A stretch of 64,000 nucleotides of DNA from Candidatus Brocadiia bacterium. GTDB taxonomy: Bacteria > Planctomycetota > Brocadiia > CAIUPP01. The position numbers were made by a program, and so were the translations under genes. Below are positions 1 through 64,000 of this stretch, piece by piece. Position 1 is the first letter of the stretch; each line of letters begins with the position of its first letter. The stretch covers positions 32,001-96,000 of the forward strand of contig JBEKCB010000009.1 in NCBI GenBank assembly GCA_050015075.1. The letters run 5' to 3'. The notes under the pieces were generated by a model, which saw only the letters and a list, made by a program, of their open reading frames with translations, did no database searches and was not told the DNA's origin.

Positions 1-1046
1 AGAAGAAGAGTGAGCCGCCGTCCCTGACGTTCGGCAACGTGCTCGGACAGGAGCGGGCCAAGCTGCTCCTGGCCGCGGCGTTCGCGCCGGAGCGGCTGGG
101 GCATGCCTACCTGTTCACCGGCCCCGACGGGGTCGGCAAAACGCTCCTCGCGCAGGAGGCCGCGCAGGCGCTGCTCTGCCGCGGCGACGGCGCGCGCCCT
201 TGCGGGGCCTGCCAGGACTGCCGGCTCTTCGCCCATGACTCGCACCCCGACTTCCTGCTCCTCGAACCCGAAGGCGACAGCCGCGTCATCAAGATCGATA
301 AGATCCGCGACCTCATCCACACGCTCAGCCTGATGCCCGTCCAGGGCGACCGCCGCGTGGCGATCATCCGCGAGGCCGACGCGCTTCAGGAGCCGGCGGC
401 CAACGCGCTGCTCAAGACCCTCGAGGAGCCGCCGGCCTCCGCGCTGCTGATCCTCACCTCGTCGCGGCCGCGCGCCCTGCTGCCGACGCTGCGCTCGCGC
501 TGCCAGGAAATCCGCTTCGAGCCGCTCTCCGCCGAGCACCTGCGCGCCATCCTCGACGACCGGCCCGGGCTCGACGAGGAGGACGTCGCCGCCGCCGTGC
601 GCCTGGCCGGCGGCTCCGCGGACCGCGCGCTCCAGCTCATCGAATCCGGTTGCCTGGAAATCCGCAGGAAGACGCTCGCCCGCATCCTGGCGCTGCCGGC
701 GGAGGACGTGTTCGATCTTGCCGACGACGTGCTCGACTGGGCCAGGGCGGCCGCGAAGCAACTCGAGCCGCAGCGCGAGCGCCTCCGCGCATTTCTCTAC
801 ATGCTCGAAAGCACCTATCGCGACATCATGGTCCGCGCGGTGTGCGACGGCAAAGAGGGCCCGCAGCAACCCGCCCTGAGCGAAGTCGAAGGGCCCGACG
901 CCGCGCAGCGGCTGCCGCCCCGGCGGCTGCTGGGCATCCACGAAGCGGTTTGCGACGCGCGCCGCCAGATTGACGCGAACGCCACGATTGATTTCGTCCT
1001 GCAGGACCTCTTCGAGCGAATCGCCCGCCTGCAGCAAGCCACCTGA
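1..1046 (+). CDS. holB: DNA polymerase III subunit delta' (frame is open back to the window edge; start uncertain)
   Basis: HAYLFTGPDGVGKT Walker-like motif, CxxC zinc module (CGACQDC), HPDF, AANALLKTLEEPP, LLPTLRSRC. Confidence 0.93.
   Translation, partial: KKSEPPSLTFGNVLGQERAKLLLAAAFAPERLGHAYLFTGPDGVGKTLLAQEAAQALLCRGDGARPCGACQDCRLFAHDSHPDFLLLEPEGDSRVIKIDKIRDLIHTLSLMPVQGDRRVAIIREADALQEPAANALLKTLEEPPASALLILTSSRPRALLPTLRSRCQEIRFEPLSAEHLRAILDDRPGLDEEDVAAAVRLAGGSADRALQLIESGCLEIRRKTLARILALPAEDVFDLADDVLDWARAAAKQLEPQRERLRAFLYMLESTYRDIMVRAVCDGKEGPQQPALSEVEGPDAAQRLPPRRLLGIHEAVCDARRQIDANATIDFVLQDLFERIARLQQAT
873..894. repeat. REP-like palindrome GCCCTGAGCGAAGTCGAAGGGC in frame inside holB (PALSEVEG)
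   Basis: Same motif recurs at 7298, 8672 and 29569, and degenerately near 10036. Confidence 0.7.
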
Positions 1047-1129
1047 GTTTTTGATCTCGGCTTAAGGAGAAATAGGGCTTCTTGCCTCGTAGCGCGAGCC
1101 TGTCTTCTCCTGCCTTCGGTCTCCCGTTT

Positions 1130-2587
1130 TCACTTCGCCCCGCCCACGAAGGTCACGTCGGACACGTGCGGGCGGATCTCCAAGTGCACTTCCTCCGCGT
1201 TATTGCATCGCCGGCCGTTCACGCGCACGTTCTCGATCGTGACGCCCTTCACGTCGTGCTCGGCGTCCAGCCCCTGGAAACGCGACGGGAGGAAAAGTTT
1301 GCTCGTGACGGTGATGTCCTTGAAGACCACATTCCGCACCACGCCGTGATTCGGGTCGGCCGACCAGGAGTTCGGCTCGATGACGATATACATGAGATAC
1401 GGCCGGTAGTCGTCCTTCGGATCGGTCACGTACTTCTCGTCGCGGGTCTTCTGAATGACCGGCCGCAAGTTGACGTCGTCGGCCTCCACGCGGATGTTCT
1501 CGAAGCGGATGTCGTGCACGTTGGCCCGGTGGCCGTGCTGGATATCCATGGCGATGTAGTCGGTCCGGATGATGTCGCAGTCGCGGAAAACCACGTCGGT
1601 GATCTCCGGCGTACTGGTCTCCGCGCCGATTTCCAGCGCGCGGCCCCAGTCGTTCCAGATCACGCACCGCTCGACCAGGATCCCGCGCACCGGCCGGTCA
1701 ACGAATGAAACGGCCGATTTGCCTCCGCCGCCGCCCATCAAGCCCTTCAGCACGATGCAGTCGTCGAAGGCCCGCACAAAGCAATCGTGGACGTGAATAT
1801 CCTGGCTGTTGCAGAGATCAATCCCGTCCGAATTATACCGCCACAAGCCGACGCACTTGACGTTGCTGATCTCCGCATTGTGGCAGCCGAGGAGCGTGCA
1901 GCACCAGACGTCGGGGTCGCGCAGCACCGGGCCGTCAATCCTGATGTCCGAGCAGTCCCTCAACCGGATCGCGCCGCCGCCCTTGCCGCGCTCGGACTCG
2001 CTGACATCCACGATGCCCCGGCCCAGGATCCGAATGTTGCTGGCCTTCTGCGCCGAAATGCTGCCATACACAACCGCGCCGGCCGCCACGTAAATGGTCT
2101 GGTTGCTCTCCAGGACGATCTTCCCCGGATGATGCACGCCCGGGCCGAAATACTTAACGTTCGGATCGTCAGCCCGCGGCGCCGCCTGTTCGGGCGGATT
2201 GATGAACAGGTGCAGCGCGTTGTGCCACCCGTCCACTTCCACCGTGAGCTGCCCTGGGCCTGAAACGTCGAAGCTGATCTTCCGGCCTTTGACCGACGGC
2301 GTTATTTTTCTGGACAACGGCCGGACCACCACGGACTTTATTTCCCGTTGCGCCGTGACCTGCACGGAGACGGGGCCTGCCGCCTCGCAATAAGCGAAGC
2401 CCGCCAGCTCGGTCTGGTCCATCGGCCGTTGATACCCCGGCCAGACCTGGTCCAACGGCACCGCCGAAACCCGGCAGCAATACACCGGTACCGCGACGCC
2501 GCCGACGACAACCGAGTAGTCCTCCGACAAAGCCTCGCCCGCCGGCGCCGGCTGCACTGAGACCTTCGCTTCCTTCGACTTGCTCAT
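1130..2587 (-). CDS. Pectin-lyase-fold glycoside hydrolase (GH28-like, right-handed beta-helix)
   Basis: YFGPGVH, IYVAAGAVVYG, NSDGID and DDCIVLK motifs; start placed at MSKSKE, where codon usage becomes host-like. Confidence 0.8.
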   Translation of the reverse strand: MSKSKEAKVSVQPAPAGEALSEDYSVVVGGVAVPVYCCRVSAVPLDQVWPGYQRPMDQTELAGFAYCEAAGPVSVQVTAQREIKSVVVRPLSRKITPSVKGRKISFDVSGPGQLTVEVDGWHNALHLFINPPEQAAPRADDPNVKYFGPGVHHPGKIVLESNQTIYVAAGAVVYGSISAQKASNIRILGRGIVDVSESERGKGGGAIRLRDCSDIRIDGPVLRDPDVWCCTLLGCHNAEISNVKCVGLWRYNSDGIDLCNSQDIHVHDCFVRAFDDCIVLKGLMGGGGGKSAVSFVDRPVRGILVERCVIWNDWGRALEIGAETSTPEITDVVFRDCDIIRTDYIAMDIQHGHRANVHDIRFENIRVEADDVNLRPVIQKTRDEKYVTDPKDDYRPYLMYIVIEPNSWSADPNHGVVRNVVFKDITVTSKLFLPSRFQGLDAEHDVKGVTIENVRVNGRRCNNAEEVHLEIRPHVSDVTFVGGAK

Positions 2588-2835
2588 AATCCCAACCTCA
2601 TTTCCAGTGTCGCCTGAACTCTGGGAACCATACAGGCCATTGTGGTGCGAATACATGAGATTAGCTGCACCTACAATCGCAGCCGCAGCACAACATTTGA
2701 TCAGATACTTCCGCACAGTCGGTCTTGCTGGCAGACTTTTCCAACTCATGACAAGCTGACCTCTATATTCTTCAATGGAGTTCAGAGGATAGCGCGGACA
2801 AGTGAGCCTAACCCTTTAAATACCCAGAATCCCAA

Positions 2836-3327
2836 TTAGAAGTTATCCCTGCCGGCGTTTATCACTAAAATAGTCGCATCACCATTCCGTACGTCGATCA
2901 CGCCGATCTTCTCTAAAACGGTCACCTTCATCGGCAGCAATTTCTGCAAAAACGTGACCAAGCACAAGTTCCATTCAGTTCGATATTCTCTGTAACAGTA
3001 TAACTGCATCCCATTAACCCCCGAATATGGGTAAGCAGCAACGAAAATGTATTTGTTACCGTTGCTGGTTACTGGAATAAACTCGGTATATAGCACATGC
3101 CTTTCAAAAGCTGCTACCAACTCCTTGGCATTGCCAAAATGCGATTTATCTTCAAATGTCCATTTGCGAACCGTTTTATCAACGGCATCGGGATTCTCTA
3201 CGTGGACAGTCTCCCCTTTCTCGAGACGCTCATACGGCTTCTCATCCGCAGCGCCGCGGGAACTGCCTCCAAAAGCGAACGCCACGAGAAAGGCAATGAC
3301 TGGCATCATAATTAACTTCCTACACAT
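2836..3327 (-). CDS. Hypothetical exported protein, low GC
   Basis: Signal-peptide-like N-terminus (MCRKLIMMPVIAFLVAFAFGG); AT-rich codons; ORF track start is 3366. Confidence 0.6.
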   Translation of the reverse strand: MCRKLIMMPVIAFLVAFAFGGSSRGAADEKPYERLEKGETVHVENPDAVDKTVRKWTFEDKSHFGNAKELVAAFERHVLYTEFIPVTSNGNKYIFVAAYPYSGVNGMQLYCYREYRTEWNLCLVTFLQKLLPMKVTVLEKIGVIDVRNGDATILVINAGRDNF

Positions 3328-3416
3328 AGGCCACCTCAATTCTTGTCGGAGTTCCTGGGACATCATACTTAATGGCTATTTCCCAATTAATGTAAAAACA
3401 GCATGGAATTTCTCGC

Positions 3417-4706
3417 CTATCCGTGCCGCAAAGGCAGAAGTCTCGGAACGTTCCGCCGCAGCTCCTCGGTCGCCTGCATCCAACGTTCGACATGGAACTG
3501 CCAGGACCGCATAGGCCTGAATTCGCACCGCTGAAAATCTTCGCCGTTCAAAGTCGGCTTCGTGCGCAGTCCGAACTTACCCTCGGTCAACGCGTCCAAA
3601 CAGTACCATGCGGTGCTGATGAGCCAGGGACGCACAGTGTCCTTTGTCGCGCGGATGAGAGCATGAGAATCCACGTTCCCCTCGCCTCTATCCAGAACCT
3701 TATGTCCCTGCTCACCGAAGCCGATGAGTGCCGTTTTCAGCCAACTCTCGCCCTTCCACCGGACGTACCACTCTTTCCATGCGTCCGCCACCTTTCGGCA
3801 ATGGGAAATGCGCCCGATCATAAGCGGAAAGTCCGCTTTCAATGCTTCGCCTTCGACGAGGAGATACCAGCCCGTATGGTCGCCGAGCGCGCTTCTCAAT
3901 GTGTAGAAGGCGTCGTCGTACTCGGAAGAGATTCGGTCCTGAAGGTCGGCGATGTAGTCAAGACCGTTGATCAGCGGTTCTACGGCGTACATCCCGGGCG
4001 CGGCACGCGAGAGGCCGTTGAGGACTTGCTGAAGCGTTCCTGACGCGCCCAGTTCGCTCAGCCGGTTCGGCGATGAAAGAACATCGGGTTCGAGGAGTTC
4101 TGCCGCGTATTCGGGCCCGAAAGAATCGTCCGCTATCGAAGATACGATGGCACAACTCTCGCTCCTGCGCTTGTAGGACTTGCGGTCCGCCGGCCGCGTC
4201 TTGCGAAAGATGCGCATAAGCTCGGCCGCAACCTTCGGGGCTTGGAGTAATATCGTCCGATAGCCGCGCGACTGGGAAATATCGTACCGGTTTTCGACCG
4301 AAACTTTCTCTCCAAGCGCGCTTTCATACTCTTCCCAGGTTACTCGGTGATGCGGGCCTTGGGTACAGACCCTTCTTGGTCCGCCGTCCTTGGAGATAGA
4401 TACTGACCGTCTTTCGTCCGCATCAAAAGGAAATGGTTGCGGCTCTCCGATGTAATCGCCCGCTTGCCCGATGGCGTCCAGAAGCTGAACGAGCGTCGCT
4501 TGTTCATCCACAGCCATCGCTTTGCCCTTCGCTAACGCTGCGGCACGAAGAAAACGTGCACGGACGAGTTCCGGCAGGAGTTCCGGGGATACCAGACCGC
4601 AACGACAGGAAGTGAGCCGTTCTATACTCCCTCGTCCTTCCCTTTGCCTCGCCTGCCGCACAATATACGCCTCGGCTCGGCGCTGCGTCAAGGCGTTTCC
4701 GGACAT
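3417..4706 (-). CDS. Hypothetical protein, atypical codon usage, possibly 5'-truncated
   Basis: 429-aa ORF in a lower-GC patch; no recognisable motif; start uncertain. Confidence 0.5.
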   Translation of the reverse strand: MSGNALTQRRAEAYIVRQARQREGRGSIERLTSCRCGLVSPELLPELVRARFLRAAALAKGKAMAVDEQATLVQLLDAIGQAGDYIGEPQPFPFDADERRSVSISKDGGPRRVCTQGPHHRVTWEEYESALGEKVSVENRYDISQSRGYRTILLQAPKVAAELMRIFRKTRPADRKSYKRRSESCAIVSSIADDSFGPEYAAELLEPDVLSSPNRLSELGASGTLQQVLNGLSRAAPGMYAVEPLINGLDYIADLQDRISSEYDDAFYTLRSALGDHTGWYLLVEGEALKADFPLMIGRISHCRKVADAWKEWYVRWKGESWLKTALIGFGEQGHKVLDRGEGNVDSHALIRATKDTVRPWLISTAWYCLDALTEGKFGLRTKPTLNGEDFQRCEFRPMRSWQFHVERWMQATEELRRNVPRLLPLRHG

Positions 4707-4745
4707 CAGCGCCGGAGGATGCGGCTTCCCCGCGGAAAATTTCCT

Positions 4746-4827
4746 AACCGCCGATGAACGCAGATGAACGCCGATAAGAAACTCAAACGCAATTCGTATC
4801 TGCGTTCATCGGCGTCCATCGGCGGTT
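4746..4827. repeat. Inverted 10-mer tandem-repeat element (AACGCAGATG-type x3, spacer, reverse complement x3)
   Basis: aaccgccgatgaacgcagatgaacgccgat...atctgcgttcatcggcgtccatcggcggtt. Confidence 0.9.
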
Positions 4828-4836
4828 CAACCACTT

Positions 4837-4869
4837 ATTGGATATTGGAAATTCGGATTTGGAAATTGA
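4837..4869. repeat. Heptamer tandem repeat (ATTGGAA-like, x4-5)
   Basis: attggat attggaa attcgga tttggaa att, just after the priA stop. Confidence 0.7.
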
Positions 4870-4876
4870 CGCTGCG

Positions 4877-7105
4877 CTACAGCAGCGACACCGGGTCCAC
4901 GTCCACGGTCAGTTCAACGCCTTCGGCGCGGCGGCGGTCTACGCCGCGGAGGGCATCGCGGAGCGCTTCGGGATCGGGGGCCTTGATGAGCGCGTGCCAG
5001 CGGAACAGGTTGTTGATGCGCCGGATGGGCGCTTCCGCCGGACCGACTACGCTGACCGTTTTGGCCGTCACTCGCGCCCGAAGCGCGGCGACGGCTTCCG
5101 TGCAACGCTTCTGCGTCTGGCCGGCGTCGCGGCCCCTGTAGATCAGCCGCGCGAGGCGCGTGTACGGCGGATAGCCGTACCGCTTGCGTTCCTCCAGCTC
5201 TCGCCGGGCGAACGCCTCGTAGTCGTGTTTCGCCGCGTCGCGGATGCAGGACTGGTCCGGCTCGAAAGTCTGCACGATGACGCGCCCGCCTTTCGGCCCG
5301 CGGCCCGTCCGGCCGGCGACCTGCGCCAGGAATTGAAAGGTCCGCTCGCTGGCGCGGAAGTCCGGCATGTGGATGCTCGTGTCCGCGTTGATCACGCCGA
5401 CCAGCGTCACGTTGGGGAAGTCCAGCCCTTTCACGACCATCTGCGTGCCGAGGAGGATGCGGGATTTCCCGGCGCGGAACGCCTCCAGCACGTTCCCGTG
5501 GCTTCCCCGGGTCTTCATGGAATCGGTGTCCATCCGCGCGACGCTGCCGGCGCCGAAGAGCCGCTGGACTTCCTGCTCGACGCGCTCCGTGCCGGAGCCG
5601 TGGAGCAGCTTGATTCCATGTAGCCCGCAGCTTGGGCATGCCGCCGGCGGCTGCGTCTTGTAGGCGCAGTAGTGGCAGCGGGCGGTGTCGCTCTCGCGGT
5701 GGTAGATCAGGCTCACGTCGCAGTTCGCGCAGCGCAGCACGAACCCGCAGCGCGGGCAACTGATGTACGTGTTGAAGCCGCGGCGGTTGAGGAAGAGGAT
5801 CACCTGCTCGCCCTTCCCGAGCGCGGTTTCCATCGCCAGGCGGAGCCGCCGCGAGAGCAGCGGCGGCAGCCCCTTCTTGCTCAGCTCGGTCGCCAGGTCG
5901 TGAATCTCGACCGGCGGCAGCGGCCGTCCCTCGACGCGGCGCGGGAGCGTGAGCAATTCGTACTTCCCCGAGCGCGCGTTGTAGAGGCTTTCGAGCGACG
6001 GCGTGGCGGAGCCGAGGATGACGAGGGCGTTCTCTTGGCGCGCGCGCCAGATGCCGACGTCGCGTGCGTTGTAGCGCGGGGCGTTCGGCTGCTTGAAGGA
6101 AGGATCGTGCTCCTCGTCCACGACGAGCAGGCCGAGTTTCGGCACTGGCGCGAAGACGGCGGAGCGCGTGCCGACGACGACGTCGGCCCGGCCTTCGTGG
6201 ATCGCCGTCCACTGCTCGCGCCGCTCGGAATCGGTGATGTCGCTGTGCAGCACGCGGACGCGGTCGAACCGCGCGCGGAACCGCGCCACCGTCTGCGGCG
6301 TGAGGGCGATCTCCGGCACGAGGACGATGCCCTGCCGGCCCGAGGCGACGCAGAGGCTCAGCGCCCGCAGATAGACTTCCGTCTTGCCGCTGCCGGTAAC
6401 GCCGTGGAGCAGCGCCACGTGGAACCGCCCGCGCCCGAACGCCGCCTGGATGCGGTCGAGCGCCGCCTGCTGCTCGGGTGTCGGCACCGGCGGCTCGGTG
6501 CGCTCGACGGGAGAATCGAGGAGCGGATCGCTCGCGGCCCTTTTCACCAGGGTCAGGAAGCCGGCCTCGCCGAGCTTCGCGATGACGCTCGCGGCGGCCG
6601 CGGCGAGGCGGGCCAGTTCGCCGGCGGCGATTTCGCCCTGAATCCCTGCCAGCGCGCGGAGCATGCGCGCCTGCCGCGGCGAGCGCTTCTCGATCTGCGC
6701 GGCGTGCGCGAGCAGTTCGTCCGCAGGGCGCGCGGCGGAAACCCACTGGACCGTCCGCGCGACGGCGCCTGTCTTGATGACCGAGGGCAGGACGGCATCG
6801 AGCGTCTTGCCCCAGGAACAGCAGTAATATCGGGCCATCCACTCCGTCAGGTCGCGCATGTGCTCATCGAGGAACGCGCGCTGGTCCAGCACCCCGAGAA
6901 TGTCCCTGACGCGCGCGAAATGGATGCCGGGATCGGCCGAGAACTTGATGCACGTCCCGGTCATCTCGCGCCGGCCGAACGGCACGCGCACCCGCGCGCC
7001 GACCGCGACCGCCCCACGCAGCGCCTCCGGCACCCGGTAATGGAACAGTTTGTCCATGGGCACATTCAACGCCACCGCCGCATAGAGAGGAGGTGCGTCC
7101 GCCAT
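4877..7105 (-). CDS. priA: Primosomal protein N' (replication restart helicase)
   Basis: GARVRVPFG, LLHGVTGSGKTEVY, VVDEEHD, Cys-rich zinc region, GTQMVVKGLDFP, QVAGRTGR. Confidence 0.97.
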   Translation of the reverse strand: MADAPPLYAAVALNVPMDKLFHYRVPEALRGAVAVGARVRVPFGRREMTGTCIKFSADPGIHFARVRDILGVLDQRAFLDEHMRDLTEWMARYYCCSWGKTLDAVLPSVIKTGAVARTVQWVSAARPADELLAHAAQIEKRSPRQARMLRALAGIQGEIAAGELARLAAAAASVIAKLGEAGFLTLVKRAASDPLLDSPVERTEPPVPTPEQQAALDRIQAAFGRGRFHVALLHGVTGSGKTEVYLRALSLCVASGRQGIVLVPEIALTPQTVARFRARFDRVRVLHSDITDSERREQWTAIHEGRADVVVGTRSAVFAPVPKLGLLVVDEEHDPSFKQPNAPRYNARDVGIWRARQENALVILGSATPSLESLYNARSGKYELLTLPRRVEGRPLPPVEIHDLATELSKKGLPPLLSRRLRLAMETALGKGEQVILFLNRRGFNTYISCPRCGFVLRCANCDVSLIYHRESDTARCHYCAYKTQPPAACPSCGLHGIKLLHGSGTERVEQEVQRLFGAGSVARMDTDSMKTRGSHGNVLEAFRAGKSRILLGTQMVVKGLDFPNVTLVGVINADTSIHMPDFRASERTFQFLAQVAGRTGRGPKGGRVIVQTFEPDQSCIRDAAKHDYEAFARRELEERKRYGYPPYTRLARLIYRGRDAGQTQKRCTEAVAALRARVTAKTVSVVGPAEAPIRRINNLFRWHALIKAPDPEALRDALRGVDRRRAEGVELTVDVDPVSLL

Positions 7106-7199
7106 CGAGCGCCGCTTTCCGCCGCGATTCGGTCAGAGATTGAACTGGTCTAACGTCGGCAGAGCATTGTAGCAAAGGCGACTGACACTGTATAAACTA

Positions 7200-8628
<1,429 letters not shown>

Positions 8629-8662
8629 CGAAGCTGCTCAATCGCCGTTAATCATTCGGGAA

Positions 8663-8707
8663 TCCGCCTTCGCCCTTCGACTGCGCTCAGGCCTACGGCG
8701 GACAAGT
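8663..8707. repeat. Nested REP-like palindromes between convergent genes
   Basis: TCCGCCTTC[GCCCTTCGACTGCGCTCAGGCC]TACGGCGGACAAGT. Confidence 0.7.
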
Positions 8708-8719
8708 CGGCAGGCCTGT

Positions 8720-9541
8720 TCATTCTTCCAAGTCTTTAGCCAGGCTCTTGAGCGCGGCGCGGTGAATCTGGCAGACGCGCGAATCGGTCACGTGCAGGAT
8801 CGCCCCGATCTCGCGCAGCGCCAGCCGCTCGAAGTAATAGAGGGTGATGACCAGCCGCTGGGTCTTCGTCAGGCGGAGGATGGCCTCGGCGAGACGCGAC
8901 TTTTCCTCTTCGAGCGATGCGTGGTCCAGCGGCTGCAGGGCCGGGTCGCGCTGCTCGTGCTGCGCCAGGGCGCACTCACCGTCGGGCGCGGCGGAGAGCG
9001 GCATCTCGTCGAGCGAGTAGAACACGTGCGCGCCGGCGCCTTTCAGGTCGGCGAGGTCCTGCGCGGCGAGTCCCGTCCGGTTGCAGACTTCCGCGGAGGT
9101 GGGCGAGCGGTGGACTTCCTGTTCGAGTTGCGCGCTGGCCCGCGCGACGCGCCCGAGTTCCGAGCGCACCGACCGCGGCAGCCAGTCGTCGGAGCGCAGC
9201 GCGTCGAGCATGGCCCCGCGAATGCGAGTCACGGCGTAAGTGTGAAAGCGCACGTTCCGCGCCGGGTCGAAACGGTCGGCGGCGTCAATCAGCCCGACTG
9301 CGCCCGCCTCGAGCAGGTCGCCGCGGTCCACGTGCGGCGGCAGGTGCGCGGCCACGCGGCCGAGCACGTACTTCACCAGCGGCAGATGACCGAGGATCAG
9401 TTTCTCCCGCGCTTTAGCCGAGGAGCGCGCGACTTTGCGCATGCGTCCTGAGTTCGCGTGTCCGTTTTCTGAGGGTTGCCGGCAGGTTCGCGCGCGGCGA
9501 ACCATGGGCTCGGCGATCTGAGCCGACGCGTGGCTGGCCAT
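8720..9541 (-). CDS. FliA/WhiG-family RNA polymerase sigma factor
   Basis: LPLVKYV, GLIDAADRFDP, YAVTRIRGAMLDALRSDDWLPRSVR, EIGAILHVTDSRVCQIH. Confidence 0.92.
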   Translation of the reverse strand: MASHASAQIAEPMVRRARTCRQPSENGHANSGRMRKVARSSAKAREKLILGHLPLVKYVLGRVAAHLPPHVDRGDLLEAGAVGLIDAADRFDPARNVRFHTYAVTRIRGAMLDALRSDDWLPRSVRSELGRVARASAQLEQEVHRSPTSAEVCNRTGLAAQDLADLKGAGAHVFYSLDEMPLSAAPDGECALAQHEQRDPALQPLDHASLEEEKSRLAEAILRLTKTQRLVITLYYFERLALREIGAILHVTDSRVCQIHRAALKSLAKDLEE

Positions 9542-10011
9542 CTGGATTTCCCTTCCCTGCGTAACGGTCGGACGCCGCTTGCAGCGCTCCATCCGTGGGG
9601 CGCCGCCGCCGGCTGCACTTCGATTACCAGCGGAAAAGAGCAAAATCTGTGCCGAGGAGCTACACTCGGCTTTAACTGGAAGGATATTCGAGCGTCGCAG
9701 CGATGCCGCTGAGGCGCCGGATTACGCGATTTTCCGGAAGCCGAATGCGAACATCGGGATGTCGCAACTCCTTGCTTAATAGCCGGCTACGACATGCGAA
9801 GTGAAATCATCGGCGGCAACCCTCCGCCGCGCGCCCGGCGCGCCGATTTGCGTTCAGCGCAAATCCGAAACGAACCATTGTGCGACGACGGCCCGGACAA
9901 GCCCTGTCCGATAATGCACGTTTTGCGGTATTTTTGAACATGTCCGCCGCCTGGCTCTGGAGGCGCGGCAGGTTCATGTGGAACGCACGATTATGGAGCC
10001 GACGCCATAAT

Positions 10012-10083
10012 AAAAGCGCGCAAAGCGCAAAATGCGTCGGGCTTGTCGAAGGCCGTTCGCACTTTTCATTTTGCATTTTCCGC
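10012..10083. repeat. Inverted heptamer element (GCAAAAT / TTTTCAT-TTTGCAT arms) with a degenerate REP-like core
   Basis: aaaagcgcgcaaagcgcaaaatgc gtcgggcttgtcgaaggc cgttcgcacttttcattttgcattttc. Confidence 0.65.
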
Positions 10084-10148
10084 TACTGACCGATAGAATC
10101 CGCGAGTCGTTCCGGCGGTTCCTTCCGCGCCGGCTGTCGAGGGAGCGC

Positions 10149-12269
10149 GTGTTACACATCCTTTACTTCCATCTGCCGATCGGCGGGCTAAGCTGCCTCA
10201 GCCGGGCGTTTGTGCTCGGGATCATCTTGAGCAGCCAGGCGCTGCTGGCGCGGCGCAAGCGCGTCGGTTTCGAGCAGCACCTGATCCTCTTCAGCACGTT
10301 CAGCTTCCTCATGGCCGCTGAAATCTTCGGCATCTCTCTGTCGCTCCTGGATTCCGGTCCGGAGATCGGCCTGCCGGCGGCGATGTGGGTCTGGTATCCG
10401 GTGCTGTCATCGGTCGGGCTGCTCGGCCTGGCGTTCTGCTTCGACTTCATGCGCCTGACCGGCGGCGAGCCGGACCGCGGCGCTCCGCGCCGGTCGCTCC
10501 GGTCGCACAGCCTGCGGTTCCTCGTCGCGGCCGGGATTCTCTTTGCGCTGGGCGCGCTGCTGATGCAGGCGTCATTCGGCCACGACGAATTCCCGACCTC
10601 GCGCCACCAGATGGGCTCCGTCTCGTACCTGCTCCACGGGATCCAGGCCGCGGCGATGGCGCTGCTGGTCTGGAAGGCGCTGATCACGCGGCGCGTCTGG
10701 CTCTCGCGCACGGAGACGCGCATCTTCGTCCTCGCCGCCCTCCTCGGAGTGATCGGCGCGCTCGTCCAGATCCTCGACGGCCCGCAGGAATTCCTGACCA
10801 CGTTCGCCTTCACGCTCTTCGTCGGGGTGCTCCTGCGCGACAACTATCGCCGCAGCGAGCTGGACGCGGTCCGCGCCTCGACCGAGCGCACCGCGCACAT
10901 GCTGCTCTTCCATCGCATCACCACGCAGCTCAAATCCACCTCGGACCTGCCGCGGCTTTACGAGATCACGCTGAACAGCCTGCTCGACCGCCTGCACGCC
11001 GAGTCCGGCGCGATCTACGTCGGCGCGGATGCCGAGTCGGAACTGCTGCCGGCGCGCGTGCAGGGGCCTTATCCGCCGCCGCTGCCGCTCGGCGATCTCG
11101 CCTCGAGCGACGCGGTCGAAATCCGCACGCTGATCTCCAGCGCGCACGTTCCGCCGGGCGCCGGCATCATCGGCCGGGTCGCAGCGACCGGCGTGCCGCT
11201 CTACATCGCTTCGGCCGAGGACGCCGCCGCGCATTACACCTGGCCGACCGGCGCGGTCCATGTGCGCACGGCCATCACTCTGCCGCTGCGCGGACCGGCC
11301 GGCGCCTTCGGCGCAATCCAGGTCGTCAACCGCCGCGACGGGGCCGCGTTCAGCGAATCGGACCTGCACTTCGCCAGCCTCATCGCCGAGCAGGCCGGCC
11401 TGGCCATCTACGACGCGCGCCTCCACGCGGAGATGGTCCAGCGCCAGCGCGCCGAGGAGCAGCTCCGCGTCGCGCGCGAGATCCAACTGCGCATGATCCC
11501 CTCCGAGCCGCCGCACATCGAGGGACTCTCGCTCGGCGCGGAGTACATGCCCGCCGAAGAAGTCGGCGGCGACTACTTCGATTTCTACCGCATTGACCAC
11601 GACCACCTCGGCGTCGTCATCTTCGACGTCGCCGGCCGCGGCGTGCCGGCCGCGCTGCTCATGGCGATCACCAGCACGTTCTTCAAGATGGCCGCGCCGC
11701 GCTCGAACTCGCCGGCGTGGGTCCTCAACGAAGTCAACGCCGCGCTCACCGCCGAGCTGCGCCACGGACTTTACGTCACCGCGCTCTACGGCGTCCTCCG
11801 GCTCAGCACGCTCCAATTCACCTTCGTCTGCGCCGGCCACACCGACGCCATCGTGATGCAGGAAGGCAAGCTCGAGTGCGACCGCCACCGGCCGCGAGGC
11901 GCGGCGCTCGGCCTCCTGCGGCCGAACCGCTTTCGCGCCGTGATGGAGCAGGAGACGATCCAGCTCCGCGAGGGCGACACGCTCCTGCTCTACACCGACG
12001 GGGTCGTCGAGGCGATGAACGACGAAGGCGAGCAGTTCGGCGAGGACCGCCTTTGCGAGGTCGCGCGCGCGCACACCGCCGACGGCGCGCGCAAGCTCGC
12101 GGCCGGGATTAAAGACGCCGTCCGCCAGTACTCCGGCCCGCACCGTCAGGACGACGACATCACCGTCCTCACGCTCCAGATCGCGCCGGAGCCGGAGACG
12201 CCGGCGCGCGAACCGCAGCCGGAACCGCCCGCGCCGGAGGCGGAATCACCCAGTGCGGAGGCGCCATGA
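10149..12269 (+). CDS. Membrane-bound GAF + SpoIIE/PP2C protein phosphatase (RsbU-like)
   Basis: N-terminal TM helices, GAF region, EVGGDYFD, DVAGRG, LYTDGV, DDIT; GTG start preceded by GAGGGAG. Confidence 0.9.
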   Translation: MLHILYFHLPIGGLSCLSRAFVLGIILSSQALLARRKRVGFEQHLILFSTFSFLMAAEIFGISLSLLDSGPEIGLPAAMWVWYPVLSSVGLLGLAFCFDFMRLTGGEPDRGAPRRSLRSHSLRFLVAAGILFALGALLMQASFGHDEFPTSRHQMGSVSYLLHGIQAAAMALLVWKALITRRVWLSRTETRIFVLAALLGVIGALVQILDGPQEFLTTFAFTLFVGVLLRDNYRRSELDAVRASTERTAHMLLFHRITTQLKSTSDLPRLYEITLNSLLDRLHAESGAIYVGADAESELLPARVQGPYPPPLPLGDLASSDAVEIRTLISSAHVPPGAGIIGRVAATGVPLYIASAEDAAAHYTWPTGAVHVRTAITLPLRGPAGAFGAIQVVNRRDGAAFSESDLHFASLIAEQAGLAIYDARLHAEMVQRQRAEEQLRVAREIQLRMIPSEPPHIEGLSLGAEYMPAEEVGGDYFDFYRIDHDHLGVVIFDVAGRGVPAALLMAITSTFFKMAAPRSNSPAWVLNEVNAALTAELRHGLYVTALYGVLRLSTLQFTFVCAGHTDAIVMQEGKLECDRHRPRGAALGLLRPNRFRAVMEQETIQLREGDTLLLYTDGVVEAMNDEGEQFGEDRLCEVARAHTADGARKLAAGIKDAVRQYSGPHRQDDDITVLTLQIAPEPETPAREPQPEPPAPEAESPSAEAP

Positions 12270-12288
12270 CACCATCGGGCCGCACCCA

Positions 12289-12390
12289 ATCGTCCTCGTC
12301 CTCGTCGTCGTCCTCGTCCTCGAACTGACGTTTAGAACGACCGAGGACGAGGACGACGACGAGGACGGTTACGAGGACGGCGATTACGAT
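12289..12390. repeat. GTCCTC/GAGGAC palindromic repeat element, copy 1
   Basis: (tcgtcc)n TCGAAC-loop-ACGACC (gaggac)n. Confidence 0.9.
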
Positions 12391-12428
12391 CCTCACCAAA
12401 TCATATTTGAGGTTTTGAGACCGCTTCC

Positions 12429-14312
12429 ATGAATGACTCGCCTCCACCCGCCGCCGGCCGCATCCGCCGCCTCGGGCCCGAACTGGTCAACCAGATCGCC
12501 GCCGGCGAGGTCGTCGAGCGCCCGGCTTCCGTCATCAAGGAACTCGTCGAGAACTCGATTGACGCGGGCGCATCGCGCATCGAGGTCGCGCTCGAGGACG
12601 GCGGCAAGAAACTGGTGCGCGTCTCCGACGACGGCATCGGCATGTCGGCGACGGACCTCTCGCTGCTCTTCGAGAGCCATGCCACGAGCAAGATCGGCGG
12701 CGTGGACGACCTGGCCCGCATCCGCACGCTCGGGTTCCGCGGCGAGGCGCTCGCGAGCATCGCCGCGGTCAGCCGGTGCCGCGCCGTCTCGCGCGAGCGC
12801 GGCTCGGCCGAAGCCTCCGTCGTCCAGTGCGAAGCCGGACGCGCCGGCGAAGTCCGCTCCTGCGGCGCGCCCGAAGGCACGCTCGTCGAGGTGCGCGACC
12901 TGTTCTTCAACACGCCCGCGCGATTCAAGTTCCTGCGCTCGACCGCGACGGAGCTGCGGCACATCGTCGAGATGATGACGCGCCTGGCGCTCCCGCATCC
13001 GGCGCTGGCGCTCGCGCTCGTCCACAACGGCAAGCCGGTCCTCAAATTGCCGGGCTGCGCGCCGCCGGGCGCGGCCGGCCAAGCCCAGGCGCCGCAGATC
13101 CTCGCGGAGCGGCTCGAGTCGCTCTACGGCGCGGAATTCGTCCGCCGGCTGCTGCCGGTGCGGTCGGAGACGTCGGCGATGCTCCTGAGCGGCTTCGTCT
13201 CGCCGCCCGGCGAGGGCGAGGCTTCCGCGCTCCAGCATTTCTTCCTGAACGGCCGGGCGATCCGCGACCGGGCGCTGCAGCGCGCCGTCGCTGAAGCGTA
13301 TCGCGCGCGGCTGGCGCATGGCCGCTTCCCGGCGGTTTTCCTCAGCCTGGAGATTGACCCGGGCCGCGTGGACGTCAACGTCCATCCCACGAAAATCGAG
13401 GTGCGGTTCCGCGATTCCGGCGCGGTCTTCGCGCAAGTGCTCACGGCGCTGGAGAAGGCGCTCCGCGCGGCGGCGCCGACTTCGGCCGAGCCCTCAAAAC
13501 CGCCCGCCTCCGCCGCCGAGCGGCGCGAGAACGTCCGGCAGGCCGTGACGGAATTCTTCGACCGCTCGTCCGGCCGCCGCGATTTTCCGCCGCCGGGGAC
13601 CGGCGCGCGGACTGCCGCTTCGCGGGAGCCGGCGCCGCCCGCTCAGCCTCCGCAAAACGCGCCGCCGTTCGAACCGCCTCCGGCCGCGCCGCAGGCTGCG
13701 CCTCATCCTTCGCCCGTCGCCGCTCAACCTCCCGCGCCGGCGCCGCCCAGGAACTTCATCCAGATCCACGACCGCTACCTCGTCGAGGAAACGCCCGGCG
13801 GGTTCCTCGTCGCCGACCAGCACGCGCTGCACGAGCGCATCCTGTACGAGGAACTCAAGCAGCGCGTCAGCCACGCCGCCGTCCCGCGCCAGCGGCTGCT
13901 CATCCCCGAGATCGTGGACCTGCGCCCGGCGGATTTCCTGCGGGTGATGGAGATGCGCGAGACGCTGCTGAAAATGGGCGTGGAGGTCGAGCCGTTCGGA
14001 GAGAAGACCGTCGCCGTCCACGCCGTGCCGCACCTGGCCACGGGCGCGAACCCGCGCGAGCTGCTGCTGGAGATCCTGCGCGAGACCGCCGAGGAATCCG
14101 AAGGCGGCGCCGTGGACCGGCAGGAGCGGCTCCTGCGCGTGATCGCGTGCAAGGCCGCCGTCAAGGCCGGCGATCGCCTCTCCAGGACACAGGTCGAGGC
14201 CCTGCTCGACCGGCGAGACCAGATCGGCCCCGAGACCATCTGTCCGCACGGCCGCCCCACCACGCTCCGTTTCGACCTCCGCGACATCGAGCGGCAGTTC
14301 CTTCGGAAATAG
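12429..14312 (+). CDS. mutL: DNA mismatch repair protein MutL
   Basis: NQIAAGEVVERPASVIKELVENSIDA, TLGFRGEAL, VDVNVHPTK, DQHALHERI, ACKAA, CPHGRP. Confidence 0.98.
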   Translation: MNDSPPPAAGRIRRLGPELVNQIAAGEVVERPASVIKELVENSIDAGASRIEVALEDGGKKLVRVSDDGIGMSATDLSLLFESHATSKIGGVDDLARIRTLGFRGEALASIAAVSRCRAVSRERGSAEASVVQCEAGRAGEVRSCGAPEGTLVEVRDLFFNTPARFKFLRSTATELRHIVEMMTRLALPHPALALALVHNGKPVLKLPGCAPPGAAGQAQAPQILAERLESLYGAEFVRRLLPVRSETSAMLLSGFVSPPGEGEASALQHFFLNGRAIRDRALQRAVAEAYRARLAHGRFPAVFLSLEIDPGRVDVNVHPTKIEVRFRDSGAVFAQVLTALEKALRAAAPTSAEPSKPPASAAERRENVRQAVTEFFDRSSGRRDFPPPGTGARTAASREPAPPAQPPQNAPPFEPPPAAPQAAPHPSPVAAQPPAPAPPRNFIQIHDRYLVEETPGGFLVADQHALHERILYEELKQRVSHAAVPRQRLLIPEIVDLRPADFLRVMEMRETLLKMGVEVEPFGEKTVAVHAVPHLATGANPRELLLEILRETAEESEGGAVDRQERLLRVIACKAAVKAGDRLSRTQVEALLDRRDQIGPETICPHGRPTTLRFDLRDIERQFLRK

Positions 14313-14423
14313 GTTGCCGGGTTCATGTCATTCTCGGGAGCTTGACCTTATTTATTTAGAAATGATACCTTGGACTGCTGTGGGGACATCGAACCGCCGG
14401 TCATTTGGGGACAGGAGACTGTC

Positions 14424-15107
14424 ATGAAAAATTCCAGGGCATGGATGGCGGTGGCACTCTGCGGGCTCCTGGGCGCGCTGACGGCGTGCTCCTCGGGTTC
14501 GAGCTACGTGAAGCCCGGTTACAACTTCAACTCCGTCGGCAGAGTCGCGGTGATCGTCTCGATGAGCGTCGGCTACCCGCCGCAGCGGCAGGAGATCGCC
14601 GACCTGTTCGCCATGCACATCCTTCAGAAAGGCTACGACGTGATTGACCGCGCCAACGTGCCGGACCTGGCGCAGGAGGTCGCGTTCCAGAATACCTCCG
14701 GCATCACCAGCCCGGATGGGCGCGAGAAGCTCGCCATCCACAACGTCTCCACCGTGGTCGTCGTCAACATGGCCATGCAAAACGAAGAGGATTTTTCCAT
14801 GACGGCCAAGATGCTGGACGTGCAGACCGGCACGCTGCTCTGGGCCGGCGAGGGGACCGGTGCCCTGAAGAGCGGGCTGGCCACTTTCGGCGGCGCGGTG
14901 CTGGGCGCAGGCGCCGGCGCGGCTATCGGCTCCATCGGAAACACGACCGGGGCGATCGTCGGCGGCGTGGCCGGCGCTCTGGGCGGAGGCGTGGTGGGCG
15001 CGGCCCTGGAGCCGGGCCAGGCACAACTGCTGCGCTCCGTGATCGAGAAAACGTGCAGGGACCTTCCCGCGCGGATGCCGGCGGGCGCGGTTCCGAGCCC
15101 GCACTGA
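14424..15107 (+). CDS. Lipoprotein with glycine-zipper region
   Basis: Lipobox LTAC; GGAVLGAGAGAAIG...GGVAGALGGG; AGGAG RBS. Confidence 0.75.
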   Translation: MKNSRAWMAVALCGLLGALTACSSGSSYVKPGYNFNSVGRVAVIVSMSVGYPPQRQEIADLFAMHILQKGYDVIDRANVPDLAQEVAFQNTSGITSPDGREKLAIHNVSTVVVVNMAMQNEEDFSMTAKMLDVQTGTLLWAGEGTGALKSGLATFGGAVLGAGAGAAIGSIGNTTGAIVGGVAGALGGGVVGAALEPGQAQLLRSVIEKTCRDLPARMPAGAVPSPH

Positions 15108-15163
15108 CGTCCCAATCGTCCTTTTCCTTCGCATCATGGGGCCATCTCCTCGCGGAAATCCGT

Positions 15164-15192
15164 TGACTTCACTTGCCGCGCTTGCTATACTT
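15164..15192 (+). promoter_or_regulatory. Sigma70-type promoter upstream of pheA
   Basis: TTGACT-17bp-TATACT. Confidence 0.6.
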
Positions 15193-15341
15193 CTGGATTC
15201 AGGGCCGCGGGAGCGCGATGAATTCCAACGGACAAGTCCCGCAGCCTCAGGGAGTTACAGGCCATCGGCCGCCGCGTTCGATCGGCGGCGCCTGCGACAG
15301 GGAAGATATTGTCCTCGTCCGGTTCATTGATCAGCGGGCCA

Positions 15342-16448
15342 ATGAAGATCGAGCAACTTCGGACTCGGATTGACGAGATAGACCGGCGCATCATCGGCCT
15401 GCTGAACCGGCGCGCGCAGATGGCGATGCAGGTCGGCGAGATCAAGCACCGCGAGGGCGCGCCGATCTTCGCGCCCGAGCGCGAGGAACAGGTGCTGCGC
15501 CGCGCCGAGGCCTACACCGCCGAGCACGGCGTGATCGAGCCGGAGACGATGCGCGCGATCTACTCCGAGATCATCTCCGCGTGCCGTTCGGCCGAGCGGC
15601 GGCTCAGCGTGGCGTTCCTCGGGCCGCGCGGCTCGTTCAGCCACCACGCGGCCCGGTCGGCGCACTGGGCGACCGTCGGCGGCAGCGCGGTGAAACGGCG
15701 GTTCGGCTCGTCGGTGGACCTGCTGCCGGTGAACGGGATCGAGGCGGTCTTCGCCGAGGTCGCCACCGCCCGCGCCGATTACGGCGTGGTGCCGATCGAG
15801 AACACTTCCGAGGGCGGCATCGGCGCGACGCTGGACATGTTCATGGAGTCGGACCTCAAAGTCAGCGGCGAGATCCTGGTGCGGGTCCATCACGCCCTGC
15901 TGGCGCGATGCGCGCCGCGCGCGATCCGCAGGATTTACAGCAAGGCCGAGGTCCTCGGACAATGCAAGCGATGGCTGGCGAGCCATTATTCGGACGCGAC
16001 GCTGACCGAGGTCGCCTCGACCTCGCACGCGGCCGAGTTGGCCTCGCGCACGCGCGACGCGGCGGCGGTGGCGCACGAAGAGGCCGCGGCGATCTACGGG
16101 CTCAACGTCCTTCACCGCGGCATCGAGGACAACCCGTCGAACATGACGCGCTTCTACATCATCGCGCAGCGCGGCGCCGCGCCGAGCGGCCGCGACAAGA
16201 CGAGCATTCTCTGCTTCATCAAGGACCAGGCCGGCGCGCTGCACCGCATCCTGTTCCCGTTCTGGCGCGCGCACGTCAACCTGACGAAGATCGAGTCGTG
16301 GCCGTCGAAGCGCAAGGCCTGGGACTATTGCTTCTTCATTGATTTCGAGGGGCACCGCGACGATCCGAAGATCGCAGGCCTGCTCGACCGCGTGCACGCG
16401 CAGTGCAGCGAGATGAAGATCCTCGGCTCCTTCCCGGCCGCGCGGTGA
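15342..16448 (+). CDS. pheA: Chorismate mutase / prephenate dehydratase
   Basis: LRTRIDEID CM domain, VVPIENTSEG, NMTRF, ACT domain NLTKIESWPS. Confidence 0.95.
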   Translation: MKIEQLRTRIDEIDRRIIGLLNRRAQMAMQVGEIKHREGAPIFAPEREEQVLRRAEAYTAEHGVIEPETMRAIYSEIISACRSAERRLSVAFLGPRGSFSHHAARSAHWATVGGSAVKRRFGSSVDLLPVNGIEAVFAEVATARADYGVVPIENTSEGGIGATLDMFMESDLKVSGEILVRVHHALLARCAPRAIRRIYSKAEVLGQCKRWLASHYSDATLTEVASTSHAAELASRTRDAAAVAHEEAAAIYGLNVLHRGIEDNPSNMTRFYIIAQRGAAPSGRDKTSILCFIKDQAGALHRILFPFWRAHVNLTKIESWPSKRKAWDYCFFIDFEGHRDDPKIAGLLDRVHAQCSEMKILGSFPAAR

Positions 16449-16478
16449 AACATACGGATACGGAAACTGACAACTTGG

Positions 16479-16568
16479 AACCACAGATAACACAGATGAA
16501 CACAGATACGAAGAATCAGGCAGTCCGTTTCCGTCGTCATCTGTGTTCATCTGTGTCCATCTGTGGTT
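16479..16568. repeat. Inverted 10-mer tandem-repeat element (ACACAGATGA-type)
   Basis: aaccacagataacacagatgaacacagat...atctgtgttcatctgtgtccatctgtggtt. Confidence 0.9.
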
Positions 16569-16605
16569 TAAAAACCAACTCTTCGTTTACTGAGGCCAGC
16601 GCATC

Positions 16606-17364
16606 GTGAGAAAATCGTTCGTCGCCGGGAACTGGAAGATGAACACGAACGGCCAGGAAGCCGTTCAGCTCGGGATGGCGGTGGCGGCCGGCGCGCACGA
16701 CGTGCGCGCGGACCTGGCGGTGTGCCCGCCGTTCGTCTATCTGTGCGCGGTGGCCGCCGCGCTCAAGGGCAGCCGCGTGGCGCTCGGCGCGCAGAACATG
16801 TACTCCGAGCCGAAAGGCGCCTACACCGGCGAGATCAGCGCCGCGATGCTCAAGGACGCCGGCTGCCGCTGTGTGATCCTCGGCCACTCCGAGCGGCGCC
16901 ACATTCTCGGCGAGAAGGACGACCTCATCCGCGCCAAGGTCCGCGCGGCGCTCGCGGCGCAGCTCGAGCCGATCCTCTGCGTCGGCGAGACGCTCGAAGA
17001 GCGCGACGCCAACCGCACGCTCACCGTGATCGAGCGCCAGGTGCGCGAGGGGCTTTCCGGCACCCCCGCCGAGCAGGCGCGCCGGGTGACGCTCGCCTAC
17101 GAGCCGGTCTGGGCCATCGGCACCGGCCGCAGCGCCGCGCCCGAACAGGCGCAGGAAGTCCACGCCGCGATCCGCAAATTGCTCGCGGCGCTCTTCGGCG
17201 CCGATACGGCCGAGGCGATCCGCATCCAGTACGGCGGCTCCGTCAAGCCGGAAAACGCGCGCGCCATCCTCAGCCAGCCGGACGTGGACGGCGCGCTCGT
17301 CGGCGGCGCATGCCTCAACGCCGATTCATTCCTGCAGATCGCGCGCGCGGCCAAACAGGTCTGA
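16606..17364 (+). CDS. tpiA: Triosephosphate isomerase
   Basis: AGNWKMN, GHSERR, AYEPVWAIGTG, YGGSV. Confidence 0.98.
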   Translation: MRKSFVAGNWKMNTNGQEAVQLGMAVAAGAHDVRADLAVCPPFVYLCAVAAALKGSRVALGAQNMYSEPKGAYTGEISAAMLKDAGCRCVILGHSERRHILGEKDDLIRAKVRAALAAQLEPILCVGETLEERDANRTLTVIERQVREGLSGTPAEQARRVTLAYEPVWAIGTGRSAAPEQAQEVHAAIRKLLAALFGADTAEAIRIQYGGSVKPENARAILSQPDVDGALVGGACLNADSFLQIARAAKQV

Positions 17365-17451
17365 TTGCGGCCGCGCCGGGAATCGGATTTTTGGGCCGGG
17401 CTGCGGACCGACGCGGGCGCGGCTCGGGAACTTCATTAAGGGAGACGACTC

Positions 17452-17796
17452 GTGGGCATCTACCGCGGGATAGTGCTGGTGTTGCTGGTGATTGATACGG
17501 TTGCGCTCTGCGGGCTGATCCTGATCCAGCGCGGCAAAGGCGGCGGGCTCGCCGGCGCGTTCGGCGGCGGCGGCGTGGAACAGGCCTTCGGAACCCGCGC
17601 GACGACCCTCGCCCAGAAAGCCACCGCCGTGCTCGGCGGAATCTACCTGCTCCTCTCCATCGTGCTCGGCCTCAGCCTCGGGATGGGCCGCGCAGGCGCC
17701 ATCGCGCCGACGCCGAGCCCCGAAATGCCCGTGAACACCATGCCGGAGAAGGCGCCGCTTCCCGCCGCGCCCTCGAATCCCGGGAATGCCAAATAA
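17452..17796 (+). CDS. secG: Preprotein translocase subunit SecG
   Basis: ILIQRGKGGGLAGAFGGGG, two TM helices, follows tpiA. Confidence 0.92.
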   Translation: MGIYRGIVLVLLVIDTVALCGLILIQRGKGGGLAGAFGGGGVEQAFGTRATTLAQKATAVLGGIYLLLSIVLGLSLGMGRAGAIAPTPSPEMPVNTMPEKAPLPAAPSNPGNAK

Positions 17797-18380
17797 TGGA
17801 CCATAACCAGGTCGAAGCCGCGTTCAAGAAGTGCGGCGCCTTTCTGCGGGGCCACTTTCAACTGACCTCCGGGCTGCACAGCCCGGGCTATCTCCAGTGC
17901 GCGCTGGTCTGCCAGGACCCGGTCCTGTGCGCCCGGCTGTGCGAAGAGCTGGCCAAGCCGTTCCGCGGCATCCGCGTGGACGCGGTGATCGGCCCGGCGA
18001 TGGGCGGCATCGTGCTGGCGTACGAGCTGGCGCGCGCGCTCGGTGCTCGCGGCTTGTTCACGGAGCGCGGCGAGGACGGGCGGATGACGCTGCGGCGCGG
18101 CTTCGCGCTCAACAGCGGCGAGAAGGTCGTCATCGCCGAGGACGTGATGACCACCGGCGGCTCCGCGGCGGAGTTGATCGAGATCGCCAACGCGGCCGGC
18201 GCGGAAGTCGTCGGCGTCGCGGCGCTCGTGGACCGCGGCGGCGCGAAACGGTTCGAAGGCCGGCGCGTCGCCTTCGCGCTCCAGGTCGAGCTGCCGACGT
18301 ACAAGCCCGAAGAATGTCCGCTGTGCAAGGAGGGCGTCGCCCTCGTGAAACCCGGCAGCCGGAAACGCCCAGGAGCTTGA
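17796..18380 (+). CDS. pyrE: Orotate phosphoribosyltransferase
   Basis: GHFQLTSGLHS, IAEDVMTTGGS, KPGSR. Confidence 0.95.
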   Translation: MDHNQVEAAFKKCGAFLRGHFQLTSGLHSPGYLQCALVCQDPVLCARLCEELAKPFRGIRVDAVIGPAMGGIVLAYELARALGARGLFTERGEDGRMTLRRGFALNSGEKVVIAEDVMTTGGSAAELIEIANAAGAEVVGVAALVDRGGAKRFEGRRVAFALQVELPTYKPEECPLCKEGVALVKPGSRKRPGA

Positions 18381-18381
18381 C

Positions 18382-19248
18382 ATGGTCCGAAGCATGACGG
18401 GATTCGGCCTCGGCTCGAGCGAGACCGGCCGGTTCGCCGTGCGCGCGGAGGTCCGCTCGGTCAACAACCGCAACCTGCGCGTGACGGTGCGGCTGCCGGA
18501 ACGCCTTCAGGCGCTCGAGCCGGAGTTCGAGAAGATGCTCCGCGACGCGATGTCGCGCGGCACCGTCACCGCCGCGGTCACCGTGGACGACGTCAGCGGC
18601 GATCCGGGCTACGTGCTCGACACCGCCGCCATCGAGTTCTACCGCGAAGCGCTCAAGAAGGTCGAGAAGGGCAAGGTGCCGCTCGCGGTCCTGGTCTCGC
18701 TTCCGGGGGCCATCCGCAAGAAGCCGGTCGAGGAGATCCCCGCCGAGCTGATCGCCGCCGTGCGCGAGGCGATGCAGAAGGCCATCAAGGAACTCGTCGC
18801 CGCGCGCGAGGTGGAAGGCGCGTTCATCTGGAAGGACATGACGGCGCGCTGCGTGGCGATCGGCGCGCTGGTCGAGCGCGTCGAGGCGCGCATCCCGCGC
18901 ATGATCGAGGATTACCGGCGGCGGCTCTCCGAGCGGCTCGCGAAACTTCTCAACGGGATCGGCACGACGATCACCCCGGAAGACGTCCGCAAGGAAGTGG
19001 CGCTCTTCGCCGACCGATCCGACATCTCCGAGGAGATCACCCGGCTCCGCAGCCACCTGGCGCTGATGGCCAAGGCCGACAAACAGGACGAGCCGTACGG
19101 CCGCAAGTTCGAGTTCGTCATGCAGGAGATGTTCCGCGAGGCGAACACGATGGGCTCCAAGGCTACCGATGCCGAGATGGTGCAGGACATGCTCGACATC
19201 AAGTCCGAGATCGAGAAACTGCGCGAGCAGGCGCTGAACGTCGAGTGA
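18382..19248 (+). CDS. yicC: YicC/YloC family endoribonuclease
   Basis: RSMTGFG, SVNNR, DISEEITRL, QEMFREANT, EKLREQALNVE. Confidence 0.95.
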   Translation: MVRSMTGFGLGSSETGRFAVRAEVRSVNNRNLRVTVRLPERLQALEPEFEKMLRDAMSRGTVTAAVTVDDVSGDPGYVLDTAAIEFYREALKKVEKGKVPLAVLVSLPGAIRKKPVEEIPAELIAAVREAMQKAIKELVAAREVEGAFIWKDMTARCVAIGALVERVEARIPRMIEDYRRRLSERLAKLLNGIGTTITPEDVRKEVALFADRSDISEEITRLRSHLALMAKADKQDEPYGRKFEFVMQEMFREANTMGSKATDAEMVQDMLDIKSEIEKLREQALNVE

Positions 19249-19255
19249 GGCGCGC

Positions 19256-19891
19256 ATGTTGCCGGCCGAAACCGGGCGAAAGTGCGGGCTTGCCCGCCAT
19301 CCGTATGGCGGGCTGGCCGTGGTCGTCTCCGGGCCGTCGGGCGCGGGCAAGACCACCGTCTGCCGCGGGCTCATCGCGCGGTACGGCTACGAGCGCTCGA
19401 TCTCGGCGACGACGCGCGCGCCGCGCGCCGGCGAGCGCGACGGCGTGGATTACCATTTCATGACGCGCGAGCGGTTCCTGGAAGGCGTCCGGCGCGGCGA
19501 GTTCCTGGAGCACTCGGAACATTTCGACAACCTGTACGGCACGCCGAAAGAGCCGGTCGAACGGGCGTTGCAGCAAGGGCGGACGATCATCCTGGAAATC
19601 GACATCAACGGCGCTCAGCAGGTGATGGAGCGACTGCCGGCGCAGGACCGCTTCTGCATCTTTCTCACCGCGCCCGATGCGCGCGAGCAGGAGCGCCGCC
19701 TGCGCAGCCGCCGGACCGAAGGCGAGGAGGCCGTCCGCACGCGGCTCAGCCGCGCCGAGAAGGAAATCGCCCAGGGCCTGCGCTACGACGCCCGGGTGGA
19801 GAACGACGTGATCGAACGCACCGTCCTCGAAGTTCATGCGCACATTCAGAAAGCGGAGGCGAGGAAAAACGATGGATGTGGACAGGCTTGA
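19256..19891 (+). CDS. gmk: Guanylate kinase
   Basis: SGPSGAGKTT, ATTRAPRAGERDGVDYHF, YGT, EIDINGA. Confidence 0.96.
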   Translation: MLPAETGRKCGLARHPYGGLAVVVSGPSGAGKTTVCRGLIARYGYERSISATTRAPRAGERDGVDYHFMTRERFLEGVRRGEFLEHSEHFDNLYGTPKEPVERALQQGRTIILEIDINGAQQVMERLPAQDRFCIFLTAPDAREQERRLRSRRTEGEEAVRTRLSRAEKEIAQGLRYDARVENDVIERTVLEVHAHIQKAEARKNDGCGQA

Positions 19892-20126
19892 GCACTTGAC
19901 GCAGAAGGTCGGCGGACGGTTCCGGCTGACCGCGCTCCTCCAGAAGCGGCTGGCGGAACTCGTGAAGGGTTCGCCGCCGCTGGTGGACCTGCCGTCGAAC
20001 AATTTCTTCGAGGTCGCCCTGCGGGAGATCGAGGAAGGCCGGATCGAGCTGCTGCGCGCCTGGACGGCCCAGGACGGCGGCGGCCGCGCCGTCTCCGCGC
20101 CCCCTGAGAAAGAAGCCGACGAATGA
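19872..20126 (+). CDS. rpoZ: RNA polymerase omega subunit
   Basis: KVGGRFRLTALLQKR...VALREIEEGRI; located between gmk and coaC. Confidence 0.88.
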   Translation: MDVDRLEHLTQKVGGRFRLTALLQKRLAELVKGSPPLVDLPSNNFFEVALREIEEGRIELLRAWTAQDGGGRAVSAPPEKEADE

Positions 20127-20677
20127 AGGCCGCGCATATCCTGCTCGGCGTCACCGGCAGCATCGCGGCCTTCAAGGCCGCCGACCTGACCGCCGGCCTC
20201 ACCAAGGACGGCGCGGAGGTCACCGTCATCATGACGGAGTCCGCGCAGCGTTTCGTCGCGCCGCTGACGTTCGAGACGCTCGCGCGCCGGCCGGTGATCA
20301 CCAGCATGTGGACCCGCACGGCCGAGGTCGGGCCGGTCCACGTCGAACTGGCCGACTGGGCCGACCTGCTCGTCGTCGCGCCGGCGAGCGCCAACTTCAT
20401 CGGCAAGCTCGCCCACGGCATCGCCGACGACATGCTCTCGTGCATGGCGATCACCATGACGCGTCCGCCGCTCATCGCGCCGGCCATGAACGACAACATG
20501 TACCGCCACCCGGCCGTGCAGGAGAACATCCGCACGCTGCGCCGCCGCGGCTGCACGTTCATCGGCCCCGTCGTCGGCCGCCTGGCCAGCGGCAAAATCG
20601 CGCTCGGCCGGCTCTCCAGCGTGGAGGACATCCTCTCCGCAATCCGCCGCGCGCTGAAAACCAGCGGGCGGAAATAG
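20123..20677 (+). CDS. coaC: Phosphopantothenoylcysteine decarboxylase (stand-alone CoaC)
   Basis: GVTGSIAAFK, HVELA, APASANFIGK, APAMN. Confidence 0.9.
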   Translation: MKAAHILLGVTGSIAAFKAADLTAGLTKDGAEVTVIMTESAQRFVAPLTFETLARRPVITSMWTRTAEVGPVHVELADWADLLVVAPASANFIGKLAHGIADDMLSCMAITMTRPPLIAPAMNDNMYRHPAVQENIRTLRRRGCTFIGPVVGRLASGKIALGRLSSVEDILSAIRRALKTSGRK

Positions 20678-20679
20678 AT

Positions 20680-20772
20680 ATCGTCCTCGTCCTCGCTCTC
20701 GTCCTCGTCCTCGGTCGTAACTAACAGCGGTTCGAGGACGACGACGAGGACGAGTATGAGGACGAGGACGAT
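20680..20772. repeat. GTCCTC/GAGGAC palindromic repeat element, copy 2 (reverse orientation)
   Basis: Loop reads TCGAACCGCTGTTAGTTACGACCGAGG on the minus strand. Confidence 0.9.
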
Positions 20773-20790
20773 GGATTTCTGAGGCGACCT

Positions 20791-21432
20791 ATGCGCTTCA
20801 TCGTCACCGCAGGCCCCACTCGCGAGTACCTCGACGACGTGCGCTTCCTGACGAACGCCTCGAGCGGGCGGATGGGCTATGCCGTCGCCCGGATGGCGGC
20901 GCGGCGCGGGCACAGCGTGGACCTCCTCACCGGCCCGGTGGCGCTGAGGGCGCCGTCCGGCGTGCGGGTCCACCGCGCAATCAGCACTCAGGAGATGTAC
21001 GAGGCGGCGAAGAAACTTTTCCCGCGCGCGGACTGCCTCATCGGCGCGGCGGCCCCGGCCGACTTCACGCCCGTCCGCCGGATCAAGGGAAAAGCGAAGA
21101 AAGCCGACGCGTCCCTCGTGCTGCAACTGAAGCCGACGGTGGACATCCTCGCCACGCTCGGCCGCGCGAAGAGCCGTCAGGTCATCATCGCCTTCGCGCT
21201 CGAAGTGCAGAGCCCGCTGAAGAACGCTCGGCTGAAACTGCGCCGCAAGAACGCCGACGCCATCGTCCTGAACTCGCCCGCCGCCATCGGCGCGCCCCGC
21301 TCCGACGCGACGATCCTCCTCCGCAGCGGCGCGCGACTGGAAGTCAAGCAGGCCACCAAGCAACGCCTCGGCCGCATCCTCGTCGGCCTGGCAGAATCAT
21401 TGCGCGCAACGGCGCGCGACGATGGACGATAG
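20791..21432 (+). CDS. coaB: Phosphopantothenate-cysteine ligase (stand-alone CoaB)
   Basis: VTAGPTREYLDDVRFLTNASSGRMG, AAAPADF, FALE. Confidence 0.9.
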   Translation: MRFIVTAGPTREYLDDVRFLTNASSGRMGYAVARMAARRGHSVDLLTGPVALRAPSGVRVHRAISTQEMYEAAKKLFPRADCLIGAAAPADFTPVRRIKGKAKKADASLVLQLKPTVDILATLGRAKSRQVIIAFALEVQSPLKNARLKLRRKNADAIVLNSPAAIGAPRSDATILLRSGARLEVKQATKQRLGRILVGLAESLRATARDDGR

Positions 21433-21568
21433 ACCATCGGCGACGGACCATCGTCCTCGTCGTCGTCCTCCGCCCTCGTCCTCGTCCTCCGCCCTCGTCC
21501 TCGTCCTCGTCCTCGTCGTCGTCCTCGTCCTCGAACCGCCGTTAGTTACGACCGAGGACGAGGACGAT
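21418..21568. repeat. GACGATG-type heptamers plus GTCCTC/GAGGAC element, copy 3
   Basis: Loop TCGAACCGCCGTTAGTTACGACCGAGG; long TCGTCC arm. Confidence 0.9.
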
Positions 21569-21634
21569 CTAGCGCGGGCGACGCCATTTCTGCTATCCGC
21601 CGCGTTTCCCCGTTTCTCTTGCGCCTCTTCGCGG

Positions 21635-22309
21635 CTAAACTTTTTTCAGCCGTCCCCGCGCGCGGCGGGCTTCATCCTCGGCGATCCACGATTTCGCGAG
21701 CGCCTCGACTTCGGCCGGCGCGAGGTCGGTCGGTCCGCCGATCGCGCGCCGCCGCAACGACGCGGCGATGTAGATCGAAATCCCGGCGGCGACGGAGACG
21801 TTCAGGCTCTGCGAGAAGCCGGGCATCGGCAACTGGTATCGCCCGTCGCACGCCGCGAGCAACTCGTCGGAAAGCCCGGCGTGCTCGCCGCCGAAGACCA
21901 GCGCCACCTTGCGCCCGAAATCCAGCGCCTCGATCGGCTGCGCCGCGCGGTCGGGCACCGCCGCCCACAGGCCGAAGCCCTGCTGGTGCAGCGCCCCGGC
22001 GCACGCCGCGCCGTCGGCATGCGCGTGAAGCTCCAGCCATTTCTCGCAGCCGCAGGTGATCGCGCGGTTGAGCGGCAGATCTTCCATCGCGCCGACCAGG
22101 TGAACGTGCTGCACGCCGAACCCCTCGCACGAGCGCAGGACGGCGCTGATGTTGTGCGGATCGTGGACGCCGTCGAGCACCACGCGCACGCCGCCGAGCC
22201 GCCGGCCGGCCACCAGCCGCATCCGCGCGGGCCGGCGCTCCTCTTCCGGGATGTCCGGCGGCAAGTCCTCCGGAACGGGCGCTCGACCGGATGATCGTTT
22301 CGTCGCCAA
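21635..22309 (-). CDS. TrmH/SpoU-family RNA 2'-O-methyltransferase
   Basis: DPHNISAVLRSCEGFG, FGGEHAGLS, MPGFSQSLNVSVAA. Confidence 0.92.
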   Translation of the reverse strand: MATKRSSGRAPVPEDLPPDIPEEERRPARMRLVAGRRLGGVRVVLDGVHDPHNISAVLRSCEGFGVQHVHLVGAMEDLPLNRAITCGCEKWLELHAHADGAACAGALHQQGFGLWAAVPDRAAQPIEALDFGRKVALVFGGEHAGLSDELLAACDGRYQLPMPGFSQSLNVSVAAGISIYIAASLRRRAIGGPTDLAPAEVEALAKSWIAEDEARRARGRLKKV

Positions 22310-22452
22310 ATTCGGACCGCTTATGGAAGAACCCGGACAGGGTCAGCGCGCCGGCATCCTGCCGCCGGTAATAATGCAGTGCCCCCGAAATAACATACGT
22401 AAGTCCAGCCAGCGTCATGTCGCGCGCAGTACGCTGCGCGCTCTGGCTGCTC

Positions 22453-22501
22453 GTAGTGTGCCCGTAAGGGCATACGACGTAGCGCCTGACGGCGCCACTA
22501 C
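22453..22501. repeat. GTAG-type REP doublet in inverted orientation (REPIN-like)
   Basis: GTAGTGTGCCCGTAAGGGCATAC, and GTAGTGGCGCCGTCAGGCGCTAC on the minus strand. Confidence 0.55.
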
Positions 22502-23607
22502 AAGCGCTGGAAACTGCCGATGCGGGCGCGGCGGTTGCCCTGGATTTTCCTGACGGCGGATTCGAACGCGGCGACCTCGCTCTTCGTCGTCAGCGCGCCC
22601 AGTTCCAGATCGTACTGCACCGTTTCGCCGGGCTTGAGCATCCTCAGCCGCCCTTCGGCGCGCTCCTTCGCGCGGCCATGGACCGAGTTCGTGGCCGGCT
22701 CGACGCCGACGACGTACGTGCCCTTGCCCAACTGCTTCCACTCGATCAGGTGCGGCAACTGCGTCTTGCGGTACACCACGTAGCCGCCGAATCCGAGCGC
22801 CGGGTTCACGATGCCGGCCATCGTCCGTCCGCCCGCCGTGGCGACGTCGTGGTGGTACACCTTCTCGCGGTACCCGGCGACCGGCGCGTGGAAGGAGGCG
22901 TACTCCGCCTTGCCGTCCTCCGCGTCGGCGTCGCGCGGCGTCACGCACAGGCTCGGCGAGACGAGCCGCGAGCCCGCGTCCACCACCGGGAAGCCGAAAT
23001 TGATGTGATAGAGCAACATGTGCGGCGCGGGCTTGTCGTCGAGGTTCGTCACTTCATCGTGCACGTACAGCTTGTTCTGGCCGAGGAACGCGAAGATCGA
23101 GCGCGTCAGGCACAGGCACGGGCCGAAGACCTTGCATTCCATCACCTTCCCGCGGACGCCGACGACGTAGTCGTCGCCCTTCCAGCCGCTGATCGTCCGC
23201 ACCTCCTGCGCGGGAGTATTCGAGATGCGGCCGTGGAGGCCCAGCGGCACGCCCTCGTCCACGCACGGCGCGCCGAAGTGCGTCAGCCCGCACGTGCAGA
23301 CCAGCCCGCCGAAGAACCCGCGCAGCCACTCGAGCCCTTCGGGCTGATAGAATTCCGGCGCCGTATCGCCCGCGCACGACCGCCAGCAGAGCGACCGGCC
23401 GTTGTGCTCCGCCGCGCTCACGTCCAGCGCGCGGTCGGCGAGCACGGTGAAGCGGAATCCCGACCCGGTGCTCAGCTCGATGGCGGCGACGCCTTTCGCC
23501 CGGCCTTCGGTCAGCGTGTGTGGCCGCACCGTGGCGATCTGCGAAGGGTCGCCGATACGCTCGAGGAGCTGCCTGCGCGTCCAGCTCCGGCCGAAGAGCC
23601 ATGCCAT
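22498..23607 (-). CDS. Aldose 1-epimerase-like protein (DUF4432 type)
   Basis: WLRGFFGGLVCTCGL, LHGRISN, LYHINFG, GVEP. Confidence 0.85.
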   Translation of the reverse strand: MAWLFGRSWTRRQLLERIGDPSQIATVRPHTLTEGRAKGVAAIELSTGSGFRFTVLADRALDVSAAEHNGRSLCWRSCAGDTAPEFYQPEGLEWLRGFFGGLVCTCGLTHFGAPCVDEGVPLGLHGRISNTPAQEVRTISGWKGDDYVVGVRGKVMECKVFGPCLCLTRSIFAFLGQNKLYVHDEVTNLDDKPAPHMLLYHINFGFPVVDAGSRLVSPSLCVTPRDADAEDGKAEYASFHAPVAGYREKVYHHDVATAGGRTMAGIVNPALGFGGYVVYRKTQLPHLIEWKQLGKGTYVVGVEPATNSVHGRAKERAEGRLRMLKPGETVQYDLELGALTTKSEVAAFESAVRKIQGNRRARIGSFQRL

Positions 23608-23852
23608 GGCGATTCTCCTTTTGATGGAACGCGCGCTGTGAACGCCCGCCGTTCAGTCGGCAAGGTAGCGACCCGCGCCACAACTGTCAAGCCGAGACCG
23701 CCTCCGGCTGAAATCCTGCGGAAAAATCCGGATTCTCCTTGACAGGCTCGCGCGGGTGGGCTATCTATTACGGAAGAGGTATTCGGCCGCTGGCGGAGGA
23801 AGAAACGCGGAATTTATCGCCGATTTCGCGGCGGAATGCAAGGAGGCGCTCC

Positions 23853-24248
23853 GTGGCGACGATCCTGCTGGTCGAGGACGACCTCAACGAGTGCGTGCTG
23901 TATGAGCGCGAACTCGGCGAACAAGGGCACAACATCCTGATCGCGCACAACGGCCCGCAGGCGCTGGCGATGTGCGAAGACGCCAAGCCCGACCTGGTCG
24001 TCATGGACGTCAGCATGCCGGGGATGGACGGGATTGACGTGATGGGCCGCATGCTGTGCAGGAACCACAAGCTGCCGATCATCCTCAACACCGCGTACGC
24101 GTCGTACAAGGAAGATTTCCGCTCGTGGGCCGCGGACGCTTACGTCGTCAAGTCCGCCGACCTCACCGAGTTGAAGCAGACGGTCAAGCACGTTCTGGAG
24201 ACGCGCCGGCAGGGCGCCGAGCCGAAGCCCGGCGGCGCGAAGGGGTGA
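23853..24248 (+). CDS. Single-domain response regulator
   Basis: ILLVEDD, DLVVMDVSMPGMDG, YVVKS; AGGAGG RBS before the GTG. Confidence 0.9.
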   Translation: MATILLVEDDLNECVLYERELGEQGHNILIAHNGPQALAMCEDAKPDLVVMDVSMPGMDGIDVMGRMLCRNHKLPIILNTAYASYKEDFRSWAADAYVVKSADLTELKQTVKHVLETRRQGAEPKPGGAKG

Positions 24249-24418
24249 GATGCAGGAATCGAGCGCGTCGGACCAGGGCAGTCCTTCCATGGACCCATGG
24301 ATGAAGGCATCATCAACACGCCCGCTGAGCCATGCGCTCGGTTCCTGCGTCGCCTGCCGAAGTTAATCCTTTCCTTTGCCGACCTATTACCTGATCAGGA
24401 GAGGACTCTGGGCGAGAC

Positions 24419-24447
24419 TTGAAAGCTTGAAGCCAGAGGGGTAGTAT
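24419..24447 (+). promoter_or_regulatory. Sigma70-type promoter, probably giving a leaderless transcript
   Basis: TTGAAA-17bp-TAGTAT, ending 7 bp before the first codon at 24454. Confidence 0.55.
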
Positions 24448-24453
24448 CGTGTC

Positions 24454-24702
24454 CTGAGTCCAACGCTATTCACGTGGAAAGGGTACCGGTTCTTCTTCTT
24501 TTCGCGCGAAGAGCCACGTCCTCATGTTCACGTCACTTGTGCCGACGGTGAAGCGAAATTTTGGTTGGGGCCAGCCGTTTCCCTGGCGAAGAACTACAGA
24601 CTGTCAGGGTCGGAAGTGTCAAAGTTGAAGAAGGTGGTGGAGGAAAAGAAAGATGAGATCGTCCGTGCCTGGAACGACCGCTTCCAAGGTCGAAGTCACT
24701 AA
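24454..24702 (+). CDS. DUF4160-family protein (absent from the ORF track; CTG in the start position)
   Basis: Hand translation LSPTLFTWKGYRFFFFSREEPRPHVHV...EAKFWL...EIVRAWNDRF. Confidence 0.8.
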   Translation: MSPTLFTWKGYRFFFFSREEPRPHVHVTCADGEAKFWLGPAVSLAKNYRLSGSEVSKLKKVVEEKKDEIVRAWNDRFQGRSH

Positions 24703-24946
24703 CGTCGGCTCGTTCGGCCTGTGGATTCTCCTCCAAGGGAAGGAATATTTCCTGCCCTATGAACAATATCCCTGGTTCAGGGAAGCCCGGATCGCCGACG
24801 TCCTGAACGTCGCTCTTGTGCATGAGGATCATCTGCACTGGCCGGCGCTGGATGTTGACCTTTGCGTCGAGTCACTGGATCACCCCGAAGACTTCCCTCT
24901 GATTTACAGAGACCGCGCCGCCGCATCCAAACGCCGCGCCAAGTAG
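24665..24946 (+). CDS. DUF2442-family protein (partner of DUF4160; putative TA pair)
   Basis: VEVTNV..GLWILL..KEYFLPYEQYPWF..LHWPALDVDL..HPEDFPL. Confidence 0.85.
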   Translation: MPGTTASKVEVTNVGSFGLWILLQGKEYFLPYEQYPWFREARIADVLNVALVHEDHLHWPALDVDLCVESLDHPEDFPLIYRDRAAASKRRAK

Positions 24947-25024
24947 ACCGCGCTGCGATTCTCAGCCGCAGAGTACCCCTAGCGATATTTCGATTTTCAG
25001 GCTTGACATGGATGCGAGGGAATA

Positions 25025-25042
25025 TTACTCTGTAATGCAGAG
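25025..25042. promoter_or_regulatory. Palindromic operator overlapping the promoter of the membrane protein/wHTH operon
   Basis: ACTCTG-TAATG-CAGAGT downstream of TTGACA (25003), followed by a half-site CTCTGTAA. Confidence 0.55.
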
Positions 25043-25088
25043 TGCTCTGTAAGCTCCCGTCGGCCAGCATAATTTGGAGGCCACTGTG

Positions 25089-25727
25089 ATGGAAATTTCT
25101 TCGGAGGAGGCCCGGGAATCACTGGCGCAGGCGCAGGATGCGGCCGCGCGCACGCGGAAGCTGCTGGCCTGTCGCGGGGCGGATGCGCTGTTTGTGGTCT
25201 GGGGCTTGGTCTGGTTCCTGGGTTACCTGGGAACTGACTTAGCGCCCCGGCTGCTGGCGCTCGGGAAAGGCGGCGAGGACCGCGGAGAGACGGCCGTCTG
25301 GATCGTGAACGGGATATGGCTCGCCCTGATCGCTCTCGGCATCGTGGTTTCTGTCGCCGTGTGGAAACGACGCTCGCCGACGAAGACGAGCAGCGGAGCG
25401 CGGTTGGGCTGGTTCTGGCTGCTGCTTTACGTCTATGTGAGTGTCTGGATCTTCCTCCTCTGGCCGTTCATCAAGGTCGAGGGCGCAGCGGAATCCGTTC
25501 GGTTCGGGCGGCACATGGGCGCCATCGAAGCGACGGTGCCGATGTTCGCATACGTGGTGATGGGACTCTGGCTCGACCACTTCATGATCTGGATAGGACT
25601 CGCCATAACCGGGCTGACGGTGCTCGGCCTGTTTCTGGCACCGGCCTGGTTCTGGATCTGGATGGCGGTAATGGGCGGCGGCTCGCTCGTCAGTACCGGC
25701 TTTTTGATCCGCAACCGCTGGAGGTAG
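25089..25727 (+). CDS. Integral membrane protein
   Basis: About 6 hydrophobic helices; GGAGG RBS; directly upstream of a wHTH regulator. Confidence 0.8.
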   Translation: MEISSEEARESLAQAQDAAARTRKLLACRGADALFVVWGLVWFLGYLGTDLAPRLLALGKGGEDRGETAVWIVNGIWLALIALGIVVSVAVWKRRSPTKTSSGARLGWFWLLLYVYVSVWIFLLWPFIKVEGAAESVRFGRHMGAIEATVPMFAYVVMGLWLDHFMIWIGLAITGLTVLGLFLAPAWFWIWMAVMGGGSLVSTGFLIRNRWR

Positions 25728-25729
25728 CC

Positions 25730-26023
25730 ATGGGCCGCATTGACGAGGTTATACACCAGTCGCTGCGCTTGCAAATCATGGCGTCGCTGATCACTCTCGA
25801 TCCGCGGCAGTCGGTGGATTTCGTTTATCTGCGCGACCTGCTCAAAGCCACAGACGGCAATCTCGGCGCGCATCTGGAGAAACTGGAGGCGGCAGGCTAC
25901 GTGAAGATCGAGAAGACTTTCGTCGCGCGAAAACCGCGCACGTTCGTTTCGGCCACAGCGAAAGGGCGCACGGCGTTCGAGGAGCACGTGGCGGCGCTCA
26001 AGACGATTCTGAACATGAAGTGA
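25730..26023 (+). CDS. Winged-helix transcriptional regulator (HTH_34/ArsR-like)
   Basis: DEVIHQSLRLQIM..ATDGNLGAHLEKLEAAGYV..KPRT. Confidence 0.9.
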   Translation: MGRIDEVIHQSLRLQIMASLITLDPRQSVDFVYLRDLLKATDGNLGAHLEKLEAAGYVKIEKTFVARKPRTFVSATAKGRTAFEEHVAALKTILNMK

Positions 26024-26161
26024 CGCTGCTCGAGGCAGTCATTTCCAGCTTGACTATCGCAGCCGTTCGTTGTGACTATTCGCGGGACATCAAACCTATT
26101 TGGCAGCCCGGCTTCAAAGCGTGAAGGACACGCGTGGCCATCTCGTAACTCCAACATGCCC

Positions 26162-26267
26162 CTCCGGCTCCTCTTTCCGATCAGGCGCGCGAGGGTTGGG
26201 TCTGGGCGTATCGTTTCACAAGTCAGCCGAAAAACCGCTTGGCGACGGACAACTGTTACAGTACACT
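26162..26267 (+). repeat. Promoter-bearing repeat, copy A
   Basis: CTCCGGCTCCTCTTTCCGATCAGGCGCGCG (29/30 match to copy B), ending in TTGGCG-17-TACACT. Confidence 0.75.
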
Positions 26268-26321
26268 CTCGCCTTTAAAAGCGAGCCCTCCTTCGGAGAA
26301 CGGTCAAATGGGAAATCCCGG

Positions 26322-28253
26322 ATGAAGCGACCCATGACATCCGACAACCGCGCCGCAGCACCACAGACCCTCTGGGTTATGCTGGCCTGCGCGTGGATTC
26401 TGGTCGTCGCGGTCGTGGTTTGGGCGAACGGCCTGAAAGGCCCTTTCATCTTTGACGATCTCATCGCGATCCGAGACAATCCGACCCTCCGCCATTTTCC
26501 CGCCTGGGAGAATTTCGTCCCGCCGCATGAGAACTCGCTCTCCAGGAGGCCGGTTGTAAACCTCACGCTCGCGCTCAACTACGCCATCGGCGGCCTCGAC
26601 GTGCGCGGGTTTCACGCCGGGAATCTGCTCATCCATCTGCTGACGGCGCTGCTGCTCCTCGGCATCGTCCGCCGCACGTTGAACGAATTGACGATGGACC
26701 CCGGACGACGGACGATGGTCCATGCTCCCTCGTCCATCATCGCCGTTTCGTTTGCCGTGGCGCTCATCTGGGCGGTCCATCCCTTGCTGACCGAACCGAT
26801 GGACTACTTGACTCAGCGCACCGAACTGCTCATGGGCCTCTTTTTTCTGCTCACCCTGTATTGCGCGGTCCGCGGCGCGTCCAGCGGGCATCCCCGGCGA
26901 TGGCACGCAGCCGCCATCGCCGCCTGCGCCCTGGGCATGGGCTCCAAAGAAGTCATGGCCGCCGCCCCGGTCATCGTCCTGCTGTACGACCGATGCTTCC
27001 TGTCCGGCTCGTTCCGGGAGGCGTTGCGCCGGCGCCTCTCCTTGTATCTCGGACTGGCCGCCACCTGGGCGATCCTCGGTGCGCTGATGATCGCATATCC
27101 CTGGGGCGGCGGAACCGGCGCCGGGTTGGGCCTGGTGGGGATCGGACCGTGGGAATACGTGCGCACGCAGCCGGGCGTCATTCTGAACTACCTGCGGCTG
27201 AGCTTCTGGCCGAGTTCGCTGTGCCTGGACTATGGCTGGCCGATCGCGACGAGCGCAGGGCAGATTTTCCCGGCGGCGGCCGTCATCGCGGCGATGCTCG
27301 GCGCGACGTTGTGGGCGCTGAGCCGGAGGCCGGCGTTCGGATTCCTGGGCGCGTGGTTTTTCCTGATCCTGGCGCCCACCTCGACTTTCGTGCCGATCGC
27401 CGACGCGGCGGCCGAGCGCCGGATGTACCTGCCGCTGGCGGCCATCGTGACGTCCTGCGTCCTTGCGGCCTATTGGCTCGGCGACCAATTGGTCCGCCAC
27501 GTGGCCGAAGACGTCGGGACGCGCAAACTCCTCGGAAGAGTCCTGGCGGCTCTGGCGCTCCTCCTTGTAACGGCCGCACTGGGCTATCGGACGTTCGAGC
27601 GGAACGCGCTTTACCGCGACGCGATTTCCATCTGGCAGGATACGGTCACCCAGCGCCCTCGGAATGCGCGCGCGTGGGGCAATCTGGGCATGTGTTACGT
27701 TGATGCCGGCCTTCCTGGCGAGGCCGTGCCATGCTTCAGCCAAGCCATCGAATTGAAGCGGGACAACTCCACGGCGTACAGCAACCGAGGGAGCGCCTTC
27801 ATCCACAATGACCGCGGCATCGCCTTCGCCAGGATGAACCGCCTCGACGAAGCGGTCCAGGACTACGACACGGCCATTGCCCTGAACCCGGATTATGCCG
27901 AGGCATACGTCAACCGTGGCGCCGCCTATGCGGACTCCAACCGTTTCAATGAGGCCCTCCAGGACTATAGCCGGGCTGTTGCGCTGCAGCCCGATAACGC
28001 TCGCGCCTACAGCAACCGCGCTGTGGTGGGCCTGCGCACCGGCCGCTTCAATGAAGCCCTGTCCGATTGCGACAAGGCCATCGCGCTGCAACCTGACTAC
28101 GCCAATGCCTACCTTAACCGCGCTTACGGCCGGTACCTGGTGAAAGAGTTCGACAAAGCCCTCGCCGACTTGAACACCTGTGTGCAACTGGGCGGCAAGC
28201 CGGATCCTGAATTTATCGGGAAGGTTCTGCAAGCCGCCGGACAGGCGAAATAA
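26322..28253 (+). CDS. TMTC-like multi-pass membrane protein with C-terminal TPRs (putative GT-C glycosyltransferase)
   Basis: FIFDD, RPV, HP, KE, AERRMYLP motifs; TPR repeats (AYSNRG, AYVNRG). Confidence 0.85.
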   Translation: MKRPMTSDNRAAAPQTLWVMLACAWILVVAVVVWANGLKGPFIFDDLIAIRDNPTLRHFPAWENFVPPHENSLSRRPVVNLTLALNYAIGGLDVRGFHAGNLLIHLLTALLLLGIVRRTLNELTMDPGRRTMVHAPSSIIAVSFAVALIWAVHPLLTEPMDYLTQRTELLMGLFFLLTLYCAVRGASSGHPRRWHAAAIAACALGMGSKEVMAAAPVIVLLYDRCFLSGSFREALRRRLSLYLGLAATWAILGALMIAYPWGGGTGAGLGLVGIGPWEYVRTQPGVILNYLRLSFWPSSLCLDYGWPIATSAGQIFPAAAVIAAMLGATLWALSRRPAFGFLGAWFFLILAPTSTFVPIADAAAERRMYLPLAAIVTSCVLAAYWLGDQLVRHVAEDVGTRKLLGRVLAALALLLVTAALGYRTFERNALYRDAISIWQDTVTQRPRNARAWGNLGMCYVDAGLPGEAVPCFSQAIELKRDNSTAYSNRGSAFIHNDRGIAFARMNRLDEAVQDYDTAIALNPDYAEAYVNRGAAYADSNRFNEALQDYSRAVALQPDNARAYSNRAVVGLRTGRFNEALSDCDKAIALQPDYANAYLNRAYGRYLVKEFDKALADLNTCVQLGGKPDPEFIGKVLQAAGQAK

Positions 28254-28336
28254 GGCGAACCTGGTCACCCTCCACACGCCCCGTATCGCCATAGACACGC
28301 TCCTCGGAAAAGGTCCGGTTCGCCGTAACGTGCTAG

Positions 28337-28462
28337 ATGGCCGGCCAAATAGGTCGGTTGACAAACCGCTCCGGCTCCTCTTTCCAATCAGGCGCGCGTG
28401 GGCGTATTGTTATCCAGAACGGCCGAGAAACAACTTGACGGTGGGCACGCTTTGAGTACAAT
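28337..28462 (+). repeat. Promoter-bearing repeat, copy B
   Basis: 54-bp core with 53/54 identity to copy C; TTGACG-16-TACAAT. Confidence 0.85.
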
Positions 28463-28561
28463 ACTGTCGCCGCGAACGACAGCCGAAGGCGCAAAAGCCG
28501 CCGCAAGGCGTTAATTCTTAAAGCTCCTGACCTCTTTATATGCCGCACGGGAATACTGGGG

Positions 28562-29428
28562 ATGAAGCGGATACTCATCCTGCTGCATGAGCACTTCAAA
28601 CACGAACAGTATCTTATCTATCGTCTCCGCGAGGCGTGGCAGAAACAGGGGCTGCACGTATCATGTGTTTACGGCATTAGAGACCGGCCCGAGGCAGACC
28701 TGCTGATTCCGCACGTTGATCTGACGCGAACACCTCCCGAATACATCGAGTACATCCGATCCTATCCCAACGCCGTCAACCGCAATGTGGTGGATATCTC
28801 CAAGCGCAGGATCAGCGCGAACCTGCTTCGCGGTGACGAGGACTTCCGCGGGCCGGTCATTGTGAAGACCGACAACAACTCGGAAGGCGGCTCGGAGGAG
28901 TTCCTGTACCGATGCCGGCATCCCCATCTCGCGTGGCTCCGGGGGAAAGCGAGCGCGGTCCAGGCGCATCTGGCCGGGCATCGTTCCACGGCGCGGAGTG
29001 GTCTGCACGAATATCCTGTCTACAGCAGCCTGGCGGAGGTTCCCGCCGGCGTGTTCAGAAACCGGGCGCTCGTGGTGGAGAAGTTCCTTCCGGAGAGAGA
29101 GGGCGATCGCTACTTCGTGCGTGTGTACGTTTGCCTGGGCAGTCACACACAAAGCATCCGCATCGCCGACTCGAAGCCCTTCGTGAAAAGGCCCGCGGCT
29201 CGGCAGGTGGACGAAGGACTTGAGGTTCCCGAGCCGGTGCTGGACCTGCGCCGCCGGATCGGCTTGGATTATGGCAAAATTGATTACACGATTCATGAGG
29301 GGCAGGTCGCCATCCTGGACGTGAGCCTCACGCCGGGGTGGTCTGCCGGGACTGAGCTGACGGCGCGCACAGTCGGCATCCTGGCGGGCGGCATCTGGTC
29401 GCTGCTGCCGAACCAGGGAAATACTTGA
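28562..29428 (+). CDS. Hypothetical protein with ATP-grasp-like features
   Basis: DISKR, PVIVKTDNN, VVEKFLPE, GLDYGKIDY, ILDV. Confidence 0.7.
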   Translation: MKRILILLHEHFKHEQYLIYRLREAWQKQGLHVSCVYGIRDRPEADLLIPHVDLTRTPPEYIEYIRSYPNAVNRNVVDISKRRISANLLRGDEDFRGPVIVKTDNNSEGGSEEFLYRCRHPHLAWLRGKASAVQAHLAGHRSTARSGLHEYPVYSSLAEVPAGVFRNRALVVEKFLPEREGDRYFVRVYVCLGSHTQSIRIADSKPFVKRPAARQVDEGLEVPEPVLDLRRRIGLDYGKIDYTIHEGQVAILDVSLTPGWSAGTELTARTVGILAGGIWSLLPNQGNT

Positions 29429-29500
29429 CGCATGCGACCTGTTCAGGACGGAGCGCGTTTGGACAAGACCGCAGGGATGATGCTCGCGCCCTTCCCTCAA

Positions 29501-29611
29501 GGTCATTCGGCTCGCTTGCCTCCCGGAAATGTCGGCCGAAGGCCATGAGCCGTTCGACGTTGCTAGCGGCCCTGAGTCCATCGAAGGGCGAACGAAGCGA
29601 GTTGAATGGCC
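29501..29611. repeat. Nested REP-like hairpin abutting repeat copy C
   Basis: GGTCATTCGGCTCGCTT...AAGCGAGTTGAATGGCC arms enclosing GCCCTGAGTCCATCGAAGGGC. Confidence 0.65.
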
Positions 29612-29741
29612 GGCCAAATAGGTCGGTTGACAAACCGCTCGGGCTCCTCTTTCCAATCATGCGTGCGAGGGGTGCGCGTGCGCGTATCGTTTTACAGAAC
29701 AGCCGGGAAAAACTTGAAAACAGGCTCTTTGAGAGTACAAT
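29606..29741 (+). repeat. Promoter-bearing repeat, copy C
   Basis: 54-bp core; TTGAAA-16-TACAAT. Confidence 0.85.
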
Positions 29742-29828
29742 GTTATCGGAGCGATCGGCAGTCTAAGAGGGAAACGCCGTTGGAAGTCGGGCGGGGAAAG
29801 CGACAATAGGTGATGTCCCAAATTAGTA

Positions 29829-30311
29829 ATGACAATACTTATGAAAACATCGTGCAATATCGCCAGGCCTGATTTTATCTTGCAGGTTGAAGCGATCGAG
29901 CCATCGAACACTGGTTTTCTTAAAAACCGGCCGTGTCGGCTAATACTTGCAGATGGGAAAGCTGTTGAACGTGCGATTTGCGTGGAAGATCATCGTGGAT
30001 TCTCAGGCAAGTGGTGGATCCACCCGGAATGCGTCGCAAGGATTGAGGCGTCACGAGAGAGGATGCCGGCGAACCTCGCATCCAAGTTGTACGTCGCAGG
30101 CGAATCAGGAATGGGTTACCAGATATTCAAAGTTAAAATGAGAGACGGCACATCCTATCCGTTCCTTACCGGGAACATCGTTGATTTTCCGGATTTCCCT
30201 GAGGGATACAGCACGGATGATGTCGTGGAAGTATACCCGCACGAAGGAAGATACGAATTCGGCCTGAGGCGGAGCCGGAGTTTCAAGTGGTGTTTCTATG
30301 TTAAAGAATGA
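29829..30311 (+). CDS. Hypothetical protein, lower GC
   Basis: 160-aa ORF downstream of the copy C promoter; AGESGMGY..FLTGNIVDF..PHEG. Confidence 0.7.
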   Translation: MTILMKTSCNIARPDFILQVEAIEPSNTGFLKNRPCRLILADGKAVERAICVEDHRGFSGKWWIHPECVARIEASRERMPANLASKLYVAGESGMGYQIFKVKMRDGTSYPFLTGNIVDFPDFPEGYSTDDVVEVYPHEGRYEFGLRRSRSFKWCFYVKE

Positions 30312-30357
30312 ATCTCCTGCGGAATTCGGCGGACACCATAGGCAACTACGGATGAAC

Positions 30358-30455
30358 TCCCAACACCCAACATCGAACGTCCAACGCCCAGGTACTCGCG
30401 CAATCCGAGCCGCCGACTTGGACGTTGGGCGTTCGGCGTTGGATGTTGAGCGTTG
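30358..30455. repeat. Inverted heptamer element (CAACRYC / GRYGTTG arms)
   Basis: caacacc caacatc gaacgtc caacgcc...gacgttg ggcgttc ggcgttg gatgttg agcgttg. Confidence 0.85.
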
Positions 30456-30800
30456 ATCCGTTCATGCCTGAGCATCCGGGACCTGAACCTGGGGTGATTC
30501 AGGAACAATATAACATTCGAACAACCGGAATTGCCAGCCGGGAAGTCGCCTGAAACAGCGTCCCGACGGCTGCGGTATCTCTGGCGCATCGCAGCGCCAG
30601 GGAGCCAGACCGCGGCGGCGCCGCTGCTCGCGGTGATAGGGAGAGACACCGAACCGACAGATCGGGTCGCAAACTTGGATGATTTGGACTATACTCCCAT
30701 GCATTCCGTTTAGAGGCACATCGAGGGAAGTTGGCGCCTTCGGCACATGCGGGATCGTGACATGAACATGGCTGGTCAAAATGAGTGACAGGAGACTGCG

Positions 30801-32411
30801 ATGATGATTCGCTCGGCGCGCTGCAAGGCGTTTTGCGTTTTCGTCCTGGCGGCTGGAACGCTCCTATGGGCGGGCCAGTCTTTTGCCGCGGTGCGGTTGG
30901 CGCGGCTCTTCGGCGACGGGATGGTGCTGCAGCGCGAGATGCCCGTGCCGGTCTGGGGTTTTGCGAAGGCGGGCGAGAACGTGACGGTCCGCTTCGGTGG
31001 CCAGGAGAAGTCGGCGACGGCCGACGCGAGCGGCAAGTGGATGGTCCGCCTCGACGCGATGCCCGCAAGCGCGTCGCCGCGCGAGATGACCGTCGCGGGC
31101 GAGAACACACTGACGCTCAAGGACGTGCTCGTCGGCGAAGTGTGGCTCTGCGGCGGCCAGTCGAATATGGAGATGACGGTCAACAACAGCTTGAACTTCG
31201 ACGCCGAGAAAGCCGCCGCGACCAATTCCGCCATCCGCCAGGTCAAGGTCCCCCGCAGCGTAGCCGCCGCGCCGAGGGACGACCTGAGCGATTCGCCCGG
31301 CAATTGGGTCGTCTGCGCTCCGGCGACCGTCGGGCAATTCACCGCGGCGGGCTACTTCTTCGCGCGCGAGATCGCGAAGGCGCTCGACGTGCCCGTCGGC
31401 CTGATCAACGATTGCTGGGGCGGCACGTCCATCGAGCCGTGGACGCCGGCGGAGGGATTCCGGCTGGCGACATCCGATCCGCAGATGCGAGACATCAGCC
31501 GCCTGGTGGATTCGTGGAACCCGACGACCGACGCCGGCCAGGAGGCATACCGCCGGTATCTCGCGCAGGTCAAGGAATGGCTTCCCGCGGCCGAGGCGGC
31601 GGTCGAGGCGAAGCGCGTCCCGCCGCCCGCCCCGAAAACGCCGGAGCCTGCGCCGAACAACGGCCAGCCGACGTACCTCTTCAACGCCATGATCGCGCCG
31701 GTGATCCCCTGCGCGATCCGCGGCGCGATCTGGTACCAGGGCGAGGCCAACGGCGCCGAGGGCATGGTCTATTTCCACAAGATGAAAGCCCTCGTCGGCG
31801 GCTGGCGCCAGCTCTGGGGCCAAGGCGATTTCCCGTTCTACTACGTCCAGCTCCCCGGCTGGCAGCGGTCCGACCCGGCCAAGCCCGCCGGCGGCGACGG
31901 CTGGGCGCACCTGCGCGAAGCCCAGCTCCGGTTCCTCGCCTTCCCCAACACCGGCATGGCGGTGGCGATTGACCTCGGCGAGGCCGACGAAATTCACCCC
32001 AAGGACAAACAGGACGTGGGCAAGCGCCTGGCGCTCTGCGCGCTAGGCGGGACTTATGGAAAGAAGATCGCCTTCAGCGGCCCGCTCTGCAAGAGCGTCG
32101 CCGTCGAAGGAGACAAAATTCGGATCGCCTTCGACCACGCCGGTGGCGGGCTGATCGCCGGCGAGAAGAAGGGGCTGGCGCCGGTCCAGGAAGCCAAGGA
32201 CGGCAAGCTGAAATGGTTCGCGATCGCCGGCAAGGACAAAGTCTGGTACTGGGCGGATGCCGTCATTGACGGGCAGACCGTCCTCGTCAGCAGCGACAAA
32301 GTCCCCGAGCCGGTCGCCGTCCGCTACGCATTCGCCATGAATCCCGAAGGCGCGAACCTCTACAACAAAGAAGGCCTGCCCGCCTCGCCGTTCAGGACGG
32401 ATAGTTGGTGA
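30801..32411 (+). CDS. Sialate O-acetylesterase (SASA/SGNH) family, secreted
   Basis: GEVWLCGGQSNM, WGGTSIE, IWYQGE, DEIHP, GLPASPFRTD. Confidence 0.92.
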   Translation: MMIRSARCKAFCVFVLAAGTLLWAGQSFAAVRLARLFGDGMVLQREMPVPVWGFAKAGENVTVRFGGQEKSATADASGKWMVRLDAMPASASPREMTVAGENTLTLKDVLVGEVWLCGGQSNMEMTVNNSLNFDAEKAAATNSAIRQVKVPRSVAAAPRDDLSDSPGNWVVCAPATVGQFTAAGYFFAREIAKALDVPVGLINDCWGGTSIEPWTPAEGFRLATSDPQMRDISRLVDSWNPTTDAGQEAYRRYLAQVKEWLPAAEAAVEAKRVPPPAPKTPEPAPNNGQPTYLFNAMIAPVIPCAIRGAIWYQGEANGAEGMVYFHKMKALVGGWRQLWGQGDFPFYYVQLPGWQRSDPAKPAGGDGWAHLREAQLRFLAFPNTGMAVAIDLGEADEIHPKDKQDVGKRLALCALGGTYGKKIAFSGPLCKSVAVEGDKIRIAFDHAGGGLIAGEKKGLAPVQEAKDGKLKWFAIAGKDKVWYWADAVIDGQTVLVSSDKVPEPVAVRYAFAMNPEGANLYNKEGLPASPFRTDSW

Positions 32412-32429
32412 AGTTGATCGCGACGCTCA

Positions 32430-32458
32430 TCGGCGGTCCGCGCTGCGCGGACCGCCGA
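32430..32458. terminator. GC-rich hairpin after the esterase gene
   Basis: TCGGCGGTCCGCG-CTG-CGCGGACCGCCGA perfect stem; no U-tract on the + strand. Confidence 0.45.
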
Positions 32459-32710
32459 GAAAATACTTGACAGCGACAACTCGACCGTTTAGTCTCAAGT
32501 ATGGAGGCGGACTGTCCGTGGGGAGGACAGTCGAGTGGGGAATCCCGGATTGCCGCAGAGCCGTCATGTCGGCGCGCGTGTACCGCGCTCGCAACCAGGC
32601 GGGGCTGCCGCTCCGATGCAGAGTTGAATCCGGACTGGCACCAGATTCAGGAGTTCGAAGGGGACGGAAGGTCGCGGCCTTTCACGAAAGGGGTCAAAGT
32701 GGGGAAGGAG

Positions 32711-33460
32711 ATGAGCCGCCGCGATTTCCTGACGTACTCTCTGGCGGCGGGCGCCGGCGCGGTTCTTTTCGGCGTGCCCGGAAGCCGCTCGGCGGTCGCC
32801 CAGTCGCCTGCCGCGGAAAAGGATAATGGTGGTTCCGTCGCACTGGCCCGTGATGAAAAGGAGAATGCCATGCCGTTCGCATTGCCGCCGCTGCCGTATG
32901 ACAAGGCCGCTCTCGCGCCGTACCTGAGCGCCGAGACGCTGGAGTATCATTACGGCAAGCATCACCAGGCGTACGTGAATAACCTCAACAAGCTGACCGA
33001 GGGCAAGCCGGAGGCGAAGCAGTCGCTGGAGAAGATCATCATGTCCGCCGCGCCCGGCGGTCTGTTCAATAACGCCGCGCAGGATTGGAACCACACGTTT
33101 TACTGGAACAGCATCAAGCCCAACGGCGGCGGCGAGCCGACCGGCAAATTGAGCGCGGCGATCGAGCGCGACTTCGAGTCGTTCGCGAAGTTCAAAGAGC
33201 AGTTGACCGCCGCGGCGGCGACGCTCTTCGGCTCGGGCTGGACCTGGCTGGCGCTCGACGGCGGCAAGCTGAAGATCGTGCAGACCAAGGACGCCGACCT
33301 GCCGATGAAGCACGACCAGGTCGCGCTGCTGACGATTGACGTGTGGGAACACGCCTACTACATTGACTACCGGAACGCGCGGCCGAAGTACATCGAGGCG
33401 TTCCTCGAGCACCTGGTCAACTGGGATTTCGCCGCAGCCAATCTCGCCAAGGCAAAGTGA
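32711..33460 (+). CDS. sodB: Fe/Mn superoxide dismutase with a Tat-like N-terminal extension; internal start at 32870
   Basis: HYGKHH, NNAAQ, WNH, DVWEHAYY (Fe-type signature); MSRRDFL twin-arginine motif. Confidence 0.9.
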   Translation: MSRRDFLTYSLAAGAGAVLFGVPGSRSAVAQSPAAEKDNGGSVALARDEKENAMPFALPPLPYDKAALAPYLSAETLEYHYGKHHQAYVNNLNKLTEGKPEAKQSLEKIIMSAAPGGLFNNAAQDWNHTFYWNSIKPNGGGEPTGKLSAAIERDFESFAKFKEQLTAAAATLFGSGWTWLALDGGKLKIVQTKDADLPMKHDQVALLTIDVWEHAYYIDYRNARPKYIEAFLEHLVNWDFAAANLAKAK

Positions 33461-33475
33461 TAGAACTGAACAAAC

Positions 33476-33509
33476 TAAGGACCTGGCCGCCTGAGCGGCC
33501 AGGTCCTTA
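33476..33509. terminator. Perfect hairpin between convergent genes
   Basis: TAAGGACCTGGCCGC-CTGA-GCGGCCAGGTCCTTA. Confidence 0.7.
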
Positions 33510-33511
33510 AT

Positions 33512-33551
33512 TAATCAGCATTCGGCATTCGGCAATCGCCAATCGGCAATC
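33512..33551. repeat. Heptamer tandem repeat (CAWTCGG), single arm
   Basis: cattcgg cattcgg caatcgc caatcgg caatc; same family as 7344. Confidence 0.8.
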
Positions 33552-33554
33552 CCG

Positions 33555-33785
33555 TTAGTGTCCGCATCCCGCGCAATTCGACCGCCGGCATCCGCCGCAC
33601 GAGGCGCCGGATGAAGCCTCGGACCTTCCGGCCGAACCGCTGCTCATGCCGAAGACGGAGAACTGCCGCTGCGTCTTGCGGCTGCGGCACTTCGGGCACG
33701 CGGGCGGTTTCACCTCGCCGCTCGACCGGAACAGTTCCTCGAACTCTTTCCCGCATGCGCTGCATTGGTATTCGTAAATCGGCAT
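33555..33785 (-). CDS. FmdB-family zinc-ribbon protein
   Basis: MPIYEYQCSACG..FE..CPKC, Cys-rich tail. Confidence 0.9.
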   Translation of the reverse strand: MPIYEYQCSACGKEFEELFRSSGEVKPPACPKCRSRKTQRQFSVFGMSSGSAGRSEASSGASCGGCRRSNCAGCGH

Positions 33786-33807
33786 CGGCGGCGTTCCCTG
33801 TAAAAAC

Positions 33808-34365
33808 CTATCGCGGCAGCACGCGCAGCGGGTCCACGAACTGATCGTTCTCCATGACGCGGAATTGAAGCTCCGCCCTGCTCGCGCCGCTCGAAGGACC
33901 GACGGTGGCGATCGCTTCGCCCTGCTTGACCCACGTCCCGTGCGTCACGAGGATCTCGCCCAGGCGCCCGTAATACGTCGCGCTGCCGTCCTCCTGCTCG
34001 AGCACGATCACCTTGCCGTACTCGGGCGTCTTCTCGAAGATGTTCACGCGCCCGCTCTTGGCCGCGACCACCGTCTGCCCGGCCGTGGCGCGGATGTCCA
34101 CGCCGGAACCGCTCTCCATGAACCGCGCAACGATTTCTCCCCGCAGCGGCCACACGAAGCGCGGCTCGGCCGGAATCGGGCCGCTGTATCCGGGATTGCG
34201 CACCGCCACCGGCGGCTTTGGCGTCGCGATCTCGACGGTTTCGGCGGGCGCGGGCGGCGTGATCGTGTAAGCGGCCGGCCGCACCGGTGCGGGCCTTACG
34301 CACCCGGCCGGAATCGCGGCCAGCAACAGGCCGGCGACTCCGGCGCACCGGCGCCACAGGCTCAT
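33808..34365 (-). CDS. M23/NlpD-EnvC-like lipoprotein with degenerate metal site
   Basis: Lipobox PAGC; WPLRGEI, GVDI, YGKVIV, VKQGEAIA, VDP; HxH position reads ELQF. Confidence 0.8.
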   Translation of the reverse strand: MSLWRRCAGVAGLLLAAIPAGCVRPAPVRPAAYTITPPAPAETVEIATPKPPVAVRNPGYSGPIPAEPRFVWPLRGEIVARFMESGSGVDIRATAGQTVVAAKSGRVNIFEKTPEYGKVIVLEQEDGSATYYGRLGEILVTHGTWVKQGEAIATVGPSSGASRAELQFRVMENDQFVDPLRVLPR

Positions 34366-34399
34366 GCTCACGGCTGATCCGCCCATCGTTATAAAATTA

Positions 34400-34474
34400 T
34401 GGAGCGGCGGAAGGGACTCGAACCCTCGACGTGCAGCTTGGGAAGCTGCCATTCTACCACTGAATTACCGCCGC
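34400..34474 (-). tRNA. tRNA-Gly (anticodon CCC)
   Basis: GCGGCGG acceptor stem, CTTCCCAAG anticodon region, GGTTCGAGTCC T-arm, CCA end. Confidence 0.96.
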
Positions 34475-34570
34475 CTCACTTGGCGCGAAAGCGTCGTCGC
34501 GCCGCAATGAATCCTCGGCGATTATATCGTCCGCCGTTCTCCTCCGTCAAGTTGCGCTCCCGCCGCCGCC

Positions 34571-34599
34571 TTGACAGGCCCGGCGCGGGAGACCATAAT
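34571..34599 (+). promoter_or_regulatory. Sigma70-type promoter for aroA'-aroB'
   Basis: TTGACA-17-CATAAT; divergent TTGACG-18-TATAAT for the tRNA at 34521-34550. Confidence 0.6.
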
Positions 34600-34656
34600 T
34601 CGGCAGGAAGGCGCGCCGCAGCAGCCCGCGCCGCGCGAGGTTTTGGAGGCCATAAG

Positions 34657-35460
34657 ATGATCGGCAAAACGATCCGGCTCGAACGCATCATTGACCGCAA
34701 TTCCGGCCGCACGGTCATCGTGCCGATGGACCACGGCATCACCCTGGGTCCGATCCGCGGGCTGGAGGACATGCGCACGACCGTCGAGCGGATCGTCGCC
34801 GGCGGCGCCAACGCGATCATCGAACACAAGGGCATCGTCGTCTCCGGGCATCGCGGCTCGGGAAGGGACATCGGGCTGATCGTCCACCTCTCGGCGAGCA
34901 CGTCGCTCAGCCCGGACCCGGACTCCAAAGTCGGCGTCACCGAGGTCGAGGAGGCGATCCGCATCGGCGCGGACGGCGTCTCCGTGCACGTGAACCTCGG
35001 CGCCTCGACGGAGATGGAGATGCTCCGCAACCTCGGCCGCACGGCGCGCAAGTGCAGCGACTGGGGCATTCCGCTCCTGGCGATGATGTACACGCGCGGC
35101 GAGAAAATCCAAAACCCGTTCGACGTCAAGTACGTCAAGCACGCCGCGCGCGTCGGCGCGGAACTCGGCGCGGACGTCGTCAAGGTCGTCTACACCGGCG
35201 CGGTCGAGAGCTTCCGCGAGGTCGTCGCCGGCTGCCCGGTGCCGGTCCTGATCGCCGGCGGCGAGAAGATGGAATCCGACGAGGAATTGCTCACGGTCGT
35301 CGCCGGCGCGCTCAAGGCCGGGTGCGCCGGCGTCAGCATCGGCCGCAACGTCTTCCAGCACCGGAACCCGATGCGGATGATCGAGGCGATCAGCGCGCTG
35401 GTGCACCGGAACAAGAGCGTCGCCGAGGGGCTCAGGATTCTCAAAAAAAGGCAGCAATGA
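34657..35460 (+). CDS. aroA': 2-amino-3,7-dideoxy-D-threo-hept-6-ulosonate (ADH) synthase, DhnA-type aldolase
   Basis: [38 protein letters not shown]; ATGA overlap with DHQ synthase II. Confidence 0.88.
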
Positions 35461-36449
35461 AAAAAGTCTGGGTGCAGATCATCCCGTGGGACAAGCCGCT
35501 CGCGCTCGCGGCGCTGGAGGGCGGCGCGGACGCGGTGGTGCTGGCCGCCGGCGACGCGCCGCGCATGCGCGAACTCGGCCGCATGACCGTCGTCGCGCCC
35601 GACGGCGACCTGCGCCCCGGCCGCGACCTGACGGAGATGGAGATCCGCTCGAAGGCCGACGAGCGCGCCGCCGCCGCCGCGCCGGGGAACCGCACGCTGC
35701 TGCTGCGCATGGCCGATTGGACGATCATCCCGCTGGAGAACCTCATCGCGCAGCGCGGCAACATCCTCGTCGAGGTCGCCGGCGCCGAGGCCGCGCGCAC
35801 CGCCGCCGGCATCCTGGAAAAAGGCGTGGACGGCGTCGTCCTCGCCGCGCGCGACCCGGAGGAAGTCCGCAGGACCATCCGGCTCGTCCGGGAGATCGGC
35901 GAGTCGCTCGCGCTCGAGACCGCCGCGGTCGTCGAAGTCCGCACGCTCGGCATGGGCGACCGCGTCTGCGTGGACACCTGCACGCAGATGGAGCCCGGCC
36001 AGGGAATGCTCGTCGGCAACACCACCGAGGGCTTCCTGCTCGTCCACAGCGAGAGCATCGAGAACCCGTACGTCGCCGCTCGGCCGTTCCGCGTCAACGC
36101 CGGCGCCGTGCACGCCTACGCGCTGTGCCCCGGCGGCCGGACGCGCTACCTGAGCGAGCTGAAGGCCGGCGACGAGGTCCTGATCGTGGACCACGCCGGC
36201 CGCACGCAGGTGGCCTACATCGGCCGCGCCAAAGTCGAGCGCCGACCGCTGATGCTCGTCCGGGCCGAACTCGCCGGAAAGGAAATCGCGCTCGTCCTCC
36301 AGAACGCCGAGACCATCCGCCTGACCGCGCCCGGCGGCAAGCCGATCAGCGTCGCCGCCCTCAAGCCCGGCGACCCGGTCCTCGCCCACCTCATGGGCGG
36401 CGCGCGCCATTTCGGCATGAAGGTCACCGAGACGCTGAGGGAGCGATGA
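35457..36449 (+). CDS. aroB': 3-dehydroquinate synthase II
   Basis: [45 protein letters not shown]. Confidence 0.93.
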
Positions 36450-36474
36450 CCAAGCGTGGCCCGGCGCGCCGTAA

Positions 36475-36546
36475 ATCGTCCTCGTCCACGGCCTCGTCCT
36501 CGAACTGGTTCTAACGACCGAGGACGACGACGAGGCCGAGGACGAT
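36475..36546. repeat. GTCCTC/GAGGAC palindromic repeat element, copy 4
   Basis: atcgtcctcgtcc..TCGAACTGGTTCTAACGACCGAGGACGACG..gaggacgat. Confidence 0.88.
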
Positions 36547-36568
36547 CGGCAGGAACGCTCAAGGAGCA

Positions 36569-37204
36569 ATGAACGTGAAGAGGAAAGCCATCCGTCGTCC
36601 GGCGCGCAGCGCGCAGGAACTGCCCGCTTTCGACCCGGCGCCTTCGGCCAGGGCCGGCGTCGAGATTCTGGAACAGGCGGGTGTCGGCTATGCGCTCGTC
36701 GGCCGCGTGGCGGTGTGGCTTTATCTGCCGCCGGAGCAGCACGCCTATACGAAGGACGTGGATTTCGCAGTTTTCCACGACGACCTCGGCCGCATCGCCA
36801 GGGCGTCCGTCGCCAAGGGCTACCGTCTCAAGCCGCTCAGCATCGGAGGGTTCGCGGTCCGCGGCGGGCCGGTGACGGTGGATTTCGTTGATCGTCATCC
36901 GGAGCTCTCGAACCTGTTCGCCGGCGCCATCCGCGCCGCCCGCAGAAGCGGGCCCAGGTTCGCGGTGGGGAAATTGAAAGTGCCCGTGGTCCCGAAGAAC
37001 TACCTGGTCGCCATGAAGATCGCCACCATGGAGGACAAAGACGAACAAGACGCGGCGTCGCTCATCATGACCGTTTCGCCGGAGGGCTACCGCGCGCTGC
37101 GGTCGTTCGTCCGGCGGCAGCTCGGACCGCTGCTGGCCCTCCGCCTCGACGCGATCGCTCGAAGGGCGGGGCACGCCGGCGCCGTGCGGGCCGAGTACCG
37201 ATAG
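36569..37204 (+). CDS. Nucleotidyltransferase-fold protein (DUF6036/AbiEii-like)
   Basis: YALVGRVAV..TKDVDF..VDF..LVAMK..KDEQD. Confidence 0.7.
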   Translation: MNVKRKAIRRPARSAQELPAFDPAPSARAGVEILEQAGVGYALVGRVAVWLYLPPEQHAYTKDVDFAVFHDDLGRIARASVAKGYRLKPLSIGGFAVRGGPVTVDFVDRHPELSNLFAGAIRAARRSGPRFAVGKLKVPVVPKNYLVAMKIATMEDKDEQDAASLIMTVSPEGYRALRSFVRRQLGPLLALRLDAIARRAGHAGAVRAEYR

Positions 37205-37233
37205 CGCCGCATGCTCTTGGACCCGAAGCCGGT

Positions 37234-37263
37234 AATCCGTGGCCATCCGTGCAATCCGTGGCT
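37234..37263. repeat. 10-mer repeat, single arm (ATCCGTG x3)
   Basis: atccgtggcc atccgtgca atccgtggct; resembles the right arm at 16540-16568. Confidence 0.7.
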
Positions 37264-37296
37264 AAGGCGGCTTCTTTGTTTATATAAAGAGCAATA

Positions 37297-38139
37297 ATGA
37301 CTGCGCTTGAATTCGTCCTCATCTGCTTCTTCGTCTCCATCGTCGGCGGGTTCATCGGCTCGCTGCTGGGGCTGGGCGGCGGGCTGATCGTGATCCCGAT
37401 GCTGACCCTGGCGCTGAAGGTGGACATCCGCTACGCCATCGGCGCGAGCATCGTCTCGATCATCGCCACCTCCAGCGGCGCGGCGGCGGCGTACGTGCGC
37501 GAGCGCATGACGAACCTGCGCGTGGCGATGGTGCTCGAGATCGCCACGACGCTCGGCGCGCTGACCGGCGGTTACATGGCCGGCCGGATCGCCGGGCGCT
37601 GGCTGTTCGTGGTCTTCGGCGTCGTCATGGCCGCCTCGGCGGTGATGATGCTGCGCAAGCGCCGCAACCTGGCCAGCGACGAAGGCGAGGGCACGCCGTG
37701 GGCGAATTACCTGCGCCTGCACGGCAGTTATTACGACGGCGCGCTCCAGAAGGAAGTGCCTTACCGCGTCGTCCGCGCGCGCCTGGGGCTGGGGCTCATG
37801 TACATTGCGGGCATGATGAGCGGGTTGCTGGGCATCGGCTCCGGCGTGCTCAAGGTGCCGGCGATGGACCTGGGCATGCGCCTGCCGATCAAGGTCTCCA
37901 CCGCAACGAGCAACTTCATGATCGGCGTCACCGCCGCCGCCAGCGCGGGGCTGTACTTCGCGCGCGGCGACATCAACCCGTTCATCGCCGGGCCGGTCGC
38001 GGCCGGGATTCTCGTCGGCGCGATGGTCGGCGCGCGCGTCATGGGCCGGCTGCATAACGCCCTCATCCGGTACGTCTTCGTGGTCGTGTTGCTCATCGTC
38101 TCGGTGCAGATGCTTCTCAGGGGACTGAAAGGAAATTAA
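37297..38139 (+). CDS. TauE/SafE family sulfite exporter
   Basis: GSLLGLGGG, AIGASIVS, GLLGIGSG, STATSNFMIG. Confidence 0.92.
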   Translation: MTALEFVLICFFVSIVGGFIGSLLGLGGGLIVIPMLTLALKVDIRYAIGASIVSIIATSSGAAAAYVRERMTNLRVAMVLEIATTLGALTGGYMAGRIAGRWLFVVFGVVMAASAVMMLRKRRNLASDEGEGTPWANYLRLHGSYYDGALQKEVPYRVVRARLGLGLMYIAGMMSGLLGIGSGVLKVPAMDLGMRLPIKVSTATSNFMIGVTAAASAGLYFARGDINPFIAGPVAAGILVGAMVGARVMGRLHNALIRYVFVVVLLIVSVQMLLRGLKGN

Positions 38140-38573
38140 TGACCTCCAACGGCTCCGACGCGGCATCGCCTTCCGCTCCGCCAGAGGACCGGCGCGTGGT
38201 GCGCGTGGAAATCGTCATCAGTTGGGTGCTGCGCGTCGGCGTCGTCACGAGCCTGGCGGTCGTCCTCGTCGGCCTGGTGCTGATCTTCGTGCACCATCCG
38301 GAACTCCTGACCTCGACCACGCGATTGCAGGACCTCACGCAGCGCGGCGCCGTTTTCCCGCACACCCTGTCGGAGGTGTTCCAGGGCGCGCTGCGCACGC
38401 GGGGCGAAGCGATCGTCGCGGTCGGCCTGTTGCTGCTGATCCTCACCCCGGTCACCCGCGTCGCCGTCTCGATCCTGGCGTTCGTCTACCAGCGCGACCG
38501 CGCCTACACGTTCATCACGCTGACCGTCCTCATCATCCTGCTGATGTCCTTCGTGATCGGCCGGCTGGAGTAG
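38139..38573 (+). CDS. DUF1634 membrane protein
   Basis: VLRVGV..GLLLLILTPVTRV; coupled to the TauE gene. Confidence 0.88.
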   Translation: MTSNGSDAASPSAPPEDRRVVRVEIVISWVLRVGVVTSLAVVLVGLVLIFVHHPELLTSTTRLQDLTQRGAVFPHTLSEVFQGALRTRGEAIVAVGLLLLILTPVTRVAVSILAFVYQRDRAYTFITLTVLIILLMSFVIGRLE

Positions 38574-38589
38574 GCTGCGCAGCGGAAGC

Positions 38590-38618
38590 TTGACCTCCAA
38601 TGCCGCGCCTGATATACT
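38590..38618 (+). promoter_or_regulatory. Sigma70 promoter with extended -10, upstream of etfB
   Basis: TTGACC-17-TATACT with TGn. Confidence 0.6.
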
Positions 38619-38726
38619 CCGCTTCCCGAATGCCCGTGTTCACGCAAACAGGCGGACGCCTTGTCCGCTTGCGCCTGACGGAGCCGGGCGCAATGTTCCT
38701 CCTGGTCTCTGAAGTAAGGTGGCACT

Positions 38727-39653
38727 ATGCCATATCACTGCATCGTGCTCGCGAAGCAGGTCCCGGACACGAAGAACATCACCGGGCAGGCGATGAAGGA
38801 CGACGGCACGGTCAACCGCGCCGCGCTGCCGGCGATCTTCAACCCCGAGGACCTCAACGCGCTGGAGCTGGCGCTGGACCTGCGCGACCGGTTCGGCGGG
38901 CGCGTGACGCTGATTACGATGGGGCCGCCGGCGGCGTGCGAGCTGCTGCGCGACGCGCTCTATCGCGGCGCGGATGAGGCGATCCTCCTGTCCGACCGCC
39001 GCTTCGCCGCCGCCGATACGCTGGCGACCTCCTACGCGCTCGGCTGCGCGATCCGCAAAATCGGCGACTTCGACCTGGTCATCGGCGGCCGGCAGGCGAT
39101 TGACGGCGATACCGCCCAGGTCGGCCCGCAGACGGCCGAGAAGCTCGGCATCAACCAGGTGACGTACGTGGAGAAAGTCCTGAAGCTCGACGGCCGCACG
39201 ATCGAGATCGAGCGCGCCATCGAGGGCGGGTTCGAGCGCGTCCGCGCGCAACTGCCGCTGCTGCTGACGGTAACCGGAACGGCGAACGAGCCGCGTCCGC
39301 CGCGCGCCAAGCGACTGCTCCAGTACCGCCGCTACACCACCGCGCCGGAGATCGCCGGCCGCATCCGCAAGCAGATCGAGCAGTCCGGCCGCACGCCGAC
39401 CGACGCCGAAATCGCCGCCGCGGCTGCCCCGCTCGTGGAGACCGCCGTCCGCGAGAAGCGGACCTTGACGCTCTGGGACGCCGATACCGTCGGCGCCGAC
39501 GCCGCCAGGATCGGCGGGCGCGGCTCGCCGACGAAGGTGAAAAAAATCGAGTCCATCGTCCTCAAGGGCCGCGACCTGGCCTGGATCGAGCCGAACGACG
39601 AGGGCGTCCGCGGGCTCGTGAAGGGACTCGTGGAAGAACATATCATCGGGTAA
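38727..39653 (+). CDS. etfB: Electron transfer flavoprotein beta subunit
   Basis: KQVPDT, TMGPP, ADTLAT, GRQAIDGDTAQVGP, GSPTKV. Confidence 0.95.
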   Translation: MPYHCIVLAKQVPDTKNITGQAMKDDGTVNRAALPAIFNPEDLNALELALDLRDRFGGRVTLITMGPPAACELLRDALYRGADEAILLSDRRFAAADTLATSYALGCAIRKIGDFDLVIGGRQAIDGDTAQVGPQTAEKLGINQVTYVEKVLKLDGRTIEIERAIEGGFERVRAQLPLLLTVTGTANEPRPPRAKRLLQYRRYTTAPEIAGRIRKQIEQSGRTPTDAEIAAAAAPLVETAVREKRTLTLWDADTVGADAARIGGRGSPTKVKKIESIVLKGRDLAWIEPNDEGVRGLVKGLVEEHIIG

Positions 39654-39713
39654 GAGACTTTCGCGCGCCGCGCGGCCACGGCCGAAAGGCAGAAAATTTA
39701 TCGCGCTATTCGC

Positions 39714-39742
39714 TTGACATACAAGAAAACTTATGATATACT
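39714..39742 (+). promoter_or_regulatory. Sigma70 promoter with extended -10, between etfB and etfA
   Basis: TTGACA-17-TATACT with TGn. Confidence 0.65.
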
Positions 39743-39830
39743 CCCGCAAGCGAATGAGGGCTGAAGAGCGGCCGCGTGTCGAAGGTTGCAAGTTGTTGAC
39801 GGGGAAGAACCTAACGCGCAAAAAGCGAAT

Positions 39831-39976
39831 TGAAAAAACGAATCCAAATTGATTTGAAAAAACGAACCCGGCTTGTCCTAAACTGTGGTTCGTAGCAAAA
39901 AGGAACGCGAGCGGGAATCACGTCTTAGGCAGGAACGAGGCGATCTGAAAAAACGAACCCAATTTGTCGTAAACTG
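39831..39976. repeat. Direct repeats TGAAAAAACGAAYCC x3
   Basis: Copies at 39831, 39855 and 39946; the last two extend to GTCSTAAACTG. Confidence 0.8.
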
Positions 39977-39997
39977 CTGTGCTGAGGAAGAAAACGA

Positions 39998-41014
39998 ATG
40001 TCAGGAAAGAACGACGTAATGGTGTTCGTCGAGCAGAACGAAGGCCGGGCCGCCGACGTCTCGCTCGAACTGGTCTGCAAGGGACGCGAGTTGGCCGACC
40101 GGCTGCGCGTGGGGCTCTCGGCGGTGGTCTGCGGCGAGCACATCGCCGGCCTCGCGGAGAAACTCGTGGCGCACGGCTGCGACGAGGTCCACGTCGCCGA
40201 AGACGCGCGGCTGCGGCAGTATCGCACGCTGCCCTACTCGCGCGTGGTGAGCGAGGTGATCCGCAAGGCGCAGCCGCAGATCGTCCTGTTCGGCGCCTCG
40301 CCCGTCGGCCGCGACCTGGCCCCGCGCATCGCCAGCGAACTGAAGGCCGGCCTCACCGCCGACTGCACCGACCTCCAGATCGGCGACCACTCCGAGCCGG
40401 GCGGCGGCAAGGAATACAAGGACCTGCTCTACCAGATCCGGCCCGCCTTCGGCGGCAACATCATCGCCACGATCGTCTGCCCCGAGACGCGCCCGCAGAT
40501 GGCCACCGTGCGCGAAGGCGTCATGAAGATGACCCCGCCCGACGCGAAGCGCAAGGGCAAAATCCTGCCCGCGAAGGCCGCGTTCCGCGACGAGGATTTC
40601 CTGCTGGAGATCCTCCACCGCGAGCACAAGGAGAAGACCGTCAACCTGCGCGCGGCGAACATCGTTGTCAGCGGCGGCGCCGGCGTCGGCAGCAAAGAGA
40701 ATTTCAAGCTGCTCTTCGACCTGGCGCATGCCATCGGCGGCGTGGTCGGCGCCTCGCGCTCGGCCGTGGACAGCGGCTTCATCCCGAAGGATCACCAGGT
40801 CGGCCAGACCGGCACCACGGTCCGGCCGAAACTCTATATCGCCTGCGGCATCTCCGGCGCCGTGCAGCACCGGGCGGGCATGCAGGAATCCGCGAAGATC
40901 ATCGCCATCAACACCGACCGCGAAGCGCCGATCTTCGACGTCGCGCACTACGGCATCGTCGGCGACCTGAACGTGGTCATCCCGATGCTCATCAAGGCGT
41001 ACAAGAGCAAATAA
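39998..41014 (+). CDS. etfA: Electron transfer flavoprotein alpha subunit
   Basis: GLTADCT, RPAFGGN, QVGQTG, GISGAVQH. Confidence 0.96.
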   Translation: MSGKNDVMVFVEQNEGRAADVSLELVCKGRELADRLRVGLSAVVCGEHIAGLAEKLVAHGCDEVHVAEDARLRQYRTLPYSRVVSEVIRKAQPQIVLFGASPVGRDLAPRIASELKAGLTADCTDLQIGDHSEPGGGKEYKDLLYQIRPAFGGNIIATIVCPETRPQMATVREGVMKMTPPDAKRKGKILPAKAAFRDEDFLLEILHREHKEKTVNLRAANIVVSGGAGVGSKENFKLLFDLAHAIGGVVGASRSAVDSGFIPKDHQVGQTGTTVRPKLYIACGISGAVQHRAGMQESAKIIAINTDREAPIFDVAHYGIVGDLNVVIPMLIKAYKSK

Positions 41015-41076
41015 GAAGTATGAGTGATGAATGACGAAGCACTTCCTCATTCATCATTCGCAGTTCCGACTTCCAT
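41015..41076. repeat. Short inverted heptamer element (GAATGAY / TCATTCR)
   Basis: aagtat gagtgat gaatgac gaag...tcattca tcattcg cagttcc gacttcc. Confidence 0.65.
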
Positions 41077-41090
41077 TGTGAGGTGAGCCC

Positions 41091-42830
41091 ATGGCGAATT
41101 TCTTCACCGACAACGCCGACATCCGCTTCCACTTCGACACGATGGACCTGCGCGAGATCGTCGCGCTCAAGGAAGGCGATTTCAGCGAGCGGCAGAAATT
41201 CCCGTACGCCCCGGCTTCGCACGAGGAAGCCGTGGAAGGCTATCGCCGGATTCTCGAGCTCGTCGGGCAGATCGCCGGCGACGTGGTGGCCCCGCGCGCG
41301 CCCGACGTGGATGCCGAAGGCGCGCAGCTCCATGACGGCGTGGTCACCTACGCGCACGGCACGCGCGAGGCGCTCAAGGCGCTCTCCGGCGCCGACCTGA
41401 TGGGCTTCACGCTCCCGCGCCGCTACGGCGGACTCAACCTGCCGACGATCCTCTACACCTCCGCGATCGAGATGGTCTCGCGCGCCGATGCGGCGCTGAT
41501 GACGATCTTCGGCCTGCAGGATATCGCCGAGACGATCAACAGCTTCGCCTCCGAGGAGCAGAAGCAGCGCTACCTGCCGAAATTCTGCAGCGGCGAGGTG
41601 ACCGGCGCGATGGTGCTGACCGAGCCGGACGCCGGAAGCGACCTGCAGGCGGTGCGCCTGCGCGCGTACCAGGACCCGAGCGGCCAGTGGCGCCTCAACG
41701 GCGTCAAGCGGTTCATCACCAACGGCTGCGGCGACGTGCTGCTCGTGCTCGCGCGCACCGAGGAAGGCACGCGCGACGGCCGCGGGCTGAGCATGCTGGT
41801 CTGCGAGAAAGGCCCGAAGGTGGTCGTCCGGCGGATCGAGAACAAGCTGGGCATCCACGGCTCGCCGACGTGCGAGCTGCACTTCAAGGACACGCCCGCC
41901 GAACTCGTCGGCCAGCGGCGGCGCGGGCTGACGAAGTACGTGATGTCGCTGATGAATGGCGCGCGTATCGGCATCGCCGCGCAGGGGCTGGGCATCGCCG
42001 AGGCGGCCTACCGCGACGCGCTCGCTTACGCCGTCGAGCGCGAGCAGTTCGGCAAGCGCATCGTGGACATGGCGCAGGTCGCCGACCTGCTCGTCTCGAT
42101 GAAAGTCGGCATCGAGAGCGCGCGGTCGCTGCTCTACGAGACCTCGCGCGTGGTGGACCTGGCGCAGGGTTACGAGCGCCTCGCCGAGACGGCGGACCGC
42201 AACGATCCGAAGACGAAGGAGATCAAGGAGAAGAGCGCCCGCTACAACCGGCAGGCGAGCATCCTCACGCCGATGTCGAAGTACTACTGCTGCGAGATGT
42301 GCCTGAGCGTCACCAGCGCGGCGATCCAGGTCCTCGGCGGCAGCGGCTACATGCGCGACTACAACCTCGAACGCCACTACCGCGACGCGCGCATCACCAC
42401 GATCTATGAGGGCACCTCCGAACTCCAGGCCGTGGCCATCATCGCCGGCCTCAACGGCGACAAGCTCGACGACTGGTTCGCCGGGCGCGCCGACCGCACC
42501 TACGAGGGCGGCACCGCGCTCCTCGCCGCGCTCGCCAGCCAGACGCAGCAGCGGCTGAAGGACGCGATGGGCTTCCTCAAGGCCGAGGCGAACACCGAGT
42601 ACACCGACCTGATGGGCAAGCGCCTGAGCGATACCGCCTGCGCCGGCGTCATCGGCCTGCTCCTCCTCGAAGAGGCGCAGCGGTCGCCGCACAAGCGCAT
42701 CATCGCCGAGAAGTTCATCCGCGACAGCGCCATCCGCACCGCGGCCAACCACACGGCGATCACCTCCGGCAACGACCTGGTGCTGCGCGAGTACAAGACC
42801 CTGCTCGGGCCGGACCTGCCCAAGGCTTGA
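41091..42830 (+). CDS. Acyl-CoA dehydrogenase
   Basis: LTEPDAGSD, KRFITNG, KLGIHGSPT, REQFG, LGGSGY, IYEGTS. Confidence 0.95.
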   Translation: MANFFTDNADIRFHFDTMDLREIVALKEGDFSERQKFPYAPASHEEAVEGYRRILELVGQIAGDVVAPRAPDVDAEGAQLHDGVVTYAHGTREALKALSGADLMGFTLPRRYGGLNLPTILYTSAIEMVSRADAALMTIFGLQDIAETINSFASEEQKQRYLPKFCSGEVTGAMVLTEPDAGSDLQAVRLRAYQDPSGQWRLNGVKRFITNGCGDVLLVLARTEEGTRDGRGLSMLVCEKGPKVVVRRIENKLGIHGSPTCELHFKDTPAELVGQRRRGLTKYVMSLMNGARIGIAAQGLGIAEAAYRDALAYAVEREQFGKRIVDMAQVADLLVSMKVGIESARSLLYETSRVVDLAQGYERLAETADRNDPKTKEIKEKSARYNRQASILTPMSKYYCCEMCLSVTSAAIQVLGGSGYMRDYNLERHYRDARITTIYEGTSELQAVAIIAGLNGDKLDDWFAGRADRTYEGGTALLAALASQTQQRLKDAMGFLKAEANTEYTDLMGKRLSDTACAGVIGLLLLEEAQRSPHKRIIAEKFIRDSAIRTAANHTAITSGNDLVLREYKTLLGPDLPKA

Positions 42831-42973
42831 CGGAAAGCGGGAAATGCACGGCGCAGGTTCCCGGGCTTCGCGCTTCCCGTTTTTCGCTCGCCCAGGCTGC
42901 CCCTTGCTTGCGCCCCTCTTTTGTGCTATGAAACTAGCATGGGGGCGGCAGCGGTTCGATTCGGGAGGCGGTT

Positions 42974-44272
42974 GTGGCGGAGATTGACCCGTTCCTCAAG
43001 ATGGGCCGTCAGATTGACGCGTCCGACGTCCACATCGCCGTCGGCTCCCCGCCGATGATCCGCCTGAATGGCGCGCTCCGCAAGGTGAAGTACCCGGCCT
43101 TCACGGCCGACGACACGAAGCGCCTCTTCCACGAGATCCTGACCCCGGAGCAGGTGAAAGAGCTCGACAATGAGTGGGAGCTCGACCTGAGCTACGACTC
43201 GGGGGAAGCCGGCCGCTGCCGCGCGAACATCTGCGTGCAGAACCGCGGGCTGGACGGCACCTTCCGGCTCATCCCGTCGGTGGTCAAGGGGCTCGACGAC
43301 CTCGGCTTCCCGCCGGTCGTCAAGAAGTTGCTGGAGTACCGCCAGGGCATGATCCTCGTCACCGGCAAGGCCGGCTGCGGCAAGACCACCACGCTCTCGG
43401 CGATGATCAAGCACCTCAACGAGCGCCGCTACGACCACATCATCACCCTCGAAGACCCGATCGAAATCCTCCACCCGATGATCCACTGCCAGGTGACGCA
43501 GCGCGAGGTCGGCGTCCACACCTCGTCGTTCGGCCGCGCGCTCCGCGCCTGCCTGCGCGAGGACCCGGACATCATCATCGTCGGCGAAATGCGCGACCTC
43601 GAGACGATCTCCAACGCCATCACCGCCGCCGAGACCGGCCACCTGGTGCTTGCCACCCTTCACACGACCAACGCCGCGCGCACCATCGGCCGCATCCTGG
43701 ACGTGTTCCCGCCGAGCCAGCAGGGCCAGATCCGCACGATGCTCGCCGACGCGCTCCGCGGCATCATCTCGCAGCAGCTCGTTCCGACCTCCGACGGCAA
43801 AGGCCGCGTCGTCAGTCTCGAGGTGCTCGTCGTCACGCCGGCCATCTCGAACCTCATCAAGGAAGACCGCACCTTCCAGATCCCCTCGCTGATGCAGACC
43901 GGAGTCAAGCTGGGCATGCAGCTCATGGACGACGGCCTCTACAAGCTCCTGCAGCAGGGCGTCATCACGCCGGAGACCGCGCTCGAGCGCGCCTACGACC
44001 GCAGCAAGTTCACCGACCTGACCAAGACGCGCGAGCGGCAGATCAACTGGGAGGAGTTCATGGCGCTGCCGGACGACAAGGCGAAGAAGAAACTGCTCAT
44101 CCAGATGGGCACGGTGCTCATGGACCGGAAGACCAAAGCCGCCCATTCGATCAAGCGGGAGCGCGTGCCGTTCCTCTTCTTCCAGACCAAGCACGGCAAG
44201 CTCCCCGAAGATGCGATCTGGGCGGAGCTCACGCGGCTTTATCCGGAAGTCGCCTTCTCGGCGGAGGAGTAA
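42974..44272 (+). CDS. pilT: PilT/PilU-family ATPase with C-terminal extension
   Basis: ASDVH, GKAGCGKTTT, ITLEDPIE, REDPD, GEMRD, TLHT, AISNLIKE. Confidence 0.9.
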   Translation: MAEIDPFLKMGRQIDASDVHIAVGSPPMIRLNGALRKVKYPAFTADDTKRLFHEILTPEQVKELDNEWELDLSYDSGEAGRCRANICVQNRGLDGTFRLIPSVVKGLDDLGFPPVVKKLLEYRQGMILVTGKAGCGKTTTLSAMIKHLNERRYDHIITLEDPIEILHPMIHCQVTQREVGVHTSSFGRALRACLREDPDIIIVGEMRDLETISNAITAAETGHLVLATLHTTNAARTIGRILDVFPPSQQGQIRTMLADALRGIISQQLVPTSDGKGRVVSLEVLVVTPAISNLIKEDRTFQIPSLMQTGVKLGMQLMDDGLYKLLQQGVITPETALERAYDRSKFTDLTKTRERQINWEEFMALPDDKAKKKLLIQMGTVLMDRKTKAAHSIKRERVPFLFFQTKHGKLPEDAIWAELTRLYPEVAFSAEE

Positions 44273-44305
44273 CGTTGAGCGGCGCCGAGCGTGGAAAGGT
44301 AAGTT

Positions 44306-45391
44306 ATGGCCCAGGCCGATGAATGGCTGCTGAAGATGCGCGCGCTCGGCGCCTCGGACCTGCACCTCTTCGCCGGGTCCCCGCCGAAGCTCCGCATCAC
44401 CGGCGACCTGCACCCGACGAACGAGGCGATCCTGACCAACGAACGCCTCCGCGAAATTCTCCCGGAGCTTTGCACGCCCCAGCAATGGGAGAGTTTCGTC
44501 AAGGACAGCGACATGGACTTCGCGTACGCCATTCCCGGGTACGCGCGCTTCCGCACGAATTACCTGATGCAGCAGTTCGGCATCGGCGCGGTCATGCGCA
44601 TGATCCCGGACAAGATGCTGACCTTCGAGGAACTCGGCCTGCCCAATACCGTGCTGCAGTTCGTCGAACTCGGGTTCGGCCTCGTCCTCGTCACCGGGCC
44701 GACCGGCTCGGGCAAGACCACCACGCTCGCGAGCATCATCAACTACATCAACGACCATTACCGCCGCCACATCCTCACCATCGAGGAGCCGATCGAGTTC
44801 GTCCACCAGCACAAGCAGTGCCTCATCACGCAGCGCGAGGTCGGCCTGCACACGCACAATTTCGCCGCGGCGCTGCGCTCGGCCATGCGCATGGACCCGA
44901 ACGTGGTCCTCGTCGGTGAAATGCGCGACACGGAAACCATCTCGCTGGCGCTGACCTGCGCCGAGATGGGCATCCTCGTCTTCGGCACCCTGCATACCAA
45001 CAGCGCCTCGAAGACCGTGGACCGCATCATTGACGTGTTCCCCGCCGAGGAGCAGGCGCGCATCCGCACCATGCTCGCCGGCTCGCTGCAGGGCGTCATC
45101 GCCCAGCAGTTGCTGCGCACCGCCTCGGGCAAGGGGCGCGTCGCCTCCTTCGAGGTGCTCGTCGCCTCGCCGGCGCTCGGCAACCTCATCCGCACCGCGC
45201 AGACCGCGAAGATTGACTCCATGATCGAAAGCGGCGGCAAGATGGGCATGCAGACCATGGATTCGCACATCCAGAAACTTCTCGATGCCGGCACGATCAC
45301 CGGCGAAGAGGCGTACATGAAGGCCTTCGACAAGAGCAAATTCGAGAAGCACTGGAGCTTCACCGTCGAAGAGGACGAAGAAGCGAAGTGA
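44306..45391 (+). CDS. pilT: PilT/PilU-family ATPase
   Basis: ASDLH, GPTGSGKTTT, EEPIE, GEMRD, TLHTNSA, NLIR. Confidence 0.92.
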   Translation: MAQADEWLLKMRALGASDLHLFAGSPPKLRITGDLHPTNEAILTNERLREILPELCTPQQWESFVKDSDMDFAYAIPGYARFRTNYLMQQFGIGAVMRMIPDKMLTFEELGLPNTVLQFVELGFGLVLVTGPTGSGKTTTLASIINYINDHYRRHILTIEEPIEFVHQHKQCLITQREVGLHTHNFAAALRSAMRMDPNVVLVGEMRDTETISLALTCAEMGILVFGTLHTNSASKTVDRIIDVFPAEEQARIRTMLAGSLQGVIAQQLLRTASGKGRVASFEVLVASPALGNLIRTAQTAKIDSMIESGGKMGMQTMDSHIQKLLDAGTITGEEAYMKAFDKSKFEKHWSFTVEEDEEAK

Positions 45392-45405
45392 ACTCGAGCG
45401 CGGGC

Positions 45406-45473
45406 ACTGCTCCCCGTTCTGCAGTCCCCACTCGACAGTTCGCACTCCTCAGTCCGGACTCCTCACTCCGCGC
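45406..45473. repeat. Heptamer tandem repeat (CASTCCN), single arm
   Basis: cagtccc cactcga cagttcg cactcct cagtccg gactcct cactccg. Confidence 0.7.
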
Positions 45474-45504
45474 TTAAGTCGCGAGGAAGGAAGGAGCGAG
45501 CGAC

Positions 45505-46026
45505 ATGGGAGCCGTCGGCTACGTCATCGTCGCGCTGGTCATCACCGTCGTCGTCCTCGTCGCACTCTTCACGGTTTACCGGAGTCGCGGCCAACGGCCG
45601 GACCTCGTCATCCACATCAGCGCGCCGGTCATCAAGCCGGTCAACAACCGCCCGGAGTGGTACCTGGATTTCGTCGCGGAATTCGCCAACGTCAGCCCGG
45701 CCGCGCTCTCAGTCGTCGGCTTGCGCTCGGCCGTCTCCGCCCCGAAGCAGGCCCCGCTCGAGGCCAAGCGCATCCTCGGCGACGACGAGAGCCAGCGCCA
45801 CGCCGTGCACCATCCGCCCGACATCGCCCTGCGCCTGCCCATCGCAGTCGCGCCCGGCCGCCGCGTCAACTACCGCTTCCACATCTTCTTCTCCGTCCAT
45901 CTGCGTCGCATGTGGGACAAAGGACTCCTCCACCTTTACGCGACCGCCGACGACGGAGCCGCCTACGAAGCCGTCCGCGTCCTCACCGCGCCCGAAGACG
46001 AATCCGCCAGACCGCCCGCTGAATAG
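45505..46026 (+). CDS. Hypothetical protein with N-terminal TM anchor
   Basis: AAGGAG RBS; host-like codon usage. Confidence 0.7.
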   Translation: MGAVGYVIVALVITVVVLVALFTVYRSRGQRPDLVIHISAPVIKPVNNRPEWYLDFVAEFANVSPAALSVVGLRSAVSAPKQAPLEAKRILGDDESQRHAVHHPPDIALRLPIAVAPGRRVNYRFHIFFSVHLRRMWDKGLLHLYATADDGAAYEAVRVLTAPEDESARPPAE

Positions 46027-46344
46027 CCCCGCCTTTAATCGCAGTTGAACGCTTTCCGAGTACCCCGCATTCTCACACACATCTGTCTGATCGTTTCAGC
46101 CATGCGGCACTGACAACCGGCCCTATCGGCGGACGGTCTCCTTCGCCCAGCGCGTGCCGCGTATGACGCTTTTCTACTATTGATTGTGGAAAAGGCTGTC
46201 TGGAGGCTGCATGACAGGTTGTGAAAAGCTGCAAGAATCGTCCGGGCGGGCACTACATATTGTATATAGGCTCAAATACCACACATCGCCTAGGTGTTTT
46301 TCCTATGGTAGCTCAGCGTTTTACCTCTAAAAGCCGTTTTTCTC

Positions 46345-46408
46345 TTGACTGTGGGGCTCGATTCCACTATTTTTATGTCATGTGTCTCTCAGTGGGGGTA
46401 AATCCCAC
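46345..46408 (+). promoter_or_regulatory. dcw promoter with two GTGGG-containing palindromes (candidate MraZ sites)
   Basis: TTGACT-17-TATTTT; GTGGGGCTCGATTCCAC fills the spacer; GTGGGGGTAAATCCCAC at 46392. Confidence 0.6.
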
Positions 46409-46441
46409 AGAGATACGATTTCTTTTTGCGGTGAACGACTC

Positions 46442-46939
46442 ATGTTCGTCGGTAAGTACCCAGTCCGGCTCGACGCCAAGAACCGGGTCATTGTACCGCA
46501 GCGACTGCGCGAGTCACAAATCGAGGGTGGCCCGCTCTGGTCGAAGTTCTATCTGACCCTCGGGACAGAATCCTGCATCGCCGTCTACACGCCGGAAGGC
46601 TGGCAACAGTTAATGCAGGAGATGGGCGCGGCGAAATCGGTGGTGGACGAGTCGGTGAGAATCCTTCAGCGCATGACCGCCGCAAACGTGGATATGCGCG
46701 AGTGTGACGCGCAAGGACGGGTGGTCCTTTCCGACGAGCTGCGCAGCCACGCGGGAATCACGCGCGACCTGATCTGGATCGGCGCGGTGTCCCGCGCGGA
46801 AATCTGGAACCCGGAACGCTGGGCTGCGTTCAACCGGAAACATATTGCGGAGCTGGGCGAGAAGATGGACATCGTCTCACGAGCCGGTCTCGCCCTGCCC
46901 GAACGAAACGATCCTTTGAGGAGAGGGCCGCAGGGCTGA
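46442..46939 (+). CDS. mraZ: Transcriptional regulator MraZ
   Basis: MFVG..LDAKNRV..P, DAQGRV, EIW; first gene of the dcw cluster. Confidence 0.92.
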   Translation: MFVGKYPVRLDAKNRVIVPQRLRESQIEGGPLWSKFYLTLGTESCIAVYTPEGWQQLMQEMGAAKSVVDESVRILQRMTAANVDMRECDAQGRVVLSDELRSHAGITRDLIWIGAVSRAEIWNPERWAAFNRKHIAELGEKMDIVSRAGLALPERNDPLRRGPQG

Positions 46940-47055
46940 CCCCGGCCTCTTCATCGCCTCCCGCATGGAGGCGCGGACAGAAGCGCAAATATGAGCAGCA
47001 CGATTCTCCGTAGTGAGAACAGTGTACGGGCTTGGCACCATCGGCATGGCGGCTT

Positions 47056-47123
47056 GCCCTGGAGGGGCGGGCGCTTCCGACAACATAAAATGTGCGGGAA
47101 GATGCAGCCCCCCCTCCTCGGGC
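47056..47123 (+). ncRNA. Long hairpin in the mraZ-rsmH spacer (candidate cis-regulatory RNA)
   Basis: GCCC/GGGC, GGAGGGG/CCCCTCC, GGGC/GCCC, CTTCC/GGAAG and ACAT/ATGT stacked stems. Confidence 0.45.
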
Positions 47124-47155
47124 ATTTCGCCGCCGGCCTGACCGACGAGGACGCG

Positions 47156-48079
47156 ATGACGGAATCCGGGGCGCCGTTGCATGTGCCGGTGATGCTCGAG
47201 GAATCCCTCCGCCTGCTGGATCCAAAACCCGGCGAGACGATCGTGGACGGCACGCTCGGCGCCGGCGGGCATTCCCGCGCGATCCTGGCGGCGCTCGGCG
47301 CCGCGGGCCGGCTGATCGGCGTGGACCGCGATCCGAAGATGGCGCAGATCGCCCGCCAGAAACTGCTCGGCGTCTCCGCCGGCGCGAAAGTCGAAATCCT
47401 CACCGGCCACTTCGGCGACCTGCCGGCCGTTCTGGCGACCATCGGCGTCGAGGCGGCCGACGGCGTGCTGCTCGATCTGGGCGTGGCCTCGCCGCAACTG
47501 GACGATCCGTCGCGCGGGCTGAGCTATCGCGCCGACGGGCCGCTGGACATGCGCCTGACGCCGGACGCCGAGCTTTCGGCCGAGGAGTGGATCAACCGGG
47601 TCCCGCAGGACGAACTGGCGCAGGTGCTGCGCGAGTACGGCGAGGAGCGCTTCTCCGGGCGGATCGCCCGGGCCATCGTCGAGGCGCGCGCGCGCAAACC
47701 GATCCGCCGCACCGGCGAGCTGGCGGAGATCATTGCGCGCTCCGTACCGCGCGGCCCGCGCCGGCTGCACCCGGCGCGCAGGAGTTTCCAGGCGCTGCGC
47801 ATCCGCGTCAACGAGGAGATGCAGCAACTCGAACGATTTCTCGCGGCGATCGCCCGGCTGCTGAAGCCGGGCGGGCGCTGCGCGATCATCAGCTATCACT
47901 CTCTCGAAGACCGTCGCGTGAAGAACGCCTTTCGCGACGGCGCCCGGGAAGGGATTTACGAACTGCTGACCCGCAAGCCGATGCGGCCGTCATTTGCCGA
48001 AGTCTCCGAGAATCCTCGGAGCCGCTCCGCCCGGCTGCGCGCTGTCCGCAGAAACGACGCAGGCGTGAGCCTGAAATGA
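47156..48079 (+). CDS. rsmH: 16S rRNA m4C1402 methyltransferase
   Basis: HVPVM, DGTLGAGGHS, DLGV, PLDMR, FQALRI, SYHSLEDR, NPRSRSARLR. Confidence 0.97.
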   Translation: MTESGAPLHVPVMLEESLRLLDPKPGETIVDGTLGAGGHSRAILAALGAAGRLIGVDRDPKMAQIARQKLLGVSAGAKVEILTGHFGDLPAVLATIGVEAADGVLLDLGVASPQLDDPSRGLSYRADGPLDMRLTPDAELSAEEWINRVPQDELAQVLREYGEERFSGRIARAIVEARARKPIRRTGELAEIIARSVPRGPRRLHPARRSFQALRIRVNEEMQQLERFLAAIARLLKPGGRCAIISYHSLEDRRVKNAFRDGAREGIYELLTRKPMRPSFAEVSENPRSRSARLRAVRRNDAGVSLK

Positions 48080-48092
48080 GAGGAATCGAAAC

Positions 48093-48410
48093 GTGACTCC
48101 GGCGCGGTACATCCTGTTGCTGCTGCTCGCCAGTTTCTTCGCCCTCCTGGGCGTGGCGCAGCGCGCGCATGGGGTTCACCTGGGGCTTCGCGTGGGGTAT
48201 CTCAAGGCCGAAACGGACCTCCTCGCCGAGAACAACCGCCAACTCCTCTGTGAAATCAGCGCGCTCTCCGATCCGGTGCAGATCGCCGGCCAGGTCGAGC
48301 GTATGAAACTTGCGCTGCTGGACCCGGTTGTGCTGACCAAGGCCGTCGCGGCGGAACGTGACGGCGAAACGGTCGCGCCGGTTCCGAAGGCCCCGCCGAC
48401 GCGGCGGTGA
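48093..48410 (+). CDS. ftsL: FtsL-like protein
   Basis: TM helix then coiled coil (ENNRQLLCEISALSDP); located between rsmH and the PBP gene. Confidence 0.65.
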   Translation: MTPARYILLLLLASFFALLGVAQRAHGVHLGLRVGYLKAETDLLAENNRQLLCEISALSDPVQIAGQVERMKLALLDPVVLTKAVAAERDGETVAPVPKAPPTRR

Positions 48411-48463
48411 CCGGCAGCGGCGCAAGTCGCGGACAAGGGATTTCGAGAGGAGAGGTTCAGGCC

Positions 48464-50326
48464 ATGGAGGCGTCCCCGCAGAAGAACTTTCGCCTGCGGC
48501 TGATCTGCGTCAGTTGCGCCCTCCTTGCCGCCTTCCTCGGACTGGCGGCGCGCCTGGCCTACGTCCAGGCTTACCAGCATCCGAAGTGGACAGCGCTCGC
48601 CGACCGGATGGAAGCCGATTGCGTGACGATCGAGGCGGAGCGCGGGCTGATCCTCAGCCGCGACGGACGCACCCTGGCCGCGAGCGCGCACGTGCCCTCG
48701 ATCTACATCAATCCGCGCGCCGTCCCGGCTGAGCGCCGCGACGAGGTCGCCGCCGCGCTCGCGGAAATCCTCAAGGTGGACGCGAACGACCTGGCCGACC
48801 AGCTCGCCCGCCCGAAGTATTTTGTCTGGGTCAAGCGCAAAGTCTCGCCCTCGGAATCCGAGGCGGTGCTGGCCGCCGAACTGCCGGGCGTCGGCATCCG
48901 CGACGAACCGAACCGCTGCTATCCGAACGGCACGCTGCTCTGCCACGTGCTCGGCGCGGTCGGCGCCGACGGCAACGGGCTCGCCGGCCTCGAGGCGGAG
49001 GACAACGCGGCCCTCTCCGGCGCAGCCGGCTCGGAGTTGGTGTACAAGGACGGACTCGGCCGCACGATGTTCGCCGCGCATCTCTCGAACGCGCTGGAGA
49101 TGGTCAGCCCCGAAGAGACCCAGGCCGGCATGATCCGCCCGGCGGTGAACGGGCATTCGCTGATCCTCACAATTGACGCGCGCATCCAGGAGATCGTCGA
49201 GCAGGAGTTGCGCCAGGCATGCGAGAAATACAGGCCTGAGTCAGGCAGCTCCGTCGTGCTCGATCCATGGACCGGCGACGTGCTCGCGATGGCCTGCTGG
49301 CCGACGTTCGATCCGGCGCATTTCGCCTCGACGCCGCCGGCGATCCAGCAGAATATGGCCGTCTCCGTGGCCATCGAGCCGGGCTCCACGTTCAAGCCGT
49401 TCGTCTGCTCGAAAGCGCTCGAGGCGGGCGTGGTGACGCCCGACACGGTGTTCGACTGCCACCAGGGCGTGTACCGCATCGGCTCGCGCACGCTGCACGA
49501 CGCGCACGGCTACGGCCGGCTCAGCGTGCGCGACATCATCGCCTACAGCAGCAACATCGGCATGGCGCAGGTGGGCGAACGCCTCGGCCCCGAGCGGATG
49601 TACGCGGGGCTTTCCCTGTTCGGCTTCGGGCGCAAGACCGGCATCGAGCTGCCCGGCGAATCCGCCGGACTGCTCCATCCGCTCCGGCAGTGGACGAAGC
49701 TGAGCGTCTCCTCGCTCCCGATGGGCCAGGAAGTCGCCGTCAGCGCGCTCCAGTTGACCGCCGGATTCTGCACGTTCGCGAACGGCGGCTGGTGGGTCCG
49801 TCCGCGGATCGTGCTCGGGACGGCCGACAGCCAGGGCCGCAACATGCTTCGGAGCGCCACGCCGCCGGCGTACCATCGCGTGCTCGACGAGCGCGTCGCG
49901 AAGCTGATGTGCGGCGACCTCCTCGCGGCGGTCGTCGAGAGAGGCACGGCGCGCGACTCCGCCATCGCGGGCTACCAGATGTCCGGCAAGACCGGTACGC
50001 CCCAATTGTCGCGGCCGGGCGCGCGCGGATACGAGCCGGGCGCATACGCCTCGGTGTTCGTCGGGATCGTCCCGACGAGCGCGCCGAGGTTCGTGATCAG
50101 CGTCATGATCAAGAAGCCGCAGGCGGCGTATTACGGCGGCGTGGTCGCCGCGCCCGCGGTCGCGCATATGGCCGAACGAATCCTGAGCATGTTCCAGGTC
50201 CCGCGCGAGTCGCCGGATGAGCCGGAAACCAAGGCCGTCGTCACGAAAGCGGCGTTATCGCAGAAATTGAACCATGAGGCTTTCACCACGAAGAACGCGA
50301 AGGACGTGAAGAAAGAAACGTGGTGA
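48464..50326 (+). CDS. ftsI: Class B penicillin-binding protein (FtsI-like)
   Basis: RG.I.SRDG, EPGSTFK (SxxK), SSN, KTGT. Confidence 0.92.
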   Translation: MEASPQKNFRLRLICVSCALLAAFLGLAARLAYVQAYQHPKWTALADRMEADCVTIEAERGLILSRDGRTLAASAHVPSIYINPRAVPAERRDEVAAALAEILKVDANDLADQLARPKYFVWVKRKVSPSESEAVLAAELPGVGIRDEPNRCYPNGTLLCHVLGAVGADGNGLAGLEAEDNAALSGAAGSELVYKDGLGRTMFAAHLSNALEMVSPEETQAGMIRPAVNGHSLILTIDARIQEIVEQELRQACEKYRPESGSSVVLDPWTGDVLAMACWPTFDPAHFASTPPAIQQNMAVSVAIEPGSTFKPFVCSKALEAGVVTPDTVFDCHQGVYRIGSRTLHDAHGYGRLSVRDIIAYSSNIGMAQVGERLGPERMYAGLSLFGFGRKTGIELPGESAGLLHPLRQWTKLSVSSLPMGQEVAVSALQLTAGFCTFANGGWWVRPRIVLGTADSQGRNMLRSATPPAYHRVLDERVAKLMCGDLLAAVVERGTARDSAIAGYQMSGKTGTPQLSRPGARGYEPGAYASVFVGIVPTSAPRFVISVMIKKPQAAYYGGVVAAPAVAHMAERILSMFQVPRESPDEPETKAVVTKAALSQKLNHEAFTTKNAKDVKKETW

Positions 50327-50353
50327 AAACAAGTCCATGAGAGGAAGTGAAGC

Positions 50354-51817
50354 GTGAAACTCTGCAAGCTGCCGAAGATTCTTCCGGGCATTCATCCGCC
50401 GGTGCCGGAGGACTGGGCGGAGGTCGAGGTGCTGGGCATCGCGCATGACTCGCGGCGCGTGAAGCCCGGCTCGGTCTTCGTCGCCATCGGCGGGCACGAG
50501 CGCGACGGCAACGCCTACATCGAGGACGCCCTCGCACGAGGCGCCGTCGCCATCGTCTCCGAGAAGCCGGTCCGCCCCTCGCGGCCGGTCGTCACGCTCA
50601 CGGTCAGCGACGCCCGCCGCGCGCTCGCCGCGCTGGCGAGCACCTTCTACGGCAAGCCCTCGCGCCGGCTCCACGTCATCGGCGTCACGGGCACGAACGG
50701 GAAGACCACCACGACGTACATGATCCGCTCGATCCTCGAAGCCGCCGGCTATCGCTGCGGCGTGCTCGGCACGATCGGCTACGAGACCGGCCGCCGCTCG
50801 CTGCCGGCCTCGGTCACCACGCCGGAGTCGCTGAGCATCCAGGAGTACCTGGCCGAGATGGTCGCCGAGGGGCTCGATTACGCCGCGATGGAGGTCTCCT
50901 CGCATTCGCTCTGCATGCGGCGCGTGGACTTCGTGCAGTTCGCCGCGGCGGTCTTCACGAACCTGAGCCCGGAGCACATGGATTATCACCGCACGCTCGC
51001 GGCCTATCGCCAGGCCAAGGCGCGGCTCTTCTCCGCGCTCGGCCCGGCCTCGGTCGCGGTGATCAACGCCGACGACAAGAGCGCCGCCGGGATGGCGCGC
51101 GGCACGTTCGCGCGCGTGCTCTACTACGGAATCAAGAACCGCGCCGAGGTCTCGGCGCGGATCAAGGAATCCACGCTCGACGGCATCTGCATGACGCTCG
51201 CGACGCCCTCGGGCGAGGCGGAACTGCACCTGCCGCTCATCGGCACGCACAACGTCTACAACGCCCTCGGCGCCGCGGCCGTGACGCTGGCGCTCGGGCG
51301 CGACCTGAACTGCATCCGCGACGGGCTCGAACACGTGCCGCCGGTCCCGGGCCGGCTCGAGCCGGTGCCCTGCCCGAAGGGATGCAAGGTGCTCGTGGAT
51401 TTCGCGCACACCGACCAGGCGCTGAAATCGGTCTTGCAGTCGCTGCGGCCGCTGACCTCGAAGCGGATCATCGTCGTCTTCGGCGCCGGCGGCGACCGCG
51501 ACCGCGAGAAGCGCCCGCGCATGGGCCGCGTCGCCGAGCTCGGCGCGGACATGGCCTGGGTCACCAGCGACAACCCGCGCAGCGAGGAGCCGCTCGACAT
51601 CATCAATGAGATCCTCAGCGGAGTCCGCAGCCGGCGCCGGCTGCACGTTCAGCCCGACCGTCAGGCGGCCATCGCCGAGGCGCTCGACGCCGCGCGGCCC
51701 GGCGACCTGGTCCTCATCGCCGGCAAAGGCCACGAGCGGACACAGCGGTTCAAGGACAAAGTGATTCCCTTCGACGACCGCGAGGCCGTCGAGCGCGCCT
51801 TCGCGCTCAAGGGATGA
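50354..51817 (+). CDS. murE: UDP-MurNAc-dipeptide:meso-DAP ligase
   Basis: GVTGTNGKTT, MEVSSH, DFAHT, DNPR (DAP-type), AGKGHE. Confidence 0.96.
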   Translation: MKLCKLPKILPGIHPPVPEDWAEVEVLGIAHDSRRVKPGSVFVAIGGHERDGNAYIEDALARGAVAIVSEKPVRPSRPVVTLTVSDARRALAALASTFYGKPSRRLHVIGVTGTNGKTTTTYMIRSILEAAGYRCGVLGTIGYETGRRSLPASVTTPESLSIQEYLAEMVAEGLDYAAMEVSSHSLCMRRVDFVQFAAAVFTNLSPEHMDYHRTLAAYRQAKARLFSALGPASVAVINADDKSAAGMARGTFARVLYYGIKNRAEVSARIKESTLDGICMTLATPSGEAELHLPLIGTHNVYNALGAAAVTLALGRDLNCIRDGLEHVPPVPGRLEPVPCPKGCKVLVDFAHTDQALKSVLQSLRPLTSKRIIVVFGAGGDRDREKRPRMGRVAELGADMAWVTSDNPRSEEPLDIINEILSGVRSRRRLHVQPDRQAAIAEALDAARPGDLVLIAGKGHERTQRFKDKVIPFDDREAVERAFALKG

Positions 51818-51841
51818 AATTTCACGCAAGGGATTAATGAA

Positions 51842-53230
51842 GTGAGCCATCAACGTCTGCGCACTGTGGGTGTGGAGATCGTGGGAGCTATCGGGAGACG
51901 CCCGGGAAGGAGGATCTGGACCATTACGGGCGTCTCCACCGATAGTCGCGTGGTCCGTCCCGGAGAGATGTTCTTCGCCCTCACCGGCGCGCGCTCTGAC
52001 GGACATGACTTCGTCCGGTCCGCCCTCGAACGGGGCGCGGCGTGCGCCGTGGTCAGCCGCGACGTGGACGTTCCGCACGCGATGCGCGACCGCGTCGTGA
52101 GGGTCAAGGACACCCTGCGCGCGCTGGGCCAGTCGGCCCGCGCGTATCGCCGCACCTGGGGCGGAAAGGTCATCGCCGTCACCGGATCGAACGGCAAGAC
52201 CACGACGCGCGAGATGATCTACCACATCCTGTCCGCACATATGCCGTGCCACCGGTCGCCGAAGAGCTTCAACACCGACGTCGGCGTGTCGCTCACGCTC
52301 TTCCAGGCCGACCCGACCGACCGCGTGATCGTCCTGGAGATGGGCACGAACGCGCCGGGCGAGATCGCGGAACTGACGCAGATCGCCGAGCCGGACCTGG
52401 GCGTCATCACGAACATCGGCGAGACGCACCTCGAAGGGCTCGGCTCGATCGAGGGCGTGGCGAAGGCGAAGGCGGAGCTGCTCGACGCGCTCGGCCGCGA
52501 CAGCGCCGCGTTCCTCAACGCCGACGATCCCTGGTTCGAGTTCCTGGCCAAGCGCGTCCAGGGAAAAGTGATCAGCTACGGCACGCGGCGCGAGGCCGCG
52601 TTCCGCGGACATGACCTGCAGAGTTTCGAGGGCGGCCATTCGTTCATCATCCGCGGCGGCCTCCGGGTCGAGATCCCTGTGCCCGGCCGGCACAACGTCC
52701 TGAACGCGCTCGCGGCGCTGGCGGTGGCGGACTACCTCGGCCTGTGCCTGTCGGACGCGGCGGCGCGGATGGCGACGTTCCGCCTGCCGGAGATGCGCTA
52801 CCAGGTCGAGCAGATCCGCGGGATCACGGTGGTGTTCGACGGATACAACGCGAACCCCGGCTCGATGAGCGCGGCGATTGCGGCGTTCAGCAAGACCGAG
52901 GTGCCCGGCCGGCGCGTGGCCGTGCTCGGCGACATGATGGAACTCGGCCTGCGCAGCGAGCAGCTCCATGAGGCGCTGGGCGCGGAAGTCGCGCGTTCCG
53001 GCGTCAACGCGCTCTGGGCGGTCGGCAAGTTCGCGCCGCTCGTCGCGCGCTCCGCCGAGAAAAACGGGCTCGATGGCCACGTGTCGCAGGCGGACGACGT
53101 CGGGCCGGTCGTCCGCCACGTCTGCGAATACCTGCAACCCGGCGACGCCGTTCTCGTCAAGGGCTCGCGCGGGATGAAAATGGAACGGTTGGTCGAGGAA
53201 TTGCGGGCTGCGCCCGCATTGAAGGGTTAA
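51842..53230 (+). CDS. murF: UDP-MurNAc-tripeptide:D-Ala-D-Ala ligase
   Basis: TGSNGKTT, EMG, HLEG, YNANP, LGDM.ELG, KGSRG. Confidence 0.95.
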   Translation: MSHQRLRTVGVEIVGAIGRRPGRRIWTITGVSTDSRVVRPGEMFFALTGARSDGHDFVRSALERGAACAVVSRDVDVPHAMRDRVVRVKDTLRALGQSARAYRRTWGGKVIAVTGSNGKTTTREMIYHILSAHMPCHRSPKSFNTDVGVSLTLFQADPTDRVIVLEMGTNAPGEIAELTQIAEPDLGVITNIGETHLEGLGSIEGVAKAKAELLDALGRDSAAFLNADDPWFEFLAKRVQGKVISYGTRREAAFRGHDLQSFEGGHSFIIRGGLRVEIPVPGRHNVLNALAALAVADYLGLCLSDAAARMATFRLPEMRYQVEQIRGITVVFDGYNANPGSMSAAIAAFSKTEVPGRRVAVLGDMMELGLRSEQLHEALGAEVARSGVNALWAVGKFAPLVARSAEKNGLDGHVSQADDVGPVVRHVCEYLQPGDAVLVKGSRGMKMERLVEELRAAPALKG

Positions 53231-53234
53231 AAAC

Positions 53235-54305
53235 GTGCTGTACGGCTTATTGTTACTGGATAACATTCTTCTGCGCGCGGGCCTGTCCTTCCTGACAGCG
53301 CTGGTCGTCAGCCTAGTGGCCGGCTCGTGGCTCATCCGATTCTTCCACCGGAAGAACGTGATCGAGGACACCACGCAGCCGGACCACGCTGGCCTGAACG
53401 CGATCCAGTCGCTGAAGAAAGACGTGCCGACGATGGGTGGATTGATGATCCTGGCCGGCATCGTCGTCGCCACGCTGCTCTGGGCTGATTTGAAGGCGCC
53501 CACGGTCTGGATCGGGCTTCTGGTCCTGGTCGTTCTGGGCGGCGCAGGTCTTGTGGACGATTACATCAAGCTCAGGCACAAGCCATCGCGCGGGCTGACG
53601 AAGATACAGAAGCTCGTCGTTCAGTTCATCCTCGGCGGCGTCGTGGGTTATCTGCTCATGAGATATTGGAACGGCTATCTACCTGTTGCGATGGCGATGT
53701 CCTGGGTTCGCATCCCATTGACCGGGATTTGGCTCGACTTTGGCTGGTGGTACATCCTCTGGTCCGGATTCGTCATGGCCGCCACGTCCAATGCCGTGAA
53801 CATTACCGACGGCCTCGACGGCCTTGCCGGCGGGCTGATGCTGATCGCGATGATGTTCATGACCTTTTTGGGACTGTGGGAACTCGTATCTCATTCGACA
53901 GGGGCAGAGTTCACCTTATTCTTGGAGAACCATTCCGTTCTCTGTGCCTGTAGCGCCGGGGCCGTCCTCGGATTCCTCTGGTACAACTGCAACCCCGCAC
54001 AGATTTTCATGGGCGACACCGGCTCGCTCGCGCTGGGCGGGCTGCTGGCGTACGCCGGGCTGTGCATGAAGGCTGAATTCCTGCTTCTGGTGGTCGGCGG
54101 CGTGTTCTTCATCGAAGAACTGACCGTGGCGATGCAGATCGCCAGTTTCAAGCTGACGAAGAAGCGGGTCTTCCCGATCACACCGATCCACCATTATTTT
54201 CAGGTCCATCTGAAATGGCCCGAGCAGAAAATTGTGACGCGCGCGTGGTTCCTGGGCGCTTTCGCGGCATTTCTAGCGCTCTTGATCTTTGCGGCGCGGG
54301 ACTGA
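53235..54305 (+). CDS. mraY: Phospho-MurNAc-pentapeptide transferase
   Basis: PTMGG, DDYIK, SNAVNITDGLDGL, FMGDTGS, PIHH. Confidence 0.96.
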   Translation: MLYGLLLLDNILLRAGLSFLTALVVSLVAGSWLIRFFHRKNVIEDTTQPDHAGLNAIQSLKKDVPTMGGLMILAGIVVATLLWADLKAPTVWIGLLVLVVLGGAGLVDDYIKLRHKPSRGLTKIQKLVVQFILGGVVGYLLMRYWNGYLPVAMAMSWVRIPLTGIWLDFGWWYILWSGFVMAATSNAVNITDGLDGLAGGLMLIAMMFMTFLGLWELVSHSTGAEFTLFLENHSVLCACSAGAVLGFLWYNCNPAQIFMGDTGSLALGGLLAYAGLCMKAEFLLLVVGGVFFIEELTVAMQIASFKLTKKRVFPITPIHHYFQVHLKWPEQKIVTRAWFLGAFAAFLALLIFAARD

Positions 54306-54306
54306 C

Positions 54307-55461
54307 ATGAAACGAACCAGCGGAATTCTGTTGTGCTGCGTGGCGACGCTGCTGGCGCTGGGGGCGGTGATGGTGTTCTCGTGCCTCTCCGCGCGGGCGA
54401 GCACGCTGGACGTCGGGCTGGAATACCTCTTCAAGCATGCGCTCTGGGTCGCCGGCGGCGTGGTGATCATGCTGCTGATGAGCCGGCTGGATTATCACTG
54501 GCTGGAGAAGCACCAGCGGATCATCGCCGTCGCGGCGCTCGTGTCGCTGGTGCTCGTTCTGGTTCCGCACTTGGGCACGATGACGCACGGCGCGCGGCGG
54601 TGGATCCGGTTCTACGGCCCGGTCGGCTTCCAGCCGTCGGAGATCGCCAAGCTGGCGCTGCTGGTGGTGCTGTGCGGCATGGCCGCGCGGCGCGGAGAGC
54701 AGATGCGCTCGCTGCGCTCCGGACTTCTGCCGTGCATGGCGGTGGTCGGCCTGACGGCCGGGCTGATCCTGGTCGAGCCGGATTACGGAACCGCGGCGCT
54801 GATCGGCATCATCGGCTCGCTGGTGGTGCTCGTCGCCGAGGCGCCGGTCTGGCCGATGGCCGCGGCGGGCTCAGCGGGGCTCGCCGGCGCCGCCGCGCTC
54901 GTCTGGCGATCGCCCGTGCGCCAGGCGCGCGTGCTCGCGTTCCTCGACCCGTCGCAGCATCTGGACGGCGCCGGATACCAGTTGATGCACTCGCTGATCG
55001 CGCTCGGCAGCGGCGGGCTGCTCGGCCGAGGGCTCGGCGCCAGCCGCCAGAAGCTCTTCTTCCTGCCCGAGCCGGAGACCGATTTCATCTTCGCCGTGAT
55101 CGGCGAGGAACTCGGCCTGATCGGCGCGCTGGCGGTGATTTTCGTCTTCGTGCTGATCCTGTGGCAGGGCATGAAGATCGCTTCGCGAGCGCGCGATTCG
55201 TTCGGCCGGCTGCTGGCCTTCGGGATCACGGCCCTGATCGTGTTCCAGGCGCTGATCCATATCGCCGTCGTCACCGCCTCGATGCCCACCAAGGGCATCG
55301 TGCTGCCGCTCGTCTCCTCGGGCGGGTCCTCGATTGTGGTCACGCTGGCGGCGATCGGGGTTCTTCTCAATATCGCGTCGCAGGCGGTCGAAGAGCCGAA
55401 CGCGAACGTCGAAGCGCCGCCGGCGGAGGACGCCAAGCGGCCGATGGAAGCGGGCGTTTAG
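54307..55461 (+). CDS. ftsW: SEDS peptidoglycan polymerase FtsW
   Basis: GARRWI, FQPSE.AK, EPDYG, LPEPETDFIF, SSGGSS. Confidence 0.95.
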   Translation: MKRTSGILLCCVATLLALGAVMVFSCLSARASTLDVGLEYLFKHALWVAGGVVIMLLMSRLDYHWLEKHQRIIAVAALVSLVLVLVPHLGTMTHGARRWIRFYGPVGFQPSEIAKLALLVVLCGMAARRGEQMRSLRSGLLPCMAVVGLTAGLILVEPDYGTAALIGIIGSLVVLVAEAPVWPMAAAGSAGLAGAAALVWRSPVRQARVLAFLDPSQHLDGAGYQLMHSLIALGSGGLLGRGLGASRQKLFFLPEPETDFIFAVIGEELGLIGALAVIFVFVLILWQGMKIASRARDSFGRLLAFGITALIVFQALIHIAVVTASMPTKGIVLPLVSSGGSSIVVTLAAIGVLLNIASQAVEEPNANVEAPPAEDAKRPMEAGV

Positions 55462-55493
55462 AAACAGAGTTCTCACTGTCGGAGTCCTGGCAT

Positions 55494-56681
55494 ATGGGCA
55501 AAGGAATCGAAGCCAAGCGTTTCACCGGCATCTTCGCCGGCGGCGGCACAGGCGGGCACCTGATGCCCGGATTGAGCGTGGCGGCGGAGTTGCGGCGCGC
55601 CTATCCGGACACCAGCCGGCTCTACTTCGTCGGCACTTCCAATTCGCTCGAGCGCCGGCTGGTCGAGTCGCACGGGTTCGACTTCCTCTCCCTGCCGAGC
55701 CTGAAGCTGGCCGCCTCGCCCGCGGCTCTGCCGCGCTGGATCATGCGGCTGACCGGCGGGCTGGTCGAGGCGACTCGGCTGATCCGCCGGCTGCGGCCGG
55801 ACGCCGTCGTGAGCCTGGGCGGATACGCCGCCGTCGCCCCGTCGCTGGCCGCGGCGCTCTGCCGCGTGCCGATGGCGGTGATGGAGCAGAACGCGGTGCC
55901 CGGGAAGACCAACCGGCTGCTCAGCTGGTGGGCGCGCGAGGTGTACGCGCCATGGCCGGGAATCGAGTCGTTCTTCGCGTATCCCGAGCGCGTGCACGTC
56001 ACCGGCAACCCGGTGCGCGAGGATCTGCCGCGCCGCCGCTCGCCCCACCTGGCCGGGCAGTTCGGCCTTAACCCGCACAAGTGCACGCTCCTGGTGATGG
56101 GCGGCAGCCAGGGCGCACAGACGATCAACCGCGCCGTCGTCGCCGCGCTGCCGGAACTCGAGACGGAGTCCGAGTGGCTCCAGATCCTCCACAGCACCGG
56201 CCAGTCCGGATACGAGGAAACCGCCGCGGCGTACGCCGGCCGGAAAATCCAGTCGGCGGTGCTGCCCTACGTCGAGGACATGGCCTCGGCCTACGCGCTG
56301 TGCGAGCTGGCGCTCTGCCGCGCGGGCGGGACGACGCTGGCCGAGTTGACCACGCTCGGCGTGCCGGCGGTGCTCGTGCCGCTGCCGATCGCCGCGAATG
56401 ACCACCAGCGCCGCAACGCCTCGCTCGTCGCGGGAGCCGGCGCAGCGCTGTTGATGGAGCAGGCCGACTTCGCGATGGGCCGCCTGGCGGCAACGCTCGT
56501 CGGGCTGCTGCGCAACGACGAGTGCCTCGCCCGCATGCGCGCGGCCAGCCTGCGGCTGGGCCGCCCGAACGCGACGAAGAACGTCGCAGAGCGGCTTTTT
56601 CGGTTGATGAACGGGCGCAAGGGCGAGCGCGCCGCGCCGAGGGCGGAGCGCGGAGTCGAGAAGATGATAGTCAGGCGTTAG
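55494..56681 (+). CDS. murG: Lipid II GlcNAc transferase
   Basis: GGGTGGH, GGY, EQNAVPG, TGNPVR, GGSQGA, RAGGTT, HQRRNA. Confidence 0.96.
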   Translation: MGKGIEAKRFTGIFAGGGTGGHLMPGLSVAAELRRAYPDTSRLYFVGTSNSLERRLVESHGFDFLSLPSLKLAASPAALPRWIMRLTGGLVEATRLIRRLRPDAVVSLGGYAAVAPSLAAALCRVPMAVMEQNAVPGKTNRLLSWWAREVYAPWPGIESFFAYPERVHVTGNPVREDLPRRRSPHLAGQFGLNPHKCTLLVMGGSQGAQTINRAVVAALPELETESEWLQILHSTGQSGYEETAAAYAGRKIQSAVLPYVEDMASAYALCELALCRAGGTTLAELTTLGVPAVLVPLPIAANDHQRRNASLVAGAGAALLMEQADFAMGRLAATLVGLLRNDECLARMRAASLRLGRPNATKNVAERLFRLMNGRKGERAAPRAERGVEKMIVRR

Positions 56682-56709
56682 GCGTCATCTCCTGTAGGAG
56701 ATTCATTTC

Positions 56710-58212
56710 GTGCGCAGGCGGCGTAAAACAACCCGGAAGCAGCTTCAGCTCTGGCCGAAGCCCGCGCCGGCGCAGCCATCGAGGGAAAGCGGCGCGCCGA
56801 TTCCCTGGCGCGGCACCGCGGTGCACCTGATCGGCATCGGCGGCGTCGGCATGAGCGGGATCGCCGCCCTGCTGCCGCACTACGGCTGCACCGTCACCGG
56901 CTGCGACGCCGGCGGCAGCGAAATCATCGAATCGCTCACGCGACGCGGCATCCGTGTTTCCATCGGCCACAGCCCCGAGCACATCACCGACAAACTCGGC
57001 CTGGTCATCGTCTCCGCCGCGATCCGCGACACGAACCCGGAAGTGCGCGAGGCGGCGCGGCGCGGCATACCCGTCATCAAGTACGCGCAGGCGCTCGGCT
57101 GGCTGATGAAGGACCGCGACGGCATCGCCGTCAGCGGCGCGCACGGCAAGACCACCACCACTTCGATGATCGCCTACGCGCTGAGCTACGGCGGCAAGCA
57201 TCCCGCGATGGTCGTCGGCGGCGTCGTGCCGCAACTCGGCGGCAACTCGCTCACCGGCCGCGGCGGACCGTTCGTCGTCGAGGCGTGCGAATACGATCGC
57301 TCGTTCCTCAACCTCAGTCCGAAGGCCGTCGTCGTCACCAATATTGACCGCGAGCACCTCGATTACTATTCGGGCCTCGAGGAGCTGGTCGAGGCGTTCG
57401 GCGCCTTCGTCGCGCAGGCGCCGGCCGACGGGCTCTGCGTGGCGAACGGCGACGACCCGAACGTCCTTCGCGCCGTGAAGCAGAGCCGCGCGCGCGTCGA
57501 GACCTTCGGCGACGGGAAAGACTGCGACTGGCGCGTCAGCGAATGGTCCCGCGCCGAAGGACGCACGCGGTTCCGCGCCTTCCACCGCGGCAAGAACGTC
57601 GGCGTTTTCGAACTGCTCGTGCCGGGCTACTACAACGTGCGCAATGCGCTGGCGTGCATCGCCATCAGCAGCTTCTTCGACGTGAACCGCCAGGACGTGC
57701 GCGAGTCGCTCGCCGAATTCCGCGGCGCGCGCCGGCGCTTCGACCGCCTCGGCGAGGCCGCCGGCGTGATGGTCTTCGACGATTACGGCCACCACCCGAC
57801 CGAGGTGCGCGTCACGCTCGACGCCGCGCGGCAGGAATTCCCGAAGCGCCGCCTGCTCTGCGTTTTCCAGCCGCATCAGTGCAGCCGCACGCGGCTGCTC
57901 ATGAACGATTTCGCCGGCGCGTTCGGATCGGCCGACTGCGTCATCGTCCCGGATATCTACTCGGTGCGCGACAACGAGGCGGACCGGGCGAGCGTGCACT
58001 CGCAGGACCTCGTCGCCACGCTGCGCCGCAATGGTGTGCAGGCGGAATACGGCTCGCAGTTCCCTGAGACCGTGGATCGCCTGCTCCACTCCGTCCGCAG
58101 CGGAGACCTGGTGATGACGATGGGGGCAGGTCCGGTGAACGACGTGGGGATACGCCTGCTGCAGGAACTCAAGAAAAGGGAGCAAAGCGATGAACTGGTA
58201 CTCAGGGCTTGA
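56710..58212 (+). CDS. murC: UDP-MurNAc:L-Ala ligase
   Basis: GIGGVGMS, GAHGKTTT, EACEYD, DDYGHHPTE, FQPH. Confidence 0.96.
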   Translation: MRRRRKTTRKQLQLWPKPAPAQPSRESGAPIPWRGTAVHLIGIGGVGMSGIAALLPHYGCTVTGCDAGGSEIIESLTRRGIRVSIGHSPEHITDKLGLVIVSAAIRDTNPEVREAARRGIPVIKYAQALGWLMKDRDGIAVSGAHGKTTTTSMIAYALSYGGKHPAMVVGGVVPQLGGNSLTGRGGPFVVEACEYDRSFLNLSPKAVVVTNIDREHLDYYSGLEELVEAFGAFVAQAPADGLCVANGDDPNVLRAVKQSRARVETFGDGKDCDWRVSEWSRAEGRTRFRAFHRGKNVGVFELLVPGYYNVRNALACIAISSFFDVNRQDVRESLAEFRGARRRFDRLGEAAGVMVFDDYGHHPTEVRVTLDAARQEFPKRRLLCVFQPHQCSRTRLLMNDFAGAFGSADCVIVPDIYSVRDNEADRASVHSQDLVATLRRNGVQAEYGSQFPETVDRLLHSVRSGDLVMTMGAGPVNDVGIRLLQELKKREQSDELVLRA

Positions 58213-59152
58213 GTCGTTCGTGCGAGTGGACGAGCCGCTGGCCGAGCGCACGACGTTCGCCATCGGCGGTCGGGCGGCGTACTTCGTCGAGCCGACGACG
58301 GAGGCGGAGTTTGCCGCCGGCTACGCGGCCGCTATGCGCTCGCGGCTGCCGGTGTTCATCCTCGGCGGCGGAAGCAACCTGCTCGTCTCCGACAAGGGCG
58401 TGCCGGGCGTCGTGATCTGCACGACGAAGATGGCGGACAAGTCCATGCCCGCGCAGAGCCATTCCAGCTTCAGCGCGCACGCGGCCGGTTCGCTCGTCCA
58501 GTTGCGCGCCGGGACGAGCCTGGAGAAGGCCGTCCTCTGGACTGCGCGCGCCGGGCTCTCGGGGCTGGAGTGCCTCGCCGGGATTCCCGGCACCGTCGGC
58601 GGCGCCGTCCGCATGAACGCCGGCGGGCGCTACGGCATGATCTGCGACGCGATCCACGCGGTCTGGTGCGTGGACCGCCAGGGCCGCATCTACATGCGCA
58701 ACGCCTCCGACATCCAGTGGGGCTATCGGGCGACCGACCTGGGCGACCCGATCGTCCGCGTCGGCTTCGACCTGCAGCGCAAGCCGCCCGAGGCCGTCAG
58801 GCTCCAGCGCTCGAAAATCCTCTCCGAGAAGCGCTCCTCGCAGCCGGTGCAGCAGCACAGCGCGGGCTGTTTCTTCAAGAACCCGGGCGAGGAGAAAGCC
58901 GGCGAACTGATCGAGATGGCCGGGCTGAAGGGCTATCGCGTCGGCGAGGCGTGCGTCTCGCCGAAACATGCGAACTTTATCGTGAACCTCGGTGGCGCGA
59001 CCGCGAACGACGTCCTGGCGCTCTCGGACACCGTCCGCGACCGCGTCTATGCCGAGTTCGACGTCTCGCTCGAGAACGAAGTTTCCACGTGGGGTTTGCC
59101 GCGCGAGCGCCCGCCGGTGAACCGCCTTTTCGTGTCGCCGGCGCGGGTGTGA
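58190..59152 (+). CDS. murB: UDP-GlcNAc-enolpyruvate reductase
   Basis: GGGSNLLV, GIPGTVGGA..MNAG, SAGCFFKNP, HANF, LENEV. Confidence 0.96.
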   Translation: MNWYSGLESFVRVDEPLAERTTFAIGGRAAYFVEPTTEAEFAAGYAAAMRSRLPVFILGGGSNLLVSDKGVPGVVICTTKMADKSMPAQSHSSFSAHAAGSLVQLRAGTSLEKAVLWTARAGLSGLECLAGIPGTVGGAVRMNAGGRYGMICDAIHAVWCVDRQGRIYMRNASDIQWGYRATDLGDPIVRVGFDLQRKPPEAVRLQRSKILSEKRSSQPVQQHSAGCFFKNPGEEKAGELIEMAGLKGYRVGEACVSPKHANFIVNLGGATANDVLALSDTVRDRVYAEFDVSLENEVSTWGLPRERPPVNRLFVSPARV

Positions 59153-59204
59153 TTCCAGGATCCTGGTGGATAAGAAACGTCATCACTTTCTGAAAGGGCA
59201 GAAC

Positions 59205-60143
59205 ATGCGTCGAAGAATCGCGGTGTTGATGGGCGGAGTCTCAGCGGAGCGTGAGGTGTCGCTCAAGTCGGGCAAAGGCATTGCCGAAGCGCTCCGCCAG
59301 AAGGGGCACGAAGTCCACGAGGTGGACATCGCCGAGGAGAGCATCGCGCCGGTGCTTGGCGTCCGGCCGGAACTGGCCTTCATCGCCCTGCATGGCCGGT
59401 TCGGCGAGGACGGCGGGATCCAAGGACTGCTCGATGAGGCCGGAATCGCGTACACCGGCTCCGACCCGCAGGCCAGCCGCGCGGGGATGGACAAAATGGC
59501 TTCCAAGTGCTTCTTCATCACGCACGATGTCCCGACGCCGCCGTTCCGGCTCTTGACGACTACGCAGTCGTGGGAAAAGGTCGAGGCCGCCATCGAGGAG
59601 GTCGGCCTGCCGCTGATCGTCAAGCCGCTGCGGCAGGGTTCGAGCTACGGCGTCTCCCTGGCGAAGACGCACGAGCAGGTGGCCACCGGTCTCGCCGAGG
59701 CGCTCAAGTACGGCCAGCACGCGCTCCTCGAGCGGTTCATCCCGGGCCGCGAGTTCACCGTCGGCATCCTCGACCAGGCTGCGCTGCCGGTCATCGAACT
59801 GCGGCACTCGCACGACATCTTCGACTTCGACGCCAAGTACACCGACCGCGGCACGGAGCGCGTGGTGCATCCGGAACTCCCGCGCGAGACCACGGAGAAG
59901 TTGCAGGAACTCGCCCTCGCCGCGCATCGCGCCCTGGGTTGCCGCCACTTCAGCCGCGTGGACCTGATGCTCGAAAACGACGGCTGCCCGTACGTCCTCG
60001 AAGTGAACACCATTCCGGGCTTCACCGAAAAGAGCCTGTTCCCGCTCGCCGCGCGTGAGGCTGGAATCCCGTTCGCGGACCTCTGCGACCGCATCGTGGA
60101 CCTGGCGCTGACGCCGGCACCGGTGGAAGTCGGCGGGATCTAG
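59205..60143 (+). CDS. ddl: D-Ala-D-Ala ligase
   Basis: GGVSAEREVSLKSG, LHGRFGEDG, GSS.G, EVNTIPG. Confidence 0.96.
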   Translation: MRRRIAVLMGGVSAEREVSLKSGKGIAEALRQKGHEVHEVDIAEESIAPVLGVRPELAFIALHGRFGEDGGIQGLLDEAGIAYTGSDPQASRAGMDKMASKCFFITHDVPTPPFRLLTTTQSWEKVEAAIEEVGLPLIVKPLRQGSSYGVSLAKTHEQVATGLAEALKYGQHALLERFIPGREFTVGILDQAALPVIELRHSHDIFDFDAKYTDRGTERVVHPELPRETTEKLQELALAAHRALGCRHFSRVDLMLENDGCPYVLEVNTIPGFTEKSLFPLAAREAGIPFADLCDRIVDLALTPAPVEVGGI

Positions 60144-60161
60144 AAAGAATGAGAATGTGCC

Positions 60162-61022
60162 ATGGCCGCTAAAACTCGCGCGAATGACGGCTCCAGCCAG
60201 CAGGCGCTGGTGAACACGGGAATCTACATCCTCATCGCCGGCGCGCTGGCCGCCGGCTGTGTGGTGGGTGTGCAGCAGCTCTGGCGCGCGGTCTCCGACC
60301 GGCCGGAATTCATCGTACGGCCCGGCGATCTTGCGCTCACGAGCAAATGGGCGCGCATCCCGGAGATGAAGCGCGATTTCCTCGCCACCGACCGCACCGG
60401 CATTCTGCGGCGCCCCGGCGTCAGCATCTTCACCGCCAGGCTGTGCGAGGACGTCGCCCAGGCGTATGCCGCCAGTCCGTGGGTGCGGCGCGTGCTGCTC
60501 GTGGCGAAGGAATTCCCGAACCGGCTCGATGTCCAGCTCGAACTGCGCGAGCCCTACGCGCTCGTGCAGACCGGCAGCAAGTGCATCTGCGTGGACGAAG
60601 AGGGCGCGCCGCTCAGTCCGCAATTCTACGACATGTCCCCGCAACGCCTCGCCTCGCTCATCCCGGTCATCACCCTCAACGGCGACTGCCCGGTGCCGAA
60701 CGCCGGCCAGCCGTGGAAGCAGCCGGAAGTCCAGGAAGGACTCGCGATGGTCCGCCTCTACCGCAAGGACCTCGCCCGAAACGTCTCTGTTCACGAAATC
60801 CAGGTCCAGCGCACCGACAACGCCGCCGTGATGGCCACGCTCGTCCTCGACACCGGCCCGCGCGTGCAGTGGGGCCAGACGCCGGCCGGCCCGCGCTCGC
60901 TGGCCGAAATCTCCACCGCCCAGAAGACCACCGCCCTGCTGGCGATCACCCGGAAGGAAGGCACGCAGATCGGACGGCTCAAGACCATTGACGTCCGCTG
61001 GCCGAACCCGCTGTGCGAATGA
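60162..61022 (+). CDS. ftsQ: FtsQ/DivIB-like protein
   Basis: Single TM helix, PWV..V.KEFPNRL...LREP POTRA-like segment, IDVR tail; follows ddl. Confidence 0.7.
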   Translation: MAAKTRANDGSSQQALVNTGIYILIAGALAAGCVVGVQQLWRAVSDRPEFIVRPGDLALTSKWARIPEMKRDFLATDRTGILRRPGVSIFTARLCEDVAQAYAASPWVRRVLLVAKEFPNRLDVQLELREPYALVQTGSKCICVDEEGAPLSPQFYDMSPQRLASLIPVITLNGDCPVPNAGQPWKQPEVQEGLAMVRLYRKDLARNVSVHEIQVQRTDNAAVMATLVLDTGPRVQWGQTPAGPRSLAEISTAQKTTALLAITRKEGTQIGRLKTIDVRWPNPLCE

Positions 61023-61048
61023 GCACGTCGGATTCGGCGTTTTTGCTC

Positions 61049-61519
61049 TTAGCTTTTTCGTTTGCGCTGTGAGGCCCGCCGGAGGGTGCGCAAATCGGCT
61101 TTGTCCTGGGGTCGGCCTGCGGCCTGTTTGGAAGCGATCAGGTCAGCAAGGGACAAATAGTGCGCGTCTACCCCGCCGAATACGTCGTCCACTCGTCTCC
61201 GCCACGCCGCGCCGAACTCCGCGATGCCGGCCGGCCCGGCGATCAGGTCTATTCGGACGGGAGCGACGCCTAACTGGACCACGATGTTCGGGTTGACGAG
61301 ATCTTCCACCGTAAACCCCAGGTCGGCGCCGCTGAAGAAATCGCGGATGGCCGCCAGGACCTTTCGGGCGTTCGCCGGAGAAGGATCATAGAAGATGTCA
61401 AAGTCCTTCGTGGCCCTTGGCCGCGCGTGGTATCCCAGCGCGTGCGCGCCCGCGATGAGATACCGTGCGCCCCTTGCGTTCAAAGACGCGACAAACTCTT
61501 CGTAGTCTCTGTGGGCCAT
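61049..61519 (-). CDS. Nucleotidyltransferase-fold protein
   Basis: YLIAGAHAL.YH.RPRATKDFDI..RIDL..LIASKQAAGRPQDKAD. Confidence 0.82.
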   Translation of the reverse strand: MAHRDYEEFVASLNARGARYLIAGAHALGYHARPRATKDFDIFYDPSPANARKVLAAIRDFFSGADLGFTVEDLVNPNIVVQLGVAPVRIDLIAGPAGIAEFGAAWRRRVDDVFGGVDAHYLSLADLIASKQAAGRPQDKADLRTLRRASQRKRKS

Positions 61520-61697
61520 TGATGCCTCGGGTCTTCAGGACGCTTCGCGTGCACTCGTCCACCGTGTTCACGCGCTGCGCGGGAGTCAGGTTCTCATACC
61601 AAAAGCGGAAGTCCTGATCTTCGGCTTCGTCCCAGCGGAGCACAACCCCTTGCCAGATGCGACCATGCCTGTCCTTCGCCCGTCCGCGAATCTGCAT
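61398..61697 (-). CDS. Small protein overlapping the nucleotidyltransferase start (putative partner)
   Basis: DFRFW..LTPAQRV..RLRRV; GAGAGAGG RBS. Confidence 0.6.
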   Translation of the reverse strand: MQIRGRAKDRHGRIWQGVVLRWDEAEDQDFRFWYENLTPAQRVNTVDECTRSVLKTRGINGPQRLRRVCRVFERKGRTVSHRGRARAGIPRAAKGHEGL

Positions 61698-61829
61698 GAC
61701 CTCTCCTCACCGAACGCTTGCATGCTATCTTCGCGAAGGGCCGCCGTCAAGGAGCCGGCCGCCTTCCGCTGAGCGTTGGCAACGCGCATGAGACAAGCTA
61801 TAATCGAAGATGAAGTGAAAGGGCGCGCG

Positions 61830-61997
61830 ATGCCTTACAAACCGGTTCCCGGCGGGCTCGGGCGGATTTACGTCCCAGAGCCTGATGCTGGGACGCTGAA
61901 GAAGCACAACTGCAAGGACTGCTTTTTCTGCCAGTGGTGCGCTGTAGAGCGCTGTCGCCTCTGCAGAAAAAAGAGTTGTCACCGGCTCAGGAAATAA
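61830..61997 (+). CDS. Small Cys-rich protein
   Basis: KH.CKDCFFCQWC...RC.LC motif in 55 aa. Confidence 0.6.
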   Translation: MPYKPVPGGLGRIYVPEPDAGTLKKHNCKDCFFCQWCAVERCRLCRKKSCHRLRK

Positions 61998-61999
61998 AT

Positions 62000-62398
62000 G
62001 TGAATCCACGATTTCGTGCGCCTTCTGCGAAAACTCTGCTGCGTCAAACCCTGCGCGCGGCACTCATCGGCCTCATCATCGGCGCCGCGTTCGGGATCCT
62101 GACTGCGCTGGGGAGCTGGTTGTCCCACCAGAGCGATAGTCCGCCAACGCTCCCTGGGCTGAACTACATCATCCGGGGGCTGGACGTCAGCGCTTTTCCG
62201 GGAATGACGATCGCAACCGCGATTGATCGGCGGGGAGTGGAACCAGACTACGTTTTTTCGCCGGGAGAGGTCACCAGTCCCATCCTGGTCCTGGCGCTCT
62301 GCAACGCCCTTTTCTGGGCCGCGCTTTGGGCGTTGCTTTTGGCCTGGCCCGGCCCCGTCTTCGCGCTCTGGCTCACGCTGTCCGGCTCGTGGGGTTAG
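62000..62398 (+). CDS. Hypothetical membrane protein
   Basis: Two to three hydrophobic segments; directly follows the Cys-rich gene. Confidence 0.5.
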   Translation: MNPRFRAPSAKTLLRQTLRAALIGLIIGAAFGILTALGSWLSHQSDSPPTLPGLNYIIRGLDVSAFPGMTIATAIDRRGVEPDYVFSPGEVTSPILVLALCNALFWAALWALLLAWPGPVFALWLTLSGSWG

Positions 62399-62542
62399 CT
62401 CGTCGCCGCCCTGAATACTTGGTGCTGCCGGTTTAAGCTCGCATTCCTGCCTGCCCGCGCCATGCCTTGAACGCCCGGATTGTTTCTTGTAACATGGCGG
62501 TTGCCCTTGCAAAGCGGCGCAGTGCGGTGGATGGAGGCATTT

Positions 62543-64000
62543 ATGGCTTTTCGACCCGACCGTTTGACGACCAAATCCCAGGAGGCGCTGCAGGCGGCGC
62601 AGGATATCGCGCGCGAGCGCGGGCAGCAGGAGCTGACGCCGGAACATCTGCTGCTGGCGCTGGTGCGTCAGAAAGACGGCGTGGTGCCGCCCATTCTCCA
62701 GCGCGCCGGCGCTTCTGCGGACCAGCTCGAACGCCGGCTCGATGACGCGCTCGATGCGATCCCGAAGGTCTCCGGCGGCGACATCTACGCCTCGCCGCGG
62801 TTGAGCAAGCTGCTCGAGGCGGCCTGGAAGGAGGCGCAGGCGCTCAAGGACGAGTACGTCAGCGCCGAGCACCTGCTGCTCGCGGTGGCCGAGGGCGATG
62901 GCGCGGCAAAGACGATCCTGAAAGAGGCCGGCCTCACCCGCGCGAATATCCTGACGATCCTCAAGACCGTCCGCGGGACGCAGCGCGTGACCGACCAGGA
63001 GCCGGAAGGCAAGTACCAGGCGCTTGAGCGTTACTGCCGCGATTTGACCGCCGCCGCGCGCGCCGGCAAGCTCGATCCGGTGATCGGCCGCGACGAGGAA
63101 ATCCGCCGCGTGATGCAGGTGCTCAGCCGCCGCACGAAGAACAACCCCGTGCTGATCGGCGATCCCGGCGTCGGCAAGACCGCCATCGTCGAAGGGCTGG
63201 CGCGGCGCATCGTCGAGGGCGACGTGCCCGAAGGGTTGAAGAACCGGCGAGTGCTCGCGCTCGACCTGGGCGCGCTGATCGCGGGCACCAAGTTCCGCGG
63301 CGAGTTCGAGGACCGCCTGAAAGCCGTCCTCAAGGCGATCACCGAGGCGGAAGGCTCGGTGATCCTGTTCATTGACGAGCTGCACATGGTCGTCGGCGCG
63401 GGCGCAGCCGAAGGCGCCGCCGACGCGGCGAACCTGCTCAAGCCGGCCCTGGCGCGCGGCGAGCTGCGCTGCGTCGGCGCGACGACGCTCGACGAATACC
63501 GCAAGCACATCGAAAAGGACGCCGCGCTCGAACGGCGCTTCCAGCCGGTCCTCGTCGGCGAGCCTTCCATCCCCGACACGATCGCCATCCTGCGCGGCCT
63601 CAAGGAGCGCTACGAGGTCCACCACGGAGTCCGCATCCAGGATTCCGCTCTCGTCGCGGCGGCCACGCTTTCCGAGCGCTACATCACCGACCGGTTCCTG
63701 CCCGACAAGGCGATTGACCTGGTGGACGAGGCGGCCTCGCGCCTGCGGATGGAGATGGACAGCCTGCCGGTGGAGCTTGACCAGACCGAGCGCCGGCGCA
63801 TGCAACTGGAGATCGAGCGCCAGGCGCTCACGCGCGAGAAGGACCCCGCCTCGCGCGAGCGCCGCGCGAAGGTCGAGCAGGAACTCGCCGAGCTGAAGGA
63901 GAAATCCACCCTGCTCCGCGCGCATTGGGAGAATGAAAAGGCCGCGATCAAAAAGATCCGCCAGGCCAAGGAGAAGCTCGAATCCACGCGCACCGAGGCC
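62543..64000 (+). CDS. clpB: ATP-dependent chaperone ClpB (runs off the window end)
   Basis: [61 protein letters not shown], coiled-coil M domain; GGAGG RBS. Confidence 0.96.

Follow-up and report, generated by a model that had tools for sequence, protein, structure and literature searches.

Here, we describe short-period tandem-repeat elements in the window (the whole 64-kb stretch of DNA analysed in this study). We consider it somewhat probable (roughly 0.55) that they belong, as members with no ORF, to a class of small selfish cassettes in which self-complementary tandem-repeat arms surround a short core. This class is best read as also taking in the cyanobacterial STRR hairpins (a name that reportedly goes back to Mazel and co-workers in 1990), the paired heptamers of Xanthomonas and the stem of the 23S rRNA intervening sequence (IVS). 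A full cassette would carry a four-helix-bundle gene (TIGR02436/PF05635, S23p, Avd-like) between its arms and would land at the exact boundary between one stop codon and the start codon that follows it, frequently within operons, and the window copies might have been derived from such cassettes via loss of the ORF or might have been propagated without it. The suggestion of the earlier note that the window elements could be the empty form of such a cassette appears to be a reasonable reading, because inverted arms surround TIGR02436 genes, the ORF moves along with its arms, and copies exist that have these arms and no ORF. Since there is no cargo gene in the window, the link between its elements and the cassettes is by architecture and analogy only.

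Using TRF (period 5-12, at least 2.5 copies and a score of at least 36), we identified 23 short-period tandem arrays in the window, compared with a mean of 2.55 (SD 1.6, maximum 6) in 100 order-3 Markov simulations. Six arms in the window were paired, within 200 nt, with a reverse complement of 80% or more, and no such pair arose in any of the 100 simulations. Fifteen of the 23 arrays were located in intergenic DNA, which makes up 11.2% of the bases (binomial p = 1e-9). The eight genic arrays include six GC-rich ones of period 9-12 (four of them of period 12), which look like ordinary coding low complexity, and the two at 7344 and 50289 that had been proposed previously.

The earlier note had described about 20 elements of a single two-armed design. 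Of the 18 sites claimed, 14 contained a TRF array and a 15th, at 41015, was supported by a 25-nt inverted repeat with no TRF array. Eight two-armed hairpins agree with the proposed design; six elements are one-armed (4836, 7344, 33513, 37234, 45406 and 50284), and three or four sites are weak or unsupported: those at 10012, 21418, 21605-21637 and 26690 (the last within an ORF, TRF score 31) rank no higher than 6-15% of the 40-nt windows of the background. The discrete periods of 6, 7 and 9-10 were seen by TRF as proposed: a heptamer unit occurs in the elements at 4836, 7344, 30355, 33513, 41015 and 45406, and the strongest elements have period 6 (four copies) or 10 (two copies). According to our own gene calls, elements start 1-44 nt downstream of the upstream stop codon, and the placement just past stops that had been noticed before was confirmed, including the pheA|tpiA, coaC|coaB and etfA|acd junctions. 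The RNA folds of the two-armed elements range from -22.5 to -65.6 kcal/mol, with z-scores of -5.0 to -9.4 in seven of the eight and of only -2.6 in the one at 21450, and their spacers are 2-33 nt long. They do not resemble CRISPR arrays, as the units are 6-10 nt long and contiguous, with inverted arms, versus repeats of 25-40 nt with unique spacers.

Four of the two-armed elements share a TCGTCC hexamer. The first (12288..12380, unit TCGTCC/CGAGGA) is located 19 nt past the stop of a SpoIIE-GAF gene and 49 nt ahead of mutL, and has 33-nt arms with 91% complementarity, a conserved loop and a fold of -65.6 kcal/mol (z -7.8). The second (20680..20772; -64.6 kcal/mol, z -7.9) begins 3 nt past the coaC stop in coaC|coaB, its loop being inverted relative to that of the other three copies. 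The third (21450..21568; TRF score 120, -43.5 kcal/mol) begins 18 nt past the coaB stop and has very unequal arms, the left one expanded to 13.5 units that contain a higher-order repeat of 19 nt and the right one only 15 nt long, around a loop of the same family. The fourth (36475..36546; -43.9 kcal/mol, z -5.0) lies 26 nt past the stop of the DHQS-II gene. Two further hairpins are built from 10-mers: the one at 4746..4827, in the gap that separates priA (minus strand, stop at 4877) from the next gene on that strand (start at 4706), has 35-nt arms of about three units of GATGAACGCM (89% complementary), a 12-nt loop and a fold of -53.3 kcal/mol (z -8.1), and the one at 16479..16568 (unit ACAGATGAAC; -51.5 kcal/mol, z -9.4) begins 31 nt past the pheA stop in pheA|tpiA. 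The remaining two are made of heptamers. A degenerate one (AACNCCC/TTGGGCG, 30355..30455; arms 77%, spacer 33 nt, -64.0 kcal/mol, z -7.4) is found 44 nt past a hypothetical gene, and an ATGAGTG/ATGAATG hairpin (41015..41066; 80% over its inverted repeat, -22.5 kcal/mol, z -5.2) begins 1 nt past the etfA stop and ends 25 nt ahead of acd.

Among the one-armed elements, the TATTGGA array (4836..4868, 4.7 copies, TRF score 36-49, top 3% of background windows) follows the priA stop at a distance of 9 nt and is stacked next to the 4746 element, 8 nt away. A perfect array of 4.9 CAATCGG units on the plus strand (7344..7377; 100% matches, TRF score 68) was placed in the 5' part or the leader of a HAD-hydrolase ORF whose HAD domain begins at residue 57; its reverse-complement partner reaches only 62%, and a 15-nt reverse-complement fragment of it is present at 7200-7215. 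Also on the plus strand, 5.6 copies of AATCGGC detected by TRF (33513..33551, top 0.1% of background windows) abut a perfect 18-bp hairpin (33473-33512) downstream of sod, and three copies of the 9/10-mer AATCCGTGGC (37234..37262; TRF score 44, -20.6 kcal/mol, z -2.4; weak when judged by ungapped periodicity) sit in the loop of a short GAAGCCG...CGGCTTC stem. The degenerate 7/14-mer array CAGTCCS CACTCCT (45406..45471, plus strand; TRF period 14, score 58), which is not significant at periods up to 12, is 15 nt past the pilT2 stop and forms no hairpin (fold z -1.4). Finally, 2.8 copies of a 9-mer resembling ACGAAGAAC (50284..50325, plus strand; TRF score 36, -14.8 kcal/mol, z -2.8) are enclosed by a CACCACG/CGTGGTG stem within the last 14 codons of ftsI.

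These elements were previously regarded as one window-wide system with unrelated unit sequences. The former is an overstatement, as several families are present instead, and the latter is partly wrong, since sequences are shared within families. The four TCGTCC elements have 46 invariant columns, loop included, the elements at 4746 and 16479 share 10-mer arms, and the unit CAATCGG is common to 7344 and 33513. The 10-mer family was also found in two other planctomycete-like genomes (L023 and L016), where the arms occupy different junctions. Of 31 stem pairs in this family, 8 carry changes on both sides. In other genomes, arrays of period 8 were found as well.

To see how these junctions look in relatives, we compared 18 syntenic loci with the window. 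The gene order of the window is planctomycete-like and, among the matches listed, its best TpiA relatives are Pirellulales/Phycisphaerae metagenome-assembled genomes with identities of at most 62%, so the comparison is one at order or class distance; genomes closer to the host of the window may exist among those outside the matches listed. At coaC|coaB, a clear two-armed element was present in 3 of 12 junctions, each with a different unit length (a 6-mer in the window, a 10-mer in L023 and a 9-mer in L041); of the rest, two had weaker arrays (L016 and L007), five were empty and two were otherwise altered (L005 and L062). The pheA|tpiA element was found in the window only (one of eight junctions measured), the junctions of the seven relatives being 31-82 nt long and element-free. 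Conversely, yicC|gmk contains an element in L023 and L016 and none in the window. Judged from these sequences, the elements act like lineage-specific insertions and not like conserved regulators, one and the same junction being empty or holding differing families across genomes, a mobile-type behaviour as had been suspected. In one relative (L049), a TIGR02436 gene (E = 3.7e-20) adjoins tpiA and is followed by a heptamer array.

Evidence for the cassettes themselves came from plasmids. The earlier note had stated that similar arms flank TIGR02436 genes, and this proved to be right: significant inverted arms of period 7 or 8 surround 16 of 21 annotated plasmid TIGR02436 genes, which are mostly cyanobacterial and non-independent, amounting to about 11 cassette families. 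In all eight ORF pairs with at least 77% identity, both members had the same arm unit (units read by eye). A 419-nt cassette including its arms (query positions 645-1063) recurs alone in four plasmids with different flanks. The empty site consists of a stop codon, 3 nt and ATG in five of the six cassette-free plasmids fetched, and at the filled site the insertion starts straight after TAG, filled and empty sites having no more than 'AT' in common. Arms and ORF are one transposed unit in these plasmids. Moreover, ORF-less two-armed elements are present in L104, L105 and L107 at the junction next to the cassette, their arms having 88-96% identity with those of the cassette, and in a 50-kb stretch of a Nostoc plasmid with 32 genes, six of eight period-7 arrays are in or beside the two four-helix-bundle genes. 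The earlier note had also named three outcomes that would speak against its proposal (lack of enrichment, no copy enclosing a cargo gene, and the same elements at identical junctions in distant relatives); what we found was a strong enrichment, copies with cargo, and shared junctions that hold unrelated families. On the other hand, the 5' arm was purine-rich in all 12 plasmid cassettes measured and their periods were 7-8, whereas in the window the commonest family is of period 6 with the opposite polarity and the other strong family is of period 10. Cargo-bearing copies of these period-6 and period-10 families were not seen in the sequences examined.

In agreement with the earlier note, neither a TIGR02436/PF05635 nor a GxxExxY gene was found in the window by HMM and regular-expression searches. 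The former were sought with NCBIfam on the 13 ORFs with no or uncertain assignment and with two local HMMs on the six-frame translation, one built from the best-listed 116 relatives of one member and the other from 73 representatives plus P0001; the family is abundant, with more than 1300 close relatives of one member. The spacers of the window elements contained no detectable remnant of a four-helix-bundle gene. In the L023 element at 4424-4647, the two best matches of the spacer to a TIGR02436 protein correspond to its N- and C-terminal ends and are colinear (E = 0.035 and 0.11 in a restricted test among 68 spacer fragments), which is suggestive of a putative four-helix-bundle remnant. The match had an E-value of 23 in an unrestricted tblastn over all DNA examined, no hit was obtained by NCBIfam/Pfam hmmscan, PDB phmmer or word search, the two local HMMs gave at most 1.2 bits, and the Atlas leads for this spacer were all below 0.9.

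A G..E..Y pattern search of 1.15 Mb of loci plus the window yielded six candidates. Five were scanned and none matched any family; the sixth (L044:11917-12396), excluded from the scan, is a dCMP deaminase by eye. No gene named GxxExxY was present in one 50-kb plasmid stretch. Arm pairs 630-700 nt apart in L047 and L044 were considered as cargo carriers and rejected, as what lies between them is another repeat and an ordinary gene (a dCMP deaminase by eye), with separate elements at each end.

Several other explanations were weighed. Host-selected RNA structures, that is, hairpins that process, stabilise or uncouple cistrons in polycistronic mRNAs, would fit the location of every element at a gene 3' end or between co-directional genes, the very stable stems and the occupation of coaC|coaB in several genomes, and passages of PMC2670836 propose transcript stability and translational coupling as roles of STRR. 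However, the sense strand was the more stable one in 7 of 16 cases and the antisense strand in 8, with one tie, and no T-run follows any element. Terminator-like sites occurred at chance level (13 versus 12.4 and 17 versus 14.0 in shuffles), and no two-armed element was flagged as a whole as an intrinsic terminator, the only inner match being a 9-pair stem at 4784-4808. Orthologous junctions are short and element-free in most relatives, and an Rfam search of the window elements matched no family. We regard such a role as unlikely, and the 'RNA structural punctuation' offered previously found no support in stem bias or terminators. An origin on the spot, in which replication slippage creates an array and fold-back (template-switch) synthesis its inverted copy with no mobility involved, could account for the one-armed arrays at 4836, 33513 and 45406 and for arm lengths as different as the 13.5 and 2.5 units at 21450; the heptamer copy number of the Coxiella IVS also differs between strains, as described in part of PMC4990558. 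What makes this origin decidedly unlikely is that unit, termini and loop are common to the four TCGTCC copies, that three distant genomes have the 10-mer arms in common at differing junctions, that plasmid arms relocate with their ORF to new flanks, and that random fold-back would hardly end exactly at array borders.

REP/BIME/REPIN and MITE-type repeats (such as Correia and ERIC) are small non-coding palindromes at gene ends that are co-transcribed and present in many copies. That the window elements are of this type and are mobilised in trans by a transposase encoded elsewhere (such as an IS200/IS605-type RAYT) would fit their being small, palindromic, intergenic, multi-family and sometimes nested, and the transposase may lie beyond the 64 kb of the genome seen here. 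Against this, 55 window ORFs were scanned and none matched a transposase family, and the arms consist of tandem repeats, not of one fixed palindrome of 20-40 nt whose head is conserved. Inspection by eye of the borders of the six clearest window elements revealed no target-site duplication. The arms are microsatellite-like and variable in unit and length. A sequence-specific transposase is disfavoured because such an enzyme would not tolerate units that differ among families, and this possibility appears improbable to us. A function at the DNA level, with non-mobile elements serving as protein-binding iterons or forming non-B DNA (G-quadruplex, i-motif or cruciform), is highly improbable. The stems are strand-symmetric, and G-rich heptamers of Xanthomonas and Nostoc have been studied as quadruplex formers according to passages of PMC4692102, but G-runs are missing from most window units (such as TCGTCC, ACAGATGAAC and CAATCGG), the diversity of units is too great for one binding protein, and presence or absence among relatives argues against a core function.

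Membership of ORF-less elements in a cassette class can also be judged against known systems, which have so far been reported piecemeal (STRR, Xanthomonas heptamers and rRNA intervening-sequence stems) with no common explanation given. STRR, the Xanthomonas GGGAATC repeats and Nostoc GGGGAYT have units of about 7 nt, as some of the window elements do, and resemble them in being intergenic and nearer to the upstream ORF, in often lying between co-directional genes and in often forming convergent pairs that can fold into stem-loops (passages of PMC2670836 and PMC4692102). For instance, STRR hairpins are located between hupS and hupL (in part of PMC2670836), and the GGGAATC repeats are 89-93% intergenic, at a mean distance of 28 nt from the upstream ORF, with 70-75 convergent pairs (in part of PMC4692102). 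Unlike the hosts in the original definition of STRR, the host here is planctomycete-like and not a heterocystous cyanobacterium, and the window has several unit families of period 6, 7 and 9-10 versus one dominant G-rich heptamer in Xanthomonas and Nostoc. The passages of PMC2670836 and PMC4692102 consulted draw no link to four-helix-bundle genes, PMC4692102 containing neither 'S23' nor 'four helix', and a search of literature other than subscription journals found no published statement linking tandem arms with a four-helix-bundle cassette.

The 23S rRNA IVS is similar in that its terminal inverted repeats form a long stem around a core, as in the window elements. In Coxiella, tandem heptamers precede an S23p ORF, the 28-bp terminal stem is cut by RNase III, the heptamer copy number varies and the ORF decays (passages of PMC4990558), and the plasmid cassettes follow the same plan, with a PF05635/TIGR02436 ORF between the arms. 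In contrast, the window elements have no ORF and lie between protein genes, not in helix 25 or 45 of 23S rRNA; no rRNA was found in the window. The cargo family is also related to the Avd proteins of DGRs: P0271 matched the DGR Avd model with an E-value of 5e-13, below the model cut-off, and PF22296 (bAvd) was listed for it. Unlike in DGRs, no reverse transcriptase, template repeat or variable repeat was seen near the cassettes examined or in the window.

If the elements are indeed ORF-less cassette members, their arm units would drift by slippage, with the complementarity of both arms being maintained at the DNA level. Once transcribed, long perfect stems might be cleaved by RNase III or block exonucleases, which would be a by-product through which the insertion becomes tolerable rather than a selected function. 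A broader reading, which we offer as possible but tentative, is that all these cases belong to a widespread and undescribed mobile cassette that has an Avd-like ORF, tandem-repeat arms and exact stop-to-start insertion, inhabits rRNA helices and operons, uses no known transposase and could move through an RNA or hairpin intermediate. On such a reading, RNase III would cut out the arms, the four-helix protein might play for nucleic acids the chaperone role that Avd plays for a reverse transcriptase, the arms would evolve in concert and leave only period and fold, hairpins that lack the ORF would remain as products of decay or as landing pads, and the window would be part of a planctomycete-like genome seeded with several such cassette families.

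One cassette plan would tie together STRR, Xanthomonas heptamers and IVS stems, with clean filled and empty sites, and would here come to include a planctomycete-like genome whose units are 6 and 10 nt long. Should the link hold, the 'four helix bundle protein', a very abundant family of unknown role, gains a testable context as the cargo of a mobile element, and odd intergenic repeats and spurious read-through 'hypothetical proteins' become explicable. For genome annotation, it should be kept in mind that insertions can rewrite the ends of ORFs, as exemplified by ftsI at 50284 and the HAD gene at 7344.

Tandem-repeat arrays were recovered by TRF at 14 of the 18 sites listed in the earlier note, and site 41015 was supported by a 25-nt inverted repeat rather than by TRF, whereas four sites proved weak (10012, 21418, 21605 and 26690) and were left out because 6-15% of background windows were at least as good. 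With a single filter, 23 arrays were found in the window versus 2.55 +/- 1.6 (maximum 6) in 100 order-3 Markov simulations of it, and six arms had a reverse-complement partner versus none in all 100 simulations. The enrichment is strong; the earlier note had listed a lack of it over a composition-matched null as refuting its reading. Fifteen of the 23 arrays were intergenic, in a window where intergenic DNA makes up 11.2% of bases (p 1e-9); six of the other eight were GC-rich with periods of 9-12 and resemble normal low-complexity coding sequence. Eight true two-armed hairpins were identified, seven with folds of -22.5 to -65.6 kcal/mol (z -5.0 to -9.4) and the eighth (21450) with very unequal arms and a z of -2.6. 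There were six one-armed arrays besides these hairpins, and 37234 and 50284 lay within the loop of a short stem.

The units had previously been described as unrelated. Separate families are indeed present, but TCGTCC (four times), a 10-mer and CAATCGG recur across sites. The four TCGTCC elements could be aligned over the unit, the termini (ATCG...CGAT) and a loop of 16-19 nt, with 46 invariant columns, the loop of copy 20680 being inverted relative to the others. The 10-mer design, AACC-(RCNGATGAAC)n...GGTT, was common to 4746, 16479, two elements of comparison locus L023 and one of L016, whose arms are 190 nt apart. In this family the loops were unrelated between copies, and 8 of 31 stem pairs in the four complete copies were altered on both sides and still paired. 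The unit CAATCGG was shared by 7344 and 33513, and AATCGG-like heptamers also occurred in L007 and L047.

According to Pfam annotation (55 ORFs), the window is an ordinary chromosomal stretch, with a GC content of ~66%, containing the run pheA-tpiA-secG-yicC-gmk-rpoZ-coaC-coaB, the dcw cluster (mraZ through ddl), and holB, priA, mutL, sod, type-II dehydroquinate synthase, etfBA-acd and two pilT genes. As had been claimed, the elements sit just past stop codons, starting 1-44 nt downstream in co-directional or convergent junctions, and no window element filled a divergent promoter region. The terminator scan detected no T-run on any of them and no excess of terminator-like sites in the window (the count was at shuffle level), and none had an Rfam match. 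Gene ends can also be rewritten by array insertions: (CAATCGG)x5 lies in frame within the N-terminal extension of a HAD hydrolase (7216-7400) and a 9-mer array forms the final 14 codons of ftsI (50284-50326). A plasmid gene end (L104, 200-226) was rewritten likewise.

The closest TpiA proteins among the matches listed from the genome collection were from Pirellulales and Phycisphaerae MAGs (at most 62% identity), and 18 of 80 comparison loci shared the order pheA-tpiA-yicC-gmk-coaC-coaB. The window thus comes from a planctomycete-like bacterium, and no close relative of it was among the sequences compared. Array density was uneven, with 43 of the 80 loci having no array and 3.6, 5.5 and 8.1 arrays per 10 kb in the window, L023 and L044, respectively. 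Among 12 coaC|coaB junctions measured, clear two-armed elements were found in the window (6-mer), L023 (10-mer) and L041 (9-mer), weaker arrays in L016 and L007, and no element in L001, L004, L012, L057 and L059; L005 and L062 were otherwise altered. In L062 (7611-7903, Phycisphaerae MAG), a direct repeat of ~70 nt replaces the tandem-arm hairpin. Of eight pheA|tpiA junctions, only that of the window (161 nt) had an element, the seven relatives having 31-82 nt without one, and yicC|gmk carried an element in L023 and L016 and none in the window (11 nt). By this comparison, the elements are insertions that landed independently at the same permissive spots, not conserved regulators. Stems were more stable on the sense strand in 7 and on the antisense strand in 8 of 16 cases; this lack of a sense-strand advantage points to arm complementarity maintained at the DNA level.

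The earlier note also mentioned arm-flanked TIGR02436 (four-helix-bundle) genes in other genomes. A tblastn search with the four-helix-bundle protein P0271 matched 31 plasmid records; 20 were examined which, together with one gene from a 50-kb stretch, gave 21 genes that are not independent (~11 cassette families, largely from cyanobacteria but also from Azospirillum and Riemerella). This was borne out for 16 of the 21, whose ORFs were tightly enclosed by significant inverted arms of period 7-8; the other five comprised one borderline case, two direct-orientation arrays, one single arm and one without arms. These cassettes were wedged at neighbour-gene junctions such as cas6|cas4, cmr2|cmr3 and nrdB|nrdA, in agreement with a published note of genes of this kind inside cas loci (PMC3936711). 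With units read by eye, all eight ORF pairs of at least 77% identity shared an arm unit, and the two pairs at 72-74% differed. In the 50-kb stretch (32 genes), six of eight period-7 arrays lay in or beside two four-helix-bundle genes. The 5'-side arm was purine-rich in all 12 cassettes measured among L081-L101 (0.53-1.0, at least 0.71 in 11), whereas the window TCGTCC family has the opposite polarity.

For one Nostoc locus, blastn revealed the cassette with the same flanks in five plasmids, the same flanks without it in nine, and the cassette alone with its arms (645-1063) in other flanks in four. Five of six cassette-free sites examined (of the nine) read stop codon, 3 nt, ATG, and the sixth had a small ORF at that position; the occupied site has the 419-nt unit starting immediately 3' of TAG. 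At a neighbouring junction, three plasmids carried ORF-less two-armed elements with arms 88-96% identical to the cassette arms, and one of the three had another of these elements nested within the first. Thus, the "empty form" that the earlier note had postulated is directly seen, in cyanobacteria.

Near the window's lineage there were two leads, in L049 and L023. No TIGR02436 or GxxExxY gene was present in the window. In L049, a TIGR02436 gene (E 3.7e-20) that is truncated at its 5' end and fused to the end of pgk lies immediately before tpiA, with a heptamer array downstream of it. This gene (2560-3075) is without its first ~20 codons and joined to the pgk 3' end in another frame; P0001 is its intact form, the remainder being 100% identical. 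For one four-helix-bundle protein, the protein collection contained >1300 relatives with an E value of at most 1e-5, and the 120 listed (P0001-P0120) were 73-100% identical to it, with sources, where given (few of the 120), named Deltaproteobacteria, Kiritimatiellia or "bacterium"; such identity and source labels among the relatives listed suggest a recent horizontal spread. In L023, (CAGTTGT)n and (ACTGACA)n arms lie 150 nt apart directly 3' of pheA, and this spacer gave the two best P0271 matches (E 0.035 and 0.11) among 68 six-frame spacer fragments, colinear with the N-terminal 14 and C-terminal 27 residues; the unrestricted search was not significant and profile tools found no match there. 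The four-helix-bundle protein P0160 follows the profile up to position 82, where it breaks off and gives way to a peptide with a period of 7 residues, which is read-through into a heptamer array. In L047 (3780-4620, Chromatiales MAG), (CAATGAA)n/(TTCATTG)n arms 650 nt apart enclose AAATCGG/AAATCGC arrays and a 46-nt repeat (second copy at 3780), with no recognisable gene between them.

The best explanation, to which we give a probability of about 0.55, would be that the window elements are ORF-less members of the four-helix-bundle cassette class. They would then be selfish insertions tolerated just past stop codons, whose arms may drift through slippage yet remain complementary. The phenomenon is already known piecemeal, from separate reports that each cover one part. 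In the Coxiella 23S-rRNA IVS, two or three tandem GACAGAT heptamers precede a decaying S23p ORF, and the terminal stem, of 28 bp, is cleaved by RNase III (PMC4990558). Xanthomonas GGGAATC repeats are 89-93% intergenic, on average 28 nt from the upstream ORF, with 70-75 convergent pairs that could form stem-loops, and Nostoc has GGGGAYT repeats; S23 and four-helix proteins go unmentioned in that report (PMC4692102). The hairpins between hupS and hupL consist of STRR heptamers, with no function assigned (PMC2670836). In the literature searched, we found no paper uniting IVS, heptamer repeats and STRR with the four-helix-bundle cassette.

Several other features of the window were observed. The stretch 2001-4706 has a GC content of 0.547 versus ~0.66 and stops at the 4746 element; neither of the two ORFs on its minus strand (176 and 429 aa) had a Pfam/NCBIfam match, and the stretch may be acquired DNA. 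A tRNA gene scoring 66 bits (34403-34474, minus strand) overlaps both adjacent longest-ORF calls (33808-34452 minus, 34399-35460 plus), whose real starts probably give shorter genes, and promoter-like sites lie at 34521-34599. A segment of ~90 nt (ATGGCCGGCCAAATAGGTCGGTTGACAAACCGCTC...) occurs at 28330-28420 and 29610-29700, each time upstream of a hypothetical gene (28562-29428 and 29829-30311), and looks like a duplicated promoter region. Within the 344-nt etfB|etfA spacer (39654-39997), a promoter-like site close to consensus lies at 39714-39742, and a ~35-nt motif (TGAAAAAACGAACCC..TTGTC.TAAACTG) is present three times; this differs from the tandem-arm elements. coaC and coaB are separate genes in the window and related loci. 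At 34399-36449, a DeoC-like aldolase adjoins the type-II (archaeal-type) 3-dehydroquinate synthase, a pair that suggests the alternative entry to the shikimate pathway.

Follow-up and report, generated by a model that had tools for sequence, protein, structure and literature searches.

Site-specific accretion is familiar as a concept from ICE and CIME elements. The Ccr serine recombinases, which belong to the large serine recombinases (LSRs), are associated with att-flanked cassettes that lack a recombinase and lie in tandem arrays (PMC11470126), and a description of tycheposons reports tandem integrations accompanied by integrase remnants (bioRxiv 10.1101/2020.12.28.424599). The window analysed here, a 64,000-nt stretch of a Candidatus Brocadiia contig, holds an island of three genes, each headed by a copy of the same repeat (Table 1), and we put the probability that this island is a tandem array of small gene units moved, now or once, by an LSR at roughly 0.6.

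Table 1. Features of the repeat-headed island, in window coordinates.
Feature	Position	Strand	Remarks
Inverted partial copy of the repeat's left (box A) part	26090..26117	-	head-to-head with copy 1
Repeat copy 1 (E1)	26135..26267	+	nhmmer E=1e-32
Repeat copy 2 (E2)	28337..28462	+	core 28337-28402; nhmmer E=7.5e-45
Repeat copy 3 (E3)	29606..29741	+	core 29606-29668; nhmmer E=3.7e-49
Right-part matches	26159-26183, 28366-28390, 29635-29659		2 mismatches at 26159-26183
Promoter-like hexamers, copy 1	26239-26267	+	TTGGCG-17-TACACT; read by eye, below scan threshold
Promoter-like hexamers, copy 2	28435-28462	+	TTGACG-16-TACAAT; 10/12 in promoter scan
Promoter-like hexamers, copy 3	29714-29741	+	TTGAAA-16-TACAAT; 10/12 in promoter scan
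Cargo gene 1	26322..28253	+	membrane protein, PMT_2/TMTC-like N-terminal part, C-terminal TPR repeats
LSR relic, last 26 codons (VTLHTPRIAIDTLLGKGPVRRNVLDG)	28264..28341	+	HMM E=2.1e-8
Cargo gene 2	28562..29428	+	288 aa, predicted ATP-grasp fold, conserved family without Pfam model
c3-type left arm of junction 3	29497..29605	+	homologous to left arm of L008 copy; hairpin
Cargo gene 3	29829..30311	+	160-aa hypothetical, low GC
Hairpin-type left arm, second repeat family	30322..30465	+	long hairpin 30348-30461
Q-like right arm (A*ASGT*TWGD in frame)	30466..30498	+	putative host-side att half, closes array

An earlier note on this DNA had reported a 54-bp core that is 53/54 identical at two sites, and this is borne out, as 28337-28390 and 29606-29659 differ at a single position, C in one and G in the other. 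The left 30-mer of the core occurs twice in the window against 0.00 expected, and a pattern for its right part gives three matches on the two strands of the 64 kb, where 100 shuffles lead one to expect 0.00. Searched with an nhmmer profile of the copies, the window yields exactly three, all on the same strand and clustered within 3.5 kb, with none in the other 60 kb. The right part does recur at E1, as the note had stated, but it is not the only part to do so; ahead of the conserved block and the promoter, E1 has a diverged att-like left part that includes TGGCCA at 26139-26144. In the shared frame, 26135-26239 translates as HAWPSRNSNMPLRLLFPIRRA..., which resembles copies found elsewhere and matches the metagenomic copies P0130, P0128 and P0125 at 55-65% over 37-45 aa. 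Directly after its core, E2 lacks 11 nt that the other copies show in the alignment. In the inverted partial copy beside E1, GCCAAATAGGT is matched exactly on the minus strand at 26094-26104 (four matches with at most one mismatch in the window, 0.16 expected), and a local alignment reaches the full extent of the feature with a score only about 2 sd above shuffles. The SD-like signal noted on the minus strand, GGAAAGAGGAG, is present, but no ORF conserved between the copies follows it.

Each copy is followed by GCGTATYGTT, GCCG and a promoter-like hexamer pair in the order first described (pattern GCGTATYGTT..GCCG..CTTG; three matches, 0.00 expected). It also holds that each of these pairs heads a different gene, and the three downstream proteins, a PMT_2/TPR protein, an ATP-grasp-like protein and a low-GC hypothetical, are unrelated (best blastp pair E=2.9). 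The first matches Pfam TPR_1 at 2.7e-37, and its Atlas look-alikes (score 0.98), taken as a lead only, carry PMT_2 on 21-30% of members. The second gave no sequence match in Pfam, NCBIfam, PADLOC or PDB; its AF2 model (pLDDT 89) is related by Foldseek to Ddl, RimK and LysX with probability 1.0 and TM 0.5-0.59, and on this model the protein is assigned the ATP-grasp fold. Among 2003 candidates, 375 are homologues of it at E<=1e-3, the few named ones bearing the labels Armatimonadota, Ca. Brocadiia, Syntrophobacteraceae and Smithella. Family searches with the third protein gave no match, and its Atlas look-alikes (score 0.90, likewise a lead only) are hypothetical proteins commonest in Planctomycetota; the gene has a GC of 0.49 and a GC3 of 0.53. 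Just upstream of the island, the C-terminal part of ORF 25316-26023 encodes an HTH_34 (winged-helix) regulator.

Scanning genome contigs with a DNA pattern of the repeat returned 16 loci, one of which, L008 (from a Ca. Brocadiia MAG), has a true copy; at the remaining 15 of 16 the similarity is confined to the seeded 18-27 nt. The L008 copy (L008_a) is identical to copy 2 at 62/62 positions and aligns with copy 3 over 114 nt at 87%, and about 100 nt of left flank is also common to it and E3. A second, diverged copy (L008_b, E=6.5e-8) lies 1.6 kb from the first, between two minus-strand genes and without a good promoter, so the promoter is not a universal feature of the repeat. In both genomes the copies sit in islets with GC3 below that of their surroundings, and the L008 islet also contains HicAB and ParE toxin-antitoxin genes. 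There is no gene in common between L008 and the window, and by these sequence comparisons the repeat appears to travel independently of its neighbouring genes.

The view that no integrase or transposase lies nearby holds for intact genes, as neither the window nor 20 kb of L008 contains an intact LSR and no DDE transposase is present in the window or L008, but it fails for a relic, the last 26 codons of an LSR, which abuts copy 2. The relic starts 10 nt past the gene 1 stop codon and is in frame with copy 2, whose start it overlaps by 5 nt. An HMM made solely from LSR C-termini with DG as their end was searched against the six-frame fragments of the window and the 16 loci, 11,360 in all; it picked out this relic alone, at E=2.1e-8, the next match being at 0.059, and tblastn recovers the relic with P0134 (E=0.002) and P0132 (E=0.001). 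The earlier note had proposed looking for a copy beside a recombinase, and such copies also exist on other contigs, where the stop codon of an LSR gene coincides with the left edge of the repeat. The single-frame translation of the repeat, searched against 1.84 billion proteins, has seven matches, six of which contain the repeat (metagenomic ORFs), a set in which the LSR-adjacent share is inflated because ORF-based detection favours copies that continue a real gene. In P0128, P0126 and P0124, an LSR C-terminus or a relic of one continues into the repeat, and P0128 is 80-93% identical to the LSRs P0132-P0134, which contain Resolvase, Recombinase and Zn_ribbon_recom domains. The best annotated relatives of the associated LSR are phage integrases, at 28-30% identity.

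What follows the LSR end varies. Of 20 LSR C-termini reaching ...DG, seven stop, ten are extended by a short Q arm (WP.[RG]T[QR]T..) and three by E, and members of one 90%-identity LSR cluster differ in which of the three follows. Two further kinds of left arm occur in the island. In the c3-type arm, the 3' strand of an inverted repeat ends at the core; local alignment pairs 29497-29703 with L008 9864-10064, and the fold z-scores are -2.26 and -2.35. The arm of the second family forms a hairpin with an MFE of -64.4 kcal/mol (z=-7.4), and its translation matches the stretch that precedes the repeat in P0125/P0152 at 60% over 63 aa (E=6e-14; 2e-19 pairwise). In P0125/P0152 this hairpin arm is followed by E; in the window, a Q-like site follows it. 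The pattern used for that site, TCNGGNACNNNNACNTGG, is a back-translation of SGT.TW, the Q tail found next to LSRs, and has one window match, at 30475-30492, against 0.04 expected (a match in 4 of 100 shuffles); the match is in register with the P0125 alignment, but the pattern was chosen post hoc, and the site is therefore suggestive only. It is also decayed, and has no LSR relic on its left side. With the LSR end found next to Q or E, and the hairpin arm likewise, all four combinations of two left and two right arms exist, which points to site-specific recombination at the left edge of the repeat. Because the comparison of arms uses translations of ORFs, of which some are spurious, it locates the crossover only to within about 15 nt.

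If the island is such an LSR-mobilised array, each unit would run from an att core (YGGCCA plus about 10 nt) through the conserved E block and a sigma70-type promoter to one or more cargo genes and a right-end arm, the latter being the 3' end of an LSR gene in an autonomous unit, a c3-type hairpin arm or a hairpin arm of the second family. The repeat would then combine the element-side arm of an attachment site (P') with a promoter that points outward, into the cargo. Unit 1 would consist of E1, the PMT/TPR gene and an LSR now reduced to its relic, an arrangement that fits the positions of E1 to the left of gene 1 and the relic to its right; unit 2 would be E2, the ATP-grasp gene and the c3 arm, and unit 3 would be E3, gene 3 and the hairpin arm, with the Q-like site as a host half-site at the array terminus. 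Crossover would fall within about 15 nt past the last LSR codons, units lacking an LSR would be mobilised in trans, and successive units may have been added at the Q side with the newest rightmost. GC3 drops from 0.81 to 0.75 to 0.53 across genes 1-3 toward the Q end, compared with 0.85-0.88 for the host flanks, which fits a newest unit adjoining Q. Canonical LSRs are not known to recombine any pair other than attP and attB, so accretion that is repeated would call for a target site that is regenerated or tolerated.

The earlier note had envisaged either a recombination site with a portable promoter or the ends of a mobile element, and the comparative evidence favours this general view; capture, excision, mobility and promoter activity are steps that we infer. 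Several observations count against an LSR-mobilised array, among them the lack of an intact LSR in the window and in 20 kb of L008, the decay of the Q-like site and the absence of a good promoter at L008_b. In addition, the near-identity of E2, E3 and L008_a extends over 62-66 nt (flanks are identical at 15/31 to 28/40 aligned positions), which exceeds what an LSR half-site needs, and in the wider family conservation peaks not in the presumed half-site but in the block on its right. This block may have a further role, as a site for the recombinase or an accessory protein or as an element upstream of the promoter.

The same conservation would suit a host landing pad, which we consider unlikely although it accounts for several of the observations. 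The repeat would here be a resident regulatory element, block plus promoter, whose left edge serves LSR elements as a preferred attB; the copies would be targets rather than components of mobile units, with the LSR relic as an insertion scar left after deletion. LSR-E junctions are equally expected with E as the B' side, the promoter-adjacent block is more conserved than the presumed half-site, and the left flank common to E3 and L008_a is what an unoccupied site would show. However, a host element would hardly be expected ahead of unrelated accessory genes, in low-GC3 islets of two genomes without shared flanks, and the bracketing of gene 1 by E1 and the relic, as well as the joining of the hairpin arm to E elsewhere and to Q in the window, fit better with mobile units. 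Were the repeat instead a shared cis-regulatory region of one regulon, an operator or upstream activating region with a promoter, multiplied locally through duplication or gene conversion and perhaps bound by the adjacent HTH_34 regulator, the LSR relic, the LSR-adjacent copies and the re-assortment of arms would all be left unexplained. No HTH_34 homologue is found in 20 kb of L008, and identity at 62/62 positions between genomes far exceeds operator-level conservation. We find this regulon distinctly improbable, even with promoter-like hexamers kept in all three copies, a conserved block upstream of the -35, GCCAAATAGGT in both orientations and a winged-helix regulator gene adjoining the island.

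A structured non-coding RNA or leader upstream of the genes, riboswitch-like or an sRNA, is very improbable; the 62-66-nt core hardly varies while its flanks vary more, and a small hairpin containing G-U pairs speaks for the plus strand, but the core lies upstream of the predicted promoter, fold energies are not better than those of shuffles, and the predicted pairs are broken in diverged copies, with two-sided change in only 1-2 pairs. The repeat corresponds to no known RNA or IS end, and Rfam gave no match even at E<=10. It is hardly credible that the repeat is a MITE- or IS-end-type transposable repeat of the Correia-like kind, for all its outward promoter and its dispersal over at least two genomes and several short metagenomic contigs (1-2 kb), as the window copies are co-oriented and clustered and not scattered, a search for inverted repeats found small palindromes and arm hairpins only and no terminal inverted repeats, no target-site duplication is apparent when copy boundaries are read by eye, and a DDE transposase is lacking in the window and in L008. 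A reading of the island as a CALIN, an integron-type cassette array that lacks an integrase and has the repeats for attC sites, was rejected as scarcely tenable, since single-gene cassettes of 1.3-2.2 kb with a conserved repeat between them and toxin-antitoxin genes in a related islet are outweighed by a serine-type recombinase in place of IntI, a promoter on each unit, the lack of imperfect palindromes on either strand (z -0.03 to +1.09) or of a supported consensus structure for the repeat, and no GTTRRRY-type boundary on reading the sequence by eye.

A comparison of the proposed LSR-mobilised array with SCC/SCCmec elements (CcrAB/CcrC) shows both resemblances and disparities. As in SCC elements, tandem units are bounded by direct repeats containing the att core, and an LSR is encoded by some units only, with recombinase-less units moved in trans (PMC11470126), a step that is presumed for the window. 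The LSR associated with the repeat also has the same three-domain architecture; its nearest annotated relatives are phage integrases. In contrast to SCC cassettes of 17-68 kb, the window units are single genes of 1.3-2.2 kb, and the repeat, at about 130-250 nt with a conserved block and promoter, differs from the short att consensus of SCC. Further differences are a location other than rlmH, an LSR gene that terminates on the att core and a Planctomycetota-like host. Like integrons and CALINs, the proposed array would have single-gene cassettes with one site each that accumulate in tandem next to a fixed site; the related islet contains toxin-antitoxin cassettes, and the most recent cassette may lie closest to the point of entry. 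Unlike integrons, it is tied to a serine recombinase and not the tyrosine recombinase IntI, its sites lack the folded palindromes of attC, a promoter comes with every unit in place of reliance on Pc, and the recombinase of autonomous units is proposed to lie at their 3' end.

The proposed array would also share with tycheposons successive integrations at the same site that push older elements inward, with att repeats between them and fragmented integrases (bioRxiv 10.1101/2020.12.28.424599). The tycheposon repeats are partial tRNAs, and 910/937 of the elements use tyrosine recombinases, whereas no tRNA signal is found at any junction of the window array, and the window units are far smaller and promoter-led. 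The LSR of phage phiFC1 is 28.5% identical over 94% of the query. The window array differs from this phage in having no phage genes, one ordinary cargo gene per unit and tandem accumulation, but the enzymes are of the same family, and the attP core of phiFC1, annotated 19 nt past the integrase stop codon, lies beside int just as the attachment site would in the units proposed here.

The repeat that heads three consecutive genes in the window is real, and we consider it most likely, with a probability of roughly 0.6 on the sequence comparisons set out here, that it belongs to a cassette array driven by a large serine recombinase (LSR). The 54-nt core that the earlier note had reported is duplicated as described, with a single C/G difference between copies 2 and 3, and its right part is present a third time in copy 1. 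Patterns representing the right part of the core and its left part were each expected 0.00 times in shuffles of the window. The three copies share the plus strand. Each continues, as had also been claimed, into GCGTATYGTT..GCCG..CTTG (three matches against 0.00 expected) and then into a sigma70-like promoter, as judged by sequence, with two of the three recovered in the promoter scan. Across 5.3 kb, four promoter-like sites were observed against 1.8 +/- 1.3 in shuffles. No copy beyond these three was found in the 64-kb window with a profile built from them.

Coordinates of the repeat copies and associated features (window positions, except where locus L008 is named)
Feature	Position	Strand	Remark
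DUF2442 gene	24653-24946		
Membrane-protein gene	~25086-25727		
ORF with HTH_34 regulator	25316-26023		regulator is the short C-terminal part
Inverted partial copy of left part	26090-26117	-	exact GCCAAATAGGT at 26094-26104
Repeat copy 1 (E1)	26135-26267	+	
Right part of core, copy 1	26159-26183	+	2 mismatches in 25
Promoter TTGGCG-17-TACACT	26239-26267	+	read in sequence
Gene 1	26322-28253		TPR repeats
LSR relic	28264-28341		VTLHTPRIAIDTLLGKGPVRRNVLDG
Repeat copy 2 (E2)	28337-28462	+	
54-nt core, copy 2	28337-28390	+	
Promoter TTGACG-16-TACAAT	28435-28462	+	scan score 10/12
Gene 2	28562-29428		
c3-type left arm	29497-29605		
Repeat copy 3 (E3)	29606-29741	+	
54-nt core, copy 3	29606-29659	+	
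Promoter TTGAAA-16-TACAAT	29714-29741	+	scan score 10/12
Gene 3	29829-30311		hypothetical, GC 0.49
Hairpin arm	30322-30465		
Hairpin	30348-30461		MFE -64.4 kcal/mol, z -7.4
Q-like site	30466-30498		pattern match at 30475-30492
tRNA-Gly(CCC)	34400-34474		sole tRNA in window
L008 HicA/HicB pair	9332-9792		
L008 minus-frame ORF	9789-10046	-	
L008_a, core	9967-10032		
L008 ParE/antitoxin pair	10898-11492		
L008, second copy	11573-11664		profile search, E=6.5e-8

The copies differ from one another in informative ways. Copy 1 is a complete member of a different subfamily, reading HAWPSRNSNMPLRLLFPIRRA.. in the shared frame; loss of its left half through inversion was ruled out, as its own diverged left half was found. 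The inverted piece near copy 1 gives a local alignment only about 2 sd above shuffles. This piece, an incomplete copy of the repeat's left portion, stands head-to-head with copy 1 at a distance of about 20-30 nt, and could be the trace of a recombination event in the opposite orientation. Copy 2 is 11 nt shorter in the alignment than its counterparts (28391-28402 against 29660-29681), lacking the AGGGGTGCGCG of copy 3. Short GCGCG direct repeats border the gap. It resembles a deletion caused by slippage and changes the reading frame for any ORF that crosses the repeat.

Copies outside the window were sought by scanning the genome contigs with a 20-letter pattern from the invariant part of the repeat, which gave 16 loci. 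By BLASTN, 15 of these match over the seeded 18-27 nt only. The other, L008, a 20-kb locus from a Ca. Brocadiia MAG, matches copy 2 at 62/62 positions and then over 66 nt at 98.5%, and copy 3 over 114 nt at 87%. The BLASTN comparison with relatives that the earlier note had proposed yielded one true copy, whose neighboring genes differ from those of the window; no homologs of window ORFs were found within the 20 kb of L008, save through the repeat itself. Among copy 2 (28337-28402), copy 3 (29606-29668) and this first L008 copy, L008_a, the cores are identical at 59-63 of 66 positions, and the flanking blocks at 15/31 to 28/40 aligned positions. The conserved core is longer than a recombinase half-site needs, and neither RNA structure nor a coding frame accounts for it. 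L008 has a second, diverged copy, which is flanked by two minus-strand genes and lacks a good promoter, indicating that the promoter does not define the family. Both L008 copies occupy an islet of low GC3 (0.59-0.71 versus about 0.95) that also carries HicAB, a ParE-type pair and a HATPase/DUF4325 gene. The two toxin-antitoxin pairs adjoin the repeat copies, and such modules are a type of cargo that stabilizes cassette arrays elsewhere.

Several other identities for the repeat were considered. A known structured RNA, which would speak against the earlier note, was sought in Rfam, where searches at the gathering score and at E<=10 returned tRNA and chance-level matches only. Single-sequence folds of the repeat and leader did not surpass shuffles in stability on either strand (z -0.03 to +1.17), and a consensus fold of five copies (RNAalifold, both strands) gave no supported structure, with pairs breaking in the diverged copies. 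This identity was rejected, as there is neither an Rfam model nor a structure supported by covariation. The end of an IS or a MITE was likewise set aside: the repeat has small palindromes but no terminal inverted repeats, Pfam found no transposase domain in the window or L008 proteins, and BLASTN of the repeat against plasmids and phages gave no match. The repeat does not read as a small protein, since the ATG frame (MAGQIGRLTNRSGSSFQS...) is broken by indels beyond codon 18. On the minus strand, the frames that follow the SD-like GGAAAGAGGAG conserve neither a start nor a stop, and a database search with the L008 minus-frame ORF produced seven candidates, none at E<=10. A sigma54 or ECF promoter in the core was ruled out by eye.

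The link to a recombinase came from translating the repeat and seeking, in metagenome protein sets, ORFs that gene callers had predicted across it. A search with the open plus frame common to all canonical copies (query, window 29425-29763) returned seven hits among 1.84 billion representatives. In six of them the repeat is present in the form ..WP.R....PLRLLFPI.RARGA.GRI.LQNS... The remaining hit, P0127, was discarded: it is an unrelated tandem-repeat protein, and its match fell elsewhere in the query. All six repeat-containing ORFs stop five residues past the ...QN(S/I) motif, and in copy 2 and L008_a this position holds the TGA inside the -35 element TTGA, so the -35 is probably conserved more widely. 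Three of the metagenomic proteins, P0128, P0126 and P0124, start with sequence that runs on into the repeat. The N-terminal 70% of P0128 corresponds to the C-terminus of the LSRs P0132-P0134 (80-93% identity), and the LSR domains Resolvase, Recombinase and Zn_ribbon_recom were found in P0134 and P0138. Among annotated proteins, the closest are phage integrases at 28-30% identity; of these, the LSR of phage phiFC1 is 28.5% identical, and its attP core is annotated 19 nt past the integrase stop codon. A repeat copy beside a recombinase, which the earlier note had suggested looking for, is thus found on other contigs, where the LSR C-terminus runs into the repeat; these junctions are known from translated ORFs on metagenomic contigs, many of which span just 1-3 kb, and ORF-based detection is skewed towards copies that continue a real gene.

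The window itself retains a trace of such an enzyme. The 78 nt to the left of copy 2 are in frame with the repeat and constitute an LSR relic, which starts 10 nt past the stop codon of gene 1 and has as its counterpart in P0128 ..VTVHPDELVIDTFLGKYPVYRNAPDG. An HMM of LSR tails ending in DG, searched against 11,360 six-frame fragments from the window and the 16 loci, matched this segment alone (E=2.1e-8; next 0.059). Of an LSR, the window contains this 26-codon relic only. The earlier statement that no recombinase or transposase is visible nearby thus stands for intact genes in the window and fails for remnants.

Comparison of 20 LSR C-termini, from P0128 and three 90%-identity clusters (P0132-P0143, P0145-P0151; P0144, of LSR cluster 5, was left out), narrows down the position of the junction. 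After ...RNA(L/P)(N/D)G, seven of the 20 stop, ten carry a right arm designated Q, WP(Y/R/S/F)(R/G)T(Q/R)T.., and three enter the second type of right arm, E (P0128 and P0136 fully, P0138 in diverged form). Eight of the Q-arm proteins have a 10-residue tail and two have longer read-throughs that differ from each other; the E-arm tail comprises 33-37 residues encoded by the repeat. Within a single cluster, P0132, P0135 and P0137 differ from P0136 and P0138 past DG, which means that near-identical LSR genes adjoin different right-hand sequences, and the switch from left to right lies no more than about 5 codons past DG. Judged from these termini, the LSR gene behaves like one placed at the extreme end of an element that integrates site-specifically.

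The left arms re-assort as well. The translated hairpin arm downstream of gene 3 shares 60% identity, over 63 residues, with the segment of P0125/P0152 ahead of the repeat. Past the common ..(N/H)A(W/*)(P/A)S(R/G)T, P0125 enters E, whereas the window reads *TWGD, which resembles the Q arm (SGTRTWNA in P0137). A back-translated SGT.TW pattern, which was picked post hoc, has one match in the window against 0.04 expected, and is suggestive of a Q-like site at that position. At the level of translation, two left arms (LSR tail and hairpin) and two right arms (Q and E) thus occur in all four combinations: LSR tail with Q (n=10), LSR tail with E (n=3, plus the window relic), hairpin arm with E (P0125/P0152), and hairpin arm with the Q-like sequence (window). 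A third left arm, the c3-type, is common to copy 3 and L008_a and folds into a hairpin, the 3' strand of which runs up to the core (z about -2.3). The window presents three co-oriented copies and a terminal Q-like site, with a core that reads YGGCCA at all junctions. A perfect 10-nt palindrome, TGGCCGGCCA, was rejected as the crossover, as it occurs in one subfamily only and other copies have TGGCCA or TGGGCA. The hairpin in the arm represents a second repeat family whose translation is partly tandem-duplicated in P0125/P0152, and a weak Rfam match to mir-3145 there reflects the hairpin only. Searches for tRNA at the junctions and at 30300-30800 (E<=10) found none, the sole tRNA in the window being about 4 kb off, nor did Rfam or ARAGORN support the idea that the Q arm is a tRNA 3' end in reverse complement.

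The three genes behind the repeats are unrelated, as the earlier note held, with no blastp pair below E=2.9. The N-terminal part of gene 1 has Atlas look-alikes that carry PMT_2 or TMTC_DUF1736, which we take as a lead only. Gene 2, which has no sequence match in Pfam, NCBIfam, PADLOC or PDB, is one member of a conserved family with 375 hits at E<=1e-3, and its predicted model has an ATP-grasp fold (pLDDT 89) that matches Ddl, RimK and LysX with probability 1.0 and TM 0.5-0.59. The few named members of this family are labeled Armatimonadota, Ca. Brocadiia, Syntrophobacteraceae and Smithella, and so scattered a distribution fits a cargo gene that moves. A start context, GGGAA..N..GGATGAAGCG (26311-26330; 28551-28570), is common to genes 1 and 2, and both begin M-K-R, which hints that similarity between the units may resume at the ribosome-binding region. 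The surrounding window is chromosomal core, with priA, mutL, tpiA, secG, gmk, rpoZ, coaBC and the dcw cluster from mraZ to ddl. Genes at about 24.3-30.8 kb have a GC3 of 0.53-0.81 versus 0.85-0.95 in flanking genes. This islet also carries a DUF2442 gene, preceded by an ORF that is presumably its DUF4160-like partner, and a gene for a membrane protein with an HTH_34 gene behind it. These two modules (24450-26023) each lie behind their own sigma70-like promoter, and no repeat copy was found in front of them.

Under the LSR-driven reading, a unit would consist of an att core, E block, promoter, cargo and right arm. The window array would then run E1 - gene 1 - LSR relic / E2 - gene 2 - c3 arm / E3 - gene 3 - hairpin arm / Q-like site - host. 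An autonomous unit (E1 - gene 1 - LSR) may have integrated first, with later units entering at its right junction and the LSR subsequently being deleted down to 26 codons. GC3 falls across genes 1-3 towards the Q end (0.81, 0.75, 0.53), consistent with the most recent unit being the one beside the entry site. A possible role of the hairpin arms is to keep transcription of neighboring units apart. If correct, this would represent a compact, self-expressing gene-cassette system driven by an LSR in a poorly studied phylum, would account for the origin of small accessory islets in these genomes, would be a second enzymatic solution to integron-like gene capture, and would provide a natural LSR with att arms readable from genomes, as wanted for genome engineering. 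It also shows that short repeats before unrelated genes can be decoded through translation and the spurious ORFs in metagenome protein sets.

Taken jointly, the observations allow a broader reading that we regard as rather doubtful, in which this lineage possesses a serine-recombinase counterpart of the integron, a cassette platform. Single genes would travel as minimal circles, each equipped with an att core, a strongly conserved control block and a promoter of its own and with a terminator-like tail hairpin. The recombinase for stacking the circles by a short host site would come from a few units that encode an LSR. The LSR C-terminus would vary with the state of recombination (stop, 10-residue Q tail or 37-residue E tail).

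The array is integron-like in scale, yet it fails every integron test applied. Integrons use IntI, a tyrosine recombinase, with attI at the head of the array, whereas the recombinase here is of the serine type, and Pfam found no Phage_integrase domain (IntI) in 47 + 11 window proteins or 21 L008 proteins. The attC sites of integrons are imperfect palindromes that fold as hairpins and carry R''/R' boxes; the repeat here folds no better than shuffles (z -0.03 to +1.09 on both strands), and the R' motif was absent on inspection by eye. Integron cassettes are generally promoterless and expressed from Pc, while here each copy in the window has a predicted sigma70-like promoter. No description of a comparable LSR cassette system was found in the open-access full-text literature searched. 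Tandem SCC-type cassettes and accretion arrays such as tycheposons come closest among known systems. Tycheposon accretion arrays combine tandem integrations with integrase remnants; 910 of 937 elements use tyrosine recombinases, and the repeats are partial tRNAs (bioRxiv 10.1101/2020.12.28.424599). Tycheposon units are flanked by full or partial tRNA genes, whereas the junctions here show no tRNA signal. SCC-type cassettes are bounded by Ccr att sites, and those that lack a recombinase are mobilized in trans (PMC11470126). Ccr integrates at the 3' end of rlmH, whereas the array described here lies between the HTH_34 and SASA-esterase genes. SCC forms tandem cassettes with Ccr att sites, and the array here has direct repeats with a putative att core at every unit boundary.
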